Both the position numbers and the translations under genes were made by a program. DNA of 64,000 nucleotides from an uncultured Candidatus Saccharibacteria bacterium (GTDB lineage Bacteria > Patescibacteriota > Minisyncoccia > Phycocordibacterales > UBA12088), in NCBI GenBank assembly GCA_964459635.1, contig CAYWMQ010000001.1, positions 8,342-72,341 on the forward strand, read 5' to 3'. The notes beneath the pieces are model-generated. The model was not told where the DNA came from, did no database searches, and saw only the letters and a program-made list of their open reading frames with translations. Shown piece by piece: positions 1 to 64,000 of this stretch. How positions within the stretch are numbered: the stretch's first letter is position 1; each line of letters starts with the position of its first letter.

Positions 1-156
1 ATCGAGCTCCATCCACTCCTTCTTGATGCCCCGCATCACGCGTACCTGGCGATGCACCCCCGTGGCCTTCATCATAGAAAAGGCACCGACGGCGCGCAGG
101 AGCAGAAGAAGCTTCTGTTGATTCACACCCAGTCTTTCTCGTCTGTTACGATGCAT
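1..156 (-). CDS. hypothetical protein, N-terminal fragment (gene continues past window start)
   Basis: ATG at 156 on the minus strand opens a frame with no stop through position 1. It reads MHRNRRERLGVNQQKLLLLLRAVGAFSMMKATGVHRQVRVMRGIKKEWMELD. It is absent from the ORF track because it runs off the edge. No family recognised. Confidence 0.3.
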   Translation of the reverse strand, partial: MHRNRRERLGVNQQKLLLLLRAVGAFSMMKATGVHRQVRVMRGIKKEWMELD

Positions 157-473
157 GGGAACAGTATACGACACGGGTCGCATACCCAGCAACAGTCTAT
201 GAACGGCCGTTCATAGACTGTTGAGCTGCTTTGAGTGCGGTGGGTAGCATGTGTAGGTTGGGGTGGCTGACGTCGTTTGGGGGAGGTGTGGCGACAATGT
301 GTGTGACGAGAGGGACGAACGACTCGGCGTTTTTTCGGACGGTTTGTGGGGGTGCAGGGAGATGCTTACGCCAGAGCTTGACGTGTAGCGTAAAGTATGA
401 TATGAATGACGCGAACATGTTGTCTAGCACAATTTGCAGCAGGACTGTTCTTAGCAAGACAAAGGAGGACACA

Positions 474-755
474 ATGCTTTCGATGGAAGAAGCGGTTAAA
501 AAAACACGGATTAGCACAGGACGGGCCGAAGAACTCAAGGCCATGGAGGGAGTGGCGGACATGCATATACTCGCCTTATCCGCCGAGGAAGTCTCGAGTA
601 ATGGCGTAACGTTCACACTGCGCACGCCACCTAGTGCCGAGGTGCAGCGCGTGTTCGAAGCAAGGTGCGATGAGAATCATTGGTGGCTGAGCTATCGACC
701 CAACGTGGATGGAACGTTTGTTGTTCACCTCGAAAAGCGACGCGTTCCCTTCTAG
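474..755 (+). CDS. small hypothetical protein (93 aa)
   Basis: This is the internal ATG of track ORF 231..755. It is preceded by the Shine-Dalgarno AAGGAGGA (462-469) 5 nt upstream. The MLSMEEAVKKTRISTGRAEELKAM... part looks protein-like, unlike the upstream Cys/Arg-rich extension. Confidence 0.5.
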   Translation: MLSMEEAVKKTRISTGRAEELKAMEGVADMHILALSAEEVSSNGVTFTLRTPPSAEVQRVFEARCDENHWWLSYRPNVDGTFVVHLEKRRVPF

Positions 756-777
756 AAGGTACAAACAAAGCACAACA

Positions 778-795
778 GGGGGCAGCAATGCCCCC
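778..795 (+). terminator. hairpin GGGGGCA-gcaa-TGCCCCC, 23 nt after the stop of 474..755
   Basis: 7-bp GC stem with a 4-nt loop, followed by TTCTC. The T-tract is weak. Confidence 0.4.
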
Positions 796-860
796 TTCTC
801 GACACTCTGCTCATAGCCTATATGACAACACTAAGTAACATGATACGGTTCTACTTGTGG

Positions 861-889
861 TTGACAAATATATAAGAATATGCTTGAAT
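861..889 (+). promoter_or_regulatory. possible sigma70-like promoter for 1011..1829
   Basis: Perfect -35 TTGACA (861-866), a 17-nt AT-rich spacer, and a weak -10 TTGAAT (884-889). Confidence 0.25.
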
Positions 890-1010
890 TGTACCAGAGC
901 CTCGCGATGAGGCTTCGTTCGTTGTAACTTCCCCAAACTACCCACGGGTAGCGCGGGGACTGCTCTGTACGCAGGGCAGCTAGAGGCGGTACGCCGCCAA
1001 GGAGAGAAAG

Positions 1011-1829
1011 ATGCAGCAGGAAGATGATGGCTCAAATCATTACGCGCGGGGTCATGAGGAATTTGACCCGCGCACTGAGTACGATCAGGGCACCAGTTAT
1101 TTTAGGAGTAGCCCATTGAGCGCAACGTTAAACCTGCTCGTGGGCGATGCTGATCCCTCTACGAGGCGAGACCTGGTCGAGGCTGCCTTCCGCAGGGCCG
1201 CACTCGGCTACAAAGACGGATTCGGGAACGAAGTGCTACCAAACGATTATGCGGCGGAACAGCTGGTGGACGAGCTTCGCGTGACTATGTACCGAGCATT
1301 TCCGCAGTCGAAGGCGCCGGAAGGTTTGTCGCGAGGTGCGAGAATCGCACACGAACAGGCACAGCACGAGGCCGCGAGCCTTGCTGCACTCACCGAGCTC
1401 AGCTCGATAGCGGAAAAGCTGCCGACGACGCGACAGTGGAGGGGGGCCAAAGTTCCCCACCTTCTCTATACGAAGCTGGCACTGGCGCGGGCATACTTTT
1501 GGGGTTGGTGGCGCCTGCAGGATGATACACCACGGAGCAGGGCCGCTTTCAAAGCATTCGAGCGGCTGTACCTCGCACACGTCACGGAATCGCCGGGTAC
1601 AGCGGAGAAGCTGTATCAGGTGCTTGCTGATGTGGTCAAAGCTGCTTGCGAATTCAAAGATCCTGAGGTGGTTCGCGACCTGGACCGATGGATACTCTTC
1701 GCTGAAGCGGCCGCACTGCGGGTGCCTTTCGCACAGGCACGGGCGCGAATCATTGGGCGAGAGGAGGCGGGCAAGGAAGCGCACAAGGAAGCGCTGGCGC
1801 GCAGCGAAATGAAGGGACGAGTGCGGTAG
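1011..1829 (+). CDS. hypothetical protein (272 aa)
   Basis: ORF with the Shine-Dalgarno AAGGAGA (999-1005) 6 nt upstream of the ATG. No recognisable motif. Confidence 0.55.
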   Translation: MQQEDDGSNHYARGHEEFDPRTEYDQGTSYFRSSPLSATLNLLVGDADPSTRRDLVEAAFRRAALGYKDGFGNEVLPNDYAAEQLVDELRVTMYRAFPQSKAPEGLSRGARIAHEQAQHEAASLAALTELSSIAEKLPTTRQWRGAKVPHLLYTKLALARAYFWGWWRLQDDTPRSRAAFKAFERLYLAHVTESPGTAEKLYQVLADVVKAACEFKDPEVVRDLDRWILFAEAAALRVPFAQARARIIGREEAGKEAHKEALARSEMKGRVR

Positions 1830-1864
1830 GTACCGCACCTTAGAGGGGCCCTTACACGGCCCCT
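1820..1864 (+). terminator. two consecutive GC hairpins at the end of 1011..1829
   Basis: GTGCGGTA/TACCGCAC (1820-1837, overlapping the stop) and GAGGGGCC-cttacac-GGCCCCTC (1842-1864). There is no T-tract, so this is a terminator-like structure only. Confidence 0.35.
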
Positions 1865-1939
1865 CACTACTTGACGGAAGAAAGTGTATAGAGTACACTA
1901 ACACATGGAACACGGGCCGTGGCGTGGCCTGCGAAATAG

Positions 1940-1968
1940 TTGACGTATCTAGTAAAATATGTTAAAAT
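1940..1968 (+). promoter_or_regulatory. sigma70-like promoter upstream of nadE
   Basis: TTGACG (1940-1945), a 17-nt spacer, then TAAAAT (1963-1968), in an AT-rich island 50 nt upstream of the nadE start. Confidence 0.45.
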
Positions 1969-2018
1969 AGCGCGATTTGTTCGTTGATAAATAGATGGAA
2001 AAAAAGAGGAGGAATAGC

Positions 2019-3704
2019 ATGACTCTTCGTGTTGCAGCGATGCAGATCAACTGCAGAATGCTTGACTTGAAAGGAAACAGCCGCAAGGTCATCGCGGCCT
2101 ACCGACAGCTTGCGGCATCCGGGGCTCATGTAGTGACAGCCCCTGAGCTCGTGCTGACGGACTACCCTGCGGTGGATTACTACACGAACGCGGCTGTCTT
2201 GCGCGAGCAGGACAAAGCGCTCGAACGTGTGCTCCGCGCTGTCGGCGAGACTGTGCTCGTGCTCACACATGTCACACGTAACCTCGGGACGGGTAAGCCG
2301 CTCTTCAACACTATCGTGGTGATGCAACATGGGCGGATCATTCACCGGCAGCACAAGGCCTGCCTCGCCGATCAAAGCGAGTTTATGGAATGGCGTCAGT
2401 TTGAGCCCAACCCAAGTCGTATTGAGGCGTTCCAGGTGTCCTTTGCCGATGGGGAAACCGCTCGGTGTGCGGTTCTCGCTTGTGAAGATATCTGGGGCGG
2501 TCCGGTGCCCGGCGGGTCCGGTACGATACACACTCGCGAGGCGGTTGAAGAAGTCGCCGCTCTCCGGGTGGAGTATCTCTTCGTCCCCAACGGCTCGCCC
2601 GGCTGGGTGAACAAGCCGCTCCTGCGGGACCGACTGCTGCGGCATGTGGCCACGCGCACCGGTGCGACGGTGGTGTATGCCAACAAGACGGGCGGCACCG
2701 ACAACTTGGTGTTCGACGGGGACAGCAGCATATACGCACCACACGGGTGTGTGGCGCGCGGTCTCCTCTTTGAAGAAGGTGTGGTGACCAATTACTGCTA
2801 TGGTATTGCCGACCCGCTCGCCGTGCCGGTACAGGACAGCATGGAATACTTGTATCGCCTGCTCGTGATGAGTGTGCGGGACTACTACGAGAAGAACCCG
2901 TACTTCACGGGCTTGCTCGTATCTTCCTCGGGCGGCATCGACTCGGCACTCACTGCCGCACTTGGCGTTGAGGCACTGGGTCCCGATCGCATGCGTTTGC
3001 TGATGCAACCCTCTGCTATTTCGTCTGAGCACAGCGTGCAAGACGCCGTCGCCCTCGCTCGCAATCTCGGGGTGGAGCAAAATCATCTCATCTCGATCGA
3101 GCCGGCGATGAATGCGCTCGAGTCAATGCTCGAACCCTACTTCGTGGGGCTACCGCGAGATGTAACGGAAGAGAATGAGCAGGCGCGCATCCGTGGCGTG
3201 GTGGCAATGGCGTTTGCTAATAAGTTCCACCTGCTTCCGCTTGCGACCGGCAACAAGTCGGAGATGTCGGTGGGCTACGCCACACTCTACGGAGATATGT
3301 GCGGAGGCTACGCGGTTCTCAAGGATGTCTACAAGACGACCGTGTTCAAACTCGCGCGCTACGTGAACGAGCGAGCAGGTCACGCGCTCATTCCCGAGCA
3401 CATCCTTACGAAGCCGCCAAGCGCGGAGCTTTCCGAGGGTCAGATGGATACCGACTCGCTGCCTCCGTACGATGTGCTGGACGCGATCCTGCAGAGGGTC
3501 ATTGAAGAGGGTTTGTTCGCGGCGGACATTATCGCCCAAGGCTTCGACGCAGAGACAGTCTGTCGAGTGGAACGGATGGTTACTGCAGCTGAGTTCAAGC
3601 GACGACAGGCTCCTCCGGGGCCGAAGACAACCGCGCGCGGCTTGGTGGCTGATACCGGACGTGTCGTACCCATTACGGTGAACTTCACGCGAATTGACGA
3701 TTGA
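2019..3704 (+). CDS. nadE: glutamine-dependent NAD+ synthetase (N-terminal CN-hydrolase/nitrilase domain plus C-terminal NAD synthetase domain)
   Basis: Start chosen at ATG 2019 (MTLRVAAMQIN, the typical nitrilase-domain N-terminus) with the Shine-Dalgarno GAGGAGG 6 nt upstream; the track start 1995 is an extension. PP-loop SSGGIDSAL at about residue 310. C-terminal motifs FKLARYVNE and KPPSAELSEGQ..DTDSLPPY are typical of NadE. Confidence 0.9.
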   Translation: MTLRVAAMQINCRMLDLKGNSRKVIAAYRQLAASGAHVVTAPELVLTDYPAVDYYTNAAVLREQDKALERVLRAVGETVLVLTHVTRNLGTGKPLFNTIVVMQHGRIIHRQHKACLADQSEFMEWRQFEPNPSRIEAFQVSFADGETARCAVLACEDIWGGPVPGGSGTIHTREAVEEVAALRVEYLFVPNGSPGWVNKPLLRDRLLRHVATRTGATVVYANKTGGTDNLVFDGDSSIYAPHGCVARGLLFEEGVVTNYCYGIADPLAVPVQDSMEYLYRLLVMSVRDYYEKNPYFTGLLVSSSGGIDSALTAALGVEALGPDRMRLLMQPSAISSEHSVQDAVALARNLGVEQNHLISIEPAMNALESMLEPYFVGLPRDVTEENEQARIRGVVAMAFANKFHLLPLATGNKSEMSVGYATLYGDMCGGYAVLKDVYKTTVFKLARYVNERAGHALIPEHILTKPPSAELSEGQMDTDSLPPYDVLDAILQRVIEEGLFAADIIAQGFDAETVCRVERMVTAAEFKRRQAPPGPKTTARGLVADTGRVVPITVNFTRIDD

Positions 3705-3759
3705 TCCGCACGGCAACCCGCCCCGCGCCTTCGGGCGCGGGGCACGGAGGAGACGAACG

Positions 3760-4491
3760 ATGCACCATGTGATGAACATTCAGGGGGTGCCGATCGTGCA
3801 GCCCGAGGACCTGTTCAAGACAGTGTTCCTCTTCGCCGGGCGCTTCCACGTGCCCGGACTGCACCACCGCATACTTGTCGAGATGCTGTCTATGCTCGCG
3901 GCAGACACTGCGGAGAAGACAGGCTACCTCGCCGAAGTGGTGGTGTGGCCCGTAGCGGCGTACGATGAGCGGGACATCTGCATCAGCATCGAGCACCGCA
4001 AACAACTTGTGGCTCGCGCGTTTGCGGATATTCCGCACGTCATGTTTCGCTGGGACGATTTGGAAAACGGAGGGTATGGCTATACGCCGACCGTGGACCA
4101 GTACGACCGCCTTGCGAACGTGCCGGACCAGGAGCTACGCGGCCTGCTGCGACATCGGCTTACCGTGCCTTCGCTCTTGCGCCAGGTGTTCATCGTGGCG
4201 GGAGCGGACAATGTGGCACGTGAGACCGTGCTGTCGTGGGAGCAGGGGGACTGGCTGTTCGACGAAGCTCCGTGGATCATCTTCACGCGGCCCGGACACG
4301 TGCTCACGGATGCTCCGCCACATCGCACGGTCATCGAAGTAGACCTTCCGATGTGCGCCACCGACATCATCGCGAAGATCGAGCGTGGTGAGGAATGGGA
4401 GTCGCTCGTGGCGAATCGACGGGTGGCCGACTACATCAAGCAGCACGGGCTGTACGGATACGGAGGCGCTCCGGTTACGGCGGCTTGGTGA
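3760..4491 (+). CDS. nadD: nicotinate-nucleotide adenylyltransferase (NaMN adenylyltransferase)
   Basis: Start at ATG 3760 with GGAGGAG 9 nt upstream; the track start 3694 overlaps nadE. N-terminal nucleotidyltransferase-like motif FAGRFHVPGLHH. C-terminal CATDIIAKIERGEEWESLVANRRVADYIKQHGLY aligns with the E. coli NadD [34 protein letters not shown]. Confidence 0.75.
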   Translation: MHHVMNIQGVPIVQPEDLFKTVFLFAGRFHVPGLHHRILVEMLSMLAADTAEKTGYLAEVVVWPVAAYDERDICISIEHRKQLVARAFADIPHVMFRWDDLENGGYGYTPTVDQYDRLANVPDQELRGLLRHRLTVPSLLRQVFIVAGADNVARETVLSWEQGDWLFDEAPWIIFTRPGHVLTDAPPHRTVIEVDLPMCATDIIAKIERGEEWESLVANRRVADYIKQHGLYGYGGAPVTAAW

Positions 4492-4561
4492 TGTGCGGCT
4501 TCGGACTTAACTGTGACTCACACATACCCCGCGCGCGTCTGCGCGCGGGGAGGAGGGAGAG

Positions 4562-6175
4562 ATGGAATTGAACACGAATTGGCTGAAGGGTAACAGAAAT
4601 CTGCTGGCCGCGTATCGCAACATGGGCCAGCCGGAAACGTTGCCGTGGGATCACTACGAAGTGAGCATGGCGGACGTGGATGTGGCGGAGGGTCATGATG
4701 ACACGTACATGTCCAAGGCCTTCTTCATCCGAAAAGCGCCTTTTGGTGGCACGTATGCGCTGCTTGGTGGCTTGACCAAAGCGTTGCGAGTCATCAATGA
4801 TTGGCGCTGCGACCCGGTACAGGCGGAGATGCTGCGATATCTGGGCGTGCCTGAACGGTACGTGCAGTACTTGCAGCATCATCAGCGCTTGCGGCTGCGA
4901 ATCTACGCTATGCGGGAGGGCACACCATTCTTCCCCCATGAGCCGGCAATCATCGTCTATGGGCCAAAGCCCGATGTGCGTCTGGTAGAGGGTATTGTGA
5001 GCGAGGCGTGTAACTACGGCTCGCTGTCGCTCACGAAGTGGCATCGCATCGTGCAAGCTGCGCGTCCGGGCCAGGTGCTCGAGTTCTCTCGTCGCAGGGC
5101 TCAGAACAGCGTGCTGGCATCAATCTACGCAGCATGCGCCGGCTGCGCCGCCACGAGTAACACCGCAGTGCTGCAGCACCTTGATATTCCCGTTAAAGGA
5201 ACAATGGGACATGAGGGGCCACAGTCAGTCGGCGACCCACGGGCATGGTTTGATGCCATGTTGCGGGCTAATCCCCGCAACGCGATCGGGCTTGTCGACA
5301 CCATTAGTTGTCTCGACGTCGATTTCCCGGCTTGGCTTGACTGCGTGTATGTGCATCGAGAAGAGGTGAAAGAGCATGCTGCTGTTTGGGGATGGCGCAA
5401 CGACAGTGGGTCCCTGGCAGTGCTCACCATTGAGCAGTATCAGCGATTCAGGCGGCACCCACTTTCGCAGGACCGATGGTTCGTTGAGCGAGCTCGCGTT
5501 GTACAGGGAGGCGGCCTCGACGAATATAAGATCCAGGGAATAACGCGCGATGTATACAGCATGGCGAGGCAGATCGGTCTCGATGGCGATGACCTTGTGA
5601 GTCGCTTCATTTGGGCGGTCGGTGATGCAGGTGGCTCGTGCACCGATCAGCCCATACTTGGCGGTGTGATGAAAATCGGACTCGTCGGCGGCCAGGCAAG
5701 CATAAAGCTTGCCCTTGCGGCAGACGCGTCCGTGAGCGACAAGACGTCCATTCCAGGCTTTGTGCTCTCCGCGAACGTATATGACGCGGGCAACGAGCAT
5801 CAGGGTGTGTTGCTGTACCGGCCCTCGACGGACGCACTCGTTGCCAACGTGGTGGGGTCCGGTACGTGGTGGCCGGAGGATGTGGAAATGTGCGCGATGT
5901 CCAACAGGGCAAAGCGCACGCTCGTGCGCGGGGCTCGTGTTGAGCCGAAACATACGGTCGTCTACGATAGCCTCGTGGGGACGGGGCCGACTGCGTGGCA
6001 AGAAACCACCGTCGACTCTGTGCATACTGCAATCGAAGAGGAGGTGGGTAAGCTCTGGTGGGGAGCTCGGCAGTTGCAGGACCCGACGCCGCCGCGTGTG
6101 TCAGTGACGGAGGATCTGTTCGACTTGCGCCAGCGCATGATCGAAAATTGGCAGATTCTTGAGTCTGCTGCATAG
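4562..6175 (+). CDS. pncB: nicotinate phosphoribosyltransferase family protein
   Basis: Shine-Dalgarno GGAGGAGGGAGA directly upstream. LEFSRRRAQNSV...AACAGCAATSNTAV matches the NAPRTase EFGxRRAQ...TSNVxAG motifs. The protein is 537 aa, somewhat long for the family. Confidence 0.7.
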   Translation: MELNTNWLKGNRNLLAAYRNMGQPETLPWDHYEVSMADVDVAEGHDDTYMSKAFFIRKAPFGGTYALLGGLTKALRVINDWRCDPVQAEMLRYLGVPERYVQYLQHHQRLRLRIYAMREGTPFFPHEPAIIVYGPKPDVRLVEGIVSEACNYGSLSLTKWHRIVQAARPGQVLEFSRRRAQNSVLASIYAACAGCAATSNTAVLQHLDIPVKGTMGHEGPQSVGDPRAWFDAMLRANPRNAIGLVDTISCLDVDFPAWLDCVYVHREEVKEHAAVWGWRNDSGSLAVLTIEQYQRFRRHPLSQDRWFVERARVVQGGGLDEYKIQGITRDVYSMARQIGLDGDDLVSRFIWAVGDAGGSCTDQPILGGVMKIGLVGGQASIKLALAADASVSDKTSIPGFVLSANVYDAGNEHQGVLLYRPSTDALVANVVGSGTWWPEDVEMCAMSNRAKRTLVRGARVEPKHTVVYDSLVGTGPTAWQETTVDSVHTAIEEEVGKLWWGARQLQDPTPPRVSVTEDLFDLRQRMIENWQILESAA

Positions 6176-6212
6176 CAGGCAAGGCAACTGTTCTTTGGCG
6201 CACATGCGCTAC

Positions 6213-6236
6213 GGCCGGAGGGGAAACCTTCCGGCC
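6213..6236 (+). terminator. hairpin GGCCGGA-ggggaaacct-TCCGGCC after the pncB stop
   Basis: 7-bp GC stem about 40 nt after the TAG (6173-6175), followed by TTGACTTTATCG, which also supplies the -35 of the next promoter. Confidence 0.4.
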
Positions 6237-6264
6237 TTGACTTTATCGCTAGAATGTGTATAAT
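6237..6264 (+). promoter_or_regulatory. sigma70-like promoter TTGACT-16-TATAAT
   Basis: TTGACT at 6237-6242 and TATAAT at 6259-6264 with a 16-nt spacer, 63 nt upstream of ATG 6327. Confidence 0.5.
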
Positions 6265-6326
6265 TATAAGGGAGCAGTAGCACATCAAATCCGGTGTGCT
6301 CGCCGTTCCTGTTAATGGAGGATGCA

Positions 6327-6560
6327 ATGCAGATTAAGTTTGACCGCAACATCGGGCTCGCAGAGCTTCTCGATGCCTTGAAAGACAACTCGCACGTCAG
6401 CGGCCGGATCGAGAAAGATGGTGGCGTGGACGCTAGGTTCGAGCAGAATGCGCCGCGGGTACTTTTTACGTTTCGTCGACTGCCGGTCGCGGAGGTGAGA
6501 GCTATGCTAGCCTTTGACTATCCCGCTGCTGAGTGGGTGGTAATCACCGAGATTATCTAA
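6327..6560 (+). CDS. small hypothetical protein (77 aa)
   Basis: ATG 6327 with the Shine-Dalgarno GGAGGA (6317-6322) 4 nt upstream; the track start 6294 is an extension. Reads MQIKFDRNIGLAELLDALKDNSHVSGRIEKDGG... Confidence 0.5.
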   Translation: MQIKFDRNIGLAELLDALKDNSHVSGRIEKDGGVDARFEQNAPRVLFTFRRLPVAEVRAMLAFDYPAAEWVVITEII

Positions 6561-6597
6561 GCACAAGGTCGACCCTCGCCAGAAGACGTTCACACGG

Positions 6598-6622
6598 ACC
6601 CGGTGCTCTATGAGCACCGGGT
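6598..6622 (+). terminator. hairpin ACCCGGTGCTC-tat-GAGCACCGGGT after the small gene
   Basis: Perfect 11-bp stem with a 3-nt loop, 38 nt after the stop. No T-tract. Confidence 0.4.
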
Positions 6623-6673
6623 CTTACTGCGCGTGGTTGCTACACTAGCTTTCGTACTGATGGTTTTGCGTCT

Positions 6674-6708
6674 AACTCTAAACTCTAAACTCAAAACTCT
6701 AAACTTTG
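6674..6708 (+). repeat. heptanucleotide tandem array (AACTCTA)n, about 5 units
   Basis: aactcta aactcta aactcaa aactcta aactttg, 47 nt upstream of the ABC ATPase ATG. A related array actctaa actctac actatcc lies at 36279-36299 upstream of ATG 36316. Confidence 0.6.
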
Positions 6709-6754
6709 CACCTCTTCCTCTCTTCTTCATGAGCTTGTGCTACACTAGGTACCC

Positions 6755-7681
6755 ATGGCTGATGCTGCACTTTCACTACGCGACCTGCGCAAGACGTACG
6801 AAAACGGTACGGAGGCGCTGAAGGGTATCACGCTTGCCGTACCGCGCGGTGAGCTCTTTGCATTGCTCGGGCCGAACGGCGCGGGAAAGTCTACGACCAT
6901 AGGCATCATTACCGGGCTCACCAACAAGACAAGCGGCACAGTGGAAGTCTTCGGCACGTCCATCGACGCCGACCACGACAAGGTGAAGTCGTATATCGGG
7001 CTTGTGCCGCAGGAGATGAACTTCAACATCTTTGAGAAGGTCATAGACATCGTATGCACGCAGGGTGGGTACTACGGGCTCCCGCGCAAGCTTGCCGCAG
7101 AACGCGCGGAAAAGTATCTCACCGCGCTTGGTCTCTGGGATAAGCGCAACGACAAGGGGCGCACGCTCTCGGGCGGCATGAAGCGCAGACTCATGATCGC
7201 GCGCGCACTCGTCCATGAGCCGGAGCTTTTGATATTGGATGAGCCGACGGCGGGTGTGGACGTGGAGCTTCGCCGAGGCATGTACGACTTTCTGCGGCGG
7301 CTCATAGCAGAGGGTAAGACCATCATCCTCACCACGCACTACCTGGAGGAAGCGGAAGAGCTCGCGAAGGGGCTCGCTATCATCAACAACGGCACGATAG
7401 TGGCGGAGGGCACGGTAAAGCAGCTCCTTGCAGGTATGGACGCAGCCACGTACGTGCTCGACGTTGCCGGGCCGGTGCGCGCAGACGCTTTGGGTGTGGT
7501 ACGCGCGTATGCACCTCACGTGCGCGACAGCGATACGCTTGAGCTCACTGCGCGTACTGATGCGACACTGGGTCGTGCAGTCGCCCTGCTTGAGCAGGGT
7601 GGCGTGTCGGTAGTGAGCGTGCGACCCAAGGGGAATAGGCTGGAAGAATTATTCGTCAAGTTGACGAATAATTCAAAGTAA
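6755..7681 (+). CDS. ABC transporter ATP-binding protein
   Basis: Walker A GPNGAGKST, ABC signature LSGGMKRRL and Walker B LLILDEPT. It is adjacent to an ABC-2 permease. Confidence 0.9.
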   Translation: MADAALSLRDLRKTYENGTEALKGITLAVPRGELFALLGPNGAGKSTTIGIITGLTNKTSGTVEVFGTSIDADHDKVKSYIGLVPQEMNFNIFEKVIDIVCTQGGYYGLPRKLAAERAEKYLTALGLWDKRNDKGRTLSGGMKRRLMIARALVHEPELLILDEPTAGVDVELRRGMYDFLRRLIAEGKTIILTTHYLEEAEELAKGLAIINNGTIVAEGTVKQLLAGMDAATYVLDVAGPVRADALGVVRAYAPHVRDSDTLELTARTDATLGRAVALLEQGGVSVVSVRPKGNRLEELFVKLTNNSK

Positions 7682-7791
7682 AAAGTCAAAAGTCAAAATG
7701 CAAAAATCCAAGTCAAAATTCAAAAGCTGCGGCACTCGTACCTCTCACTTTTTACTTGCGCTTTTAACTTCTACCTTTTGAATTTTGACTT
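7681..7791 (+). promoter_or_regulatory. AAAAGTC-type heptamer array and a perfect 17-bp inverted repeat between the ABC ATPase and permease genes
   Basis: aaaagtc aaaagtc aaaatgc aaaaatc ... aaaattc at 7681-7728. AAGTCAAAATTCAAAAG (7710-7726) and its exact reverse complement CTTTTGAATTTTGACTT (7775-7791) are separated by 48 nt. The right arm ends 10 nt before the permease ATG 7802 and covers the alternative TTG start 7778. Confidence 0.5.
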
Positions 7792-7801
7792 ATACGACCT
7801 T

Positions 7802-8572
7802 ATGTCCAACCGTACCTACATCGCCTTCCAAACCATCGTCCGCAAAGAGGTCGTGCGCTTTATGCGCATATGGTCGCAGACGTTGCTGCCCGCCGTTATT
7901 ACCGCCACACTCTACTATGCGATATTTGGCGCTTTTTTGGGCGAGCGTATCGGGCAGGTGGAGGGAGTGTCCTACATCGCATTCATAGTACCCGGGCTTG
8001 TGATGATGGCGGTGATCACCAACAGTTACAGCAACACGGTAAGCAGCTTTTTCGGTTCGAAGTTCCAGAAAAATCTTGAGGAGCTTATGGTGGCACCCGT
8101 GCCGCACTGGGTGGTGATAGCGGGTTACACGGTAGGCGGTGCGTTGCGCGGGCTTCTGACCGGCATACTGTCGCTCGCAGTCGCGCTTTTCTTTACCCGC
8201 TTGCCCGTGGCCCACGCAGGACTCGTGCTCGTGTTTTTCGTGCTCACGGCGGTGCTTTTTTCACTTGCGGGGCTCATCAACGGTGTGTTTGCCAAGGGCT
8301 TTGACAGCATTTCGATATTTCCCACGTTCGTCCTCACGCCGCTCATCTACCTCGGCGGTGTCTTTTACCCCATTTCTGTTCTGCCGCCTTTCTGGCAGTC
8401 GGTATCGCTTGCGAACCCTATTCTGTACCTCATCAACGGCTTTCGGTACGGTTTCCTCGGCGTGGCGGATGTGCCCGTCACTGGGGCGCTTGCAGTCTTG
8501 GTAGGCTTCATCGTTGTGCTTGCGGCGGTGCTGCAGTACCTCTTCGTGAAAGGCTACGGGCTACGCAGTTAA
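7802..8572 (+). CDS. ABC-2 type transporter permease
   Basis: Six predicted TM helices, immediately downstream of the ABC ATPase. ATG 7802 (MSNRTYIAFQ) is preferred over the track's TTG 7778. Confidence 0.8.
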   Translation: MSNRTYIAFQTIVRKEVVRFMRIWSQTLLPAVITATLYYAIFGAFLGERIGQVEGVSYIAFIVPGLVMMAVITNSYSNTVSSFFGSKFQKNLEELMVAPVPHWVVIAGYTVGGALRGLLTGILSLAVALFFTRLPVAHAGLVLVFFVLTAVLFSLAGLINGVFAKGFDSISIFPTFVLTPLIYLGGVFYPISVLPPFWQSVSLANPILYLINGFRYGFLGVADVPVTGALAVLVGFIVVLAAVLQYLFVKGYGLRS

Positions 8573-8588
8573 GCGGGCAACTCAAAAA

Positions 8589-8616
8589 GAGGAGACAATG
8601 CCATGGTTGTCTCCTC
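8589..8616. terminator. bidirectional hairpin GAGGAGACAA-tgccatgg-TTGTCTCCTC
   Basis: Perfect 10-bp stem. The A5 run at 8584-8588 gives a T-tract on the minus strand, so it acts as a terminator for minus gene 8638..8838. It also lies 17 nt after the permease stop. Confidence 0.55.
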
Positions 8617-8637
8617 GTAGGTGCGTGCTTGCATTGC

Positions 8638-8838
8638 TCATTGCATGACCTTGGGCTCTTGGAGTGCCTGATGCTCAAGGGTGAGCAATAGCACTTCTTT
8701 TTCCAATGCCTCCGCAGTGGCAGTATCGCCACATGCTTGAGCTTGAGTCATTTTTGCCAGCAGGAGCTCAGCGCGCGCGGCCAAGTCCATCAGCGCCACT
8801 ACCAAATTTACATCGGTGTCCAAATACAGCATCATCAC
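8638..8838 (-). CDS. small hypothetical protein (66 aa)
   Basis: Shine-Dalgarno GGAGG directly upstream of ATGATG. It has its own promoter and a downstream terminator. The sequence is predominantly helical/coiled-coil-like. Confidence 0.5.
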   Translation of the reverse strand: MMMLYLDTDVNLVVALMDLAARAELLLAKMTQAQACGDTATAEALEKEVLLLTLEHQALQEPKVMQ

Positions 8839-8859
8839 CTCCGTCGCTGCATCTAACTT

Positions 8860-8888
8860 TAGTTAAGCACCCTGAGATAAGAGGTCAA
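8860..8888 (-). promoter_or_regulatory. sigma70-like promoter for 8638..8838 (minus strand: TTGACC-17-TAACTA)
   Basis: Reverse complement of 8883-8888 is TTGACC, and of 8860-8865 is TAACTA, with a 17-nt spacer. Confidence 0.4.
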
Positions 8889-8927
8889 TACGTCCTCGGG
8901 TGCATAAGTGTAAATCCACGCTTGCCC

Positions 8928-8957
8928 TTGACTTACCTGCTCAACAAGGCGTACTAT
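8928..8957 (+). promoter_or_regulatory. sigma70-like promoter TTGACT-18-TACTAT, divergent from the minus-strand promoter
   Basis: TTGACT at 8928-8933 and TACTAT at 8952-8957, 24 nt upstream of ATG 8981. Confidence 0.45.
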
Positions 8958-8980
8958 GTCGGCAGCAACGGAGGACGGAA

Positions 8981-9136
8981 ATGAGAAAAGTTTGTTCCGG
9001 GTTTTTTGAGATGCTCATTCGATGGCTCACGCCGCATATCCCACCAAGGGATGTTAGCAGCGGCTTTGACCGTATACAGGAGCCCGCGGGCGCGTATACG
9101 GGTCCCGTGGTGGTTGGTCGGGGGCGACAGGGATGA
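8981..9136 (+). CDS. very small hypothetical protein (51 aa)
   Basis: Shine-Dalgarno GGAGGA (8970-8975) 5 nt upstream of the ATG. Reads MRKVCSGFFEMLIRWLTPHIPPRDVSSGFDRIQEPAGAYTGPVVVGRGRQG. Confidence 0.4.
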   Translation: MRKVCSGFFEMLIRWLTPHIPPRDVSSGFDRIQEPAGAYTGPVVVGRGRQG

Positions 9137-9294
9137 AGCAATTAGACGAGGCTACCGCCCAGGCGGCGCGGGCTGCCATCGACCATCATCATTCCGAGCA
9201 GGCATCGCCGTGCTGCATGCGCACGTTGGCGGAGGAAGTGTGCGACGCCTTGAGCGAAGCGTTCCGTCAATTGCGTGCCTGGTTCAGCAATTGA
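9133..9294 (+). CDS. very small hypothetical protein (53 aa), ATGA-coupled to the preceding ORF
   Basis: The start overlaps the previous stop (ATGA at 9133-9136). Reads MKQLDEATAQAARAAIDHHHSEQASPCCMRTLAEEVCDALSEAFRQLRAWFSN. Below the track length cutoff. Confidence 0.4.
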   Translation: MKQLDEATAQAARAAIDHHHSEQASPCCMRTLAEEVCDALSEAFRQLRAWFSN

Positions 9295-9302
9295 CGAGAG
9301 CG

Positions 9303-9334
9303 CGGCCGACCCATTGGGTCGGCCGTTTCGTGTT
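9303..9334 (+). terminator. rho-independent terminator CGGCCGACCC-att-GGGTCGGCCG followed by TTTCGTGTT
   Basis: Perfect 10-bp GC stem with a 3-nt loop and a T-rich tail, 8 nt after the stop of 9133..9294. Confidence 0.65.
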
Positions 9335-9848
9335 ATGCCCGAGCGCCCGGGCGTTTATGTTGCTCCTTCCCCACGTAAAATGCGCCTTCGTCGTAGTGCT
9401 CAAGCGTGAGCCAGAGCGCGGAGCATGTTGCTGCCGTGGCGTTCTGATAGAGTACGAGCGGCATGAGTCTCTTGTACTGTCGCAAGCATTCACGTCGCAC
9501 GGCATAGTGTCCCCGCTGTCGACCGCGCACATCCGGAAGTAGCGGTGCCGGAAACACGAAGCTGCAGTACCGCTCGTAGTCTCGTTGCAGCCCGTCCAGT
9601 TCATTTGAGCCCTGCGAAGCCGAGATCATTACCCACGCGTTGTGGAGAAAAGCGGCAAGCGCCTTATATCCTCGTATGTCCCCCGTCCCGTATACATGTC
9701 CTTGATCCACTTCACGAATAAAGCACCAACGCAGCATTTTCAGCATGGTCTGTTGGGCCGGCGTGAGCATGGTGAACGTACTGAGTTCGCGAAGCATGTG
9801 CCCAAAATGGCGGGCATTAAGTGTGCAAGGTGCAGGAGGTGTCTGCAT
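9333..9848 (-). CDS. hypothetical protein (171 aa), downstream of the P-type ATPase on the minus strand
   Basis: An internal ATG of track ORF 9333..9884 is chosen (MQTPPAP...), preceded by GGGAGA 6 nt upstream. No recognisable motif. Confidence 0.4.
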   Translation of the reverse strand: MQTPPAPCTLNARHFGHMLRELSTFTMLTPAQQTMLKMLRWCFIREVDQGHVYGTGDIRGYKALAAFLHNAWVMISASQGSNELDGLQRDYERYCSFVFPAPLLPDVRGRQRGHYAVRRECLRQYKRLMPLVLYQNATAATCSALWLTLEHYDEGAFYVGKEQHKRPGARA

Positions 9849-9909
9849 GCGTGTTCTCCCAAATTCTTGTGTTACTATGCACAATTTGAGCGCGGATGTC
9901 GAATGTCCG

Positions 9910-12483
9910 CTATGATCTACGGTGCTGCGCCAGGACGCTCACGTACCGGTAGTACATGAGCTTCACCGCTTCTGAGCTCACGAAGTACGCAGCGACGACG
10001 CCAAGGATGAGGGCGAGGTGCGGCGCGGTGGGCACACTGAAGCGAAATATGTCGGCAAGGAAGGGCACCAGAGGAACCACAAGCGCCATGAGTGCAGCAG
10101 CGACCGTGAGCAGCATAATAGTGAGCGGCGGGCGCGTGCCGCGGTAAAAGGGCAGGTGCGTGCGAATGCAAAAGAGAAACACGAGTTCCGTAAGTACGCT
10201 CCCGATAAACCAGTTCGTTTGGAGGACCGAAGGATCATAGGCGTGAAAGAGTCCAAAGAGCACAAAGTCGTAGAATGTGCTCACGAGTCCGAGCAGCGTG
10301 GCTATGAGCAAGATGTCGTGCACGTTTTGTGTGCGGGGACGCCGTACCTCTGAAGCGTCCACGGTGTCGAGTGCGACGGCCATCATGGGAAAGTCGGACA
10401 GGAGGTTGAGGAGCAGTATCTGAATGGGGAGCATGGGAAGGAAGGGAAGAAAGAGTGACACAATGGCGACCGCGTAGAAGTTGCCGAAGCTCGATGCCAT
10501 GGTGGCCTTGAGGTATTTGCTTGTGTTCGCACCTGCAATGCGCCCGGCACGTATGCCTTCAACAATGACCCCAAGGCTCTTCTTTAAGAGCACTATGTCC
10601 GCCGCGTCGCGCGCAATGTCGCTTGCACTTTCCACTACCAGTGACACGCTCGCGCGCCGGAGAGCAGGCACATCATTGATGCCCTCGCCCAGAAAGCCCA
10701 CTTGATAGCGCTCCATGAGCAGTGAAACGATATAGTGCTTTTGCTCCGGCGATACGCGCGCAAACACATGCACGGCTTGGGCCGCATCTCGCTGTCTCCC
10801 CGCGTCAAGCGCCATAAACTGCGAGCCGGTGAGCACGTCGCCTTGGTGTTCAATAAGCCCGATCTTTTGGGCGACCGCTGCAGCCACTTCGGGACTGTCG
10901 CCCGTGATGACCTTTACCATAAGTCCGAGATCACGAGCGTTCCGTATCGCTTCGGTGGTACTTGCTTTCACCGGGTCATGAAACGCGAGGTATCCGCCAA
11001 AGTGTAAGTTCTGCGGTTTTTGTGTCGCTCCGGTCGCGTCTTCCGTATCGTCCAGGTACCGTTCAGCGACAGCCAATACCCGCTCACCGCTTTGCCCGGC
11101 GCGCACGCTCCATGCCTGAGCATCCTCATGTGACGCGTCCGGAATGCAGTGCAAAAGTACCGCCTCCGGACTCCCACGCACGACAAGCCTTCTGCGTCCG
11201 GCTTCTTCCGCCACTACCGCGTTAATGCGAAGCGCGGGGTCAAAAGGCGCATGGGCAAGCGTTCGTGCTCGTCCTGCCGCTTCCCGTTCATCGCGTGTTG
11301 CGGCAGCCCAGAGCGCTGCGTCAAATGGTTCCAAGCGTAAGCCGTCCGGGTCGCTTGCCACAAGTCCGAGGTACAGTGCATGCCCTCTGTCTCCGTGCAC
11401 GTCGCCCAGCGTCAAGCGGTTCTCGGTGAGTGTGCCTGTTTTGTCGGTACAAAGGACCTCAATGGAGCCCAGGCGCAGAATAGCCGCGAGCCGGCGTACT
11501 ACCACGTGCCGGCGCGCAAGGTCGCTGGCGGCTCGGGAAAGCGTGAATGTGGTCACCACAGGTAGCGCTTCAGGTATCACGCCCACCGCAAGTGCCACGG
11601 AAAAAAGCAGCAGGTTCGGGATGTCCGCGTCGCTTCCGGAGATGAGTAGATGGAGCAGGAATACAACGCCCAGTGTCGCTATGATGAGGCGGAGGATGAA
11701 CGAACTTACGCCCACCATGCCGCGCTCATAACTGGAGAGAGTATGAGTCTCGTGCGCGAGTTGTGCAAAGTCACCCAGCGCACTTTCTTTGCCTGTGGCC
11801 ACCACGACGCAGAGTGCCGCGCCGCGCAGCACCGTGGTCCCCGCAAAGCAGATGTTTTGTGCGTCCGTGCGCTCAAGGGGAGGGGTATGCATCGTCTCGG
11901 CGCTTTTTTCGCGCGGTACGGACTCTCCCGTGAGAATTGACTCGTCCACGAGTAGCGACTGGCACTCGATAATGCGCACATCTGCCGGTACGCGGTCACC
12001 TGTTTCAAGCCGCACGATGTCACCGGGCACGAGCTCTTCTGCGCCTATGCGGAGCGACACACCATCGCGTACCACGCGCGCCCTGTCGCGCACGTACTGT
12101 TTCAGCATGCGCAGTGTTTGTTCGGAGCGGTACTCCTGCCAAAAGCCGAGCGCGGTATCTATTGTGATAAATGCGACTATGAGTCCCGCATCCATGGGCT
12201 CGCCGAGCAAGTACGCAAGGAGCGCCGACGCAGCCAAGAGGTACGTAAAGGGCGCGTGCAGCTCGGCGGCGAGTATGTGCCAAGCAGAGCGTGTATCGCC
12301 GGGGAGAATGTTCGCACCGCCTTCGTTCGCGAGCGATGCGGCACGTGAGCGCGAGAGGCCGTACTCGTGCGACACGCCGTACTCGCGCAGGAGTGCCTCT
12401 CGGGCGGTGCATGCAACGTGTGCGAGATCCATAGAAAGAGCGTACTTCGAGGGTAGCACGGAAGACGACCGTGCAGGCGGCAT
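9910..12483 (-). CDS. cation-transporting P-type ATPase (P2/P3-type; Mg2+/Ca2+-ATPase-like)
   Basis: 857 aa. Phosphorylation motif CTDKTGTLTEN, the TGES-like segment LTGESVP, hinge motif GEGINDVPALRRA, and about 10 TM helices. Confidence 0.9.
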   Translation of the reverse strand: MPPARSSSVLPSKYALSMDLAHVACTAREALLREYGVSHEYGLSRSRAASLANEGGANILPGDTRSAWHILAAELHAPFTYLLAASALLAYLLGEPMDAGLIVAFITIDTALGFWQEYRSEQTLRMLKQYVRDRARVVRDGVSLRIGAEELVPGDIVRLETGDRVPADVRIIECQSLLVDESILTGESVPREKSAETMHTPPLERTDAQNICFAGTTVLRGAALCVVVATGKESALGDFAQLAHETHTLSSYERGMVGVSSFILRLIIATLGVVFLLHLLISGSDADIPNLLLFSVALAVGVIPEALPVVTTFTLSRAASDLARRHVVVRRLAAILRLGSIEVLCTDKTGTLTENRLTLGDVHGDRGHALYLGLVASDPDGLRLEPFDAALWAAATRDEREAAGRARTLAHAPFDPALRINAVVAEEAGRRRLVVRGSPEAVLLHCIPDASHEDAQAWSVRAGQSGERVLAVAERYLDDTEDATGATQKPQNLHFGGYLAFHDPVKASTTEAIRNARDLGLMVKVITGDSPEVAAAVAQKIGLIEHQGDVLTGSQFMALDAGRQRDAAQAVHVFARVSPEQKHYIVSLLMERYQVGFLGEGINDVPALRRASVSLVVESASDIARDAADIVLLKKSLGVIVEGIRAGRIAGANTSKYLKATMASSFGNFYAVAIVSLFLPFLPMLPIQILLLNLLSDFPMMAVALDTVDASEVRRPRTQNVHDILLIATLLGLVSTFYDFVLFGLFHAYDPSVLQTNWFIGSVLTELVFLFCIRTHLPFYRGTRPPLTIMLLTVAAALMALVVPLVPFLADIFRFSVPTAPHLALILGVVAAYFVSSEAVKLMYYRYVSVLAQHRRS

Positions 12484-12929
12484 AATCCACAGTTCGCGCG
12501 AGATGCGCGACGCGATCTGTCATTGTCGACCATCCCCGACAGCGCACAGCTGTCAGCACGAGATCTGTGGAAAACACAGCATTAACGGCGCGGTGCTTGA
12601 TACAATATATGCATAAAGAAAAATATCCCAGAAAACGGGACTTTTCGTCACGCATGCCGCATCGCCGACACAACAATTTTGACGATGAATATACGCTGGT
12701 ACTTTCACCACGGCAGCGTCCCTCCGCGGGCCTTCTAAAAAGTGGCTTAAAACAAAGCCGAAGTGTGCAGGCGCGAGGGTCGCCTAGGTCTAACGCGCCA
12801 CGCGCAGGGCCGGTGCGACCTTACCCGCCGTCCAGCGCTCAGGTCGAACGAGTGCCGCACCAGATACACGACACGTCACGGGAAGGAGACCTTCGCGCGG
12901 CTTTCGGTATTGACGGCATAGTGGGACGC

Positions 12930-14345
12930 ATGGTCGCACGTATTTTACTGCTTCTTGTGCTGTTTCAGCCTATCTACGTGGCGTTCGGCATGGAGCTCGG
13001 CGATGCAGCAAGCAGTGAGCAGGGAGTAGTGAGCAGTGTCGAAAACGACGCCGAAACCACCAACGAGCAAAGTACTGAGACGAATGCGCAGGATGCTATG
13101 AGCAGTACGGAAAATGCTGCAGATATGGCGAATGTCACTGATGGTGATGGCGCAGACCCGGTAACCACTACGAGTTCGGACAGAGCTGACGCTGGGCCAA
13201 TAGACACCGATGAGTCTGCGACGAATGCGGACGAAGATGCCGCTACGAGCACGGTACCCGATACTCAGTCAGAGATACCTGCCGACGAGGCGAGCAAGGA
13301 AGAGGAAGGGGCGGAAGGCGCTACAAGTACCGATTCAGTGACGAGCGATATAGACGAAAACGCGACCGAGGAGAGCAATGAGGGTACGGAAGCGAGTACG
13401 GAGATTGAAACGCAGACCAACACCGCAAGTAGTAGCGAAGCCTCAGCAACGTCGACAGAGGAAGAAACAATGGAGCCTGTGCTCCCGCCAGCGCCGCTTG
13501 CCCACAGTACCTCATCATACACGTTTGGCGTGGGTGACTGTACGCTCGTAGCAAACGGTGAGTTCTATTGCATCGCTGCGAGCGCCGACCGGGTTGTGAA
13601 TGGCGACCCGCGCGTTTATGCCGAGAAGGACCGTGAGGGTGACAGGGAGATCTACTACTTTGACGGCGTGGAGGTGCATCGCATTACCAACAACGGCTAC
13701 GATGACTTCGCGCCCGTCTTCGACGAGGACACGAAGCGCATCGCGTGGAACGCGATGATACAGGACCGCACACAGGTGATGCTGCACGATATTCAAACGC
13801 AGACCACTCGGCAGGTAACACAGAGCAGTAACACAGCAGGTACACCGCACCTCTTCCACGACTCACTCGTGTGGCAGGAGTGGGTGGACACCAATTGGGA
13901 AGTCTTTCGTGCGGACGCGGATGCGCTCGCGGCGGGGGCTGACGCGTCGGCAGAGCGCCTAACGGACAATGTAGTGCACGATATGTTCCCGCGCGCATAC
14001 GAGGGGCTTATTACATGGCAGCGCGAAAAGGGGCACTCATGGGAGGTGGTAGTGTACGATCTGCGGACACAAAAAGAGCACGCGCTTGAAAAGGAGGAAG
14101 ACACTAAGTACGAAAACCCCCGCTTCGTCCTTTTGTTCGACTCGCGCCATGAAAACGGGGACGTGGAGACGGTGGGCTACGACCTCGACTCGGGTGAAAT
14201 GATGGAGCTCGGCACCAAACCGCGAAGTATCCCCGCACATCCCCAGACGCCGCGCGACGAGACGGAGGATGCACTCCCGAGCGTAAGTCCCATGAATAGC
14301 GTAAAGCCTCTGCGTGATGATGCGGAGGGTACGGATGAGCTATGA
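12930..14345 (+). CDS. secreted acidic protein with a C-terminal PD40/TolB-like beta-propeller repeat region
   Basis: Start chosen at ATG 12930 (MVARILLLLVLFQPIYVAFG, a signal peptide). The track's 12567 extension is Arg-rich and lies over an AT-rich promoter-like island. About 180 aa of the sequence is a D/E/S/T-rich linker. This is followed by REGDREIYYFDGVEVHRITNNGYDDFAPVFDEDTKRIAW-type repeats. The stop overlaps the giant-gene start (ATGA). Confidence 0.55.
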   Translation: MVARILLLLVLFQPIYVAFGMELGDAASSEQGVVSSVENDAETTNEQSTETNAQDAMSSTENAADMANVTDGDGADPVTTTSSDRADAGPIDTDESATNADEDAATSTVPDTQSEIPADEASKEEEGAEGATSTDSVTSDIDENATEESNEGTEASTEIETQTNTASSSEASATSTEEETMEPVLPPAPLAHSTSSYTFGVGDCTLVANGEFYCIAASADRVVNGDPRVYAEKDREGDREIYYFDGVEVHRITNNGYDDFAPVFDEDTKRIAWNAMIQDRTQVMLHDIQTQTTRQVTQSSNTAGTPHLFHDSLVWQEWVDTNWEVFRADADALAAGADASAERLTDNVVHDMFPRAYEGLITWQREKGHSWEVVVYDLRTQKEHALEKEEDTKYENPRFVLLFDSRHENGDVETVGYDLDSGEMMELGTKPRSIPAHPQTPRDETEDALPSVSPMNSVKPLRDDAEGTDEL

Positions 14346-17300
14346 GTATGCGCGAATGGTGGAGCGGCTATGATGTTTTCGGGCACGTAAAGCGTGTGTA
14401 CTTTCTCGTGCGCGGCGTTTTCAACCGATGTGCTCAGGCTCTGCGCGCGCGCATAAGTGCTGTGGGCGCAGCCACTATAGGCAGCACGCTCGTGCTTGTG
14501 GGCATTTTCATTTTTGCGTGGCCGCAGCTTGCGCCCTTCCTTGGCTTAGGTGAAGCGCAAGCGGCGACGTATCGCTTCCAGACAGGGTACTACATGGGTG
14601 ACGGCGGCTCGAAAGCTATCACGGGGCTTGGCTTCACGCCGGACTTGGTCATCATTAAAGCGGACACTGCTGCGGGCACCGGCGCCATCATGAAAACGAG
14701 CGTTATGCCACAGAACTCCGTGGCGTACCTCGGTGTCGCCACTGCAGACGATGTGACGGGGCAGATCCAACTTACGTCGGACGGCTTCGTGGTGACGGGC
14801 GCGCTCACAAACACCGCCGGCGCCCGGCATGTGTACATGGCGTTCGGTGGCTCAGATTGCGGCGCCGGTGGCCAGTTTTGCGTCGGTGCATTTACGGGTG
14901 ATGGTAATGCGAGCCAAGTGGTATCAACGGGTTTTTCTCCGGATCTGGTCTTGGCGAAACCAACAACGGCCGTACTTGCCTCTTGGCGCTCAAGCAGCAT
15001 GGCAGACAATGTAGGTCAGTACTTCGCTGCGGCAGCGGAAGACAACACCGGTACGCTCTTTACGACGCTTGACGGTAATGGCTTTTCGGTTGGTAGTGGC
15101 AATAACACACCTGCCACCACCTACCATTTTGTTGCGTTTAGAGAAGCGAGCGGTTCAATCGACGTTGGTACTTACACAGGAGACGGGCTGGACAATCGTG
15201 CGCTTACCGGTGTTGGCTTCGCGCCAAATTTTGTCTTTTCGAAGCAAACAGGTGCGTCGAGCACGATCTTTAACGTAAGCGAGACCTACGGCGATTACTC
15301 GGGCTTTTTCATTGACGCAGCGAACGCGGCTGATGCGATTCAGTCGCTCGACAGTGACGGTTTTTCCCTCGGTACGAGCGTCACAGCAAATGCCTCAGGT
15401 GTGCCGTACCATTACGTCGCGTTTGGCGGCGCTATTGCACACACTGCGAGCGGCACATTTAAGGCTACGTCAGGCACATACACAGGGAATGGTACCGGGC
15501 AAACCATTGTGGATCTTGCGTTTGAGCCTGACCTGGTGGTGATAGCCGCGAGCGGTACGCAGTATGCCGTGTTTAGGACGCGCGATATGGGTAATGATTC
15601 GACCGCGTTTCTTGCGAACGCGGCGGCTAACTTTGCAGGCGGCATTACGACCTTAGGTACAAACAGTTTTACTCTCGGTAACAGTGCCACCGTGAACGCC
15701 GCCGGGGTCGAGTATGTCTGGACCGCCTACGGCAATGCATGGGATCCGGAGACACACACAGGCGCAGCGGACTTCACGGTGGGCATGTACTATGGCAACG
15801 GTCTTGATAACAGGGACATCACTCGACTGCCGTTTGCTCCGGACTTTGTCGCAGTGAAAAGGAGCGGCGCTACCCAAGGTGTGTGGCGTTCGAGCGAGCA
15901 CAGCGGCGACTTGTCCAGCTTCTTCCATGGCGCTGCGGAGGCGGCAAACAATATCCAAGCGCTCACATCCGATGGCTTTGAGGTGGGTACTGCGGCAAAC
16001 GTAAACACCGCCGCCAATCTCTACCCGTTTTTTGCGTTTGCTACGAGCTCGTCTTTTGCGGTCGGGACATACAGCGGTACGGGTGTGGCGCAGACCGTTG
16101 CGACACCTCTGGCGCCGGCACATGTGTGGGTGAAGCAGACGGGAGCTGTAGCAGGCGTGCTTAAGACAGCGAGCACTACCGGCTCGACTTCTCTCTCCTT
16201 TGCTAACACCGCGCCGCAACAAGACGGCATTGAACAGCTTACCGGCAGCGGCTTTCTCGTAGGGGCAAGCACCACGGTGAACGCGGTTGGCGTCAACAAC
16301 TATCGGTACGCTGCGTGGCGCGATACCGACGTGCGCGGTACCTCTACCTATCGCATGCAGACGGGGTATTTCGTGGGAAACGGAGGCAGTAAGGATATCA
16401 CGGGCCTCGGCTTTACGCCGGACTTGGTCATTGTGAAAGCTGACACAAACGCCGGTACGGGAGCCACGTGGAAGTCAAGCGCAATGCCGCAGCAGGTCAC
16501 CGCACACTTGGGAAGTGCGACGGCGGACAACACGGCGGGTCAGATCACCCTCATTGAGGGCGGTTTTCGGGTAGCAGGCGCAAATACGAGTGCCGCTAAT
16601 ACCAGGTATACATATGTCGCCGTGGGCGGCAGCGACTGCTCTGCAAGCGGCACCTTCTGTGTGGGCAGGTTTACCGGCACAGGGGCGGCGACGCTTTCAC
16701 TCACGACAGGCTTCTCGCCCGAACTCGTGTGGGTGAAACGCTCCACGGCGGTACTGCCCTCTTGGCGCTCGAGCACGATGGCGGTCAATGTGGCAAACTT
16801 TTTCAGCGCAACGGCGGAAGACGCAACCGGGGCCTACTTCACTACGCTCGACGGCAGCGGCTTTACGGTTGGCACCACAAACAATGCAAGTGGAGGCTCG
16901 TATTACTTTGTGGCGTTTTCGGAAGCCGCAGGTGCTGTCGACGTGGGTACGTACACCGGCAACTTGACCGTGGACAGATCAATAGCAGGTGTAGGCTTTT
17001 CTCCCGACTGGGTATTTACCAAACAAACAGGTGCATCGGCCGCTGTCTACAACCAGCGTGAGTCATATGGTGACCACTCAAGCTATTTCGCGGACACCGC
17101 CAACCTCACGGACGCTATACAGGTACTGGAGGCAGACGGCTTCCAGGTGGGTGGTAACAGCACAGCACATGCAAACGGAGTGGTGTACCACTACGCCGCA
17201 CTCGGCGGCGCACTTGCACACGCGGCGAGTGGGACGTTCACCACCCTTTCGGGGTCGTACGTGGGCACCGGCGATGCCGGCCAAGTCACGGGACTGGGTT

Positions 17301-20300
17301 TTGCGCCCGACCTTGTCATCATCAAAGGTGACGTTGCTCAGTCCGGTGTGTTTGCGTCGAAGCTCATGGCGGGAGACTCTACGGCGTACCTCGATCAGGC
17401 CACCGCTAACTTTGCGGGCGGTATCACCGCACTCGGGACGGACGGTTTTTCGATCGGGACAAACGCGAGCGTGAACAGTGATGGGGTAACGTACTACTGG
17501 ACAGCGTACGGCAACGCCTGGAACCCGGAGACGCACCGCGGCGCTGCGGATTTTGCGCTCGGCGCACACTATGGCAACGGCATTGATGGGCGCGATGTCA
17601 CTCGGATACCGTTCAGCCCGGATCTCGTGGCATTGAAGCGCAACGGTGTAACGGGCGGAACGTGGCGTACGAGTGCACATGCCGGAGACGCGTCGAGCTT
17701 TTTTGCGGCCACCGCAGAGGGGGCAAACCGTGTGCAGGCATTGAACGCAGACGGATTTGAGGTTGGTACAAATGCGGAGGCAAACCTTGCAAACAACATC
17801 TACTGGTCGTTTGCGTTTGCCGAATCAGCCACGTTTGCGGTGGGGACCTACAGTGGTACAGGTGTAAGCCAGACCATTACTGTGGGCTTTCAGCCCTACC
17901 ACCTTTGGGTAAAGCATACCGGTGCCACACGCGGAGTTTCGCGTCCGTACGCCCTTGCGGGGGACGGTGCCTTGCCGTTCATTAGTGCCGGACTCGTGAG
18001 CGGCGCGATCTCGGCCTTTGCACCGACGGGTTTTGCCGTTGATGCCGCGGTGGAAACAAACACGAGTGGCGCGAACAACTACCGCTTTGCTGCTTGGAAG
18101 AAGAACGAGCTTGAGCAGACGCACTATCATTGGCGCTATGACGATGGCGACGAGGACGGCGCAAGCTCCGCGACGGGTGGGGCGGAAGATACGGCCCTGT
18201 CGGATGTGCGCGAGGGCTTGCCGTACCGTCTGCGTATCGGTCTTGCCAATATCGCGAGCGTTGCCGCCAGCTCCACAGGCTTTCGTATTGAGTTTGCTGA
18301 AAAAGGAGCAACCTGCGCAGCGGCTACGGGGTGGGCTCGCGTAGGTGATGCCGGTGGCGCATGGGACCTGTATGACTCACCCAACCTCACCCAAGGTGCG
18401 AACACCACCAACATACCGCTGTCCTCGGGCGGCGTGAGCGATGAAAACGACGACTTCATGTCACCGAATGGCGGCATTGCAGACACGGGTGATGAGACGC
18501 CTGCCTATGTGCTCGCGGCGTCCGAATTTGCGGAGCTTGAGTATGCCCTCACACCCACCGTGTACGCGACAAGTGCCGTAACGTACTGTTTCCGTGTGAC
18601 GGCGCAAGGTACCCCGCTCTCTATGTACTTGCAGTACGCTGAAGCGACATTCCGCACACATGTCACCGCCACCACGCTCGGGACACAGGTGAGTGAGGTC
18701 ATCGTGCCATCAAGCTCAGCATACCTGGGTGGGGCATTTGTGCTCACCGATGCGACCACCGACAGTACGCACTCCATTACGGACATTGAAGTGACCGAAA
18801 GCGGCACCGTGGACGCTGCGGCCCACCTCGACAATATCAAGCTCTTTTATGAGTACGACACGAGCGCTCCATACGACTGCGCGAGCGAGTCGTACGGAGG
18901 CAGTGAAGCACAGTACGGTCTTACTGATAGTGACGGCTTTAGCGGCCAAAACGGCACCTCGGCATTTGCCGGGTCTGTCTCCGCAAGTAGTACTCAAGCG
19001 GTGTGTTTGTACCCGGTGTTGGATGTTGTTGCGGGTGCGCTCTCCGGGCAAACAGTTGAGCTCTCGCTCGCGAGCGCAAGCGCCGTTACGGTGGCGGGCG
19101 GAGAAGTGCCGCGCTTTGCCGAGACGCCTCTGCACCTTTCGGGCGACACGACACTTGTAAGCCCGCTCCTTACGGCTACTCACTACCACTGGCGTTCAGA
19201 CGATGGCTCGGAAGCGACAGCGGGGTCCGCCACAGGTGGCATAGAAGATACGCCACTGCTCAACCTTACGAAAGGTGCGGGTCGGCGGCTTCGTATAGGT
19301 GTGTCAAATGAAGGGCTTGCAACATCGAGCGCAACGTCGTTCCGCGTCGAGTATGCGGAACGCAGCGGTACCTGCAGTGCGACCACAAACGGCTGGACCG
19401 ATGTCGGTGCTGTTGGTGGCGCATGGGATATGTATGACAGTGCCAATCTCACCGAAGGCGCCGATACCACCAACATAGCGCTCGCAAGCGGCGGCGTGAC
19501 GGATGAGAACACTACGTTCCTCACCGCAAACGGCGGCGTTCGAGATACCACATCACAAACGGGGGCGCTTTCGCTCGGGCCCGCCGAACATACCGAGCTT
19601 GAGTACTCGCTCGTGGCACTCGCCGGTGCGTCCGATGGTACGAGTTACTGTTTCCGCGTGACGGATGCGGGAACTCCGCTTCCGGCTGCAGCGGCGCATC
19701 CCGAGGTATTGGTTGCTGCCGACGTGCTGGTATCGAGTTTGGGCACGCATGTAACCGCGGTGCGGGCCGGCGCAAGCGATACGTACATCGCGGGTCCATG
19801 GGTGGTGACCGATCAAGGTGGTGGCCGCAACGTGACCGGTGTGCTTCTCAGCGAAACGGGCTCCGTAGATGGTGCGAACAATCTTGCGAATATTCGTCTT
19901 TACTACGATCTTGATACTTCGGCGCCGTACACCTGTGCGAGCGAATCCTATGCGGCCGGTGATAGCCAGTTTGGTGCCACCTCCACTGCGTTCAGTGCCG
20001 CAAACGGTACCACGAGCTTCAGTGGCTCGGTGGGCATTTCCGGGACGGCGACATTGTGTCTCTATGCAGTGCTTGATGTGCGTAGTACTGCAGAGAACGG
20101 AGAAACCATCACGCTCAGCATTGCGAACCCAAGCACCGACGTGGCCGTGTCTTCGGGTACCGTCAATCCGAACGACCGCGTGGCACCTTCCGGCACTACA
20201 ACCATAGAGCGACAGACGGTGACCCAAGAGCATTACCACTTCAGGCGTGATGATGGCGGAGAGGCGGCGGCAAGTTCTGCGACGGGCGGAAGTGAAGATA

Positions 20301-23300
20301 CTCCTCGTACCGGCATGCAGCCCGGCGTGGTGGAACGACTGCGTATAGCACTTGCAAACCAAGGCGGTACCACAACGCTTGCGTCCACGTATCGGCTTGA
20401 GTACGCGGAGAAGGTGGCCACGTGTGCTGCGGTAGGCGCGTGGCAGACGGTGGGGAGCCCCGGTGCGGTATGGAGTCTTGCTGTGTCGGAGGAGCTTACC
20501 GACGGGAGTGACACCACGAACATCGCGGTTGCGACCGGCGGTGTGACCGACGAGCAAAGTACGTTCTTATCGTCAAATAATGGCGTGCATAACGGCCGGG
20601 CTACAAGTGGCGCGCTCGTACTCGACAGCGATGAGTTTGTGGAGTACGAGTACGTGCTTGAGCCCAACGTGGAAGCGGCAGCGGGTGCCTCGTACTGCTT
20701 CCGTGTCGCGCTCGCCTCGGGTGCCGCACTCGACGCGTACGATACGTACCCCGAAGCAACCCTCGCTGCGGAGCGCGACTTTTTCGTGCAGCGCGGCGTT
20801 GTTGATATTGCAAACGGCACATCGACCGTTTCGCTTGTGGCGGGCACACACTACACTGCGCCGCGCGCAAGTACGTCTGCCTTTATACGCATCACGAACG
20901 CCATGTATACCGGGGCGGGTGCGACCGCAGGCGGCGGCAACCAAAACGCGAACAGCGTCACGACCAGTATTCTGAACCCGAGCGACATACTGACCGGTGT
21001 CACCTTCCGACGTGCCGGCGCGGTCAACTCCACGCGCATCTACTGGGAGCTTGTGGAGTACGTAGGGCCTCCCGGCGGGGACAACGAATTCATAGTGCGC
21101 GCACAGGAGCGCGTAGCGTACGGAGCGGCGGACACAAGCGTGTCGCGCAGCGGCGTACCCGGCGTGGCCGACGATGGCCAGGTCGCCGTATTCATCACCG
21201 GCCAAGAAAATCCGGCAGGTACCCTCACCGACTACCATGCAGGCATCTCCACGGCAGCGTGGACCGGTGCGTCGGACACTGCCACGTTCACCCGTGGCGC
21301 AGCAAACGGGTACGCAGCGGCTCTTTCCTTCGCAGTGATTGAGTGGACTGGCGCAAACTGGCGTGTGCAACGTGTTGAGCATACGCATGGGGTGGCGGGA
21401 GCGAATGAGACTGAAGTCATAGTGCCTGTTAATGATACATCGCGCGCGTTCTTGCATACGCAAAAAAGGGTAGGGGTGGGGCAAGTTGACGAGTTTGGCC
21501 ACCAGGTGTGGCTCTCGGGAGTGGGCGATGTCACCTTTTCCATACCCGCCACGGCCGCAAGTCCGGGCACGCATGTGTCTGTCGCATGGGTCATAGAGAA
21601 CACACAGACAAATGGGTCCCCGATGGTGGTGACACGGTCGAATGGCACGCAAGCGGCGGGCGGCGCTGAGCCTTCAACGTACCCTCTCTCCATAGGTACG
21701 ACCATTTCCGCTACCAACAACGCATCCATCTTTATGAACGTGTGGGGTTTGGGCGACACAACGAACCATCCTCGCGCTATTATGGGCGCGGGCATTACCG
21801 GTACCGCATTTTATGAACTTTGGATATCGGATACGGGATCCGGCCGGACGTACCGTACGGAAGTGGTGGACTGGCCGACAGCGGAGCTTTCTTTTGAGCA
21901 GTACTATTACCGCTGGTATGAAGACAACGACGCCCTTGACCCCACCGATGCATGGCCGAGTACGAGCGGTGTGTTGGGGGAAAACACCGCCATCACACTT
22001 ATGGATGAGCCACCCACCGCGGGGGATGTGCTGCGTTTGCGTACGACGGTGCGCGTGCATGGTGCGAGCCTCTCACGGGAGCTGCGCCGCTTTAAGCTAC
22101 AGTACGCCGCACGCACCACGACGTGTGGTGCTGTTGCGAGTTGGTACGACATAGGGGACAGTGCATCCACGACGTCTCTTTGGCGCGGGTATAATGCATC
22201 GCCTGCGGACGGCACCGCTCTTTCGACCGACCCCCCGACAGTGGGCGACCTTAACCTCTCCGTGTCCATCTCGGGCCGTGCCGGCACGTACGAAGAGTCA
22301 AATCCGACCGCCATAAACCCGTACAAAGCATCGATAGGTGAAACCATAGAGTACGACTGGGTGCTTGAGCCGAACAATGCGCCCGACAAGACGACCTACT
22401 GCTTCCGCATGGTCGAGGAAGATGGGACGGAATATCTGGAGTATACGCACTACCCCACGCTTACGACCGCAGGCTTTGAAGTAGCCCAGCACGCATGGCG
22501 TTGGTATGATGACGCGGATGTTGTCACTCCGCTCGTACCACTGGCAGCTACCAACACAGCGCCCTCGAATGTTGCGCTTGATAACGTGTTCAAATTGCGC
22601 GTGCTGCTCAGTGAAGTGGCGGGAAAAGCCGGCACGGGCGTGAAGTACAAACTGCAGTACTCCGAGTACCCTGATTTCAGCGTGGTCGCCGATGTCGCAT
22701 CGGCGGACGCCTGTGCGCCCGGTTCGCGTTTCTGCTACACGGACGGGGGCGGCGCAGATACGGCACAGATACAGGCCGCAGTGCTCTTTGGTGCGGACAG
22801 CTGTTCAGGTGGCGAGGGGCAGGGGTGTGGTACTCACAACGAGCTTCCGTATACCCCGGACATCGTGGGAGAAACGGGCACTACCAGTGTCACAGCTGCA
22901 GGCATGGTCGTGACACTCGCACATACCTATGACGACCCGGTGTTTATTGTCGAGTCTGTAACGGGTGACCCGAGCGGTGGGGCTGCAAACCGCCCCGCAG
23001 CGGCGTTCCTTACCGCTACGTCCACCTCAAGCTTCACGGTACGTGTGGGCGAGCCGGACGATGAGCCCGATACGCATGGTGCCGAGACGGTGGCGTACCT
23101 TGTGATGGAGCGCGGTGCGTACCAGCTACCCGCCGGCCCGCGCGTGGACGCGAACAGCACCACGACCTCCGCGTACCGCGGGAGCGTCGTCGGCGGCAGT
23201 GCGGGCACGTGCACGTTCGTGCAAGCATTTGATTCCGCCCCTGTGCTTGTTGCGGCACTGCAGAGCAACAACAACACAGGGTCGCCCGACTTTCTCACCG

Positions 23301-24415
23301 CCAGTGTTGAAAGTGTTGCCGCGGCGTCATTCGGCTGCGCGATCGATGTGGCCGATGGGGTGGCGGTCGCGCCTTCGCTCCCCGAGACCATTGGCTGGGT
23401 CGCCTTCTCAAGTGGCACCTTTAAGAGCAATGGTGTTCGTGTGGATGCAACCTCCACCAATGCAAGTATTACCGGATGGACGGACACGCCGTGGTATGAG
23501 TATGTCTGGCCGTACGGCACATGGACCAGCGCGCCGGGGCTGCTCGCAAGCAGGCAGACGCGCAACGGCTCCGATGGCGGTTGGGTGCGTTACGGGGCTT
23601 TGACAAGCCAAGGTGTGCGGCTCGCCGTGGATGAAGCGGATGGCGGCAACAGGTCGCACATCGCTGAAAGCGTGGGCATGCTCGGCTTTTCCCGGAGCGG
23701 CACGCTTTACAGGGCCACTACGTCCGCGAGTACGTTCGAGGCGTATGCGAACAAGGAGTTTGAGTTTACGCTGCGTCACCACGATGCGCGGCCCGGCCGG
23801 ACCTACTACTTCCGACTCTATGACGTGGCAGCCGACAGTCCTGTTACCGCAAGTACGACCCAGGAGGGGTACCCCTCACTTCTAACCGAGAGCGGCACAC
23901 TTTCATTTTCGGTGTTCGGCGTGGCTTCCGGTGTGTCTACCGAGGGTGTGACGACAGATATCACCACCACTCCTCTTTCCGTACCGTTCGGGTCGCTGCC
24001 GCTTGGTACACCGAAGACTGCAGCCCAACGGCTCGTGGTGAGTACAAATGCCGGGCAGGGGTACCAGGTGCTCGCGTTCGAGGTTGGCGCGTTTGAGGCC
24101 GGCGTTGGTGCGAGTATTGCGGATGTGACGGGCACCAACGAGGTCCCGCTCGCGTGGAGTACCGCGTGCGATGTGGGTACATCAAGCTGCTACGGCTACC
24201 ACACCGGCGACGATACACTGTCCGGCGGCTCGCTTCGCTTCTTGCCTGACGACACATACGCCGCCCTTACCAACAGCCCGAAGGAGGTGGCATGGAGCAG
24301 TATACCCGTCACGGCGGAGAGTACAGACATTATATATAGAGTGCGTGCGGGGGCGGGCCAAGAGGCTGGTCACTACGAAAGCAAGATCTCGTACGTGGTC
24401 GTGCCGGTGTTTTAG
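14342..24415 (+). CDS. giant repeat-containing surface protein (3357 aa)
   Basis: Single uninterrupted ORF. N-terminal TM anchor AATIGSTLVLVGIFIFAWPQLAPFLGLGEAQA. Two tandem ~590-aa blocks, each built from ~95-aa TGxGFxPDLV..K repeats. Five ~300-aa W-rich modules (HYHWRxDDG...RLRIG...YCFRVT). A C-terminal Gly/Trp-rich lectin-like region. It ends in TAG. Confidence 0.85.
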   Translation: MSMREWWSGYDVFGHVKRVYFLVRGVFNRCAQALRARISAVGAATIGSTLVLVGIFIFAWPQLAPFLGLGEAQAATYRFQTGYYMGDGGSKAITGLGFTPDLVIIKADTAAGTGAIMKTSVMPQNSVAYLGVATADDVTGQIQLTSDGFVVTGALTNTAGARHVYMAFGGSDCGAGGQFCVGAFTGDGNASQVVSTGFSPDLVLAKPTTAVLASWRSSSMADNVGQYFAAAAEDNTGTLFTTLDGNGFSVGSGNNTPATTYHFVAFREASGSIDVGTYTGDGLDNRALTGVGFAPNFVFSKQTGASSTIFNVSETYGDYSGFFIDAANAADAIQSLDSDGFSLGTSVTANASGVPYHYVAFGGAIAHTASGTFKATSGTYTGNGTGQTIVDLAFEPDLVVIAASGTQYAVFRTRDMGNDSTAFLANAAANFAGGITTLGTNSFTLGNSATVNAAGVEYVWTAYGNAWDPETHTGAADFTVGMYYGNGLDNRDITRLPFAPDFVAVKRSGATQGVWRSSEHSGDLSSFFHGAAEAANNIQALTSDGFEVGTAANVNTAANLYPFFAFATSSSFAVGTYSGTGVAQTVATPLAPAHVWVKQTGAVAGVLKTASTTGSTSLSFANTAPQQDGIEQLTGSGFLVGASTTVNAVGVNNYRYAAWRDTDVRGTSTYRMQTGYFVGNGGSKDITGLGFTPDLVIVKADTNAGTGATWKSSAMPQQVTAHLGSATADNTAGQITLIEGGFRVAGANTSAANTRYTYVAVGGSDCSASGTFCVGRFTGTGAATLSLTTGFSPELVWVKRSTAVLPSWRSSTMAVNVANFFSATAEDATGAYFTTLDGSGFTVGTTNNASGGSYYFVAFSEAAGAVDVGTYTGNLTVDRSIAGVGFSPDWVFTKQTGASAAVYNQRESYGDHSSYFADTANLTDAIQVLEADGFQVGGNSTAHANGVVYHYAALGGALAHAASGTFTTLSGSYVGTGDAGQVTGLGFAPDLVIIKGDVAQSGVFASKLMAGDSTAYLDQATANFAGGITALGTDGFSIGTNASVNSDGVTYYWTAYGNAWNPETHRGAADFALGAHYGNGIDGRDVTRIPFSPDLVALKRNGVTGGTWRTSAHAGDASSFFAATAEGANRVQALNADGFEVGTNAEANLANNIYWSFAFAESATFAVGTYSGTGVSQTITVGFQPYHLWVKHTGATRGVSRPYALAGDGALPFISAGLVSGAISAFAPTGFAVDAAVETNTSGANNYRFAAWKKNELEQTHYHWRYDDGDEDGASSATGGAEDTALSDVREGLPYRLRIGLANIASVAASSTGFRIEFAEKGATCAAATGWARVGDAGGAWDLYDSPNLTQGANTTNIPLSSGGVSDENDDFMSPNGGIADTGDETPAYVLAASEFAELEYALTPTVYATSAVTYCFRVTAQGTPLSMYLQYAEATFRTHVTATTLGTQVSEVIVPSSSAYLGGAFVLTDATTDSTHSITDIEVTESGTVDAAAHLDNIKLFYEYDTSAPYDCASESYGGSEAQYGLTDSDGFSGQNGTSAFAGSVSASSTQAVCLYPVLDVVAGALSGQTVELSLASASAVTVAGGEVPRFAETPLHLSGDTTLVSPLLTATHYHWRSDDGSEATAGSATGGIEDTPLLNLTKGAGRRLRIGVSNEGLATSSATSFRVEYAERSGTCSATTNGWTDVGAVGGAWDMYDSANLTEGADTTNIALASGGVTDENTTFLTANGGVRDTTSQTGALSLGPAEHTELEYSLVALAGASDGTSYCFRVTDAGTPLPAAAAHPEVLVAADVLVSSLGTHVTAVRAGASDTYIAGPWVVTDQGGGRNVTGVLLSETGSVDGANNLANIRLYYDLDTSAPYTCASESYAAGDSQFGATSTAFSAANGTTSFSGSVGISGTATLCLYAVLDVRSTAENGETITLSIANPSTDVAVSSGTVNPNDRVAPSGTTTIERQTVTQEHYHFRRDDGGEAAASSATGGSEDTPRTGMQPGVVERLRIALANQGGTTTLASTYRLEYAEKVATCAAVGAWQTVGSPGAVWSLAVSEELTDGSDTTNIAVATGGVTDEQSTFLSSNNGVHNGRATSGALVLDSDEFVEYEYVLEPNVEAAAGASYCFRVALASGAALDAYDTYPEATLAAERDFFVQRGVVDIANGTSTVSLVAGTHYTAPRASTSAFIRITNAMYTGAGATAGGGNQNANSVTTSILNPSDILTGVTFRRAGAVNSTRIYWELVEYVGPPGGDNEFIVRAQERVAYGAADTSVSRSGVPGVADDGQVAVFITGQENPAGTLTDYHAGISTAAWTGASDTATFTRGAANGYAAALSFAVIEWTGANWRVQRVEHTHGVAGANETEVIVPVNDTSRAFLHTQKRVGVGQVDEFGHQVWLSGVGDVTFSIPATAASPGTHVSVAWVIENTQTNGSPMVVTRSNGTQAAGGAEPSTYPLSIGTTISATNNASIFMNVWGLGDTTNHPRAIMGAGITGTAFYELWISDTGSGRTYRTEVVDWPTAELSFEQYYYRWYEDNDALDPTDAWPSTSGVLGENTAITLMDEPPTAGDVLRLRTTVRVHGASLSRELRRFKLQYAARTTTCGAVASWYDIGDSASTTSLWRGYNASPADGTALSTDPPTVGDLNLSVSISGRAGTYEESNPTAINPYKASIGETIEYDWVLEPNNAPDKTTYCFRMVEEDGTEYLEYTHYPTLTTAGFEVAQHAWRWYDDADVVTPLVPLAATNTAPSNVALDNVFKLRVLLSEVAGKAGTGVKYKLQYSEYPDFSVVADVASADACAPGSRFCYTDGGGADTAQIQAAVLFGADSCSGGEGQGCGTHNELPYTPDIVGETGTTSVTAAGMVVTLAHTYDDPVFIVESVTGDPSGGAANRPAAAFLTATSTSSFTVRVGEPDDEPDTHGAETVAYLVMERGAYQLPAGPRVDANSTTTSAYRGSVVGGSAGTCTFVQAFDSAPVLVAALQSNNNTGSPDFLTASVESVAAASFGCAIDVADGVAVAPSLPETIGWVAFSSGTFKSNGVRVDATSTNASITGWTDTPWYEYVWPYGTWTSAPGLLASRQTRNGSDGGWVRYGALTSQGVRLAVDEADGGNRSHIAESVGMLGFSRSGTLYRATTSASTFEAYANKEFEFTLRHHDARPGRTYYFRLYDVAADSPVTASTTQEGYPSLLTESGTLSFSVFGVASGVSTEGVTTDITTTPLSVPFGSLPLGTPKTAAQRLVVSTNAGQGYQVLAFEVGAFEAGVGASIADVTGTNEVPLAWSTACDVGTSSCYGYHTGDDTLSGGSLRFLPDDTYAALTNSPKEVAWSSIPVTAESTDIIYRVRAGAGQEAGHYESKISYVVVPVF
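14564..18111 (+). repeat. intragenic tandem duplication (2 x ~1.77 kb) within the giant gene
   Basis: Residues from ATYRFQTGYYMGDGGSKAITGLGFTPDLVIIKAD... to NNYRYAAWRD are repeated as TSTYRMQTGYFVGNGGSKDITGLGFTPDLVIVKAD... to NNYRFAAWKK, with the same order of sub-repeats. Confidence 0.7.
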
Positions 24416-24474
24416 GGTGTGTATGAGTGCGCGTACACACGTGGCACAGTGGTATACTTGAGGTGCATCTTGCT

Positions 24475-27400
24475 ATGGGAGAGCGTGCCTATATAAAGAC
24501 AGAGGATGACCCGCTCGCCGGAAAGACGGTCCTTCAGCCGTACGTGTCTGAAGAAGTTCTGCGCGCCTTGTCCGAAGAGGAACTCTTGAACCAAGCGAAC
24601 GCTGCGCGTGTCGCCCTTGGGATGGCGCCATTGTCCGACACAGCGGACGCTGTACAAGCTGATCCACAGCGGAAAGAAGTGATAATTTTGGCTCTCGAAC
24701 GAAATCTTGCTAAGTTTCACGAAACTCAGCAAGGAGAGAGCGGCGATGCCGAGTTTGCCTATGTATACGACCCGCGCAATGGCAGAGGTGAATGGCTTTC
24801 GCGGGAGCAAGCATTGCGTGCAGGTTTCACTGAGCGTGCTGCTTCTGCGGACGATGCAGACGCGCTACGCGCACGTGCCGGAGAGTTGCTTGAACAGGCA
24901 AATCTCCTGAGATCTTCGCTGGTGGGAAACCAGAGCAAACAAAAGGCGCGTCTCGACGTTGCGATCGTGCGCCTTCAGGGGCTTTTGGAGGAAAGGCCAT
25001 CCGATATTGCTGCGCTTGAAGAAAGAGTGCGTGATCTTGAGGAGGAGGTAAGGCGGCAAGAACAGCCGGGCGAAAACCCAACTTCAGACGTACAAAACAA
25101 GAATCCTGCTATACGCGTGAATGAAAGGGACGTTGCGGCTTCTGAGGAAAAAGCTGCGGTTGAGCGACAGGAAGCAGAGCTTCGGGACCTATCAAAAAGA
25201 TTTGAAAGATTTGAAGTAGGCACGGTGTCCGGTGATCAAAACTATTCCCGCGACTATGACCGTGCAGAACATCTACTATTTGAGCTGGAAAAACGTCTGG
25301 AAGGCTCTTCAGAGCAGGTACGGCAAAGTGAGATTCGCCATTTAGAGCGTTTGATTGTAAAGCTTGAAAGAATGCAAGCATCAGCAAAGGCCGGACCTGG
25401 AGCTCCAGAGCCTGCGCCCACCCCTGCCCAAGAAGCGGATCCACACACTGCAGAACGCGCGCGAGCACGTGTATACGAAGAAGTGGCGATGGAAATACTC
25501 GCGCGACTACCCGAGGGCAACGATTGGGAGAAAGCGAAAAAAAGGTTCTTTACCGACGATTGGGAACGAATTACGCGCGAAGTGGGAAGCGAGAGTACCA
25601 CACCTGATTTGAAAAGGCTTATTGTGGAGTACGATCATTTGCGCGCATATGAATGGAACTTAAAAGAGCCGTCTTCGGGCGCAGCCCACACAGAGGCTGC
25701 GGAGCCTACCCCCGCTCCCACACCAGAAGCGGATCCTCACGCGAGCGAGCGTGCAGAGGCGCAGCAGCTCGAAGAAGAGGCGCAGCAGCTCATCGCTACG
25801 CTACCTACGGGCTACGACGCTGCAGATCTGAGCAAGCAGGGTGCGGAAAAAAGTTGGGAAGCGCTTGTGCGGAAAAGTGGCAGTCAAGCAAAGACTCCCG
25901 ACCTTACGGTGCTGCGTGACGCGCTGGAAGAGCTGCGCAGACTTGTTGCACATACGCCACCCAAGGCTCCGGAAAGCCCACATGCCGGATTCAAGATAGA
26001 AAAGGGCGGGAAGGCCGAGATCACGCGTCTGGAAAACTATGTTGCTCTGCGACTTGCTGAACTTCCGGTTACCACTGACGAAGAGAGGGCGCACCATGAC
26101 GTACTTATTGCTGAGTGGAAACATCTAAAAGAGCAGTATGGCTCACATGCAGCCAAACCGGAGTACGAGCACTTAAAAGACTTCGTACTCGCTCATTTGA
26201 AGCTGGGCGGGGTCACGACAGAAGCTGAGCTTGATGCCGTGCTCGGCGTCGTGTCGGACAAGAGCGCACTTGGCACCGAGACCGAGGCTGAGCGCATTAC
26301 AGCGCTCGCACAGGAGCGGGAAGAGAATCACCTTCGGACGCGCGAGGCATATGGCGCAGAAATTCGCGAGGCGCGAGAGAGGTACCAAGGCTACCGTAAG
26401 GAGCTTCTTGATGCGGAGGAAGCGTATCTTAATGCGGTTACGGCCCACCGGGAAGGCACCAAGTACTTTAAGGGGCTGCGCAACAGGCTCTTGCGCAACA
26501 CTGAGGGTCAGGAGCAGATCGCTAAGCTTGAAAGAGATATGCGAGCTGCGCAGGTGGAGTTTGAGACAAAGCTTAATGAAATGAAAGCTGAGCGCGCCGA
26601 ACGCCTGGGACTCACGCATCGCTTGCTTGAAATGAGCTACCAACGGCGGTTGGGTGGTGAGAACGATCCCGCCGCCCATCCGGAGCGCCGCAAAGCGCAG
26701 CGCGAGGCGAAATTTGCTGCGCTCCACGAAGCTCTGGTGCTGCGCTCTACTTCTACGATGCTGGAGCTTGCGCAGGGAATCGGCGGCAAGGAGGAGCTTG
26801 ATATCGCGGTGGCAAGCCGCGTGGGTGTGAGGAGGGAAGACTTGAGTGAAGGAACGCGGGATGCGTCCGGCGTGCTCACGCCCGAGGCACAGGTACGCGC
26901 CACCGCGCGCAAAGAGCACTGGGCGGAGCTTGAAAAAGCGGTCGGCGAACGCAAGGACCCCTCCCGCCTCGTGCGTACGTACAAGGCGGGGATGCGGTAT
27001 TACCGGAGCATACCAAAAGAAAAGCAGCTTGCCATACGTATGCTGGGTGGTGGTGCTGTAGGTCTCGTGGTGGGCGGTGGCGCAGGGGCGGCCGCGTACA
27101 TGGCGGCGCGCGCAGGCGCAGGCTTCTTCGGAGGTGCACTTATGGCGGGCGCCGTGTCAAAAAAACTTTTTGGAGCTACCGAGCGGCACATAGCTCGCAG
27201 TAAAAAGGGTATATTGGAGAGCGACACCATGACTCTTGCGGATAAACAGCACGAGTACATGGCCATGCGCAGGAGAGAGCGCAACATGAAGCGGGGCGCA
27301 ATGGCCCTCACAGGCGCAGCGGCATTTGCTGCCGGCGCATCCGCAGGACAGGCGGTAAACGAGGTTGCCATGAGCGGCCTTTCGCTTGAGTCCATCGGAC

Positions 27401-30312
27401 GTGGCGTGGTACACGGTGTGCCACGCACGGTTGAAGCGTGGAACAACAACGCGCACCGTGCATGGGATTATGCTACCGGGGAGACACCCGTCGCGCCCGC
27501 GGGAGCTGCCGGAGCCGCACCTGTGGAAGCGCCTCGCAGTGGAGCGACGCAAGCACCCGAGACACCACCCGACAGTGCGCATGTCGAAGTGCCGCCGGCC
27601 GGTGCGCCGCGCGCTCAGGCGGAGATCACGGGCCAAGGTGCATCAGTACAGGAGTTTGAGCGTATTCGAAAGGAAGGGTACGTCATTACGGAGGAACATG
27701 GCGCTCGCGTGTACACGCATCCGGATGGCATGCGCTACCATGTCTTTGGGAATGGGAACATGTACGCAGAGACCCTGAATGAGTCACCCTCTGCAGGGGA
27801 TGGGCACGCGGGTATCTCAAATTCACCAAAGGTCACTCTGGACAATCTGCCACCGGAGTTACGTGAGCATTTGGTGCGGCTCGTGCGTGTGCAAGTCTCA
27901 GAAGCTATTGAGGCGTACGGCGGCGGCATTGGTGCGGAAGAGCAAAAGCTGGTCCTGGAGGAGCTCGCCAAGGACGGTCTTACCGCGGACGATGCCTCGC
28001 GTGAGGCGGTGATGGAAGCACTGGCGCGAGTAAAAAACGGCATAGGAGACCGCCCGCGTACGTTTGAGCCCGGGCCTTCACGCGGCGCTGCGCCTGTCGC
28101 GCCCGATGAGGTACGTCCACTCGGCACGCGTACGGCGGCGGCGCCCGAAGCGCTGCATACGCGCGCCGCAGCGTCCAGCGTGCAAGAGGCATACGGTGTT
28201 GCGGATACAACAGGGAGCCGGAGCCAGCGCATCCTCAATAATTTGGAAAGCATGCGGCACACCTTTGCAGGTACGGGTTTCAAGGAAGGGGTAGCAACCA
28301 CAGCCTCACTTGACTACATTCTTAAGCAGGTCGAGTTACCTAAGAGTTCCATTTTCCCGCGCGCGAGCTTCCGCGGCGCATGGGGTGCGGTGGCGGACTT
28401 CCCGGCCTCACGAATATTCGACAGCCGGCCGGGCGCAGAGCTCCTGCTGCCCAACAGACAATGGGTCGCTATGAACCCGACCACAGAGGCTATGACCCGC
28501 AACTTCTTCGAGCAGGTGGATCATCGTGTGACCGGCGGTCGCCTCTTGCATAATGCCGACTACCTACGCGGCCGCAGTCTGGGCGATGTCATGCATGACT
28601 TCGAGCGCATACAGAAGGGGCAGGTACGCGTTGAGGACGTTCTGCGCCAGCGGATGGGGCGTGGTGCGGCTGTTGCAGCGGAGGCCGACACACGCGTACG
28701 CGACACCATGCCGCACGAACAGCCTGCAGCTGCGCGCGTACCGGAGGTGCAAGAGTCGCGTTCGGGCTTTGTGCCGGGGGAGCGCACGGCGGCGGCGAGC
28801 GCCACACTCTTGCGCAAGCTTGATGCGCTCGCCGGCCCGGATGTCTCGCATGTACGCGTGGCGGACCTTCTCGCACGTGAGCCGCAGACCCTCAGTGAGC
28901 AGGTGGCGCGCCAGTATGTTGTTGGCTTCCAAAACAATGGCATTACTGCAGATCCGAACCTGTCATTCAAGGAGTACCTCACACGTGCGGTTGACGAGTA
29001 TCTCGAACGCGGTTATTCGCCGCAAGAGCTTGAAATAGCAATGGACTGGCTTGAGGAGGAGTACGGCAAGGCATCGGCTCCGCGTTCGCGAGCAAAGTAT
29101 GCCGTGTATGATGCATCTGAGCCGGTGCCTTTCCGGCGCGCGGGTATTGAGGCTCCAGGCACGGTGAGTCCCGAGGCTATGCGTGCGTCAGAAGCGCTCA
29201 CGGGCCGATTGCGTGCGCTCGGTTCCGTAGAGCTCGGGCGCGACTCCGTGAGCGACGTGTACGCGGGCGACAACAGGGTGAGCGAGCTACTTGGCTCGAA
29301 GCCGCGCAGTGCGGGGGACTACGTGGCACAACGCTTCGTGCAGCAGATGAAGGCGCAAGGCTTTGTCGCAGATGAGCGTTTGCCCTTTGAGCAGTACGCG
29401 CGTGAGGTTATTGACCAGTATCTGAAAAAAGGAGGCACGGAGAACAACATTGCAATGCTTACCGGTATGTTCGAAGACGAAGAACTCGTGCAGCGCGCTC
29501 TTGCGCGCTCCGCGAGCGAGTCGTATCACGAAGCGGATGAAGCGCGCGAAGATGTGGCATACACACGCGAGCGCGGGAGTCGTCGCTCAGGTGGGCAAAC
29601 GTCGCGGACGGGCGTGCGTGGTACGTACCACGGCGAGGCGGGTCCGTTAGAGGCGGATGGTCGTTTTAAGGTGGAGTTTCGCTCGCGTAACCCGCAAGCT
29701 CCGGAACTGCGCATCAGGTCGGGAGGACGTTATTATACACAAGCAGTTGAACGTGTTGAGGCATCTGCTCGGGGTAGTACTCAGTACAAAGGCTGGCTTG
29801 AGTACCCTGGGTCTGCGCTCGAACTTATGAATAGGGACGCGTCCTTTGCCAAGCACGTGTACGACGAACTGCGTGAAGCGGGTTGGGAGGGTCGTACGGG
29901 CAACCGATCGTCATGGAAAGTCTACCAGCTGCCCGATGCTGAAACACTGGCGCACACGTCTCCCCGTGAGCTTCTGGTGAGTGCGGAGGTGCAGGAACTG
30001 GAGGGTATGCGGAAGCAGGCACGTTATCTGGAGCACCACGATAGGGATCTGTACGGCAGATCACGCATTAACATGGGTCGCGATGGTAAGCTTCGCGGCA
30101 GCGGCTCGCTCTTTGAAGAGCGCGAGGGGTCGCGCAACAGAGGCCGGATTGACTCGCATGAGCGACAAGCGCGGCGTGAAACAGACGCTCGCAGTAGGCG
30201 GGAGTTTAGCCGCAAGATGGACAAGATACGCCGCGATACTGACAAGTTGCGGAGCGATCGCAAGACGATGCGCGACATACAGCGCATGAAGCAAGATCAG
30301 CGCAGACATTAA
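24475..30312 (+). CDS. large coiled-coil protein with a central glycine-zipper membrane segment and an Arg-rich C-terminus (1945 aa from this start)
   Basis: ATG 24475 with GAGGTG 9 nt upstream and TATACT at 24453-24458; the track's GTG 24427 would lie upstream of that -10. The N-terminal ~850 aa are E/R/K/A-rich coiled-coil. TM segments GGGAVGLVVGGGAGAAAYMAARAGAGFFGGALMAGAV and AMALTGAAAFAAGASAG. Two ~75-aa internal repeats. The C-terminus reads RRETDARSRREFSRKMDKIRRDTDKLRSDRK. Confidence 0.65.
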   Translation: MGERAYIKTEDDPLAGKTVLQPYVSEEVLRALSEEELLNQANAARVALGMAPLSDTADAVQADPQRKEVIILALERNLAKFHETQQGESGDAEFAYVYDPRNGRGEWLSREQALRAGFTERAASADDADALRARAGELLEQANLLRSSLVGNQSKQKARLDVAIVRLQGLLEERPSDIAALEERVRDLEEEVRRQEQPGENPTSDVQNKNPAIRVNERDVAASEEKAAVERQEAELRDLSKRFERFEVGTVSGDQNYSRDYDRAEHLLFELEKRLEGSSEQVRQSEIRHLERLIVKLERMQASAKAGPGAPEPAPTPAQEADPHTAERARARVYEEVAMEILARLPEGNDWEKAKKRFFTDDWERITREVGSESTTPDLKRLIVEYDHLRAYEWNLKEPSSGAAHTEAAEPTPAPTPEADPHASERAEAQQLEEEAQQLIATLPTGYDAADLSKQGAEKSWEALVRKSGSQAKTPDLTVLRDALEELRRLVAHTPPKAPESPHAGFKIEKGGKAEITRLENYVALRLAELPVTTDEERAHHDVLIAEWKHLKEQYGSHAAKPEYEHLKDFVLAHLKLGGVTTEAELDAVLGVVSDKSALGTETEAERITALAQEREENHLRTREAYGAEIREARERYQGYRKELLDAEEAYLNAVTAHREGTKYFKGLRNRLLRNTEGQEQIAKLERDMRAAQVEFETKLNEMKAERAERLGLTHRLLEMSYQRRLGGENDPAAHPERRKAQREAKFAALHEALVLRSTSTMLELAQGIGGKEELDIAVASRVGVRREDLSEGTRDASGVLTPEAQVRATARKEHWAELEKAVGERKDPSRLVRTYKAGMRYYRSIPKEKQLAIRMLGGGAVGLVVGGGAGAAAYMAARAGAGFFGGALMAGAVSKKLFGATERHIARSKKGILESDTMTLADKQHEYMAMRRRERNMKRGAMALTGAAAFAAGASAGQAVNEVAMSGLSLESIGRGVVHGVPRTVEAWNNNAHRAWDYATGETPVAPAGAAGAAPVEAPRSGATQAPETPPDSAHVEVPPAGAPRAQAEITGQGASVQEFERIRKEGYVITEEHGARVYTHPDGMRYHVFGNGNMYAETLNESPSAGDGHAGISNSPKVTLDNLPPELREHLVRLVRVQVSEAIEAYGGGIGAEEQKLVLEELAKDGLTADDASREAVMEALARVKNGIGDRPRTFEPGPSRGAAPVAPDEVRPLGTRTAAAPEALHTRAAASSVQEAYGVADTTGSRSQRILNNLESMRHTFAGTGFKEGVATTASLDYILKQVELPKSSIFPRASFRGAWGAVADFPASRIFDSRPGAELLLPNRQWVAMNPTTEAMTRNFFEQVDHRVTGGRLLHNADYLRGRSLGDVMHDFERIQKGQVRVEDVLRQRMGRGAAVAAEADTRVRDTMPHEQPAAARVPEVQESRSGFVPGERTAAASATLLRKLDALAGPDVSHVRVADLLAREPQTLSEQVARQYVVGFQNNGITADPNLSFKEYLTRAVDEYLERGYSPQELEIAMDWLEEEYGKASAPRSRAKYAVYDASEPVPFRRAGIEAPGTVSPEAMRASEALTGRLRALGSVELGRDSVSDVYAGDNRVSELLGSKPRSAGDYVAQRFVQQMKAQGFVADERLPFEQYAREVIDQYLKKGGTENNIAMLTGMFEDEELVQRALARSASESYHEADEAREDVAYTRERGSRRSGGQTSRTGVRGTYHGEAGPLEADGRFKVEFRSRNPQAPELRIRSGGRYYTQAVERVEASARGSTQYKGWLEYPGSALELMNRDASFAKHVYDELREAGWEGRTGNRSSWKVYQLPDAETLAHTSPRELLVSAEVQELEGMRKQARYLEHHDRDLYGRSRINMGRDGKLRGSGSLFEEREGSRNRGRIDSHERQARRETDARSRREFSRKMDKIRRDTDKLRSDRKTMRDIQRMKQDQRRH

Positions 30313-30323
30313 CCCCACCGCAC

Positions 30324-30722
30324 ATGAACAACGATGACACACAAGAAGACGCCGTACACCCGCTCTTTGCCGAGCTTGGGCTTGAGGAGATGACACCTGA
30401 GGAGCAAGCGGAGACGCTCACGTCTGTGGGAGAGGTGGTATTTCAGGGCGTGATGCTGCGGGTGATGCGCGTCTTAAGCGAAGAAAAGCAAGACGCGCTG
30501 TCCGCGCTCTTCGACGCGAGCACCGAAGACCCCGACTCCGAGGAAAAGCGTGCTGCGATATACGCGTTTATCACGCACGAGGTGCCACAGTACGACGACC
30601 TGGTCGAGGAGGAGCTTGATGCGCTATACGAGACCTACAGCGGAAATCTTGAGGAACTGAGCGCCATAAGCGAAGCAGTCGGTACTGCGGACGCTGCCGT
30701 ACGCCCGGACGAACAAGTGTAG
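30324..30722 (+). CDS. small acidic hypothetical protein (132 aa)
   Basis: ORF 11 nt after the previous stop. D/E-rich, with no recognisable motif. Confidence 0.45.
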   Translation: MNNDDTQEDAVHPLFAELGLEEMTPEEQAETLTSVGEVVFQGVMLRVMRVLSEEKQDALSALFDASTEDPDSEEKRAAIYAFITHEVPQYDDLVEEELDALYETYSGNLEELSAISEAVGTADAAVRPDEQV

Positions 30723-30830
30723 CTCCGTTGGTACCGTCATCCCATCCGCGCTCATCCGCGTAGTTTCTGCGTCGGATTCGCGTCATCCCGGGCTTGACCA
30801 TGCGCGCCTCTGCCCGCACAATGCCTAGAG

Positions 30831-30898
30831 TTGCGACGCCACACATCGTGCGTGTGTGGGTCGCAATGCCTATTTCGACAGTCAGTTGAAATAGGCAT
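30831..30898 (+). promoter_or_regulatory. two adjacent hairpins in the leader of pepA
   Basis: TTGCGACGCCACACA-tcgtgcg-TGTGTGGGTCGCAA (30831-30866) and ATGCCTATTTCGA-cagtc-AGTTGAAATAGGCAT (30866-30898), ending 13 nt before ATG 30912. Confidence 0.4.
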
Positions 30899-30911
30899 AA
30901 CACTACCCCCT

Positions 30912-32315
30912 ATGAACATCACCACACCCCCCAGCACACGCGCGCTTGAGTCGGGCGTATACACGAGCGTCTCCTTTGTGGAAGACTCGAACATGCATGA
31001 GCTCGTACGCACCGATACAGGTGTCTACCGCATGGAAATGGGCATAAAGGACAGTATGCCCATGACCGCACGCCGCTTTCGCTTGCTCGTGCGTACGCTT
31101 GTACAGCACGCCAAAGGCGACAAGCGCAAGAGACTGGCCGTGTCGCTCGATGAGCTCTTGCGTATAGCGCCCCCCGACATGAGCAGGCTTGAACTTCTGC
31201 GTGCTTTTGCAGAAAATGCACACCTTGCAAACTATGCGTTCGTTGCGTTCAAGGAAAAACCAAAAGAAGGATGGCCTTTTATGGATGAAATAGCGCTTGC
31301 GGGGGCACTTACGGCAGAGGACAAGGCGGTGCTTCGCATAGGGGAGCTCGTGGCGCGCGAAGTAAATGCCGCACGCGACCTGGCGAACACGCCGGGCGGC
31401 GACATGACGCCGGGCATCCTGGCCAAGCGTATTCAAGCGTCCGCGCGTGGGACCGAGGCAACGGTCAAAGTACTTGGGCGCGTACAAATGGAAAAGCTGG
31501 GCATGGGCGCTATTCTTGGCGTAGCGAAGGGTTCAAAGGAAGAGCCAAAGTTCATCATCGTAGAGTACAAGGGCGCAAAAAAGAAGCAGCCAACGGTGCT
31601 TGTGGGAAAGGGTATCACTTTTGACACAGGCGGTCTCAACTTGAAGCCGGGTAACGCCATTTCGGACATGCATCTCGATATGTCCGGCGGCGCGGCGGTC
31701 GCGCACGCGGTCATAGCGGCGGCGCGCCTCAAGCTCCCTGTACATGCCGTGGCGCTCATACCAGCAGCCGAAAATATGCCGTCGGGGGAGAGCTACCGCC
31801 CGGGTGACATACTGCGCTCACTTTCGGGGAAGACCATTGAAGTGTTTGATACGGATGCCGAAGGCCGCATCGTGCTTGCGGACGCGCTCACCTACGCTGC
31901 GCGATATAAGCCTGAGCTCGTGGTCGACGTGGCAACGCTCACGGGAGCGGCTATGGTGGCGCTTGGAACGAAGGCGTCAGCACTTTTTTCGGCAGATGAC
32001 GCGCTCCGTGCGCGCATGCTTGCGCTCGCGGAGTTAAGCGGTGATTATTGCTGGCCACTCCCCATGTGGGAAGAATATAAAGAGCGCGTCAAGGGTAGAT
32101 TCGGCGATGTGGCCAACCTTCCGGAGTCCAACTACCGCTACGGCGGTTCGACCGATGGGGCCATGTTTCTTGCGGAATTTGCGCAGGGCTACCCCTGGGT
32201 CCACATAGACATGGCCCCGCGCATGACGAGCGACAAGAGCGACCAGCTCTCGCCGGGAGCCACCGGCGAGCCTGTGCGGATGTTGGTGCGTTTGCTTGAG
32301 AGCGTCTCCCGCTAG
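30912..32315 (+). CDS. pepA: leucyl aminopeptidase (peptidase M17)
   Basis: M17 signature NTDAEGRL present as FDTDAEGRIVLADALTYA. Lys/Asp metal ligands at VGKGITFDTGG. Start taken at ATG 30912; the track's TTG 30831 extension lies inside the hairpin element. Confidence 0.85.
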   Translation: MNITTPPSTRALESGVYTSVSFVEDSNMHELVRTDTGVYRMEMGIKDSMPMTARRFRLLVRTLVQHAKGDKRKRLAVSLDELLRIAPPDMSRLELLRAFAENAHLANYAFVAFKEKPKEGWPFMDEIALAGALTAEDKAVLRIGELVAREVNAARDLANTPGGDMTPGILAKRIQASARGTEATVKVLGRVQMEKLGMGAILGVAKGSKEEPKFIIVEYKGAKKKQPTVLVGKGITFDTGGLNLKPGNAISDMHLDMSGGAAVAHAVIAAARLKLPVHAVALIPAAENMPSGESYRPGDILRSLSGKTIEVFDTDAEGRIVLADALTYAARYKPELVVDVATLTGAAMVALGTKASALFSADDALRARMLALAELSGDYCWPLPMWEEYKERVKGRFGDVANLPESNYRYGGSTDGAMFLAEFAQGYPWVHIDMAPRMTSDKSDQLSPGATGEPVRMLVRLLESVSR

Positions 32316-32412
32316 TGCGCGTCAATTTGGCGCGCGTACACAGGGTATGGTCTGCTCGCGCTATCCACGGTCTCCGCTAACGTTGCGCTTGTACTTGGGG
32401 TACACTGAAGCT

Positions 32413-33699
32413 ATGCGAGTGGCATTCGCGCGCTTTTTTCCGTACGTCTACGCGGCGTGTATTGTCGTGCTGGCTGCCGCGCCGCTCGTGTGGGCATATG
32501 CACAGGAAGCTTTCGATACCACGGAGCCTGAGCGTCCACCGGCCGCTATAGAAAGCTCGGCGTCATTTGCGGTGACGCCCGTGGTGTCCAACGAGAAAGC
32601 AAAAGCGCGCGACATCATCAAGAAAGAGCTTTTGCTCGAAAATAAGAGTGCCGAGCGCATAGGGCTGCGCGCCAAAGTGGAAAACGTAGACCCTGGCGGC
32701 GGCGCGGTGTCGTTCGTATCGCCGGGTGAAGCGGATCTGGCTCATTCGCTCGCGAACTGGGTGGAAATAACACGCGGCGTCGTAGAGCTTGAGCCCGGTG
32801 AGAGTCGCAAAGTGCCGTACCTCATACATGTGAACGTTGTGGCGGAGCCGGGGACCTACTATGCGCGCATCGCATTTACGGACGGCTCACCTGAGTATGA
32901 GACTGACAAACGACCTGATGGAACCAGCCTTCTTTTGACGGTAGAGGTGGCTGATGACGCACGCGAGCGCCTGCAGCTGGCCGGTTTTGTTGCGTCCCGG
33001 TCGCTTGTGTTCGGCGCCGACGCGGCGTTCACGTACCGCCTTGAAAATGTGGGCAACAGAGACCTGGAGCCGCGCGGCACTATCCGCATATTCAACAGAC
33101 GCGGCGAGGAGGTCGGGTCTGTGCCGCTCAACGCGGACGGCGTGTCGCTCTCGCCCGCGAGCAAGCAGCAGCTCGCCACGGCATGGAACGCGAGCGGCCG
33201 TTTCGGCAAGTACAAGGCATTTTTGGACCTGGAGTATGGCACGGAGCAGCTCGCGAGTGTGCAGGACACCGTCTACTTTTGGGTGTTCCCATGGAAAGAA
33301 ATTCTCGCGTCCATGTTCGGCGTGCTCGTGCTTGCGGTGGTGGGCACCTATGTCATCCACATGCGCACCATGGCGCGGCCGGCGCATGTGTATGCGCCCG
33401 TGTATCCCGAAGCACAGTCTCGCATGTCACCTAAGTCCGTTCTGATGCCGAGCGGTGCTCGCAGCCACGGCGATTTCGCAGATCAGCCTGTGGCTTCTGC
33501 GGCGCCGGTGCGCGCTACGGCTCAGGCTGCACCTGCTCGCGTCGTAGCTCAGCCTATGCCGGCGGCTCCTCCCGCGGTTGTCCTGGCGCGCAAGGAAGCG
33601 GCATCGCCCGGCCCGGTGGTCTCGCTCGCGCCTCGCAGTCGAGGTGGCTCTCATGTAGATGCTCAAGCTCACACCGTTCAACTCAAACCCCGCCGGTAG
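32413..33699 (+). CDS. membrane-anchored surface protein, paralog 1 of 3
   Basis: ATG 32413 gives the signal peptide MRVAFARFFPYVYAACIVVLAAAPLVWAYAQE. A ~300-aa beta-rich ectodomain carries the motif EPGTYYARIAF. A C-terminal TM helix ILASMFGVLVLAVVGTYVIHM is followed by a Pro/Ala-rich cytoplasmic tail. The architecture is reminiscent of DUF916/DUF3324 cell-surface proteins; this is inference only. Confidence 0.55.
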   Translation: MRVAFARFFPYVYAACIVVLAAAPLVWAYAQEAFDTTEPERPPAAIESSASFAVTPVVSNEKAKARDIIKKELLLENKSAERIGLRAKVENVDPGGGAVSFVSPGEADLAHSLANWVEITRGVVELEPGESRKVPYLIHVNVVAEPGTYYARIAFTDGSPEYETDKRPDGTSLLLTVEVADDARERLQLAGFVASRSLVFGADAAFTYRLENVGNRDLEPRGTIRIFNRRGEEVGSVPLNADGVSLSPASKQQLATAWNASGRFGKYKAFLDLEYGTEQLASVQDTVYFWVFPWKEILASMFGVLVLAVVGTYVIHMRTMARPAHVYAPVYPEAQSRMSPKSVLMPSGARSHGDFADQPVASAAPVRATAQAAPARVVAQPMPAAPPAVVLARKEAASPGPVVSLAPRSRGGSHVDAQAHTVQLKPRR

Positions 33700-35092
33700 G
33701 GTGGCGCTACAAAGTGCCTCGCGTGCACCCACAACAGGGGCGCGGTTTTTCTTGCTTCTTATACTTTCTACTTTCTACTTCCTACTTGCTACTTTCTACC
33801 TTCTACTTTCTACTCCCGTCTTTGCCCAAGACGCCCTCACGCTCACCATCACACCGCCCTTGATACAGGTGAACTTGGATCCCGGGCAAACATGGACGAG
33901 CAGCATTCGAGTAGTGAACGGCAACCGCTACGAGGTTACGGTATACGCAGACCCCGTGCCGTTTACGGCAGAAGGTGAGGGTGGCCGCCCGCGCATAGTC
34001 TTGTCGACCAAAGCAGCGGACAATGCCACGGCAAACGGCGTAGCGGCGTGGCTGGACGTGCCGCAGGAACCTATCATCATCGGCCCCGAGCAGACGCACG
34101 AGGTACCGTTCACCATACGCGTGCCGGCAGACGCGCCGCCGGGCGGACATTATGCCGCGGTCCTGATAGGCAACAAGCCGGGTGCGGGCGCGGCGGAAGG
34201 CGGCACGGTCACGGTCTCAAGCTCTATTGCGTCATTGCTCCTGCTCACCGTTTCCGGCAATATCGACGAGCGCGGGCGTATACGCGACTTTGTGACGGAG
34301 CGGCATCTCTACGATAAGCCTGAGGCGCGCTTTTCGCTGCGCTTTGAGAACCAAGGCAATGTGCACATCCAGCCGCAGGGGGATATAGTCATTTACAACC
34401 ACTTCGGTAAAGAGCGCGGGAGAGTCACCCTTGGCCAAGGGGGCAACTTCGGCAATGTGCTTCCCGGAAGTATCCGTCAGTTCAGCTTCGAATGGATCGC
34501 GGACGCGGGAGGCTGGGATATCGGCCGGTACCGCGCAGAGGCAACGTTTGCATATGGTAAAGACAGCAAACGGTTCGCCAGTGCGACAACATACTTCTGG
34601 GTGCTTCCACTTGGGCGTATCGCGCTGCTTGCAGGCGGCTTGGCGCTGTTCATATGGTTTATCGGGTGGAGCTTGCGGCTTTACGTACGCCGAGCGTTGG
34701 CTCTGGAAGCACAGCGTATCGCTAGCACCGATCCTCCGCTTCAAGCCCGTGCGGCAGTGCGCCCCGCGGAGCCCGTTCAGGAGCATGTGGCACCACAGAT
34801 CGTTTCACCACGTACGTACTTGCGGCCTATCGAGCGAGGTATCGTCGATCTGCGCGCCCTCGCGCGTCCCGTTGATTCCGAATCCGGTCCGCAAGCGGGG
34901 CATGTGCTCGTCAGCCGTTTGCACCGCACGCGCGCGTTTCTACGCAGGTACCGTGTCTTTTTCATCTTCCTTGCCGTCGTAGGGGCAGCGCTTCTGATGG
35001 GGCGGACCTTGCTGCGCGATGTGCTCACGTACGAGCGCGCATACGAAGTGGAGGTGCTGGATCCGGAAGCACCGAAGTCAGACGCACCGTAA
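33659..35092 (+). CDS. membrane-anchored surface protein, paralog 2 of 3
   Basis: Phe/Leu-rich signal peptide ...FFLLLILSTFYFLLATFYLLLSTPVFA-QD. The real start is possibly TTG 33752. Motif PPGGHYAAVLI. C-terminal TM LLAGGLALFIWFIGWSL followed by YVRRAL. Its 5' end overlaps the tail of paralog 1 in another frame. Confidence 0.55.
   Translation: MLKLTPFNSNPAGRVALQSASRAPTTGARFFLLLILSTFYFLLATFYLLLSTPVFAQDALTLTITPPLIQVNLDPGQTWTSSIRVVNGNRYEVTVYADPVPFTAEGEGGRPRIVLSTKAADNATANGVAAWLDVPQEPIIIGPEQTHEVPFTIRVPADAPPGGHYAAVLIGNKPGAGAAEGGTVTVSSSIASLLLLTVSGNIDERGRIRDFVTERHLYDKPEARFSLRFENQGNVHIQPQGDIVIYNHFGKERGRVTLGQGGNFGNVLPGSIRQFSFEWIADAGGWDIGRYRAEATFAYGKDSKRFASATTYFWVLPLGRIALLAGGLALFIWFIGWSLRLYVRRALALEAQRIASTDPPLQARAAVRPAEPVQEHVAPQIVSPRTYLRPIERGIVDLRALARPVDSESGPQAGHVLVSRLHRTRAFLRRYRVFFIFLAVVGAALLMGRTLLRDVLTYERAYEVEVLDPEAPKSDAP
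33762..33817 (+). repeat. heptanucleotide tandem repeat (TACTTTC)n, 8 units (4 perfect), inside the signal-peptide coding region of paralog 2
   Basis: tactttc tactttc tacttcc tacttgc tactttc taccttc tactttc tactccc. The unit is 7 nt, so it is not a multiple of 3. Confidence 0.75.
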
Positions 35093-36200
35093 CACGTGCG
35101 TAGCACGTGTTGTGCAAGAGTGCTCCATCCTTTGGGGACGTTGTGGCGTAGACGGCATTGTGCGATGCAGGGGTGATCTCGCGCGGGCAGTGTCACTCGC
35201 TCGCGTACCGCTTCAAGCACAGGGCCTGGGCATAAAAGTGCAGCCGTCAACCATTGAAGAGCGTCTTGATCCGGGCGGCTCGGTGGAGGGTGTGCTCACT
35301 ATCACCAACGAGAGCGATGCTCCACAGGTCTACAAGATAGGTACGCGCGACGTAACAGGCATGGAGCTCTCCGGCAGACCGAACTTTTCGGATAAACCGG
35401 GCGGTGAAGACCCGTATGCTGCGTCTGCGTGGGTACGCCCGCAGAAAGACAGCGTTCCTCTTGCGGCATGGGAGGCGGTAGAGGTGCCGTACCGTATTGA
35501 GGTACCGACTGACGCGAGTCCCGGCGGGTACTTTGCGGCTATCTTCGTGACGCGCGAGGCAGATGGTATTGCCGAGTCGGGAGCGAGTGTTGGCTTTCAC
35601 GTGGCGGCGCTCGTAAACCTACGCGTCAACGGCGAGGTGCGTGAGGACTTGGTGCTGAAGGAGTTTAGTACCGGGCGCGCTGTACATACCGACCTCGAGG
35701 TGGAATTTACCGCTCGCATGGAAAACACCGGCACCGTACATGAGCGGCCCGTGGGTATCATTACCATTGCGGACATGTTCGGCAAAGAAGCGGGGAAGGT
35801 GATGCTTAACGAAAACGAGGGGGCGATACTGCCACGTTCCGAGCGTCTATTTGATACTACGTGGAAGGGAGAGGGCTTCCACGTGGGCCGGTACACGGCA
35901 CTTCTCAGCGTGACATATGGGAATGACGCGAAGCAAACGGTCACACGTTCGACTACGTTTTGGATTGTACCGCTCCGGGACACGGCAGCCTTTGCGGGAG
36001 CTATTGTAGTGGCACTTGCGCTCATCTTGCTTGGTATGCGGGCCTATGTACGCCGGCAGCTTCGCCGTGCGGGCTACGATGCACAGACCGTACGTATCCG
36101 TGAGCAGAGCTCTTTTGCGGCAAAGCTTAGTCGTGTGCTTGTCTGGCTCGCGGCCCTACTCGCACTCATGGTCGTTGCAGTGGTGGTGTTCTTCGCGTAG
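35019..36200 (+). CDS. membrane-anchored surface protein, paralog 3 of 3 (start uncertain)
   Basis: Shares the motif SPGGYFAAIFV and the C-terminal TM AFAGAIVVALALILLGM followed by YVRRQL, plus a second C-terminal TM. No convincing signal peptide lies upstream of the conserved ...PLQAQG position. The track start overlaps paralog 2 by 73 nt. Confidence 0.45.
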   Translation: MCSRTSAHTKWRCWIRKHRSQTHRNTCVARVVQECSILWGRCGVDGIVRCRGDLARAVSLARVPLQAQGLGIKVQPSTIEERLDPGGSVEGVLTITNESDAPQVYKIGTRDVTGMELSGRPNFSDKPGGEDPYAASAWVRPQKDSVPLAAWEAVEVPYRIEVPTDASPGGYFAAIFVTREADGIAESGASVGFHVAALVNLRVNGEVREDLVLKEFSTGRAVHTDLEVEFTARMENTGTVHERPVGIITIADMFGKEAGKVMLNENEGAILPRSERLFDTTWKGEGFHVGRYTALLSVTYGNDAKQTVTRSTTFWIVPLRDTAAFAGAIVVALALILLGMRAYVRRQLRRAGYDAQTVRIREQSSFAAKLSRVLVWLAALLALMVVAVVVFFA

Positions 36201-36315
36201 ACCCCCTGTGCACGTGTGTGTTGCGCGCAGACATCAGCCTTGATACGGTAGAGGTACCGATCGTGCATGTCGCCTTCACACTCTAAACTCTACACTATCC
36301 ACTAAGTACCCAGGT

Positions 36316-36675
36316 ATGCTCTGGCGCTACACGCGACGCGATACAAAAGTCCTGCTGCTTGCAACGCTGCTCACCGTGAGCGGCTACGCGTACCTTTTGG
36401 CGGACAGCTGGAAGCATGAGCTTGTGCAGAGCATGCAGACAGCCCAGGTAGTGGGGGTGTTTGCGTCCGTGGCACCCAACGAAGCGAACACGCGCATGGC
36501 CGCTCTTGACGCGCGCGAGGCGGAATTACAGGCGCGCGAGTCTTTGCTTTTCGAAGAGATAACGCGTCGCGACCGGACCATGCTCGTCATCGTCACAGCG
36601 ATAGGCGCGGTGCTCTTGGTTCTCATTTTGCTTAATTTCTACCTTGACCAAAAGCGGCGGATGTCGCTGGCGTGA
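36316..36675 (+). CDS. small membrane protein (119 aa, 2 TM with a coiled-coil middle)
   Basis: TM segments LLLATLLTVSGYAYLL and MLVIVTAIGAVLLVLILLNFYL. Preceded by the heptamer array at 36279-36299. Confidence 0.45.
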   Translation: MLWRYTRRDTKVLLLATLLTVSGYAYLLADSWKHELVQSMQTAQVVGVFASVAPNEANTRMAALDAREAELQARESLLFEEITRRDRTMLVIVTAIGAVLLVLILLNFYLDQKRRMSLA

Positions 36676-36833
36676 AAACGAAAGGCACCTGCCGATAGCA
36701 GGAAAGTTAAAAGTGCATTACACGCGTTAACGTCGGCGGTCGTCTAACTGGACCTACACGGTCTAAGGCATTTTGGTGGCGTGAAGTCATGGCAAACCGT
36801 CTATGGCTTTCACTCCCGTGTGCTGTTACGTAG

Positions 36834-36861
36834 CGTGTTACGTAGCATGCTACGTAACACG
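36834..36861. promoter_or_regulatory. perfect 28-bp palindrome CGTGTTACGTAGCATGCTACGTAACACG
   Basis: Self-complementary across 28 nt. It has a flanking direct repeat GTTACGTAG (36825-36833 and 36837-36845) and lies in a ~500-bp region with no credible ORF. Confidence 0.5.
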
Positions 36862-36929
36862 CTGTGCGGTAGGTGTTCAGCCGCCCGATTACGCAGCCAA
36901 GCTGTGCGAGTTCTGTTCGGGCGCGCCCC

Positions 36930-36954
36930 ATGTTCGACTTACGAAGTCGAACAT
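36930..36954 (+). other. hairpin ATGTTCGAC-ttacgaa-GTCGAACAT
   Basis: Perfect 9-bp stem with a 7-nt loop in the same non-coding region. It does not form a tRNA cloverleaf. Confidence 0.4.
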
Positions 36955-37049
36955 ACGAGCACACCGACTCAAATGCACCTATAAAATTTCTACTTTTGTG
37001 GACTACGCGCGCTGCTATCTGGCTACTCGGTGTAGTCACGTTTGGATTT

Positions 37050-37094
37050 CCTGCCTGCCGGCAGGCAGGTACATTTTAACTTTTGACTTTTGTT
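37050..37094 (+). terminator. perfect 20-bp GC palindrome CCTGCCTGCCGGCAGGCAGG followed by T-rich heptamers (ttttaac ttttgac ttttgtt)
   Basis: Terminator-like: a GC hairpin followed by TACATTTTAACTTTTGACTTTTGTT. It could end an unannotated transcript from 36676-37050, or act as an operator upstream of the FGE gene. Confidence 0.4.
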
Positions 37095-37178
37095 ACCCTC
37101 CCCCTCCAGGTGGATAAGCTGTTCATGGTGTAGCTCCACTCGCGGTACAATATAGGTACGGATCATATCCGCCCCCGA

Positions 37179-38039
37179 ATGATCCAGTCACTCACACGGA
37201 CCGTTGCGGTCTCTGTGTGCTCCGTTATTTTGACGACGCTTGCAGTGAATGCAACGGACAGCATCAATGTACCCGCCGGTAGCATGCTCGCGGGCGTGTT
37301 TGGGGCGAGTACCTCTGTGGACACCGGTCCGTGTCCCAAAGATATGCGCCTGGTGAAGCAAGCACTCGTTCCCTTTTGTGTAGATGCGTACGAGGCGGCG
37401 GCAGGTGACAGTTGCCCGTATGAGACGCCCCGAAGCGTTGACGAGACGAACAAGAACCTTTCGGGGGCTTCATGTGCACCGGTATCCAAGGCCGGCACCA
37501 CACCATGGCGTTTTGTGGACGTTGTCCAAGCGCAAGCGGCCTGCTCCAGAGCCGGCAAGAGGCTGCTGACTGCAGACGAATGGTACAAAGCCTCACTTGG
37601 AACCCCCGACACGTCGTCAGAGTTTACCGGTGAGCAGTGCAACGTGGCGCGCAACCTCGCCGATGGTGTCGCCCCTACGGGAAGCGCCGCCCGGTGCGTA
37701 TCCGATGCCGGTGCATACGACATGGTGGGCAACGTGTGGGAGTGGGTGGATGGCGCGGTACGTGATGGTGTGTTCGAGGGACGTTCTTTGCCACGGAGCG
37801 GGTACGTGCAGGGCGCGGATACGAGCGGCATAGCGTACGAAACAGCGAGCGGCGCGCAAGCTGCGTTCGGCAGAGACCGCTTCTGGTCGGACAGCATCGG
37901 CACGATGGGGCTGATGCGTGGCGGCTACTTCGACAGCGAAGGTGATGCGGGTGTATTCAGCATATACGCTGCCAGTCCCCCCACCTTTGCCGGGGAGGCG
38001 GTAGGCTTCCGCTGTGCCACTGCACCGAAGAACCCGTAA
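37179..38039 (+). CDS. formylglycine-generating enzyme family protein (FGE-sulfatase / SUMF1 domain), secreted
   Basis: Signal peptide MIQSLTRTVAVSVCSVILTTLAVNA. Hallmark motifs YDMVGNVWEWVDG, RGGYFDSE and a C-terminal GFRCATAP. A possible -10 TACAAT lies at 37146-37151. Confidence 0.8.
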   Translation: MIQSLTRTVAVSVCSVILTTLAVNATDSINVPAGSMLAGVFGASTSVDTGPCPKDMRLVKQALVPFCVDAYEAAAGDSCPYETPRSVDETNKNLSGASCAPVSKAGTTPWRFVDVVQAQAACSRAGKRLLTADEWYKASLGTPDTSSEFTGEQCNVARNLADGVAPTGSAARCVSDAGAYDMVGNVWEWVDGAVRDGVFEGRSLPRSGYVQGADTSGIAYETASGAQAAFGRDRFWSDSIGTMGLMRGGYFDSEGDAGVFSIYAASPPTFAGEAVGFRCATAPKNP

Positions 38040-38124
38040 GTCACATATGGAAGAACGAGAAAGTCCACCCCCTGTAATAGAGGAGCATGCGCAGCGAGAC
38101 GCATCGACCTTGTGTGTACGTAAG

Positions 38125-40020
38125 ATGGCAGGCCGTCACTTTTCGTTGCGCTTAGGCAGTCGACAGCCTTTTTTGTCTTTTGTCTTTTGTCTTTTGTATC
38201 TCGTGCTCCTGTTCTCTTTTCTCTATACGTCGCACTCGGCATTTGCCACAAGCTATCTCTCTCGCATTTCAGACCTTATCTCCACCAGTGCGCCGGGCGC
38301 GGCTGCGAACCACACGCTTCGTTTCACTATAGCTCAAGCGATACCGCCCAACGGTGCCATTGAAGTGCTTTTCAACCGCGGGGGTTTCACTATCCCCGGG
38401 GCACTTAATTTTACCGATGTGGACCTTGGTTTTTCGGCAGTATCCGGGGGCCCCTATACCGAGCGTCCGCTATCTTCCGTGCAGACGGGCGGTACGGACC
38501 GGGTGGTGGTCACAAGCGGTAGCGCGGGCAAGATACGGTTCGACCTCAACACGTCGGTAGGTATTGCGGCAGGCAGCGAGTTGCGCATCAAGATAGGCAC
38601 GAACGCCACGTTCGGTACGGTGGGTGATCAGCGCATTCTGCTCCCTACGGCCACCACATCTCACCCGGTGACTGTGTACACATACGATGCGGCTGATGCC
38701 GAGCTTGACTACGGCGAAACGCGTATAGCGGTAGTGGAGCAAGTGACAGCGGGCCCGGTAGATACCGATGACGTCACGCCGCCCGTGGTGCTTGCGGCAT
38801 ACCCTTCCGGGCTGCTTCAAGTGGGAACGAGGGCTGTACAGATGTGGGTAGTTACCGATGAGCTTACGGCGTGCAGATGGGCGACCTCAAGTATGGCGTA
38901 CGCAAGCATGCCGTACTCTTTCACCTCCACAAGCACATTCGGGCTTGCGTACTGGAATTTTGCCACATACGGCGGACTTGAAGATGATACTGAGTACAAT
39001 GCGTACATCCGCTGCGTTGACTTTCGTTCTAACGAAATAGATCCCGATTACATCCTTTCCTTTACCGTAGGTATTACGCCCGGTAGTGCAAGCTCAACAG
39101 CCACCACGACCGGCACAGGTACCGGCACAGGTACGGGCACATCGACCGGCACATCGACCGGCACCGGTACCGGCACCGGTACCGGAGGAGGACCGTCGGG
39201 TTCCGGCTCGGGCAATGGCCCCAATGGCGGCGATGGGGCAGGGTCGGGCGGGGGTGGGTCCGGGCAGTCGGGCTCCGGTGACAAGCTGCCCCAGGCGGAT
39301 GTGCAGGTGTCGGGATGGGCGTACCCGGGCTCTACGGTAACACTGCTTCGCGACGGGGCGATAGTGGCTACGCAGGCCGCGGGAGGCGGCGGCGAGTTCC
39401 TGCACCTTACGGAAGGTATCGACCGCGGCATATACTCCTTTGCCGTGTATGCGACCGACTCAAAGGGAACACGTAGTGCGACATACGCCACTACGCTCGG
39501 CCTGCGTTCGAATACGCTCAACAAGCTTGCGAACATTATGCTCCCGCCCACCGTCTCGGTCGTGGCCGCTTCCGTAGACCCGGGTAAGCCTGTCGAGGTG
39601 AGCGGTTACTCCGCGCCAAGTGCCAAAGTCACCGCATGGCTGCGGCCCAGGCTTGCGGTGGTATCGGCGGCGGACGTGGTGGCGAGTACCACCGCGCTCG
39701 CGAACGGCATATACACGCTCAGCATTCCGACCACGGGGCTCACACAGGGTACGTACGAGCTCGTTGCGCAAGCTGCTCATGCGAACGGCACCGTGCAGAG
39801 CGACAAGAGCGCGCGGCTTGCCGTAGGACTTGGCGTTCAAGTGACACAAAACACGGGCTGCAAAGACGGCGACCTCAACTGCGACGGCTCAGTGAACCTC
39901 ATAGACTTTTCGATCCTTCTTTTCAACTGGAACACCGCGAGCACCGTTGCAGACATAAACAAAGACGGGACCGTCTCGCTGCCGGACTTCTCGATACTGC
40001 TCTTCAATTGGACGGGGTAG
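38125..40020 (+). CDS. secreted surface protein with a Thr/Gly-rich linker and a C-terminal type-I dockerin
   Basis: ATG 38125 gives MAGRHFSLRLGSRQPFLSFVFCLLYLVLLFSFLYTSHSAFA. Beta-rich domains, then the linker TTGTGTGTGTGTSTGTSTGTGTGTGTGGGPSGSGSGNGPNGGDGAGSGGGGSG, then more Ig-like domains. The final 55 aa, DLNCDGSVNLIDFSILLFNWN and DINKDGTVSLPDFSILLFNWTG, form two dockerin calcium-binding repeats. Confidence 0.7.
   Translation: MAGRHFSLRLGSRQPFLSFVFCLLYLVLLFSFLYTSHSAFATSYLSRISDLISTSAPGAAANHTLRFTIAQAIPPNGAIEVLFNRGGFTIPGALNFTDVDLGFSAVSGGPYTERPLSSVQTGGTDRVVVTSGSAGKIRFDLNTSVGIAAGSELRIKIGTNATFGTVGDQRILLPTATTSHPVTVYTYDAADAELDYGETRIAVVEQVTAGPVDTDDVTPPVVLAAYPSGLLQVGTRAVQMWVVTDELTACRWATSSMAYASMPYSFTSTSTFGLAYWNFATYGGLEDDTEYNAYIRCVDFRSNEIDPDYILSFTVGITPGSASSTATTTGTGTGTGTGTSTGTSTGTGTGTGTGGGPSGSGSGNGPNGGDGAGSGGGGSGQSGSGDKLPQADVQVSGWAYPGSTVTLLRDGAIVATQAAGGGGEFLHLTEGIDRGIYSFAVYATDSKGTRSATYATTLGLRSNTLNKLANIMLPPTVSVVAASVDPGKPVEVSGYSAPSAKVTAWLRPRLAVVSAADVVASTTALANGIYTLSIPTTGLTQGTYELVAQAAHANGTVQSDKSARLAVGLGVQVTQNTGCKDGDLNCDGSVNLIDFSILLFNWNTASTVADINKDGTVSLPDFSILLFNWTG
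38168..38197 (+). repeat. heptanucleotide tandem repeat (CTTTTGT)3 plus a variant unit, inside the signal-peptide coding region of the dockerin protein
   Basis: cttttttgt cttttgt cttttgt cttttgt; rotated, this is (TTTTGTC)n, matching the intergenic TTTTGAC arrays. Covers codons 15-25 of the gene. Confidence 0.75.
39109..39192 (+). repeat. 12-nt tandem repeat (ACCGGCACAGGT-like, 7 units) encoding the TGTG linker
   Basis: accggcacaggt x2, acgggcacatcg, accggcacatcg, accggcaccggt x2, accggaggagga. In-frame microsatellite. Confidence 0.7.
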
Positions 40021-40024
40021 CGTT

Positions 40025-40166
40025 GAAAACTGAAAAACAAGATAACTGAAACAAAAAAAACAACGACATGCGTCTCGGACGATGCGATTGAGGTATCAAG
40101 TTGTGTAGGGGCAGTCGCTTTAAGCTCGCGTTTTTTGTTTTCTCTATCTTTTGTTTTTCAGTTTTC
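40025..40166 (+). promoter_or_regulatory. long inverted repeat of heptamer arrays between the dockerin gene and hsp20
   Basis: GAAAACTGAAAAACAA (40025-40040) and its exact reverse complement TTGTTTTTCAGTTTTC (40151-40166) flank 110 nt that contain an A8 run. The left arm starts 5 nt after the dockerin-gene stop. Confidence 0.45.
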
Positions 40167-40287
40167 TCTTTATCCACACGTTACGCTCGCATATGCACAT
40201 GCGCATGCACGTGTGGTGCTATACTCTGAGTAACAACGCTCCGGGCGACCGGCCATCACGCGTTCTTTAGGATAAGTTCTATCTCCT

Positions 40288-40794
40288 ATGGCTACATTCA
40301 TGGATAAGCTCAAAGGCCGCGGCCTTACCGAAAAGGGCGGAAGTCTCTCCGCCGGCAGTGCCGCCGATCATGCGGGTACTCCCGCGATGGGCCACCAAGA
40401 GGTGGTCCCGAGCCGCGCACTCCAGCTTCCCGTAGACGTGTTCCAATCGGACGACGAGATCATCATATACGCACAGCTTGCCGGTATGGACATGCATACG
40501 CTCGACGTTTCCATAGCGGGAGATAATGACGTGGTGGCCATCCAAGGCACAAGCTTGCGCCCCGAGCATCTCATGCATGATGCGCATGCGGGCAGAAATG
40601 GGGACTATACGCTCGAAGAGTGCCACTGGGGTGATTTTTACCGCCAGATCATCTTGCCCGATGAAATTGATCCGGAGCGTGCGGAAGCCAAAACGAAAGA
40701 CGGCGTGCTTGCGCTACGTCTGCCGCTGGCAGGCAAGGCTGTCAAAGGCCGCAAACTGAACATCGTGCGTGCGGATGAACAGCCGCAGCAATAG
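40288..40794 (+). CDS. Hsp20/alpha-crystallin family small heat-shock protein
   Basis: Alpha-crystallin domain from VDVFQSDDEIIIYAQLAGMDMHTLDVSIAGDNDVVAIQGT to GDFYRQIILPDEIDPERAEAKTKDGVLALRLP. TATACT lies upstream at about 40220. Confidence 0.8.
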   Translation: MATFMDKLKGRGLTEKGGSLSAGSAADHAGTPAMGHQEVVPSRALQLPVDVFQSDDEIIIYAQLAGMDMHTLDVSIAGDNDVVAIQGTSLRPEHLMHDAHAGRNGDYTLEECHWGDFYRQIILPDEIDPERAEAKTKDGVLALRLPLAGKAVKGRKLNIVRADEQPQQ

Positions 40795-40810
40795 CGCACG
40801 AGCTCGCGCT

Positions 40811-42346
40811 ATGCTCGCGTCGAATATACACCGTGTTGTTCATAAAAATGCCGTAGCGCAGGCGTATACCCGCGTCAAAGTTTTTGTGGCGCTTGTTTTT
40901 TTTCCGTTTTTCTTGTTTCTTGTTTCTTGTTTCTTGTTTTCTACCTCCGCCCACGCCGCCTCCTACTCCTTTTCGCCCGCGTCCGGCTCCTACGAGGTCG
41001 GCAAAACGTTCACCGTGTCCGTCATGGTGGACCCGGGCACCGATGCGGTGAACACGGGCGATGGAGCGCTCTCGTATGACACCGCCAAGCTCACCGCAGT
41101 GTCGGTGTCCAAAGAGGGTTCCGTTTTCAATCTTTGGGTGACCGAGCCCGCGCTTAACGCGGGAGCGGGCACGGTGACTTTTGCGGGTGGTGCCACCACG
41201 CCCTTTTCAGGCTCTAAGCGAGTCGTCACGGTTAGCTTCAAAGCGAAGGCGGAGGGCGCCGCCACGGTAAAACTTGATAAGGGTACGCTGCTGGCAGGCG
41301 CCGGTCAGAACGTGCTTGCCGGATCCCTGCCCACCGCTTCTTTCACCATCACTCCCGCTGCCGCCAAGCCGCCGGTGGAGGAAAAGCCGGACACCCCTGC
41401 ACCCGCAAAGCCGGCACGTGCGGTGAATATCCCCGTACCTGATGCTCCTGTTATCAAGAGTTCCACGCACAAAGAAGAGGGCACCTGGTACAACCAGAAC
41501 ACCGTGAAGCTCACGTGGGACCTACCCTACGGTGTGACCGGGCTCAAGAAGCTGTGGAGCGAGAAAGCCGACGCAGAGCCCACCGAAGTGCATGAGCCGC
41601 CCATACCCGACTGGACAAAGGAGAACGTGGCCGACGGTGTGTGGTATTTCCATGCCGCGTATAAGAACAGGGGCGGATGGGGAAGCTCCACCGCGTTCAA
41701 GGTGCAGATAGATACTACGCCACCGAAAGAGTTTACCGTGACGGGCACCGGAGGAGACCTTGCCGCGCAGCTTTCATGGGCTGCTGAGGATGAACTCTCC
41801 GGTGTGGTCGTATACCGCATAGCCGTAGACGACGGCCGGCCGCGGGATGTACAGCCCTCCGAGCTTATAGCCGGCGGATATACGCTCACCAACATAGATC
41901 CTGGCGAGCATAGCATTATCGTGACGGCTGTCGATGCTGCGGGCAACGAGCGGGAAGCTCGCACTAAGGTCACCGCGACAGGTGAGCTCCCTCCCGCAGA
42001 AGGAGCGCAGGAAGTTGAAACATCCGGCTTCGGAGCCATCTACTGGGTATCACTCATCTTCATGGCGCTTCTTGCAGGTGCGGTAACGCTCCTTGTGCTG
42101 GAGCGGCGCAAGCATCATGAGGAGCGCGAGCTCATCAAGCGTGAGGCGATGGAGGCGGGCGACAAGCTCATCAACGTATTCGGCGTGCTGCGCGACGAGA
42201 TAGAAGAGCGCGTGCTTGACCTCTCGCACAAGCCCAACATGACCGACAACGAGCGCGAGATATTGGAAGGCCTTAAAGATGCCCTGGATGTATCCGAAGA
42301 GCTTATCGACAAGGAGATAGAAGACATTCGCAAGCTCCTCAAGTAG
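40811..42346 (+). CDS. membrane-anchored protein with an N-terminal cohesin-like domain, Pro-rich linker, FN3/Ig-like domains, a C-terminal TM and a cytoplasmic coiled-coil tail
   Basis: ATG 40811 gives the signal peptide MLASNIHRVVHKNAVAQAYTRVKVFVALVFFPFFLFLVSCFLFSTSAHA. Cohesin-like beta-sandwich pattern SGSYEVGKTFTVSVMVDPGTDAVNTGDGALSYDTAKLTAVSV...GTVTFAGG...VVTVSFKAKAEGAATVKL. Pro-rich linker EEKPDTPAPAKP. TM AIYWVSLIFMALLAGAVTLLVL. The cohesin assignment comes from pattern recognition only. Confidence 0.55.
   Translation: MLASNIHRVVHKNAVAQAYTRVKVFVALVFFPFFLFLVSCFLFSTSAHAASYSFSPASGSYEVGKTFTVSVMVDPGTDAVNTGDGALSYDTAKLTAVSVSKEGSVFNLWVTEPALNAGAGTVTFAGGATTPFSGSKRVVTVSFKAKAEGAATVKLDKGTLLAGAGQNVLAGSLPTASFTITPAAAKPPVEEKPDTPAPAKPARAVNIPVPDAPVIKSSTHKEEGTWYNQNTVKLTWDLPYGVTGLKKLWSEKADAEPTEVHEPPIPDWTKENVADGVWYFHAAYKNRGGWGSSTAFKVQIDTTPPKEFTVTGTGGDLAAQLSWAAEDELSGVVVYRIAVDDGRPRDVQPSELIAGGYTLTNIDPGEHSIIVTAVDAAGNEREARTKVTATGELPPAEGAQEVETSGFGAIYWVSLIFMALLAGAVTLLVLERRKHHEERELIKREAMEAGDKLINVFGVLRDEIEERVLDLSHKPNMTDNEREILEGLKDALDVSEELIDKEIEDIRKLLK
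40912..40939 (+). repeat. perfect heptanucleotide tandem repeat (CTTGTTT)4, inside the signal-peptide coding region of the cohesin-like protein
   Basis: cttgttt x4 at 40912-40939, with one more unit at 40893-40899. Covers codons about 34-43. Confidence 0.8.
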
Positions 42347-42638
42347 TCTTGCGCCCCTTTTTCAGCTGTTGCATAACGCGACGCATCTCTGTGCGCCGGA
42401 GCGCATCGCGTCACAGTATCGCTTGAGCGTGTGAGGGTGTGCGGTATGCGGGGGGAGACAGCTTGTAGAAAAAGTAAGCCCACAGCGGTGTCTGCGGGCT
42501 TACACACGTACTCTGCGAGCCGTCTCAAGAATAGCGGTTCGGCGCGCAACTGCGCAACATGCGCTATCCACAGAATACGGCTTTGTAGGGCCGCGTATTG
42601 CGCCGTACGAGAGCTTTCTCATGCGATACTGAGAGTAC

Positions 42639-43253
42639 ATGCGGAGCGCGGTATTTAAACATGTACATCGTTTTCCCGCACGTTTGCGTGAGCCGAAAGC
42701 GGCCCTGGCGCTCTTGGGTGCGGCGCTTTTTTTGATGGCCGTGGCTGCCGTATTTGCAACGAGTGAGGAACGTACGATACACATTTTCCCTACGTCCGTT
42801 TCCGATGCCGGGTGGAGCGGTGCTCAGAGGTCGCTTGAGCAAACGCTTTCTCAAAACGCCATTTTTGATGACTTCTCCGCAGAAAATAGCGCGAGCCTTT
42901 ACTTTACGCGTAACGCGAGCCGTTCTTCGGAGGGAGCACCGCATGAGGCCGTGAGCGCCGGCGACAGCACGTCGGGCGGCGACGCTGTTTCGTCCGAGGA
43001 CGCGTCGAACGATACGGAAGCGAGTGAAGTGCAGGGCGATCAGTCGGCTGAGTCTGGGGATCTACTAGACGACGCCGCAGACGCCGAAGGTCAGGTGCAG
43101 GAAGAGACACCCGCACCCGAGCAGGAAGAAGAGGCCACACAAGAAGACACGCCCACGCCACAGGTTTCTGAGGAGCCGGAACCGCTTGCCGACCTAAGCC
43201 CGTATGGGTATGTTCGCGATCTGTTGCGCGCCGCGCGTGGTACCGCCGCATAG
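42639..43253 (+). pseudogene. signal-anchor plus acidic-linker ORF, probably the severed N-terminus of the 6482-aa giant protein
   Basis: 204 aa with the TM ALALLGAALFLMAVAAVFA followed by a D/E/S-rich linker. It ends at TAG 43251-43253 and is in the same frame as the giant ORF 43278. Composition is continuous across the stop: ...AARGTAA*AQTQDEAQVQNIAPVDA.... Confidence 0.45.
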
Positions 43254-43277
43254 GCACAAACACAGGATGAGGCACAG

Positions 43278-46200
43278 GTGCAAAATATCGCGCCGGTCGA
43301 TGCGGTGATCGAAGGTGTCGAGTACGCAGAGCCTGCCCCGGGCGAGACAGCAAGCGGTGCAGAGGTTGCGCCGGAGGCGGAGCGGGGCGCGGATGCGAGT
43401 AGTGCCGAGACACGTGCACGCCAAGCGGACGAGGATGTGCGCGTGTGCACCGTACTGGATATCCCCTGTCACACCATACGCTACGACGGCTTTGATATCG
43501 GCAGCGTACTTGCGGATCACACAGTACGCGAGTACACACTGCGGCTTTCGCTTGGTGCGCGAGTCGAGGGCGAGAGCTTCACCCCGGACAAGCTGCTTGT
43601 GCGGTACATGAGCGCCGGCACATGGCACATTGCGGGAGAAGTGGTGATCGACCGCGAACTGTCCAACTTCGACAGCGGCGGGCACTTCTCATTCCCCTTG
43701 CCGGGGCTCACCGCGTGGGATTCCTTGGCCGACCTTGCTGTGGAGCTTGAGTACGTTCGGCATGGTACTGCAGAGACAGAGTTCTATGTCGACAGCGTGT
43801 GGGTGGATGCGCGGTATGCGGTGGTGGACGAGGGTGAGGAGCTGCAACTGGCACCGAACATCTTACCCGAGCTCGCGGTACTAGAAGACTCGCGGCGGCC
43901 GGACATGCTTCTTGTCGGGGATGAGCGCATTACTCTGCCGAGGACAGACGCCGTGCCGGGCGACGAGCTCGTCATTCGCAGCGACCATGACGTATACGAT
44001 GGCCTCACACGGGTGCGCTCGTACCTGTCCGTTACGAACCACGGAGACACGGAAATGTATGCGGATCTCGTAGTACGTACGGGCCGCCATGCGGAAGTAG
44101 TGGGACTGCGTGAGCGCGTGCGTGCGGTGCCGCAGTCTACGTTGGTGCCCGAGTACAGTGACGTGGCGTATTTGTGTGAAGGTGGGTGGCAGCCGGGTAG
44201 CATGTCGCAGGGTGTAGCCGCGCCATCTGACGTACCGGCAGATACAAACACGACAGACGGGGAAGAAGTGGAGGATGGCACAGCGAGTTCCTCCGTATCG
44301 ATGACGGAAGCGCTTGTGAGCGATGGTACGGGATCCGCCACCCTAGATGACGTCGGCCCGGACGCTTCAGGTGAGACTGCAGACTCGGAGGGCGAACCCT
44401 ATACCTGCGCCGCGACAGGTGAAGAGCGCGTGTGCTCGTCTCTCAATGATGACGAGACGAACTGCATCGCCGAAGAAGAACGCATTTCGACCACTGAAGA
44501 AGTTGCATACCGTGAAGGATGGCAGCCGGTCGGCCTGCGGCCCTACCGTGAGCGCACGAGTTTCTGGCAGCGAGTGCTTCGCAGCGAGGCCACCACTACG
44601 TCGGAGTTGCCCAATGCGGTGGAGGCAGAGGAGCGTGTACGGCTTGCTCCGCGGGAGACGCGCTTTTTCGCGGTGGACGTCGAAGTGGGTGTGCAGCGTG
44701 CGGGTGAGTTTGCTTTTGAGCTTCGCGCGGGCGACACGCATGCCGAGCGGCGCATGTGGTGGCGCAGCGGCTACTCGCGTCGTGTGCCTCTTACCGTTCC
44801 TCGTGTAGAATCCGAAGCGCCCGAGGTGCCACTCCTGTATCGCGTGCGGATAGAGGAGAATGACGTGCCCGGGTTTTTCACCACAGCGCGGTTGGACGGA
44901 GGGGATGTGCGTTTTTATGATGCGGCGCTTCGTCTTGAGTTACCGAGCAAAGTGGTCTCATTTTCATACGTTGAACAGGCGGCAGAGTACTTGGTGGAGC
45001 TTGGAGAAAGCTCGACACAGGCGAGCTCAAGCATCTTTGCATATTACGGTAACGATACGGTGATGGAAGCGTCACGGATGCGCGCCCCCTCGCAAACAGA
45101 TACGCCCATAGAGTACGTCCGTGCGGCGGAGTCCGCTACGGGGGCGCTCGTGTCTGTGACAAGTTTGCGTGACGGCAACACCATGCGTACGGGTGCGGGA
45201 GGTACGGAGGTGACACTCCACGAAGGTGAAGCGCTTGATATGGTGCTGGGAGAGGAGCCGCTCTATGCTCGCGGGCCCCTGCTCATACGCCCGGCCGACA
45301 CCGTGTCCTCAAAGGAAATGCGCGCGTTCGCGCTTACGCTTCCTGCGCATACCTACAGCCTCGCGCAAGGCACGTCGAGCCTCACGTATGTGGTAGAGCG
45401 CTACGCGAGCACAAGCCCCGAGCTGCGCTTTGGAGACGTGGAAGAGCTTCCGGTACCTGCGGTCGGTATTTTTGAGCCGCTCTCCTTTACCGACCAGCTC
45501 TCGCGCATACTGTACTTGCGCTCACTCACGGGCCCCGCGTACCACGACTTCCTTGAAGAGCTGCGCGACTTTGAGCTTGGCGATGAAGTGGTGTTTAAGC
45601 TCCGGTACAAGCCACAGCGGTGGGGTATCACGCGCTTTTTCCGCGGGCTTGTGCGCGACCGCCTCGCCACAGTGGCGGGCGTGCGTCTCCTGTACGGTGG
45701 GGAGGTCCTCACGGACGCGCGTTTTGACGTCTCGTACGGCGCAGAAGGCGAGTGGACCATCAAGCTTACAGAAGCGCCGAGAAGCCTCGTACCGGGCAAG
45801 TACTCCGTCGAGCTCACCATTGACGAAGTGGGCGAACTCTACACCGACACCTTTGATTTTTACTTCGGGGTGCTTGCCGTGAACACGCCGGAAGCCACGT
45901 ACGAGACGGGCAGCGTGGCCGAGTTCCACATGGCCGCGCTCGACGATCGTGGTGACACCATATGCGATGCGGAGCTGCGCTTGCTCATCACACCACCGTC
46001 CGGTCTGGCGGAGGAGATACCGGTAGAGCGCTCCACCACCTGCGGTCCCAACAACGTGACCGATGAGCCCGACTACCGCGCGCTCTATCGTTTGCGGGAG
46101 AGTGGCACGTACGACCTTGTTCTCACGCATGTAAACAGGGAGGGTGAGATAGTGCACCAGGTGCGCGATGCAGTGCACGCGGCCGAGCGCATGCCGTACA

Positions 46201-49200
46201 CGATAGAGCGGGCGGGCGCCACGCGCATCTGGCCGAAAGCGCCTTACACCATGCACCTCACCGTGTCGGCACGCGAGGACTGGAGCGGCACGTTGGTGGA
46301 GGCACTGCCGCGTGACTTCGTAGTGACGGACGCGGGCGGTGGGGAGTCGTCGGTGTGGGGCGGGGCCAAGCGTCTGAGTTGGGAGCTTACACTTGCGGCG
46401 GGTGAGTCGGTCACACTTTCGTACGAGTACGATGCGCCCGATCGCTCGCCGTACCTCTACCTCCTCGGGCCCGCGGAGCTTCGTGTGGGAGAGCAGGCTG
46501 CGTACCGCGAAGCAAAGAGCTGGAAGCTCGCCTCCGACGCGCTCGGGCAGTACACCGAGTCCTACGTCACCTTTACCCCAACGGTAAATGACACGTGGAC
46601 GACCATTGATCTCTCCGGTGCGCCGTACAGCATACCCGCGAACGCCATTCTTGAGATCGCGATCTCAAACGTGGACACAGGTAACGAGGCATACGGCGGT
46701 GTACGCAGCGGTGCCTCGACCACGCTCGACCGCCGTGTACGCATTCATGAGGCCGAGCCGTCAGGATCGGACGTCACCACCATGTTCGTACAAGCCAGTG
46801 CAACGTCAAGCATTCAGTACTACTCCGACGACACCAATGACATACGCTTCACCATTCTTGGCTACTGGACGAGCGGCACGTATACCGAGCGTTGGAGTGT
46901 GTTTGGACCTGCGGCGAACAACTGGACAACAGACTGGAACCTTAACACGTACGGCGTAGCCGACGGCAACGTGGCGGAAATCGTCTTAGTGAACACAGAT
47001 GGTTCAAATGAGTACGCTGCAGGCGTACGCACACTAGGCTCTACACTCACGCGCGAGGTGACCATACACGAGCCTGAACAGGGCGGCGTAGATACCGCTA
47101 CCATGCTTGTACGCGCGAGTACCTCCAACGCGACCATACGGTATCGTAACGCAAACGCTGCAATAGACTTCTACGTGGCAGGCTTCTTTTCGACGTTGCC
47201 CACCGGTCTTGAGTACTATGAGCGGTGGGACGACCTCGGCGGGCCAGCCAGCGCAAACACATGGACCGATCGCAGGCTCGACGACATCACCGTTCCCAAT
47301 TCAGCCATCGCAGATGTTGCGTATGCCAACACTGCTGCAGACGACACCACAGTCACGATCGGTGTGCGTGCCAACGGCTCGTCACTTTCCCGCACCGCCG
47401 AGCTGCACGAGGCTGAGGCGGGTGGCCAGAACCACGCGCGGTCGCACGTCACGGCAGGCAGTGATGCAAGCAGCACCATCGAATACTTCACCGGTAACAC
47501 CGCATACGACTCATTCCGGCTCGCCGGATACTGGGCAGCCGCCAACTATCCGCCCGATGCACCAACGCTCCACGACATACCGTTTGACAATGAAAAAACA
47601 GGGAGCTCGACACCGTACTTCGAGTTCACCGCATCCGACCCCGATGGCTCTAGCGATATCGTCTATCAGGTGCAGTGGGATGATGATGCCGACTTGGATG
47701 CTTCACCTCTGGGTGACCGCTCAAGTGATAATGAAACGGGCTGCTCTCCCAACTGTTTTGCCAATACCGTAAGCGGTGGCGACACCTCGCCTTTTACCGA
47801 GGGGCAGCGGATACGTTTCAGCATACAGAGTGCGCTCACGAGCGGTACCACATACTACTGGCGTGTACGTGCCAAAGACAGCAGCGGTTCGAACATCTAC
47901 TCCGAATGGACAGAGGTGCGTTCTTTCACATACGTGGCCGACACGAATCCGAAAGCGTGGTACCAAACAGCCGATGCGCAGTTTGACGGTGGTACTTTTT
48001 CGGGCGCGGAAACGTACGGTGCCAATTCCGTACGCCTTGCGACCACACCGCCCGTTGGCGCCATGGTGGCGTACGGCGAAGGTACGGTGGCGACACCACG
48101 GTACCAGATATGGAACGGTACCGCGTGGGGCGGAGAGCTCAGTGCGCAGAGCGCTACGGGTAGAATAAGCTGGACCGTACTGCGTGCCGCTCCCACACGG
48201 GATGAATATGTCCTGGTGACGCAAACCGCCACAGGCACCGTATTGGCGCAGGTGTACAACGGCACAAGCGGTACGTGGGGCAATGCACGCGTGATGACGA
48301 GCGCGGCCCCAAGCGCCGATCGTCGCGCGGTTGACGTGGCGTACCGCGGTCTTTCGGGTGAGGCGGTGGTGACGTACTGCGATGGTGATACCGACCCAAG
48401 CACGAACATTTGGAACGGCACGAACTGGTCCGCCACCACCACCCTCGACACGCAGTTCAACAGCGCCTGCAACTGGGTCGCGCTCGCTGCAAGTGACGCG
48501 AGCGATGAAATAGCGGCGGTCGTGCAAGCCGACAGTACGAACACCACCTCCGACTTTGAGGCGCAGATACTGACCGGTACTACGTGGGGCAACAGTTACA
48601 CCGGGGGCAGCAATACGGCGGGTGAAGAATTTCTTGAACGCATGTCGATCGCGTATGAGGAGTCGGGGACGGAAGCGGTGGTCGTCGTAGGCAACGGCGG
48701 CACCGCCAGTTTTGTCAGTGCGGTCTGGAACACTACGGCACAAACATGGACCGCAAACGCAAATCGCGGCACGCAAGACGACTTTGAGTGGTCTGAGTTT
48801 GCTGTGGATGATGGGTCCGACAACCTCGGTCTATGCTACATAGACGAGGACAACCAAGTCCACATCGCCAAGTGGAACGGCACGAGTAACACGTGGGACG
48901 CGTACGATGCCGCGGGTGACCAAATAGACACTGGCGGAAAGGCAAACGGTACAACCGACTACCACGCTCGGCCCGTCACGTGCCGGTACGAAACAACAGC
49001 AGGCCGCGATGGCTATCTCATGGTGCCGTACTCTGATACCACGAACGCGCGGTATCGTGTGTGGAGCACATCACTTACCGTTGAGCAGTCCATCTCGACC
49101 ATAGAGGATTCATGGACCGTGAGCAGTGCGCGCACGGGGGATGGCCTCATTCTCACGCTTTGGCGCGACGATACCAACGACCGCTTCGACTTCTCCTACT

Positions 49201-52200
49201 GGAACGGCAACTCGTGGTCGGCACGTGCCGCGTTGGAGAGCTCAATGGCCGATGATACAGAGCCCTATGCCGAGCCGGCCATGATAGCCGCACAGCGGTT
49301 CCAAGCGTCTGCCGGCTCCATCGTTTCGCCCATCATTGATTTCGACAGTGTGCCCGGGCAAAGCTCCTGGGGCGAACTCCTATGGACCACCACTGAGCCC
49401 TCGGGCACCGACGTTGTCATGCAGGTGTACTACGCCACCACGACCGCGGTCTGCAACGTGCTTGTGCCGGACGCGGCGCTTGCGGGCAACAGCACCGGTT
49501 TTCAAGCCACCTCGAGCCCGCTCAACCTCTCCGGACTTTCGACCTCTACCTACAACATGTTGTGTCTCAAGGCCTCGCTCTCCTCACAGTCAAGCCAGTC
49601 GTCCACCTTGGATGAGTGGACGGTCTCGTGGGTGCGACAGCCGTTCCTTACGCAAACCGCCTACCGCTGGTATGCCAATACAGATGCAAACACACCCACC
49701 GATGTGTGGCCGGTGGGCAGTAACAGTGTGGCGGAGAACGAAGCCATTTCGACCGCCTTCGCACCTAACGTGGGTGATGTATTGCGGCTTCGCTTGGGTA
49801 TGCTTGACTCTAACGTGACGTTGGCCGCAAGTAGTACCGCATTTACCCTGCAGTGGGCCGAAGGTGTGTCATGCAGTGCCAGTATGGACTGGCAGGATGT
49901 TGGTGCGTCCGGTAGTAGCGTCGCATGGCGCGGGTACGATAACGCGTCCGTGTCGGATGGTGCAACGCTCAGTTCGCGTCTTCTCAGCACCACTGACGTG
50001 TCTTTTTCATACGAAGAAGTCAATGACACCGCGACAAACACCAGTGCGCTCGCTCCCACGGAGGAGGCAGAGTTCGACTTTGTGCTGCAGCACAACGCGA
50101 CATCTTCCACCAACTATTGCTTCCGTCTCATCAACGATGATGGTTTGCCCATCAATCAGTATGACCGGTACCCGCAGCTCATAACGAACGCGCCACCCTC
50201 TACGCCGGTGCTCGCAACACCATTTACCTACGAAGCGCTCGCCTCGACCACACCATGGTTTACGTTCGTGGCGGAGGACATAAAAGGTGACGATATCCAC
50301 TACGAGATAGAGATCGACGATGACCCTGCGTTCGGCAGTCCGCTCACACGAAACAGTGCCGATCACTTCAATGAGTTCGTTAACACCGTCACGCCGGCCG
50401 ACAAGAGTCCGTTCACCTCCGGTGAGCAGGTGCGCTTCGTGCCCACTACTGCACTTACCGACAACACAACCTACTGGTGGCGCGTGCACGCACGAGACCC
50501 GTCCGGCAGCAACGACTGGAGTGACTGGTCCGTGGCGTGGAGCTTCACCGCCTCATCGACCGTGAGTATCTCGACATGGTTCCAAACTACGTACGAGCAA
50601 TTTGAGGAAAATGATCATGAGAACACCGAAGCGACCGTGAGTGATGATGTGGCACTCATCCCCTCGAACACACTTGGTACGACGACCGCGCCCGGTATCA
50701 AGTTTGCGTGGAAGACTACCGGCAATGCGTGGGGCTCGCTCTCATGGACCGAGAACGAAACGACAGGCACTTTGCGAACGCGTGTACAGTACAACAACAA
50801 CGGGATCTGGGAGCTCATCCCCGACTCGGTGCTTTCCGGTAACAGCGTGGGATTTGCAGCGGGCCCGGTGTCGCTTTTGGGTCTTGACCCGACACTCTAC
50901 AGCGAGATACGTCCGGTTGCGTACCTGCAAGACGTGAGCGGATCGCCGCGACTCCTGGACTGGACGTTGAGCTGGGGACTCGCGGTAGAACAGCCCACGC
51001 TCACGAGTCCGTTTGACAACGAAAAAGTTGCCACCGTCACTCCAAGCTTCACCTTCCGATCCACCGATCCCCAGGGCAACGACCTTACATACGAGATCCA
51101 GTGGTCCGCGACACCGGACTTCGCGGCATCCACCACGCGCACGTCCGGCACGCATACGGGCTTTACGAACACCGCGAGTTCGACCGATACCTCACCGTTT
51201 CTTGAAGACAACATCATTCGCTTCACGGTGCAGGGTGCGGATGCGCTTACCAATGGGGCCACCTACTGGTGGCGCGTTCGAGCGAAAGACCCCGGCGGTG
51301 GCGACACGTGGAGCGTGTGGAGCCCGATACGCAGCCTCACGGTGGATACGAGTATCACGGTCTCAACATGGTTCCAAACGACCGATGAACAGTTCGATAC
51401 TGATTTTTTGACCGACCTTGAAACCTACGGCTCAGACCAAGTGCGCATTACCTCTACCATTCGTGAGGCGCTCGTGGCATACGCGGAAGGTGTGGTGCAG
51501 ACGCCGCGGTACCGCTTGTGGAACGGCAATGCCTGGGGCACCGAAAAGAGCGCCGCGAACATAGGAGAACGCATCTACTGGATACGCACCGCTGCGGGGC
51601 CCGCGCGCGACGAGTATGCCATGGTGACGGGCGGCCTGTCGGGCGCAGTGAAAGCACAAGTGTACAACGGTACGACCGGCCAGTGGGGCGATCTTGTTGA
51701 TATGAGCACACCGGCCGCAACAAACAGGCGCGGGTTTGATGTGGCGTATGAGTCCGTGTCGGGACGCGCAATGGCCGCGGCATGTCGCGGTGCGGATGCG
51801 GTGTATCGTACATGGGACGGCGCGAGCTGGAGCGCTACGTCCACCATAAACCTGGGTTTCACTCAAAACTGTGAGTGGCTCACACTTGCGAGCGACCCAA
51901 CTTCAAACGAAATTATTTTAGCTGCGCGCGCGAACACCGCGAACACCCCGTACGCGTTTGAAGCGCAGGTATGGAACGGCTCTGCATGGGGCAACAGTAC
52001 TGCGCAGGGCTTGATGGAATCTACGGACGCAGAGAACATCGGCATGGCCGTTGCGTATGAAGAGTCGGGCGATCAGGCGCTTTTTGTGACCAGCAACGGC
52101 ACCAACGCAAACTTCCACTGGCGCACCTGGAACGGCGCGTGGTCGGGCACGAGCTCCACCACGACCGTTGACGATTTGGAGACTCCGAAGATAGCGCAAG

Positions 52201-55200
52201 ATGCGGGCTCCGATGCGCTTGGGCTCTGCTACATCACAAATCTGAACAGCATGTACTACATGCGCTGGGACGGTTCGAAATTTGTGAGTGCACCCACTCA
52301 GTTTTCGGCAGATAGTAACAGCAAGGATGGCGGACATGCATTCGACTGTGCGTACGAAACCACCGCCGGCCGCGATGGGTACCTCATGATGCCGTACACC
52401 GACGGCACGCTTGGCTACTATCGTTTTCATAACACCTCGACCGGCCTTTCTGCTGAAGCGGCTCTGTCGAGTGTAACCGACTCATGGTCGGTCGAAAGCG
52501 TTCGTACGGGCGACGGGCTTATTCTGGCCGTCTTCTGGGACGATGCGAATACGCAGTTTGACTTTTCATACTGGAACGGCACCGCCCCGTGGAGTGCGCG
52601 GCAAACGCTCGAGACAAACGTATCCACCATCGTAAACCCCATAGTTCCCGTGTCGCTCACCCCCCGCCGGTACACCTCATTTACGTCAGGCACCCTCGTC
52701 TCAGACCCCATTCATTTTTCCGACGGTACTGGGCCGCGCTGGGGAGTGGCAAGCTCGACGGATACCACACCGGGCGCCTCAGAGATACGCTACCAGTTTG
52801 AGCACAGCACCGATAATGGAGAAACATGGGCGCTCATACCGGACTCTGCATTGCCCGGCAACTCCGTAGGTACCACCTCAAACACGGTTGATCTCTCCGC
52901 GCTTTCATATACCACGTATGACGTCATACGCTATGTGGCCAACTTCGCCTGCGTCTCGGGTGACTGCCCCATACTGCACGACTGGACGATCGCATGGTCT
53001 GAGGGGCTCAAGGTTTCCGGTACCGCAAAGGGCTACGACGAGAGCACCAACGTGACGAGTGGTACCGTGGCGGTCGCGGTGAATGGTGCTGTGCAGACGG
53101 GTAAGACGGCGAGTATCTCGGGCGGTACATGGCAGATAAACAACGTTACCATGTTCCCGGGCGACACGGTCCATGTGTGGATACAAGGCGCAGCAGACGC
53201 AAACGAGGCGGCAGCGGTCTTTCGGTACGACGGTGTGGGCGACACGACGGGTGTCGAGCTCTTTGAGCGGCACCTCACCATAGGCTCACATGATGCGACC
53301 ACAACAACGAACGCCCACATTGCGCTCTACGACAACAGTGCCTCGGGGAATGAAGACCTGTTCTTTGAGGTCGACAGCGGCAACGACCTCACCGTGTGTT
53401 CGGTCGGAGCGTGCAGCGATGCGGAGCTCTTCGTGGCTCAGGGGTACACGTACCGGCCCGACTCCGCTTCGGGCGGCAACGTTTCCACGCACGATATGGA
53501 GATAGCCGGTACATTGACCGCAGACGGCAACACGCTCACGGTGTCGGGCTCATGGGAAAACCGCGGCATCTTCACCGCAAACAGTTCAAGCGTTATTCTC
53601 CGTGCGACATCCAGCCAAGAAACCTTGAGCTCTGTCGGCGCCACGACGAGCGCGTTCAACATACTGACCTTGGGGCAGACCTCCGGTAATGCCACGTGGA
53701 CGCTCGCAGGACCCCTCGAAGTGGACGGCAACTGCACCCTGTCGTACGGCACACTAAATGGGTCTACATCCGCGCTCTTCCTGGGTGGCAATTTTTCACT
53801 TGCTGCGGGTACGACCTTCCTCAAGAGCACGGGCACCACAACATTTGACGGGACCGGTGTAGCGGTGATTACAGATGCAACTGCGGCAAAGCAAGACTTG
53901 GGCAAGGTAGCTGCAAGCGGTACGAGCAAAACGGTGCGTCTTGGCTCAGCACTAAAGCTTACCGACCTCACTATATACACGGGAAACACGTTCGACGTGT
54001 CGTCAAACAACTACGCGCTTGAGGTACGTGGTGATTTCCGGAACAGCGATTCGTTCTCGGCACGTGCAGGTACCGTCACCATGACGGCAACGACCACGGG
54101 GCGCACACTTGTGCCTGGCAACTCTCCTTTGTATGACCTGACGTTCCAAGGGGTGGGGGGTAACTGGGCGTTTGGACAGCCTCTTGTTACGGTGCAAAAC
54201 AACTTGACCATTGCGACCGGCACCGTCACGCTCGCAACAGGCACGACAACAGTATCGGGAAGTTTGTCTAACAGTGGCACACTTGTGCACAACAACGGTA
54301 CGTTGGAACTCACCGGAAGCGGTTCGAAAACGTTGACGCAGGGCGGCTCACCACTCTACAACCTCACCGTAAACGGTGCAGGCGCGTGGAGCTGGACCGA
54401 GCAAAACGCGACATCCTCCGGATCCACACGTATCCTGAACGGCACGTTGACAATGCCGGCGGAAACGTACGCGGTGGGCAAGTCTTTTGTAAATGCCGGA
54501 GGCACCGTCGCCCCCAATGGCGGCACGCTTCGCTTCACATCGAACGTAGCCGAAACAGTGCAGGCAAACGGTTCTGCACTCTACGGGCTCACGTTTGACG
54601 GCGCGGGAGGGACGTTCGCGTTGGCGGACACCAACCTTGTTGCAAGCGGCACGGTGCGCTTTGTTGCGGGGACGACCACGCTTCCATCGGGTACTATGAC
54701 CGTGTCGGGTTCTTGGGTTACGACGGGCGGCACGTGGAATGCGAATGGTGGCACTGTGCTCTTTAACTCGGCGGCCACGGGACGTACGGTCACTACCGGC
54801 ACCAACAACTTTGCGTCCGTGACCTTTAATAGTGCGGTGGGTGGCTGGAGCATCGACTCGCATGCAACGTCGACCGGTGCATGGTCACTTCTTGCCGCTC
54901 AAAGCTACACGGTCGCGAGCGGCAACACCATGGCTGTAGGTGGGGCGTTTGTCAACAATGTACCGGGTGCCACCACATGGACCGGCTCCACACTCGCACT
55001 CAGCTCCGGCACTTCGTATACGGTAGGGAGCTCAAGTCAAGCGGCGGAAACATACGGCACGCTGCGCATTGGTGCAAATACCGACGTGAAATTCTGGCAG
55101 TCGTCCGCAGCAAGCTATGCGGTCGACAGTACCGGTTCTCTCTACTCTCAGGATCATGCGGCACAGAATGGCGACCTGTATATATGGGGAGAGTACGTGC

Positions 55201-58200
55201 GTACGAGCGGTACCGAGCACTGGAGCTATGCGACAGACTTTGATGGCACCGATATCGGCGGCTCTCCGCGGCAAGTGGACGTGCGCTTTGCCTCCGGTGC
55301 ATCCGCCCAGTTCACCGGTGCGACCTTGTCGCTGCGTGGAGACGCAGCCGCCACCACCACGCTGGCGAATCAAGGCTCGGGCAGCTACAGGCTGCAGCTT
55401 ACGGGAAGTACGTTGTTGGCGGAGTACTTCAGCGTTGCAAATACCGATGCGGATGGACTCGCGCTCATGGCGTCTACCACCGTGAACTACTTGCGTGACG
55501 GCACGTTTACGCTTGACACACAGGGAGGGTCAATGCTCACGCTCGCATCCACCACCATTGACAAAAATCCGCTCTTACAGCCGGACCGCCTTTCTTTTGG
55601 AACGTCCACCGGTATCTCGACAGGGTACAACGTCACCGCCTCCGGTACAGCCTCGTCCTATTGGTGGTTCAAGAACACGAGCGGCAACTATGATGGTGAG
55701 TCATACGACAATGACCCGGTTGCAGGCGCAGGGAGCATACGGTGGGATGACTCGGGCTTTACGATAAACGTGTCCGGCACCGTCTACACGGGAGAAGGTG
55801 CGGGTGTACCCGCGTACTGCAACGGGTCCACACAGGTGCTTCGGCTTGTGGTACAGGGCGTGACGACGTACGACACATCGTGCGCTGCAGGTACGGGCGC
55901 ATTCACATTCTCCGGCGTTACGTACTCGGGCGATGTCACGTTCATGGCGTTTCTCAACGGCACGTCGGGGCGTGGCGCCACCGTCTCACGTACACCGCAA
56001 GGGAACATTGCGGGCTTCGACCTTTACCAGGATCGCGTCATAGTGCGTCACGAGGATACTGCGGCGCTCAGTATAGCGAACATGCTGCTGTATGATGCGG
56101 ACCAAGACCTAGACATTCCGTTCGACGCTGAAGCGGGTTCTCTCACCGTATCTCCGGAGACCGGCCTCCATGTGTGGGCCGCAAAGACGTTCGCACCGAG
56201 CGGCAATGTCACGCTTCAGTCCGGCGGCTCGGGCGCAGTACAGGACGGCACGCTTCGCCTTGCCTCGGGGAGCGTCTTTACCGCGGCGGGATCGGAAAGT
56301 CACAGCATCGGAGGTTCGTGGATAGCGAACACGGGTGCCACCTTTACGGCTGCAAACTCCACGGTAAACTTCACGGCGACCACTACAGGCAAGACCATTG
56401 CACCGAGCGGCAGCTTCCACAACCTCTCCTTTACGGGGTTAAACGGCGGCTGGAGTGTGGCCTCTTCGACGCAGGTGGCGAACAACCTTGCGGTATCAGC
56501 GGGTACCGTAAGCGGCACCGGAAACGTGACGGTGGATCTTGGTGCATTCTCAGGAAACGGGAGCGTCACTATGACGGGTGGTACCGTAACGGTGAACAAG
56601 GGTGGCAATTTCGGCGGTAATAGCACGTGGACGTTCAACAATTTGACGCTTGGCGATGGTACATCGGGCACCACCGCCAAAGTGGGCTCCGGGGATATAG
56701 CCGTAAGCGGCGCACTTACCGTGAGCGCCAATCATATCTTGGAGGCGGGTTCATACACTTGGACGCTTACGGGGAGCGGTGCGGTCTTGTTGGTACCCGG
56801 GACCTTTACCGCACAAACGTCCACCACAACATTTGCGGGCACAGGTGCAATGACGGTCCCGGCGCTCACATACCACAACCTCGTGCTTGCGCCAACCGCG
56901 GCGGGCAGCCCCACGTACACGCTCGCGGCCGGGAGCCTTACGGCCAATACCGTTACCGTAGGGAACGGTACGCACCCGGTGACGGTGCAGGTAAACACAA
57001 ATGATCCGCTCATAACGGTTGCCGGCACCTTCCGTAACCGCACAAACGCAACGTACCAAGCGGCGAGCGCCAATGACCTCATGATCGCAGGCTCGTACAT
57101 AAACGAAGGTACCTTTACGGCAAACGGCGGTGGTGTGGTAATGAACTCCGCAGACACGGGCGAGCTCGTGACGCCGGGTGCATCGTCTTTCCATCACCTG
57201 ACGTTCAACCATGCGAGTGGCGGCTGGACCATTACAGGCAATGCAACGACGACCGGTAATTTCACCCTGACGGCCGCCTCCAACTTTACACAGGCGAGTG
57301 GCAGCACGCTTAGGGTAGAGGGCATTTTCCTTAACAGCGTGGGCGGTGGTGCGACCACGTGGAGCGGCACCACGCTCGCGTTGTACTCCGGTACGAGCTA
57401 CAGCATGAATACCAAGACGACCGAGGGCGACACCTACGGCACGCTGTCGGTAGGCACAAATACCGACGTGGCGATGTGGAACTCTACGTCGTCAAGCTAC
57501 AGCATATCCCCGTCGGGCTCGCTCTATTCACAGGACCACAACAGCGTAGATGGCGCACTCTATATATGGGGCGACTACACGCGCACGAGCGGTACCGAGC
57601 ACTGGAGCTACGCCACCGACTTTGACGGCACCGATATCAGCGGCACGCCGCGCCAAGCGAAGGTGTACCTTGCGGAAGGAGCATCCACCACACTCTCTGC
57701 CGGGACGTGGAATATCCTTGGTACTTCGGGCGCCACCACCACCATTCAAAATCAAGGGAGCGGTGTGTACGGCCTCAAGGTTGCAGGCGGCACCTTTAAT
57801 GCGCAGTACTATCGCGTGCGTAATGTAAATGCGCTCGGTCTCGAGTTTGCGGGCACACCGACCGTGACCTCGCTCTCGGATGGCGACCTGGAGCTTGGCA
57901 TCACAGGCGGCGCGATGCTCACGATACCTGCATCGGTCATTACGACGAACCCCGTCAAGACCTGGTATCGCGTTTCTTTTGCGACCAGCTCCGGTGTTAC
58001 GAGTGGGCGTAACGCAACGAGCTCCGGCACCACCGCAAGTTCGTGGCGCTTTACCCCCGCGCTTGGCAACTACTACGGCGAGGCGTACGATGGCGACCCG
58101 GCGGGCGACCCCGGCTACCTCATATGGGACGACAGTAATGCGCAGGTCTCGATAGGCGGCAATGTGTACAGCAACGAAACAGGTACGGTGTCTGCCTTGT

Positions 58201-61200
58201 GCAACGGCTCAACGCAGGTCGTGCGTATGGTGATACAGGGCGGCAGCCCCCAGTCCACCTCGTGTGCGGCGGGTACCGGGGCATACCTCTTTACGGGAGT
58301 GAGCTACTCGCCCGGCGACGCAATAGTGGTATACCTCGATAACGCGGCAGCTAAAGCCGCAAACGTGACGGTGGACCCTGTCACGTCTATCGCCGATATG
58401 CATTTGTACGAGTCGCGCGTGGTGGTGCGGCACGAAGATACGAACGCGATCACCATAGCGGACCTCGCCGTATATGATAGCGATCAGGACACCGATATTC
58501 CGTTCGATGCGGATACCGGCAGCCCCAACACACTCACGTTGCCTGCAAACCGCAAGCTCATCGTGTGGAACGGCAAGACATTCACTCCCGGCGGCAACGT
58601 GACACTTACTTCGGGGGGTAGCGGTACGGACTATGACGGTACACTTGAGCTCAGGGACAATGCGACGTACGTGTCATCGGCTTCGTCAGCGGAGACCATA
58701 TCAGTGGGCGGGAGTTGGCTTACAGGTGCGAGTGCATCCTTTACCGCGGGTACAAGTACCGTGACCTTCACCGCGACCACGTCCGGCAAGGTGGTCAGTC
58801 CGGATCGGTCCGCGTTCAACAACCTCACCTTTAACGGCTCGGGCGGTGCTTGGACGTTCGCAGACCGCGACGCCACCACGACCCGCAACTTCACGCTTAC
58901 GGCGGGAAGCGTAACGCTTGGTACCTCGACGCTGGCGGTGGGCGGCTCGTTTGTGAACAGCGGCACGCTCTCCGCCGCATCGACGAGCATCAGGTTCAGT
59001 GCGGCGGCTCCCGCCACGGTCACGTTTGGCGGAGCAAGTGTGGGGAGCCTTACCTTTGCAGGTGCCGGGGCACACACCATAACCGATACCAGCGCCACCT
59101 CGACAGGCTCTGTCTCGATCACGGCCGGCACGGTCGCACTGCCCACGAGTGTGTTTGCGGTGGCGAATGGGTTCTCCGCGCAGGGGGGCTCGTTCACACA
59201 CGCGGGCACGTTGCGGCTCTATGGAACACTTGCGGCACAGACGCTGCGTGTGGGTGCTTCCACACTCAGGCACCTTCTTATTGACGGCTCGGGTTCGTGG
59301 GCGTTTGCAGACACCGCGGCCACCACAACAGGGACGACCACAGTGCGTGCGGGGGCCCTGACTGCGCCATCGCAAACCTTTGCCATCGGCGGCAGCTTCA
59401 CGAACAGCGCCACGTATAACAGCAATGGCGGCACCATGCGCTTCTACGCAACCACCACAGGACAAACCATTTCTGTCGGGGGCGCACTGCTGGCGAACGT
59501 CATCATTTCCGGCACGGGAGGTGGGTGGACAGTGGCCACGTCGGCGACTACGACGGGAGCGTTTCGGCTGCAGACGGCAACAGCGTTTGAGATGGCGAGC
59601 AGCACAGCTCTTGAAGTGCAAGGACAATTTGAGAATACCGTGGGAGGCGCGGCCACCAACTGGACTGATTCGCGCTTGTACCTGAACGCCTCAGGGACAA
59701 GTTATGCGGTAAACGGTAAGTCATCGACCGGGGATACGTACGCGTTCTTGACACTCGGCCCGAATACCGACGTCTCCATGTGGAACTCATCCGCCGCCAC
59801 CACGACGGTGCATGCGTCAAGCTCGCTGTACGCAATGGATCACGCGGGTGTCGATGGCTCGCTCTATATTTGGGGCGAGTACGTGCGGAGTGCGGGCGCT
59901 GAGTATTGGAGCTATGCGACGGACTTTGACGGTGCCGCGCTTGGCGGCAGCGCACGTGCCGTTTCAGTGCGCGTTGCCTCAAGCAGTACATTGACGTTTA
60001 CGGGCGGCTCGCTTGATATGGTGGGTAGCACAGGCGCCACCACGTCCGTCGCGGTGATAGGTACGGGTGCGTACAGCATCGTAAAGTCGGGCGGATCGCT
60101 CAACGCACAATACTACTCGTTCCGCAATCTCACGTCTCAAGGTCTCGTACTCAGTAACGCCATTACGGTGACGTCGCTCTCGTATGGAGACTTTGAACTC
60201 TCAACACCAAACGGTGTTCTCCTCCAGGTGGCTTCGAGTACCATTGACCAAAACCCGACCAAGACCATTGTGGGTAATCGCTTTGCGTCCACGTCCGGGA
60301 TTACGGGCACGAACGTGAAGGTGAACGGTACCACCGCGAATTTCTGGGACTTCCAAAGCCACTACGGCGAGATCGACGGTGAATCGTACGACGATGATGG
60401 TGTGGATGCGTGCGGTGCGGTGCGCTGGGATGATAGTACGTGTCTTGAGGTATCTCAGGCGCATTTCCGCTTCAGGAACGATGATGGTGGCGGTGGTGCG
60501 CCGGACAGTGAATGGTACAACGCAGACTGGAGCAAGCGTGTGCGGCTGAACGTGAGAAACCAGAATGGTACGACGCTCACTGACGTACCCGTGCGCATGG
60601 AGCTTCCGTACGACTCCGACATGCAGTCCAACTGGAACGATATCCGGTTCACCGATGCTTCCGGTACCACGTCGCTCCCCTACTTTGTGGAGCGCTACAC
60701 AACGAGCGCCACGGCCACCATTTGGGTCAAGGTGCCGAGTATTCCCGCAAACGGCTATGCATCCCTGTATGCCTACTATGGCAACGCGTTTGCCGCAAAC
60801 GACGAGAGCGGGGCGAATACATTCAGTAGCTTCGATGACTTTGAGGACGACAGCATCTCTGAGTACTCGGGCGATACGGGCGTCTTTGATGTTGTTGCGG
60901 ACTCAGGTGCAGAAGGCAGCTACATCCTCAAGGCTGGTGCGGGATATGAAAACGACCAAACAACGGACGGCATATACCGCACCGGCACCACATTCGGGCA
61001 AGGCAGTACGGTGCGCTTCCTGCAGTACGTAGACGCAACAAAAGACGATGAGCCATGCGCACTTTTTGGCGTGCAGAGTCCCGGCTCCAACAATCAAAAC
61101 TATGCCGTGTGTCTCGACCAGTATCCGAGTGACAGGCTGGTGCTTGCGAAGAATGTATCCTCCAACGATGGCTCCGGCACCGTGCTGGCTTCCTCGTCCA

Positions 61201-62726
61201 TTGCGTGGTCGAGCGCATGGTACACCGTGGAAGTGGATTGGTTTACGAACAACAGCATCTACGTGTCGGTGTACAACAGCTCCGGTTCGCTCGTAGCCAC
61301 CACGACCGCGTCGGACGCAAGCTACGCCTCGGGAGGGATGGGCTTCTCGTTCTGGTACCAGAGCGGTGGTTGGGACTTCTACACGGCACGCCCATACGCG
61401 GCGGTTGAACCGACACTTTCATCTATCGGACTCGAGCAAGGGAAGAGTGGTGCAAGTTGGAAGGCGGCACAGGATGTGTCCGTCACACAAGACCAAGGTT
61501 TGCCGTTCCGAGTGCGTTTCTCCGTTGAGAACTCTGGGCCGACGATATATGGCAAACAGTGGCGCTTGCAGTATGCCGACAAGACCGGGTACGGTACGTG
61601 TAACGCAGTGCCGGAAGTATCGTTCAATGATGTACCGACCGTCTCAAACTGCGGCACGAACGCCATCTGCATGACCACCACTTCACAGTATGCGGACGGC
61701 GATGCGACACAGGAGCTCTTAACATCAACGACGTTCTACCGGTACGCGGGCGGTAAGCTCATCGAGAGTCCGAGCAATCAGACCGCATCATCTAGCTTGG
61801 GGCAGGGAGAGCTCACCGAAGTGGAGTACGCGATAGAGCTTACCCAGAACGCGGTATCGAATGCATACTGTATGCGCGTGTCGGACGGGGGTGTCGAGCT
61901 TGACTCGTATCAAACACTCGCGGAAGTCACCGCGAACTATGGGCCGCAGATCACGAGTTGGAGTCTCAATGGAGATGAGCCCATAGCGCTCACGGAAGGA
62001 CAAACCACATCCGTGCAGGCGACCGGCACCATCACAGATCTTAACGGATTTGAGGACTTGCTGTACGCTACCGGCACCATATATAGAAGTGCGCTTGGGG
62101 CAAACTGTGGTGCCGATCTCAACAATTGCTACCAGCTCTCCTCGCTTTCGTGTCCGCTCGAAAACTGCGATGGCACGTCGTGCGACGTGACGTGTACTGC
62201 CGATATTCAGTACTTTGCCGAGCCGACCGATCCGGGCGCTCCGCACGAGGCGCAGAGCTGGCTTGCCAAGGTCTTTGTGGTGGACCTCACGGGCAACGAG
62301 GCAAGCTCGACAGCGCCCGGCGTTGATATGCTCACGATGCGCGCGGTGTCCGTTACCACCGGTGGCATAGGGTACGGCTCACTCCAGGTCAACTCAGACA
62401 CGGGTTCGTATAACGCCACTTCCACGTTGCGTAACACCGGCAACACGGGGGTGGACATAGATATCGAAGGAGCGGACTTGACTGCGGGCGCAAGTACCAT
62501 CCCCGCTGCAAATCAGAAGTTCGCCACGTCCACCTTTACATACTCCGCGTGCGCCATTTGTACCGCACTCTCCGGCACTGTAAGCGATTACGAGCTTGAT
62601 CTGCCCAAGCCCACCAGTACCTCCACTCCCGTGACCGATGATCTCTACTGGGGCATCTACGTGCCTTCAAACGCTGCCGGCCTGACCCACAACGGGCAAA
62701 ACACATTCTATCCGATTAGTGATTAG
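43278..62726 (+). CDS. giant multi-domain surface protein (6482 aa from the GTG start)
   Basis: Uninterrupted 19.4-kb ORF ending in TAG. DUF2341-like segments at about 44780-45060 (LLYRVRIEENDVPGFFTTARLDGGDVRFYD...IFAYYGND) and 60463-60790 (AHFRFRNDDGG...IRFTDASGTTSLPYFVERY...LYAYYGNAF). A LamG/ConA-like region at about 60800-61400. Three FN3-like modules carrying YWWRVRAKD. Two ~420-aa W/G-rich propeller-like modules. Three ~700-aa beta-helix-like super-repeats. No N-terminal signal peptide after the GTG. Confidence 0.85.
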   Translation: MQNIAPVDAVIEGVEYAEPAPGETASGAEVAPEAERGADASSAETRARQADEDVRVCTVLDIPCHTIRYDGFDIGSVLADHTVREYTLRLSLGARVEGESFTPDKLLVRYMSAGTWHIAGEVVIDRELSNFDSGGHFSFPLPGLTAWDSLADLAVELEYVRHGTAETEFYVDSVWVDARYAVVDEGEELQLAPNILPELAVLEDSRRPDMLLVGDERITLPRTDAVPGDELVIRSDHDVYDGLTRVRSYLSVTNHGDTEMYADLVVRTGRHAEVVGLRERVRAVPQSTLVPEYSDVAYLCEGGWQPGSMSQGVAAPSDVPADTNTTDGEEVEDGTASSSVSMTEALVSDGTGSATLDDVGPDASGETADSEGEPYTCAATGEERVCSSLNDDETNCIAEEERISTTEEVAYREGWQPVGLRPYRERTSFWQRVLRSEATTTSELPNAVEAEERVRLAPRETRFFAVDVEVGVQRAGEFAFELRAGDTHAERRMWWRSGYSRRVPLTVPRVESEAPEVPLLYRVRIEENDVPGFFTTARLDGGDVRFYDAALRLELPSKVVSFSYVEQAAEYLVELGESSTQASSSIFAYYGNDTVMEASRMRAPSQTDTPIEYVRAAESATGALVSVTSLRDGNTMRTGAGGTEVTLHEGEALDMVLGEEPLYARGPLLIRPADTVSSKEMRAFALTLPAHTYSLAQGTSSLTYVVERYASTSPELRFGDVEELPVPAVGIFEPLSFTDQLSRILYLRSLTGPAYHDFLEELRDFELGDEVVFKLRYKPQRWGITRFFRGLVRDRLATVAGVRLLYGGEVLTDARFDVSYGAEGEWTIKLTEAPRSLVPGKYSVELTIDEVGELYTDTFDFYFGVLAVNTPEATYETGSVAEFHMAALDDRGDTICDAELRLLITPPSGLAEEIPVERSTTCGPNNVTDEPDYRALYRLRESGTYDLVLTHVNREGEIVHQVRDAVHAAERMPYTIERAGATRIWPKAPYTMHLTVSAREDWSGTLVEALPRDFVVTDAGGGESSVWGGAKRLSWELTLAAGESVTLSYEYDAPDRSPYLYLLGPAELRVGEQAAYREAKSWKLASDALGQYTESYVTFTPTVNDTWTTIDLSGAPYSIPANAILEIAISNVDTGNEAYGGVRSGASTTLDRRVRIHEAEPSGSDVTTMFVQASATSSIQYYSDDTNDIRFTILGYWTSGTYTERWSVFGPAANNWTTDWNLNTYGVADGNVAEIVLVNTDGSNEYAAGVRTLGSTLTREVTIHEPEQGGVDTATMLVRASTSNATIRYRNANAAIDFYVAGFFSTLPTGLEYYERWDDLGGPASANTWTDRRLDDITVPNSAIADVAYANTAADDTTVTIGVRANGSSLSRTAELHEAEAGGQNHARSHVTAGSDASSTIEYFTGNTAYDSFRLAGYWAAANYPPDAPTLHDIPFDNEKTGSSTPYFEFTASDPDGSSDIVYQVQWDDDADLDASPLGDRSSDNETGCSPNCFANTVSGGDTSPFTEGQRIRFSIQSALTSGTTYYWRVRAKDSSGSNIYSEWTEVRSFTYVADTNPKAWYQTADAQFDGGTFSGAETYGANSVRLATTPPVGAMVAYGEGTVATPRYQIWNGTAWGGELSAQSATGRISWTVLRAAPTRDEYVLVTQTATGTVLAQVYNGTSGTWGNARVMTSAAPSADRRAVDVAYRGLSGEAVVTYCDGDTDPSTNIWNGTNWSATTTLDTQFNSACNWVALAASDASDEIAAVVQADSTNTTSDFEAQILTGTTWGNSYTGGSNTAGEEFLERMSIAYEESGTEAVVVVGNGGTASFVSAVWNTTAQTWTANANRGTQDDFEWSEFAVDDGSDNLGLCYIDEDNQVHIAKWNGTSNTWDAYDAAGDQIDTGGKANGTTDYHARPVTCRYETTAGRDGYLMVPYSDTTNARYRVWSTSLTVEQSISTIEDSWTVSSARTGDGLILTLWRDDTNDRFDFSYWNGNSWSARAALESSMADDTEPYAEPAMIAAQRFQASAGSIVSPIIDFDSVPGQSSWGELLWTTTEPSGTDVVMQVYYATTTAVCNVLVPDAALAGNSTGFQATSSPLNLSGLSTSTYNMLCLKASLSSQSSQSSTLDEWTVSWVRQPFLTQTAYRWYANTDANTPTDVWPVGSNSVAENEAISTAFAPNVGDVLRLRLGMLDSNVTLAASSTAFTLQWAEGVSCSASMDWQDVGASGSSVAWRGYDNASVSDGATLSSRLLSTTDVSFSYEEVNDTATNTSALAPTEEAEFDFVLQHNATSSTNYCFRLINDDGLPINQYDRYPQLITNAPPSTPVLATPFTYEALASTTPWFTFVAEDIKGDDIHYEIEIDDDPAFGSPLTRNSADHFNEFVNTVTPADKSPFTSGEQVRFVPTTALTDNTTYWWRVHARDPSGSNDWSDWSVAWSFTASSTVSISTWFQTTYEQFEENDHENTEATVSDDVALIPSNTLGTTTAPGIKFAWKTTGNAWGSLSWTENETTGTLRTRVQYNNNGIWELIPDSVLSGNSVGFAAGPVSLLGLDPTLYSEIRPVAYLQDVSGSPRLLDWTLSWGLAVEQPTLTSPFDNEKVATVTPSFTFRSTDPQGNDLTYEIQWSATPDFAASTTRTSGTHTGFTNTASSTDTSPFLEDNIIRFTVQGADALTNGATYWWRVRAKDPGGGDTWSVWSPIRSLTVDTSITVSTWFQTTDEQFDTDFLTDLETYGSDQVRITSTIREALVAYAEGVVQTPRYRLWNGNAWGTEKSAANIGERIYWIRTAAGPARDEYAMVTGGLSGAVKAQVYNGTTGQWGDLVDMSTPAATNRRGFDVAYESVSGRAMAAACRGADAVYRTWDGASWSATSTINLGFTQNCEWLTLASDPTSNEIILAARANTANTPYAFEAQVWNGSAWGNSTAQGLMESTDAENIGMAVAYEESGDQALFVTSNGTNANFHWRTWNGAWSGTSSTTTVDDLETPKIAQDAGSDALGLCYITNLNSMYYMRWDGSKFVSAPTQFSADSNSKDGGHAFDCAYETTAGRDGYLMMPYTDGTLGYYRFHNTSTGLSAEAALSSVTDSWSVESVRTGDGLILAVFWDDANTQFDFSYWNGTAPWSARQTLETNVSTIVNPIVPVSLTPRRYTSFTSGTLVSDPIHFSDGTGPRWGVASSTDTTPGASEIRYQFEHSTDNGETWALIPDSALPGNSVGTTSNTVDLSALSYTTYDVIRYVANFACVSGDCPILHDWTIAWSEGLKVSGTAKGYDESTNVTSGTVAVAVNGAVQTGKTASISGGTWQINNVTMFPGDTVHVWIQGAADANEAAAVFRYDGVGDTTGVELFERHLTIGSHDATTTTNAHIALYDNSASGNEDLFFEVDSGNDLTVCSVGACSDAELFVAQGYTYRPDSASGGNVSTHDMEIAGTLTADGNTLTVSGSWENRGIFTANSSSVILRATSSQETLSSVGATTSAFNILTLGQTSGNATWTLAGPLEVDGNCTLSYGTLNGSTSALFLGGNFSLAAGTTFLKSTGTTTFDGTGVAVITDATAAKQDLGKVAASGTSKTVRLGSALKLTDLTIYTGNTFDVSSNNYALEVRGDFRNSDSFSARAGTVTMTATTTGRTLVPGNSPLYDLTFQGVGGNWAFGQPLVTVQNNLTIATGTVTLATGTTTVSGSLSNSGTLVHNNGTLELTGSGSKTLTQGGSPLYNLTVNGAGAWSWTEQNATSSGSTRILNGTLTMPAETYAVGKSFVNAGGTVAPNGGTLRFTSNVAETVQANGSALYGLTFDGAGGTFALADTNLVASGTVRFVAGTTTLPSGTMTVSGSWVTTGGTWNANGGTVLFNSAATGRTVTTGTNNFASVTFNSAVGGWSIDSHATSTGAWSLLAAQSYTVASGNTMAVGGAFVNNVPGATTWTGSTLALSSGTSYTVGSSSQAAETYGTLRIGANTDVKFWQSSAASYAVDSTGSLYSQDHAAQNGDLYIWGEYVRTSGTEHWSYATDFDGTDIGGSPRQVDVRFASGASAQFTGATLSLRGDAAATTTLANQGSGSYRLQLTGSTLLAEYFSVANTDADGLALMASTTVNYLRDGTFTLDTQGGSMLTLASTTIDKNPLLQPDRLSFGTSTGISTGYNVTASGTASSYWWFKNTSGNYDGESYDNDPVAGAGSIRWDDSGFTINVSGTVYTGEGAGVPAYCNGSTQVLRLVVQGVTTYDTSCAAGTGAFTFSGVTYSGDVTFMAFLNGTSGRGATVSRTPQGNIAGFDLYQDRVIVRHEDTAALSIANMLLYDADQDLDIPFDAEAGSLTVSPETGLHVWAAKTFAPSGNVTLQSGGSGAVQDGTLRLASGSVFTAAGSESHSIGGSWIANTGATFTAANSTVNFTATTTGKTIAPSGSFHNLSFTGLNGGWSVASSTQVANNLAVSAGTVSGTGNVTVDLGAFSGNGSVTMTGGTVTVNKGGNFGGNSTWTFNNLTLGDGTSGTTAKVGSGDIAVSGALTVSANHILEAGSYTWTLTGSGAVLLVPGTFTAQTSTTTFAGTGAMTVPALTYHNLVLAPTAAGSPTYTLAAGSLTANTVTVGNGTHPVTVQVNTNDPLITVAGTFRNRTNATYQAASANDLMIAGSYINEGTFTANGGGVVMNSADTGELVTPGASSFHHLTFNHASGGWTITGNATTTGNFTLTAASNFTQASGSTLRVEGIFLNSVGGGATTWSGTTLALYSGTSYSMNTKTTEGDTYGTLSVGTNTDVAMWNSTSSSYSISPSGSLYSQDHNSVDGALYIWGDYTRTSGTEHWSYATDFDGTDISGTPRQAKVYLAEGASTTLSAGTWNILGTSGATTTIQNQGSGVYGLKVAGGTFNAQYYRVRNVNALGLEFAGTPTVTSLSDGDLELGITGGAMLTIPASVITTNPVKTWYRVSFATSSGVTSGRNATSSGTTASSWRFTPALGNYYGEAYDGDPAGDPGYLIWDDSNAQVSIGGNVYSNETGTVSALCNGSTQVVRMVIQGGSPQSTSCAAGTGAYLFTGVSYSPGDAIVVYLDNAAAKAANVTVDPVTSIADMHLYESRVVVRHEDTNAITIADLAVYDSDQDTDIPFDADTGSPNTLTLPANRKLIVWNGKTFTPGGNVTLTSGGSGTDYDGTLELRDNATYVSSASSAETISVGGSWLTGASASFTAGTSTVTFTATTSGKVVSPDRSAFNNLTFNGSGGAWTFADRDATTTRNFTLTAGSVTLGTSTLAVGGSFVNSGTLSAASTSIRFSAAAPATVTFGGASVGSLTFAGAGAHTITDTSATSTGSVSITAGTVALPTSVFAVANGFSAQGGSFTHAGTLRLYGTLAAQTLRVGASTLRHLLIDGSGSWAFADTAATTTGTTTVRAGALTAPSQTFAIGGSFTNSATYNSNGGTMRFYATTTGQTISVGGALLANVIISGTGGGWTVATSATTTGAFRLQTATAFEMASSTALEVQGQFENTVGGAATNWTDSRLYLNASGTSYAVNGKSSTGDTYAFLTLGPNTDVSMWNSSAATTTVHASSSLYAMDHAGVDGSLYIWGEYVRSAGAEYWSYATDFDGAALGGSARAVSVRVASSSTLTFTGGSLDMVGSTGATTSVAVIGTGAYSIVKSGGSLNAQYYSFRNLTSQGLVLSNAITVTSLSYGDFELSTPNGVLLQVASSTIDQNPTKTIVGNRFASTSGITGTNVKVNGTTANFWDFQSHYGEIDGESYDDDGVDACGAVRWDDSTCLEVSQAHFRFRNDDGGGGAPDSEWYNADWSKRVRLNVRNQNGTTLTDVPVRMELPYDSDMQSNWNDIRFTDASGTTSLPYFVERYTTSATATIWVKVPSIPANGYASLYAYYGNAFAANDESGANTFSSFDDFEDDSISEYSGDTGVFDVVADSGAEGSYILKAGAGYENDQTTDGIYRTGTTFGQGSTVRFLQYVDATKDDEPCALFGVQSPGSNNQNYAVCLDQYPSDRLVLAKNVSSNDGSGTVLASSSIAWSSAWYTVEVDWFTNNSIYVSVYNSSGSLVATTTASDASYASGGMGFSFWYQSGGWDFYTARPYAAVEPTLSSIGLEQGKSGASWKAAQDVSVTQDQGLPFRVRFSVENSGPTIYGKQWRLQYADKTGYGTCNAVPEVSFNDVPTVSNCGTNAICMTTTSQYADGDATQELLTSTTFYRYAGGKLIESPSNQTASSSLGQGELTEVEYAIELTQNAVSNAYCMRVSDGGVELDSYQTLAEVTANYGPQITSWSLNGDEPIALTEGQTTSVQATGTITDLNGFEDLLYATGTIYRSALGANCGADLNNCYQLSSLSCPLENCDGTSCDVTCTADIQYFAEPTDPGAPHEAQSWLAKVFVVDLTGNEASSTAPGVDMLTMRAVSVTTGGIGYGSLQVNSDTGSYNATSTLRNTGNTGVDIDIEGADLTAGASTIPAANQKFATSTFTYSACAICTALSGTVSDYELDLPKPTSTSTPVTDDLYWGIYVPSNAAGLTHNGQNTFYPISD
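53400..60430 (+). repeat. three tandem ~2.0-2.3-kb intragenic super-repeats (beta-helix-like)
   Basis: Repeat units at about 53400-55750, 56100-58130 and 58640-60430. They share nucleotide strings such as ACGAGCGGTACCGAGCACTGGAGCTA (55200 and 57586) and protein strings such as YIWGEYVRTSGTEHWSYATDFDGTDIGG, YIWGDYTRTSGTEHWSYATDFDGTDISG and YIWGEYVRSAGAEYWSYATDFDGAALGG. Confidence 0.75.
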
Positions 62727-62784
62727 CTTTTGGCGGAGCGAACATGCACAGGCTCCTCATGCTCATCTAACACACCTTATCTTT

Positions 62785-63468
62785 ATGCGCTTACTCACCA
62801 TTGCTCTCGTACTTTTCGCGCTCGCGGGAGCGGCTGCGTACATGTGGCACTACTATGGCGGCTTCGCAGGTGATGATGCGGGCGCGGTGATGTTCATAAA
62901 TGCGTATGGTGAGTATGCAGACGTGGCGCAGCGCGCCGATGCGCTCACGCATGCACCCACCGTGGAGGAGAACACTTCGCGGAGCGACCTGTATGCTTCG
63001 CTTGCCGCCATGCTCACCGAAGCCCAAGCGGATGATGTGCGCGAAGTGCGGGCACGTGCGGCATTTGCGCAGCTTGATCAGCTCAAGCGGGAGGTTGATG
63101 CGGCGCAAGCGGCGCAAGCGGATCTGCTCGCCGCACAAGAAGCGATGGGAGAAGCTGCGCGGGCGCTCAAGAGTGCGCGTTTGCGCGTGCGGGCGCAAGA
63201 GATCGTGGAAGCTGCCGGTGTGCGCAGTGCGGTATCAGCCAAGATCACCGGTCTGCTTTCGCACGCGAACGATGAGTCATACGCCATCATTACCAGGGTC
63301 CTGGAGGAGAAGGGGGCACTTTCACAGGAGCATATCATTCGTATCAACAGCATTACCACGGCAGCTGAGACGCGCCATGATGAGCTTACAGCTGCGTACG
63401 ATGAACTCGTTCGCGCGGAAGAGCTCATACAAAGCTCGTTTGCCGCCTTTGTAGCGGAGGCGCTGTAG
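62785..63468 (+). CDS. membrane-anchored coiled-coil hypothetical protein (227 aa)
   Basis: ATG 62785 gives MRLLTIALVLFALAGAAAYMWHYYGG (a signal-anchor), followed by an A/E/Q-rich helical region. The track's GTG 62719 would overlap the giant-gene stop. Confidence 0.45.
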   Translation: MRLLTIALVLFALAGAAAYMWHYYGGFAGDDAGAVMFINAYGEYADVAQRADALTHAPTVEENTSRSDLYASLAAMLTEAQADDVREVRARAAFAQLDQLKREVDAAQAAQADLLAAQEAMGEAARALKSARLRVRAQEIVEAAGVRSAVSAKITGLLSHANDESYAIITRVLEEKGALSQEHIIRINSITTAAETRHDELTAAYDELVRAEELIQSSFAAFVAEAL

Positions 63469-63535
63469 ATTCTCCACAGTGTACCTGCCGTGTCGCGCGG
63501 CCCACGTGCTATATATATAGTATAGGTTCACCATC

Positions 63536-64000
63536 ATGACCCGGGCTTCCACAATCTTCGCGGTGTGTACGGGAGGCGCTGCGCTTTTCTTTGCCCTTAC
63601 AGCCCCGCTTACACGGCATATGCGTACGCATGACCATCCGGTGTTGGCAGCGGTATCTGTGGCGCACACCGCAGAGTCGCGCGTAGCACCTTCGCGTACA
63701 CCTGTCCACGTCGGAGTGGTAAGGGACAGGCCCGCCAGTACCGCGCGGTCCGAGGAAGCAGCGGCGGGGCGTGTGCTACAGGTATGCCCGTACGAACCGG
63801 ATGAGAAAGTGTATATAGTACACTTAGCAGAGCAGGATGCGCCACCGCTCAGGGCGGACGGAAGCAGGGCTGAGGCCGAGCGTGTACAAGCACTGCACGT
63901 GCCGCCGGGGGTGTATGATGTTGAAACATACACGCTTCGGTTTGGCTCGACTACCGCTTCCATGCGTCTTGAGCGCTGGTACATGCGCATGTATGCAGCG
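63536..64000 (+). CDS. hypothetical secreted protein, N-terminal part (runs off the window end)
   Basis: ATG 63536 opens a frame with no stop through 64000. It starts MTRASTIFAVCTGGAALFFALTAPLT, a signal-peptide-like N-terminus. The AT-rich sequence TATATATATAGTATAGG lies directly upstream. Absent from the track because it has no in-window stop. Confidence 0.35.
   Translation, partial: MTRASTIFAVCTGGAALFFALTAPLTRHMRTHDHPVLAAVSVAHTAESRVAPSRTPVHVGVVRDRPASTARSEEAAAGRVLQVCPYEPDEKVYIVHLAEQDAPPLRADGSRAEAERVQALHVPPGVYDVETYTLRFGSTTASMRLERWYMRMYAA

What the first reader, a model, noticed from the sequence alone, without database searches (positions are those of the whole stretch)
43278..62726. 19.4-kb giant gene with DUF2341-like domains at both ends, FN3 plus propeller-like module pairs and three ~700-aa beta-helix-like super-repeats
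The domain order is DUF2341-like, Ig-like, [FN3-like then ~420-aa W/G-rich propeller-like] twice (about 47551-49230 and 50990-52620, with an extra FN3 at about 50190-50560), three beta-helix-like super-repeats (53400-60430), then DUF2341-like plus LamG-like, then a Cys-rich C-terminus. Proteins of this size with such modules are characteristic of episymbiotic or predatory uncultivated lineages such as CPR and Omnitrophota, where they are thought to mediate host attachment. The combination with a cohesin-dockerin pair is new to me.
Basis: partly seen in the sequence, partly recalled or inferred. Interest (0 to 1): 0.6.

Follow-up and report, generated by a model that had tools for sequence, protein, structure and literature searches.

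The report
Giant surface-fibre gene of Parcubacteria
This is a real gene of about 20 kb from an uncultivated ultra-small (CPR/Parcubacteria) bacterium, encoding a membrane-anchored surface fibre of beta-helices and beta-propellers that probably sticks the cell to a host; it always sits beside a cohesin-dockerin pair and a small heat-shock gene, and in this organism a stop codon cuts it off from its membrane anchor.

Summary
The ORF 43278..62726 (6482 aa) is real and its repeat plan is as described. It has three FN3-like domains and two ~430-aa modules that fold as 8-bladed beta-propellers. It has three 770-915-aa units built around a right-handed beta-helix, a strong C-terminal DUF2341 and a conserved Cys cluster. 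The N-terminal "DUF2341-like" hit is below threshold. "Ig-like" and "LamG-like" remain unverified.

Two things were missed. First, the gene really starts at 42639. The 204-aa upstream ORF is in the same frame and carries the family's signal-anchor. One TAG (43251-43253) separates it from the giant ORF, and at least 10 independent run assemblies reproduce that TAG. Second, the gene belongs to a conserved family of 5.5-7.5 kaa proteins. At least 99 species-level Patescibacteria genomes carry it, nearly all of those named precisely being Parcubacteria-type. It sits in a conserved cassette: FGE-like, dockerin protein, HSP20, membrane cohesin protein, giant.

It is not RTX, Bap, an autotransporter or a two-partner-secretion protein. 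The best reading is an N-terminally anchored adhesin-like surface fibre. That function is inferred, not shown. It is a new variant of a known kind (giant CPR surface proteins), of moderate interest.

The parts
42639..43253 (+). 5' fragment of the giant gene, called as a separate 204-aa ORF. It holds a basic N-terminus, a TM signal-anchor (aa 21-40, nt 42699-42758), the conserved juxtamembrane motif 'EERTIHIFPTSVSDAGWSG...LEQTLSQNAIFDDFSAENSA' and an acidic low-complexity linker.
   Evidence: It is in the same frame as 43278... The motif and TM match the N-termini of full-length orthologs P0001, P0002, P0116, P0118 and P0158. In related loci the same segment lies in one uninterrupted ORF with the rest of the gene, for example L102, L104 and L106.
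43251..43253 (+). In-frame TAG that separates the anchor fragment from the 6482-aa ORF. An SD-like GAGG lies 5 nt upstream of the GTG at 43278.
   Evidence: The exact 204-aa product occurs on 15 contigs. In 10 run assemblies (SRR13617028-45) the giant ORF is called 25 nt after it. TAG is the commonest ordinary stop in the window, 13 of 22 genes, so recoding is unlikely.
43278..62726 (+). Main ORF of 6482 aa. Together with 42639..43253 it makes a 6695-codon gene. The product is acidic (D+E 700 against K+R 330) and rich in T, A, S and G. It has no internal TM segment, LPXTG motif or RTX repeats.
43434..44777 (+). N-terminal conserved region (aa 53-500) of unknown fold.
   Evidence: Homologous to the same position in P0001, P0002, P0118, P0158 and many metagenomic loci. 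No Pfam or PDB match.
44895..45074 (+). Weak DUF2341-like stretch (aa 540-599).
   Evidence: Pfam PF10102 gives E 0.0035 and 18.2 bits, below the cut-off of 23.4. hhalign to the C-terminal DUF2341 gives probability 10% and E 0.003. By BLAST this region is shared with P0001 but not with P0002-P0007.
45495..46562 (+). Fold unverified.
   Evidence: Present in all orthologs examined and in other Patescibacteria giant proteins, P0008-P0012. No Pfam or PDB match.
46545..47537 (+). Three tandem ~110-aa repeats (aa 1090-1420).
   Evidence: Self-BLAST gives 32-37% identity. Shared with P0001 and P0008 only.
47544..47957 (+). FN3-like domain 1 (aa 1423-1560).
   Evidence: Pfam Ig_Rha78A_N, Pur_ac_phosph_N and fn3, all weak. 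40-47% identical to copies 2 and 3.
47955..49307 (+). Beta-propeller 1 (aa 1560-2010), with 8 blades carrying a WNGxxW-type motif.
49290..49667 (+). ~110-aa domain, copy 1 (aa 2005-2130). Copies 2 and 3 lie at 50676-51005 and 52650-53015.
49650..50192 (+). Conserved ~180-aa domain (aa 2125-2305).
   Evidence: 43-60% identical in all orthologs examined. No Pfam match.
50187..50597 (+). FN3-like domain 2 (aa 2304-2440).
50988..51377 (+). FN3-like domain 3 (aa 2571-2700).
51369..52673 (+). Beta-propeller 2 (aa 2698-3132).
   Evidence: 43% identical to propeller 1 over 99% of its length. Same blade motif.
53007..55757 (+). Super-repeat unit 1 (aa 3244-4160): a small beta-sandwich, then a beta-helix, then an all-beta tail.
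55758..58136 (+). Super-repeat unit 2 (aa 4161-4953). This is the unit that was modelled.
58140..60437 (+). Super-repeat unit 3 (aa 4955-5720).
   Evidence: 40% identical to unit 2 over its full length.
60420..62723 (+). Conserved C-terminal 768-aa 'head' module. It contains DUF2341 (nt 60633-60857), a following domain with a weak LamG-type hint (about 60915-61457) and a cluster of 6 invariant Cys (nt 62106-62195).
   Evidence: DUF2341 at E 1e-23. 99 proteins at E<=1e-5, about 50 of them 43-68% identical over at least 70% of the module. 99 genome loci at 40-72% identity. Invariant Cys. No PDB sequence match.
40769..42346 (+). Membrane cohesin protein (525 aa). It has a signal peptide, a cohesin domain, a Pro-rich linker, two FN3/Big_13-like domains, a TM helix and a conserved cytoplasmic coiled-coil tail. 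It lies immediately upstream of the giant gene.
   Evidence: Pfam Cohesin at E 5.5e-8 and 33.5 bits, above the cut-off of 24.1. Sequence and alignment. A giant homolog lies directly downstream in 54 of 57 related metagenomic loci.
40288..40794 (+). HSP20 small heat-shock protein (168 aa), a conserved cassette member.
   Evidence: Pfam HSP20 at E 1.6e-9. It lies directly upstream of the cohesin gene in 66 of 69 loci. The script counted 63; three more overlap the cohesin match by a few nt and are visible.
38014..40020 (+). Secreted dockerin protein (668 aa): signal peptide, beta-rich domains, a Gly/Ser/Thr linker and a C-terminal type I dockerin.
   Evidence: Pfam Dockerin_1 at 28.1 bits, above the cut-off of 22.9. 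Sequence. A homolog lies directly upstream of HSP20 in 41 of 46 loci.
37179..38039 (+). FGE-sulfatase-like protein (286 aa) with an N-terminal signal or anchor. It is a frequent cassette member.
   Evidence: Pfam FGE-sulfatase at E 5e-13. Present upstream in 29 of 46 loci and in L001 and L004.

Best explanation
The gene encodes a giant cell-surface fibre of a Parcubacteria-type CPR bacterium, and its most likely job is adhesion.

In intact orthologs, an N-terminal signal-anchor helix holds the protein in the cytoplasmic membrane. An acidic low-complexity linker would carry it across the wall. A long extracellular part follows, in this order:
- several beta-sandwich and FN3-like spacers;
- one or two 8-bladed beta-propellers (candidate ligand-binding modules);
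- three rigid right-handed beta-helix units that would act as a stalk;
- a distal, disulfide-stabilised head with a DUF2341 domain.

The protein is made from a conserved cassette. The other members are a small heat-shock protein, a bitopic membrane protein displaying a cohesin, a secreted dockerin protein that presumably docks onto that cohesin, and often an exported FGE-like protein. I infer that these together form one surface apparatus for attaching to a partner cell or a polymer.

In this particular population a TAG separates the anchor from the ectodomain. The protein is therefore either not exported (a recent loss of function) or is made only through read-through or re-initiation.

Shown: the ORF, the folds of two module types, the orthologous family, its lineage, the cassette and the TAG. 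Inferred: surface location, fibre geometry, adhesion, cohesin-dockerin pairing and any role for HSP20.
For: ORF and repeat plan.

DUF2341: E 1e-23. A paper places this domain in PilY-type pilus-tip adhesins (PMC4858521).

Anchor: the N-terminal TM plus conserved motif is present in all full-length orthologs examined except P0007, whose called start is probably truncated, and in the window's upstream in-frame ORF. The 6482-aa part has no other TM segment.

Orthologs: they are colinear over the whole length at 43-59% identity.

Distribution: the C-terminal module occurs in 99 species-representative genomes, nearly all named as Patescibacteria, with one Acidimicrobiales label and a few named only 'bacterium'. 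In 45 of 48 loci with 10 kb available upstream, the frame is open for the full 10 kb.

Cassette: HSP20 in 66/69 loci, giant in 54/57, dockerin protein in 41/46, FGE-like in 29/46. The same order is seen in L001-L004 and L085-L087.

Cohesin protein topology.

Literature: giant Patescibacteria proteins, many with DUF2341, are proposed adhesins (PMC11809585, PMC8080830, PMC10066038).
Against: - There is no experimental or expression evidence of any kind.
- No recognised adhesin family domain, lectin site or catalytic site was identified.
- The propeller's structural neighbours are generic (WD40, NirF), and lectins are only some of them.
- Beta-helix neighbours include polysaccharide lyases and tailspike depolymerases at nearly the same Z as the adhesins.
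- The giant protein has no detectable dockerin or cohesin, so its physical link to the cohesin protein is only a gene-neighbourhood inference.
- In this genome the ectodomain ORF lacks any signal sequence because of the TAG, so the protein may not reach the surface here at all.
- Roughly 40% of the protein (aa 1-1420, 2005-2305 and most of the C-terminal head) has no fold assignment.
Confidence: 0.55

Rival explanations
1. It is a structural envelope or coat protein (S-layer-like or wall-spanning scaffold). On this view it shapes or protects the tiny cell and is not a specific host adhesin. The cohesin-dockerin pair would simply tether other wall proteins.
For: - The family is very widely conserved, has a fixed architecture and is present as one copy in each locus examined. 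That pattern fits a housekeeping surface structure better than a fast-evolving host-specificity factor.
- Foldseek lists the RsaA S-layer protein among its weak matches.
- The neighbouring genes are mostly other envelope proteins.
Against: - Module number varies between lineages: one or two propeller modules, and total lengths of 5.5-7.5 kaa. That is typical of adhesins.
- A single N-terminal anchor with a long distal head is fibre-like rather than lattice-like.
- A nonsense codon is tolerated and fixed in this population, which argues against an essential structural role.
Confidence: 0.2
2. It is a surface-displayed polysaccharide- or wall-degrading machine. On this view the beta-helix units act like phage tailspike depolymerases or pectate-lyase-type enzymes, opening the envelope or capsule of a host or prey cell. 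This has been proposed for the giant proteins of predatory Omnitrophota.
For: - Giant genes have been implicated in cell-wall degradation (bioRxiv 10.1101/2023.11.21.568195).
Against: - No Pfam glycoside-hydrolase, lyase, Beta_helix or peptidase family is detected at any threshold used.
- The best-scoring structural neighbours are non-enzymatic passenger and adhesin beta-helices.
- No conserved acidic catalytic triad was identified, although this was not examined in detail.
Confidence: 0.12
3. In this genome the locus is a dying gene. The TAG between anchor and ectodomain is an inactivating mutation and the 6482-aa ORF is a very young pseudogene with no current function.
For: - The in-frame TAG is reproduced in at least 10 independent run assemblies.
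- TAG is a normal stop in this window.
- No suppressor tRNA lies in the window.
- The downstream ORF has no signal peptide.
Against: - The 6482 codons after the TAG contain no further stop or frameshift, so any inactivation is very recent or incomplete.
- A GTG with a GAGG 5 nt upstream could allow re-initiation.
- This explanation concerns only this population. It does not address what the family does.
Confidence: 0.3

Closest known systems
Giant (>4000 aa) Patescibacteria proteins with DUF2341 and/or FhaB domains (Dutkiewicz et al. 2024, PMC11809585)
   Same: Same phylum and same size class. They contain DUF2341 and are inferred surface or adhesion proteins. NCBI labels homologs of this gene 'DUF2341 domain-containing protein'.
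   Different: That paper found no full-length homologs of its proteins and suggested rapid domain shuffling. The family here is colinear and conserved across at least 99 species genomes and sits in a fixed five-gene cassette. No FhaB/TPS domain is present.
Giant membrane proteins of the CPR predator Vampirococcus lugosii (PMC8080830)
   Same: CPR origin, membrane localisation inferred, propeller (WD40) and fibronectin-type domains, and a proposed role in host recognition and attachment.
   Different: A different CPR lineage (Absconditabacteria). Those proteins are smaller (1392-4163 aa). No sequence relationship was seen in the searches made here.
Omnitrophota giant proteins, archaeovorin-type and dockerin-type (bioRxiv 10.1101/2023.11.21.568195; PMC10066038)
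   Same: Very large, mostly unannotated ORFs in ultra-small bacteria, with beta-helix filaments, dockerin involvement and an adhesion or predation hypothesis.
   Different: Those are at least 20 kb and up to roughly 40,000 aa or more. They have many TM helices, antiparallel beta-helices and, in some, SecA-helicase domains, and the dockerins lie inside the giant protein. Here there is a single anchor, the structural neighbours are parallel right-handed beta-helices, and the cohesin and dockerin are on separate neighbouring proteins.
Beta-helix adhesins of Gram-negative and Gram-positive bacteria: autotransporter passengers (Pet, Hap, pertactin, Ag43), two-partner-secretion adhesins (HMW1, EtpA) and Lactobacillus SRRP
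   Different: Identity is at most 15%. There is no beta-barrel translocator, no TPS domain and no LPXTG motif. Anchoring is by an N-terminal TM helix. Three separate beta-helix units alternate with beta-sandwich domains.
Non-cellulosomal cohesin-dockerin pairs (Peer et al. 2009, as cited in PMC10066038)
   Same: Cohesin and type I dockerin domains above the Pfam cut-offs, on two neighbouring exported proteins, in an organism with no cellulosome enzymes in the window.
   Different: The pair is embedded in a conserved cassette with an sHSP and a giant gene. The cohesin carrier is a bitopic membrane protein with a conserved cytoplasmic tail. Binding is untested.
DUF2341-containing PilY-type pilus-tip adhesins and archaeal T4P-associated proteins (PMC4858521)
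   Same: The DUF2341 domain sits in a distal position of a surface appendage protein.
   Different: There is no class III (prepilin) signal and there are no pilus genes in the cassette. The protein carries its own membrane anchor.

Membership tests
Parcubacteria giant-gene family (orthologs P0001-P0007, P0116, P0118, P0119, P0122, P0146, P0158 and others) | Colinear homology over essentially the whole length | tested here: met
   20-22 of 22 consecutive 300-aa chunks match in order at 43-59% identity.
Parcubacteria giant-gene family | N-terminal TM signal-anchor followed by the motif E-x-R-x-I-[HY]-x-F-P-T-x-V-x-x-x-G-W, within the same ORF | tested here: inconclusive
   The anchor and motif are present, but on the separate in-frame ORF 42639..43253, cut off by a TAG.
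Parcubacteria giant-gene family | Three beta-helix super-repeat units followed by the conserved 768-aa DUF2341 head | tested here: met
Parcubacteria giant-gene family | Gene order HSP20, then cohesin membrane protein, then giant | tested here: met
   Window genes. The same order is found in 7 ortholog contexts and in 54/57 and 66/69 metagenomic loci.
DUF2341 (PF10102) domain proteins | A Pfam match above the gathering score | tested here: met
   The C-terminal copy scores 84 bits against a cut-off of 23.4. The N-terminal 'copy' scores 18.2 bits and is not met.
RTX adhesins and toxins | Tandem GGxGxD nonapeptide Ca-binding repeats (HemolysinCabind) | tested here: not met
   No Pfam hit. There is a single isolated GGxGxD string in 6482 aa.
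Bap / BapA-type biofilm adhesins | Bap-type Ig repeats and N-terminal Bap domains detectable by Pfam | tested here: not met
   No such family at E<=0.01 over the whole protein, or at E<=1 on 14 segments.
Type V secretion: autotransporters and two-partner-secretion (FhaB-like) proteins | A C-terminal beta-barrel translocator, or an N-terminal TPS (Haemagg_act) domain | tested here: not met
   Neither family is detected. Only the beta-helix fold is shared.
Cellulosome-type cohesin-dockerin system | Cohesin and dockerin modules above the Pfam cut-offs on partner proteins | tested here: met
   Cohesin scores 33.5 bits (cut-off 24.1) in 40769-42346. Dockerin_1 scores 28.1 bits (cut-off 22.9) in 38014-40020.
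Cellulosome-type cohesin-dockerin system | The giant protein itself carries a dockerin or cohesin | tested here: not met
   No Pfam hit and no Ca-loop motif D-x-[ND]-x-[DN]-G...D.
Cellulosome-type cohesin-dockerin system | Physical cohesin-dockerin binding, and dockerin-bearing carbohydrate-active enzymes | not testable with these tools
   No CAZyme domain was seen in the cassette. Binding needs experiments or complex modelling.
Beta-propeller lectins (PLL / BP39L type) | A 7-bladed propeller with sugar sites between blades | tested here: inconclusive
Omnitrophota giant proteins | ORFs of at least 20 kb with many TM helices and antiparallel beta-helix filaments | tested here: not met
   The merged gene is 20.1 kb but has one TM in all. 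Structural neighbours are parallel right-handed beta-helices, and the lineage is Patescibacteria.

The most novel reading that the evidence does not exclude
The five-gene cassette (exported FGE-like protein, secreted dockerin protein, HSP20, bitopic cohesin membrane protein, 5.5-7.5 kaa beta-helix/propeller fibre) encodes one previously undescribed cell-surface attachment apparatus that is ancestral to a large part of the Parcubacteria. In it, a non-cellulosomal cohesin-dockerin pair and a dedicated small heat-shock chaperone assemble or hold the giant fibre. The fibre's two undescribed domain families (the WNGxxW 8-bladed propeller and the ~790-aa beta-helix unit) recognise the host surface.
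Probability: 0.3. Interest if true: 0.7.

Novelty: new variant of a known kind. Interest (0 to 1): 0.5.

Why it matters
Most Parcubacteria/Paceibacteria have no known host and no known attachment mechanism. This work points to a conserved, single-copy giant surface protein with a fixed gene neighbourhood in at least 99 species-level genomes, plus hundreds of metagenomic loci for its cohesin partner. That gives a concrete, family-wide candidate for how these cells contact partners. It also gives defined modules that can be expressed and tested: the propeller, the beta-helix unit, the DUF2341 head, and the cohesin and dockerin.

Two large domain families lack any Pfam model. The propeller alone has more than 3000 cluster representatives at 50% identity.

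A fixed nonsense codon sits exactly between anchor and ectodomain in one natural population. This is a natural experiment on whether the fibre is dispensable.

Tried and rejected
- RTX, Bap, autotransporter, TPS/FhaB and LPXTG-anchored adhesin: no defining domain or motif found.
- Assembly artefact from collapsed or expanded repeats: rejected. DNA repeats are at most 80% identical over 140 nt. Unit number is conserved in P0002-P0007. An independent assembly gives the same product.
- TAG recoding: rejected. TAG ends 13 of 22 genes in the window and no tRNA lies in the window.
- FGE-like neighbour modifying the giant protein: no C/S-x-P-x-R motif in the giant, its N-terminal fragment, the cohesin or dockerin proteins, or the two other giant proteins.
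- A dockerin hidden in the giant protein: none found by Pfam or by motif.
- PDB sequence searches found nothing below E 0.06. They covered the profiles of the propeller, the beta-helix unit and the C-terminal head, and three single segments.
- Foldseek of the beta-helix unit against the PDB gave no hit at E<=0.001.
- Pfam scan of 35 C-terminal homologs supports only DUF2341, not LamG.
- Searches that failed: the full-length query was too long, the C-terminal 3223-aa query timed out and the afdb50 library was unavailable.
- The promoter and terminator scan around the cassette was not informative.
Full report
1. THE OBSERVATION

The window has a single open frame from 43278 (GTG) to 62726 (TAG), 6482 codons. 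The product is acidic and rich in T, A, S and G. It has no internal hydrophobic segment, no LPXTG motif and no RTX repeats.

- FN3-like domains at aa 1423-1560, 2304-2440 and 2571-2700;
- a large duplicated block, aa 1427-2160 against 2571-3275, 40-46% identical, holding the 'propeller-like' modules;
- a ~110-aa domain in three copies;
- three long units between aa 3244 and 5720, 40-54% identical.

Pfam recognises very little. It finds Ig_Rha78A_N/fn3-type hits on the FN3-like domains and one strong DUF2341 at aa 5786-5860, with E 1e-23 on the short segment. NCBIfam recognises nothing.

2. FOLDS

- Vag8, 14.0;
- VacA p55, 13.9;
- CBA120 tailspikes, 13.7-12.4;
- IgA1 protease, SRRP, Hap and HMW1, about 13;
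- polygalacturonase, 12.8.

Foldseek found only weak hits to the same kinds of protein, plus FN3/CBM-like hits for the small N-terminal beta-sandwich of the unit. Each unit is a beta-sandwich, then a beta-helix, then a further all-beta part. The units are 770-915 aa long rather than about 700.

3. WHAT WAS NOT CONFIRMED

- The N-terminal 'DUF2341-like' stretch scores 18.2 bits, against a cut-off of 23.4. It aligns to the C-terminal DUF2341 with only 10% hhalign probability. By BLAST against the first set of homologs it is shared only with P0001.
- 'LamG-like' rests on one PF22237 hit at E 0.0074. None of 35 homologs reaches E 0.01 for anything but DUF2341.
- The 'Ig-like' region, aa 740-1095, is a conserved module also found in other Patescibacteria giant proteins, but its fold was not tested.
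- The Cys-rich C-terminus is real. Six Cys are invariant in 35 sequences.

4. THE GENE IS LONGER THAN REPORTED AND IS INTERRUPTED

The ORF 42639..43253 (204 aa) is in the same frame as the giant ORF. It is separated from it only by the TAG at 43251-43253 and eight further codons. It encodes a basic N-terminus, a TM helix and the motif EERTIHIFPTSVSDAGWSG...LEQTLS..A.FDDFS.ENSA, then an acidic linker. The same TM plus motif forms the N-terminus of the full-length orthologs P0001, P0002, P0116, P0118, P0158 and others. In related loci it lies in one uninterrupted frame with the rest of the gene, for example L102, L104 and L106.

TAG is the most common ordinary stop in the window, ending 13 of 22 genes, so recoding is unlikely. 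No tRNA lies in the window.

The interruption is not a one-off error. The exact 204-aa product occurs on 15 contigs. In ten separately assembled runs (SRR13617028-45) the giant ORF is called 25 nt after it, and one of those assemblies gives the same 6482-aa product.

In this population the anchor and the ectodomain are therefore on separate ORFs. A GTG preceded by GAGG could allow re-initiation, but the product would lack any export signal.

5. FAMILY AND LINEAGE

A search with aa 1-3280 found only 13 proteins. Seven of them are giant relatives: P0001 (56% identity) and P0002-P0007 (5.5-5.7 kaa). These are colinear with the window protein along its whole length.

A profile search with the propeller found more full-length orthologs of 6.0-7.5 kaa:
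- P0118, 7456 aa, 59% identity;
- P0116, 6513 aa;
- P0119, P0122, P0146, P0158 and P0229.

P0002-P0007 all have three beta-helix units, and unit 2 is closer to its orthologs (up to 54%) than to its paralogs (40%). The triplication is therefore old. Only the window protein, P0001 and a few others have the second FN3-plus-propeller module and the three 110-aa repeats.

The C-terminal 768-aa head is the best-conserved part.
- 99 proteins match at E<=1e-5. About 50 of them are 43-68% identical over at least 70% of the module. Most are fragments on short contigs. NCBI names them 'DUF2341 domain-containing protein' from Pacebacteria, Minisyncoccia, Parcubacteria or Paceibacterota.
- In one-genome-per-species GTDB representatives, 99 stretches encode it at 40-72% identity. 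Most of the precise names are Parcubacteria-type: Kaiser-, Adler-, Nomura-, Sung- and Lloydbacteria and Paceibacterota. There is one Elulimicrobium. Many TPA bins carry an 'uncultured Saccharibacteria' label that I consider generic. One bin is labelled Acidimicrobiales, probably through mis-binning.
- In 45 of 48 loci with 10 kb available upstream, the frame stays open for all 10 kb.

The named relatives of pepA agree on lineage. The window's own proteins are on record from an NCBI contig of 98,222 bp and from Logan assemblies.

6. A CONSERVED CASSETTE

In the window the genes upstream of the giant gene are, in order:
- an FGE-sulfatase-like protein with a signal sequence (37179-38039);
- a secreted protein ending in a type I dockerin (38014-40020);
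- HSP20 (40288-40794);
- a cohesin protein (40769-42346).

Alignment of seven cohesin-protein orthologs shows a conserved plan: signal peptide, cohesin, Pro-rich linker, two FN3/Big_13-like domains, TM helix, and a strongly conserved cytoplasmic coiled-coil tail.

The order HSP20, cohesin, giant is found in all seven ortholog contexts examined.

A metagenome scan with the cohesin-protein alignment found 353 relatives. Among the best 80 loci:
- HSP20 lies directly upstream in 66 of 69 loci with room for it;
- a giant homolog lies directly downstream in 54 of 57;
- a homolog of the dockerin protein lies directly upstream of HSP20 in 41 of 46;
- an FGE-like gene lies further upstream in 29 of 46.

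The giant protein itself has no dockerin or cohesin. No FGE target motif (C/S-x-P-x-R) occurs in any cassette protein.

7. INTERPRETATION

Shown:
- a real, very large gene;
- two module types with confidently predicted folds;
- a conserved orthologous family in Parcubacteria-type CPR;
- a conserved five-gene neighbourhood;
- a fixed nonsense codon between anchor and ectodomain in this population.

Inferred: in intact orthologs the protein is an N-terminally anchored extracellular fibre. An acidic linker would cross the wall. Sandwich domains and propellers come next, then three rigid beta-helix units as a stalk, and a disulfide-rich DUF2341 head at the distal end.

The structural neighbours of the beta-helix are mainly bacterial adhesin or passenger domains and phage tailspikes. 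DUF2341 has been placed in pilus-tip adhesins (PMC4858521). Giant proteins of Patescibacteria are generally proposed to mediate host attachment (PMC11809585, PMC8080830, PMC10066038). I therefore favour an adhesin-like surface fibre (0.55).

The alternatives are a structural coat protein (0.2) and a depolymerase-type machine (0.12). For this particular genome there is a separate question, whether the gene is still functional; I put a young pseudogene at about 0.3.

The roles of HSP20 (holding a >6000-aa precursor before Sec export?) and of the cohesin-dockerin pair (co-displayed partner or assembly platform?) are hypotheses from gene order only.

8. COMPARISON AND NOVELTY

It is not RTX, Bap, an autotransporter, TPS/FhaB or LPXTG-anchored; the defining features were tested and not met.

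It belongs to the loosely described kind 'giant DUF2341-containing Patescibacteria proteins'. One paper counted 149 Patescibacteria proteins over 4000 aa, 82 of them with FhaB and/or DUF2341, and stressed the lack of full-length homologs for its own proteins (PMC11809585). The present family is the opposite case, being colinear, widespread and syntenic.

It differs from the Omnitrophota giant proteins in size, topology, beta-helix type and lineage.

Full-text searches found no description of this family, its propeller or beta-helix unit, or a cohesin/dockerin/HSP20 cassette in Patescibacteria. That library is incomplete, so prior description elsewhere cannot be excluded.

I rate it a new variant of a known kind, with interest 0.5. 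A specialist would not be surprised by a giant CPR surface protein. The conserved cassette, the two unmodelled domain families and the natural nonsense allele are new and testable.

Noticed in passing
window 42639-43253 and 43251-43253: A 204-aa ORF lies in the same frame as the giant ORF and encodes the family's signal-anchor and juxtamembrane motif. A single TAG cuts it off, and at least 10 independent run assemblies reproduce that TAG.
   Followed up: yes
window 37179-42346: The gene series FGE-sulfatase-like, dockerin protein, HSP20 and bitopic cohesin protein is a conserved cassette preceding the giant gene in dozens of related metagenomic loci. The cohesin protein has a strongly conserved cytoplasmic coiled-coil tail.
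   Followed up: yes
window 12567-30312: A second block of very large genes. A 592-aa protein (TM, acidic linker, weak PD40 hint) overlaps by 4 nt the start of a 3357-aa protein with four DUF7483 stretches and a DUF7361. A 1961-aa protein with no Pfam hit follows. L087 has a comparable 2420-aa gene in the same relative position.
   Followed up: partly
window 32296-36200: Three consecutive proteins of similar design (467, 477 and 393 aa), each with an N-terminal signal or anchor, a beta-rich ectodomain and a C-terminal TM. There is only a faint WxLIP_PGBD hint. Comparable unannotated genes sit in the same place in L001 and L087.
   Followed up: no
window 62719-63468: A 249-aa ORF overlaps the giant gene's stop by 8 nt and encodes a TM helix plus an Ala-rich coiled coil. 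L085 has a 231-aa gene in the same position. In other orthologous loci an FN3 protein and an ABC/MacB-type transporter pair follow the giant gene. The window ends too soon to show whether they are present here.
   Followed up: partly
propeller modules, window 47955-49307 and 51369-52673; proteins P0011 and P0113-P0260: The WNGxxW 8-bladed propeller is a large domain family with no Pfam model. It has 3150 cluster representatives at E<=1e-3 and 955 at E<=1e-30. It occurs up to 19 times in proteins of up to 7926 aa. It is also fused to a C25 (gingipain-type) peptidase in an Altiarchaeales archaeon.
   Followed up: partly
L001 10001-24254: The closest ortholog of the N-terminal half (56% identity) is called as two ORFs, 3344 aa plus at least 1415 aa, overlapping by 26 nt. 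This suggests a frameshift or sequencing error inside that giant gene.
   Followed up: no
window 42474-42503: A perfect 12-bp GC-rich hairpin (GTAAGCCCGCAG...CTGTGGGCTTAC) lies in the 290-nt gap between the cohesin gene and the start of the giant gene. Its T-run is on the minus strand, where no gene lies.
   Followed up: no
window, all genes: TAG is the majority stop codon, ending 13 of 22 called genes. GC is about 59%, which is high compared with most of the related Parcubacteria loci (40-56%).
   Followed up: no
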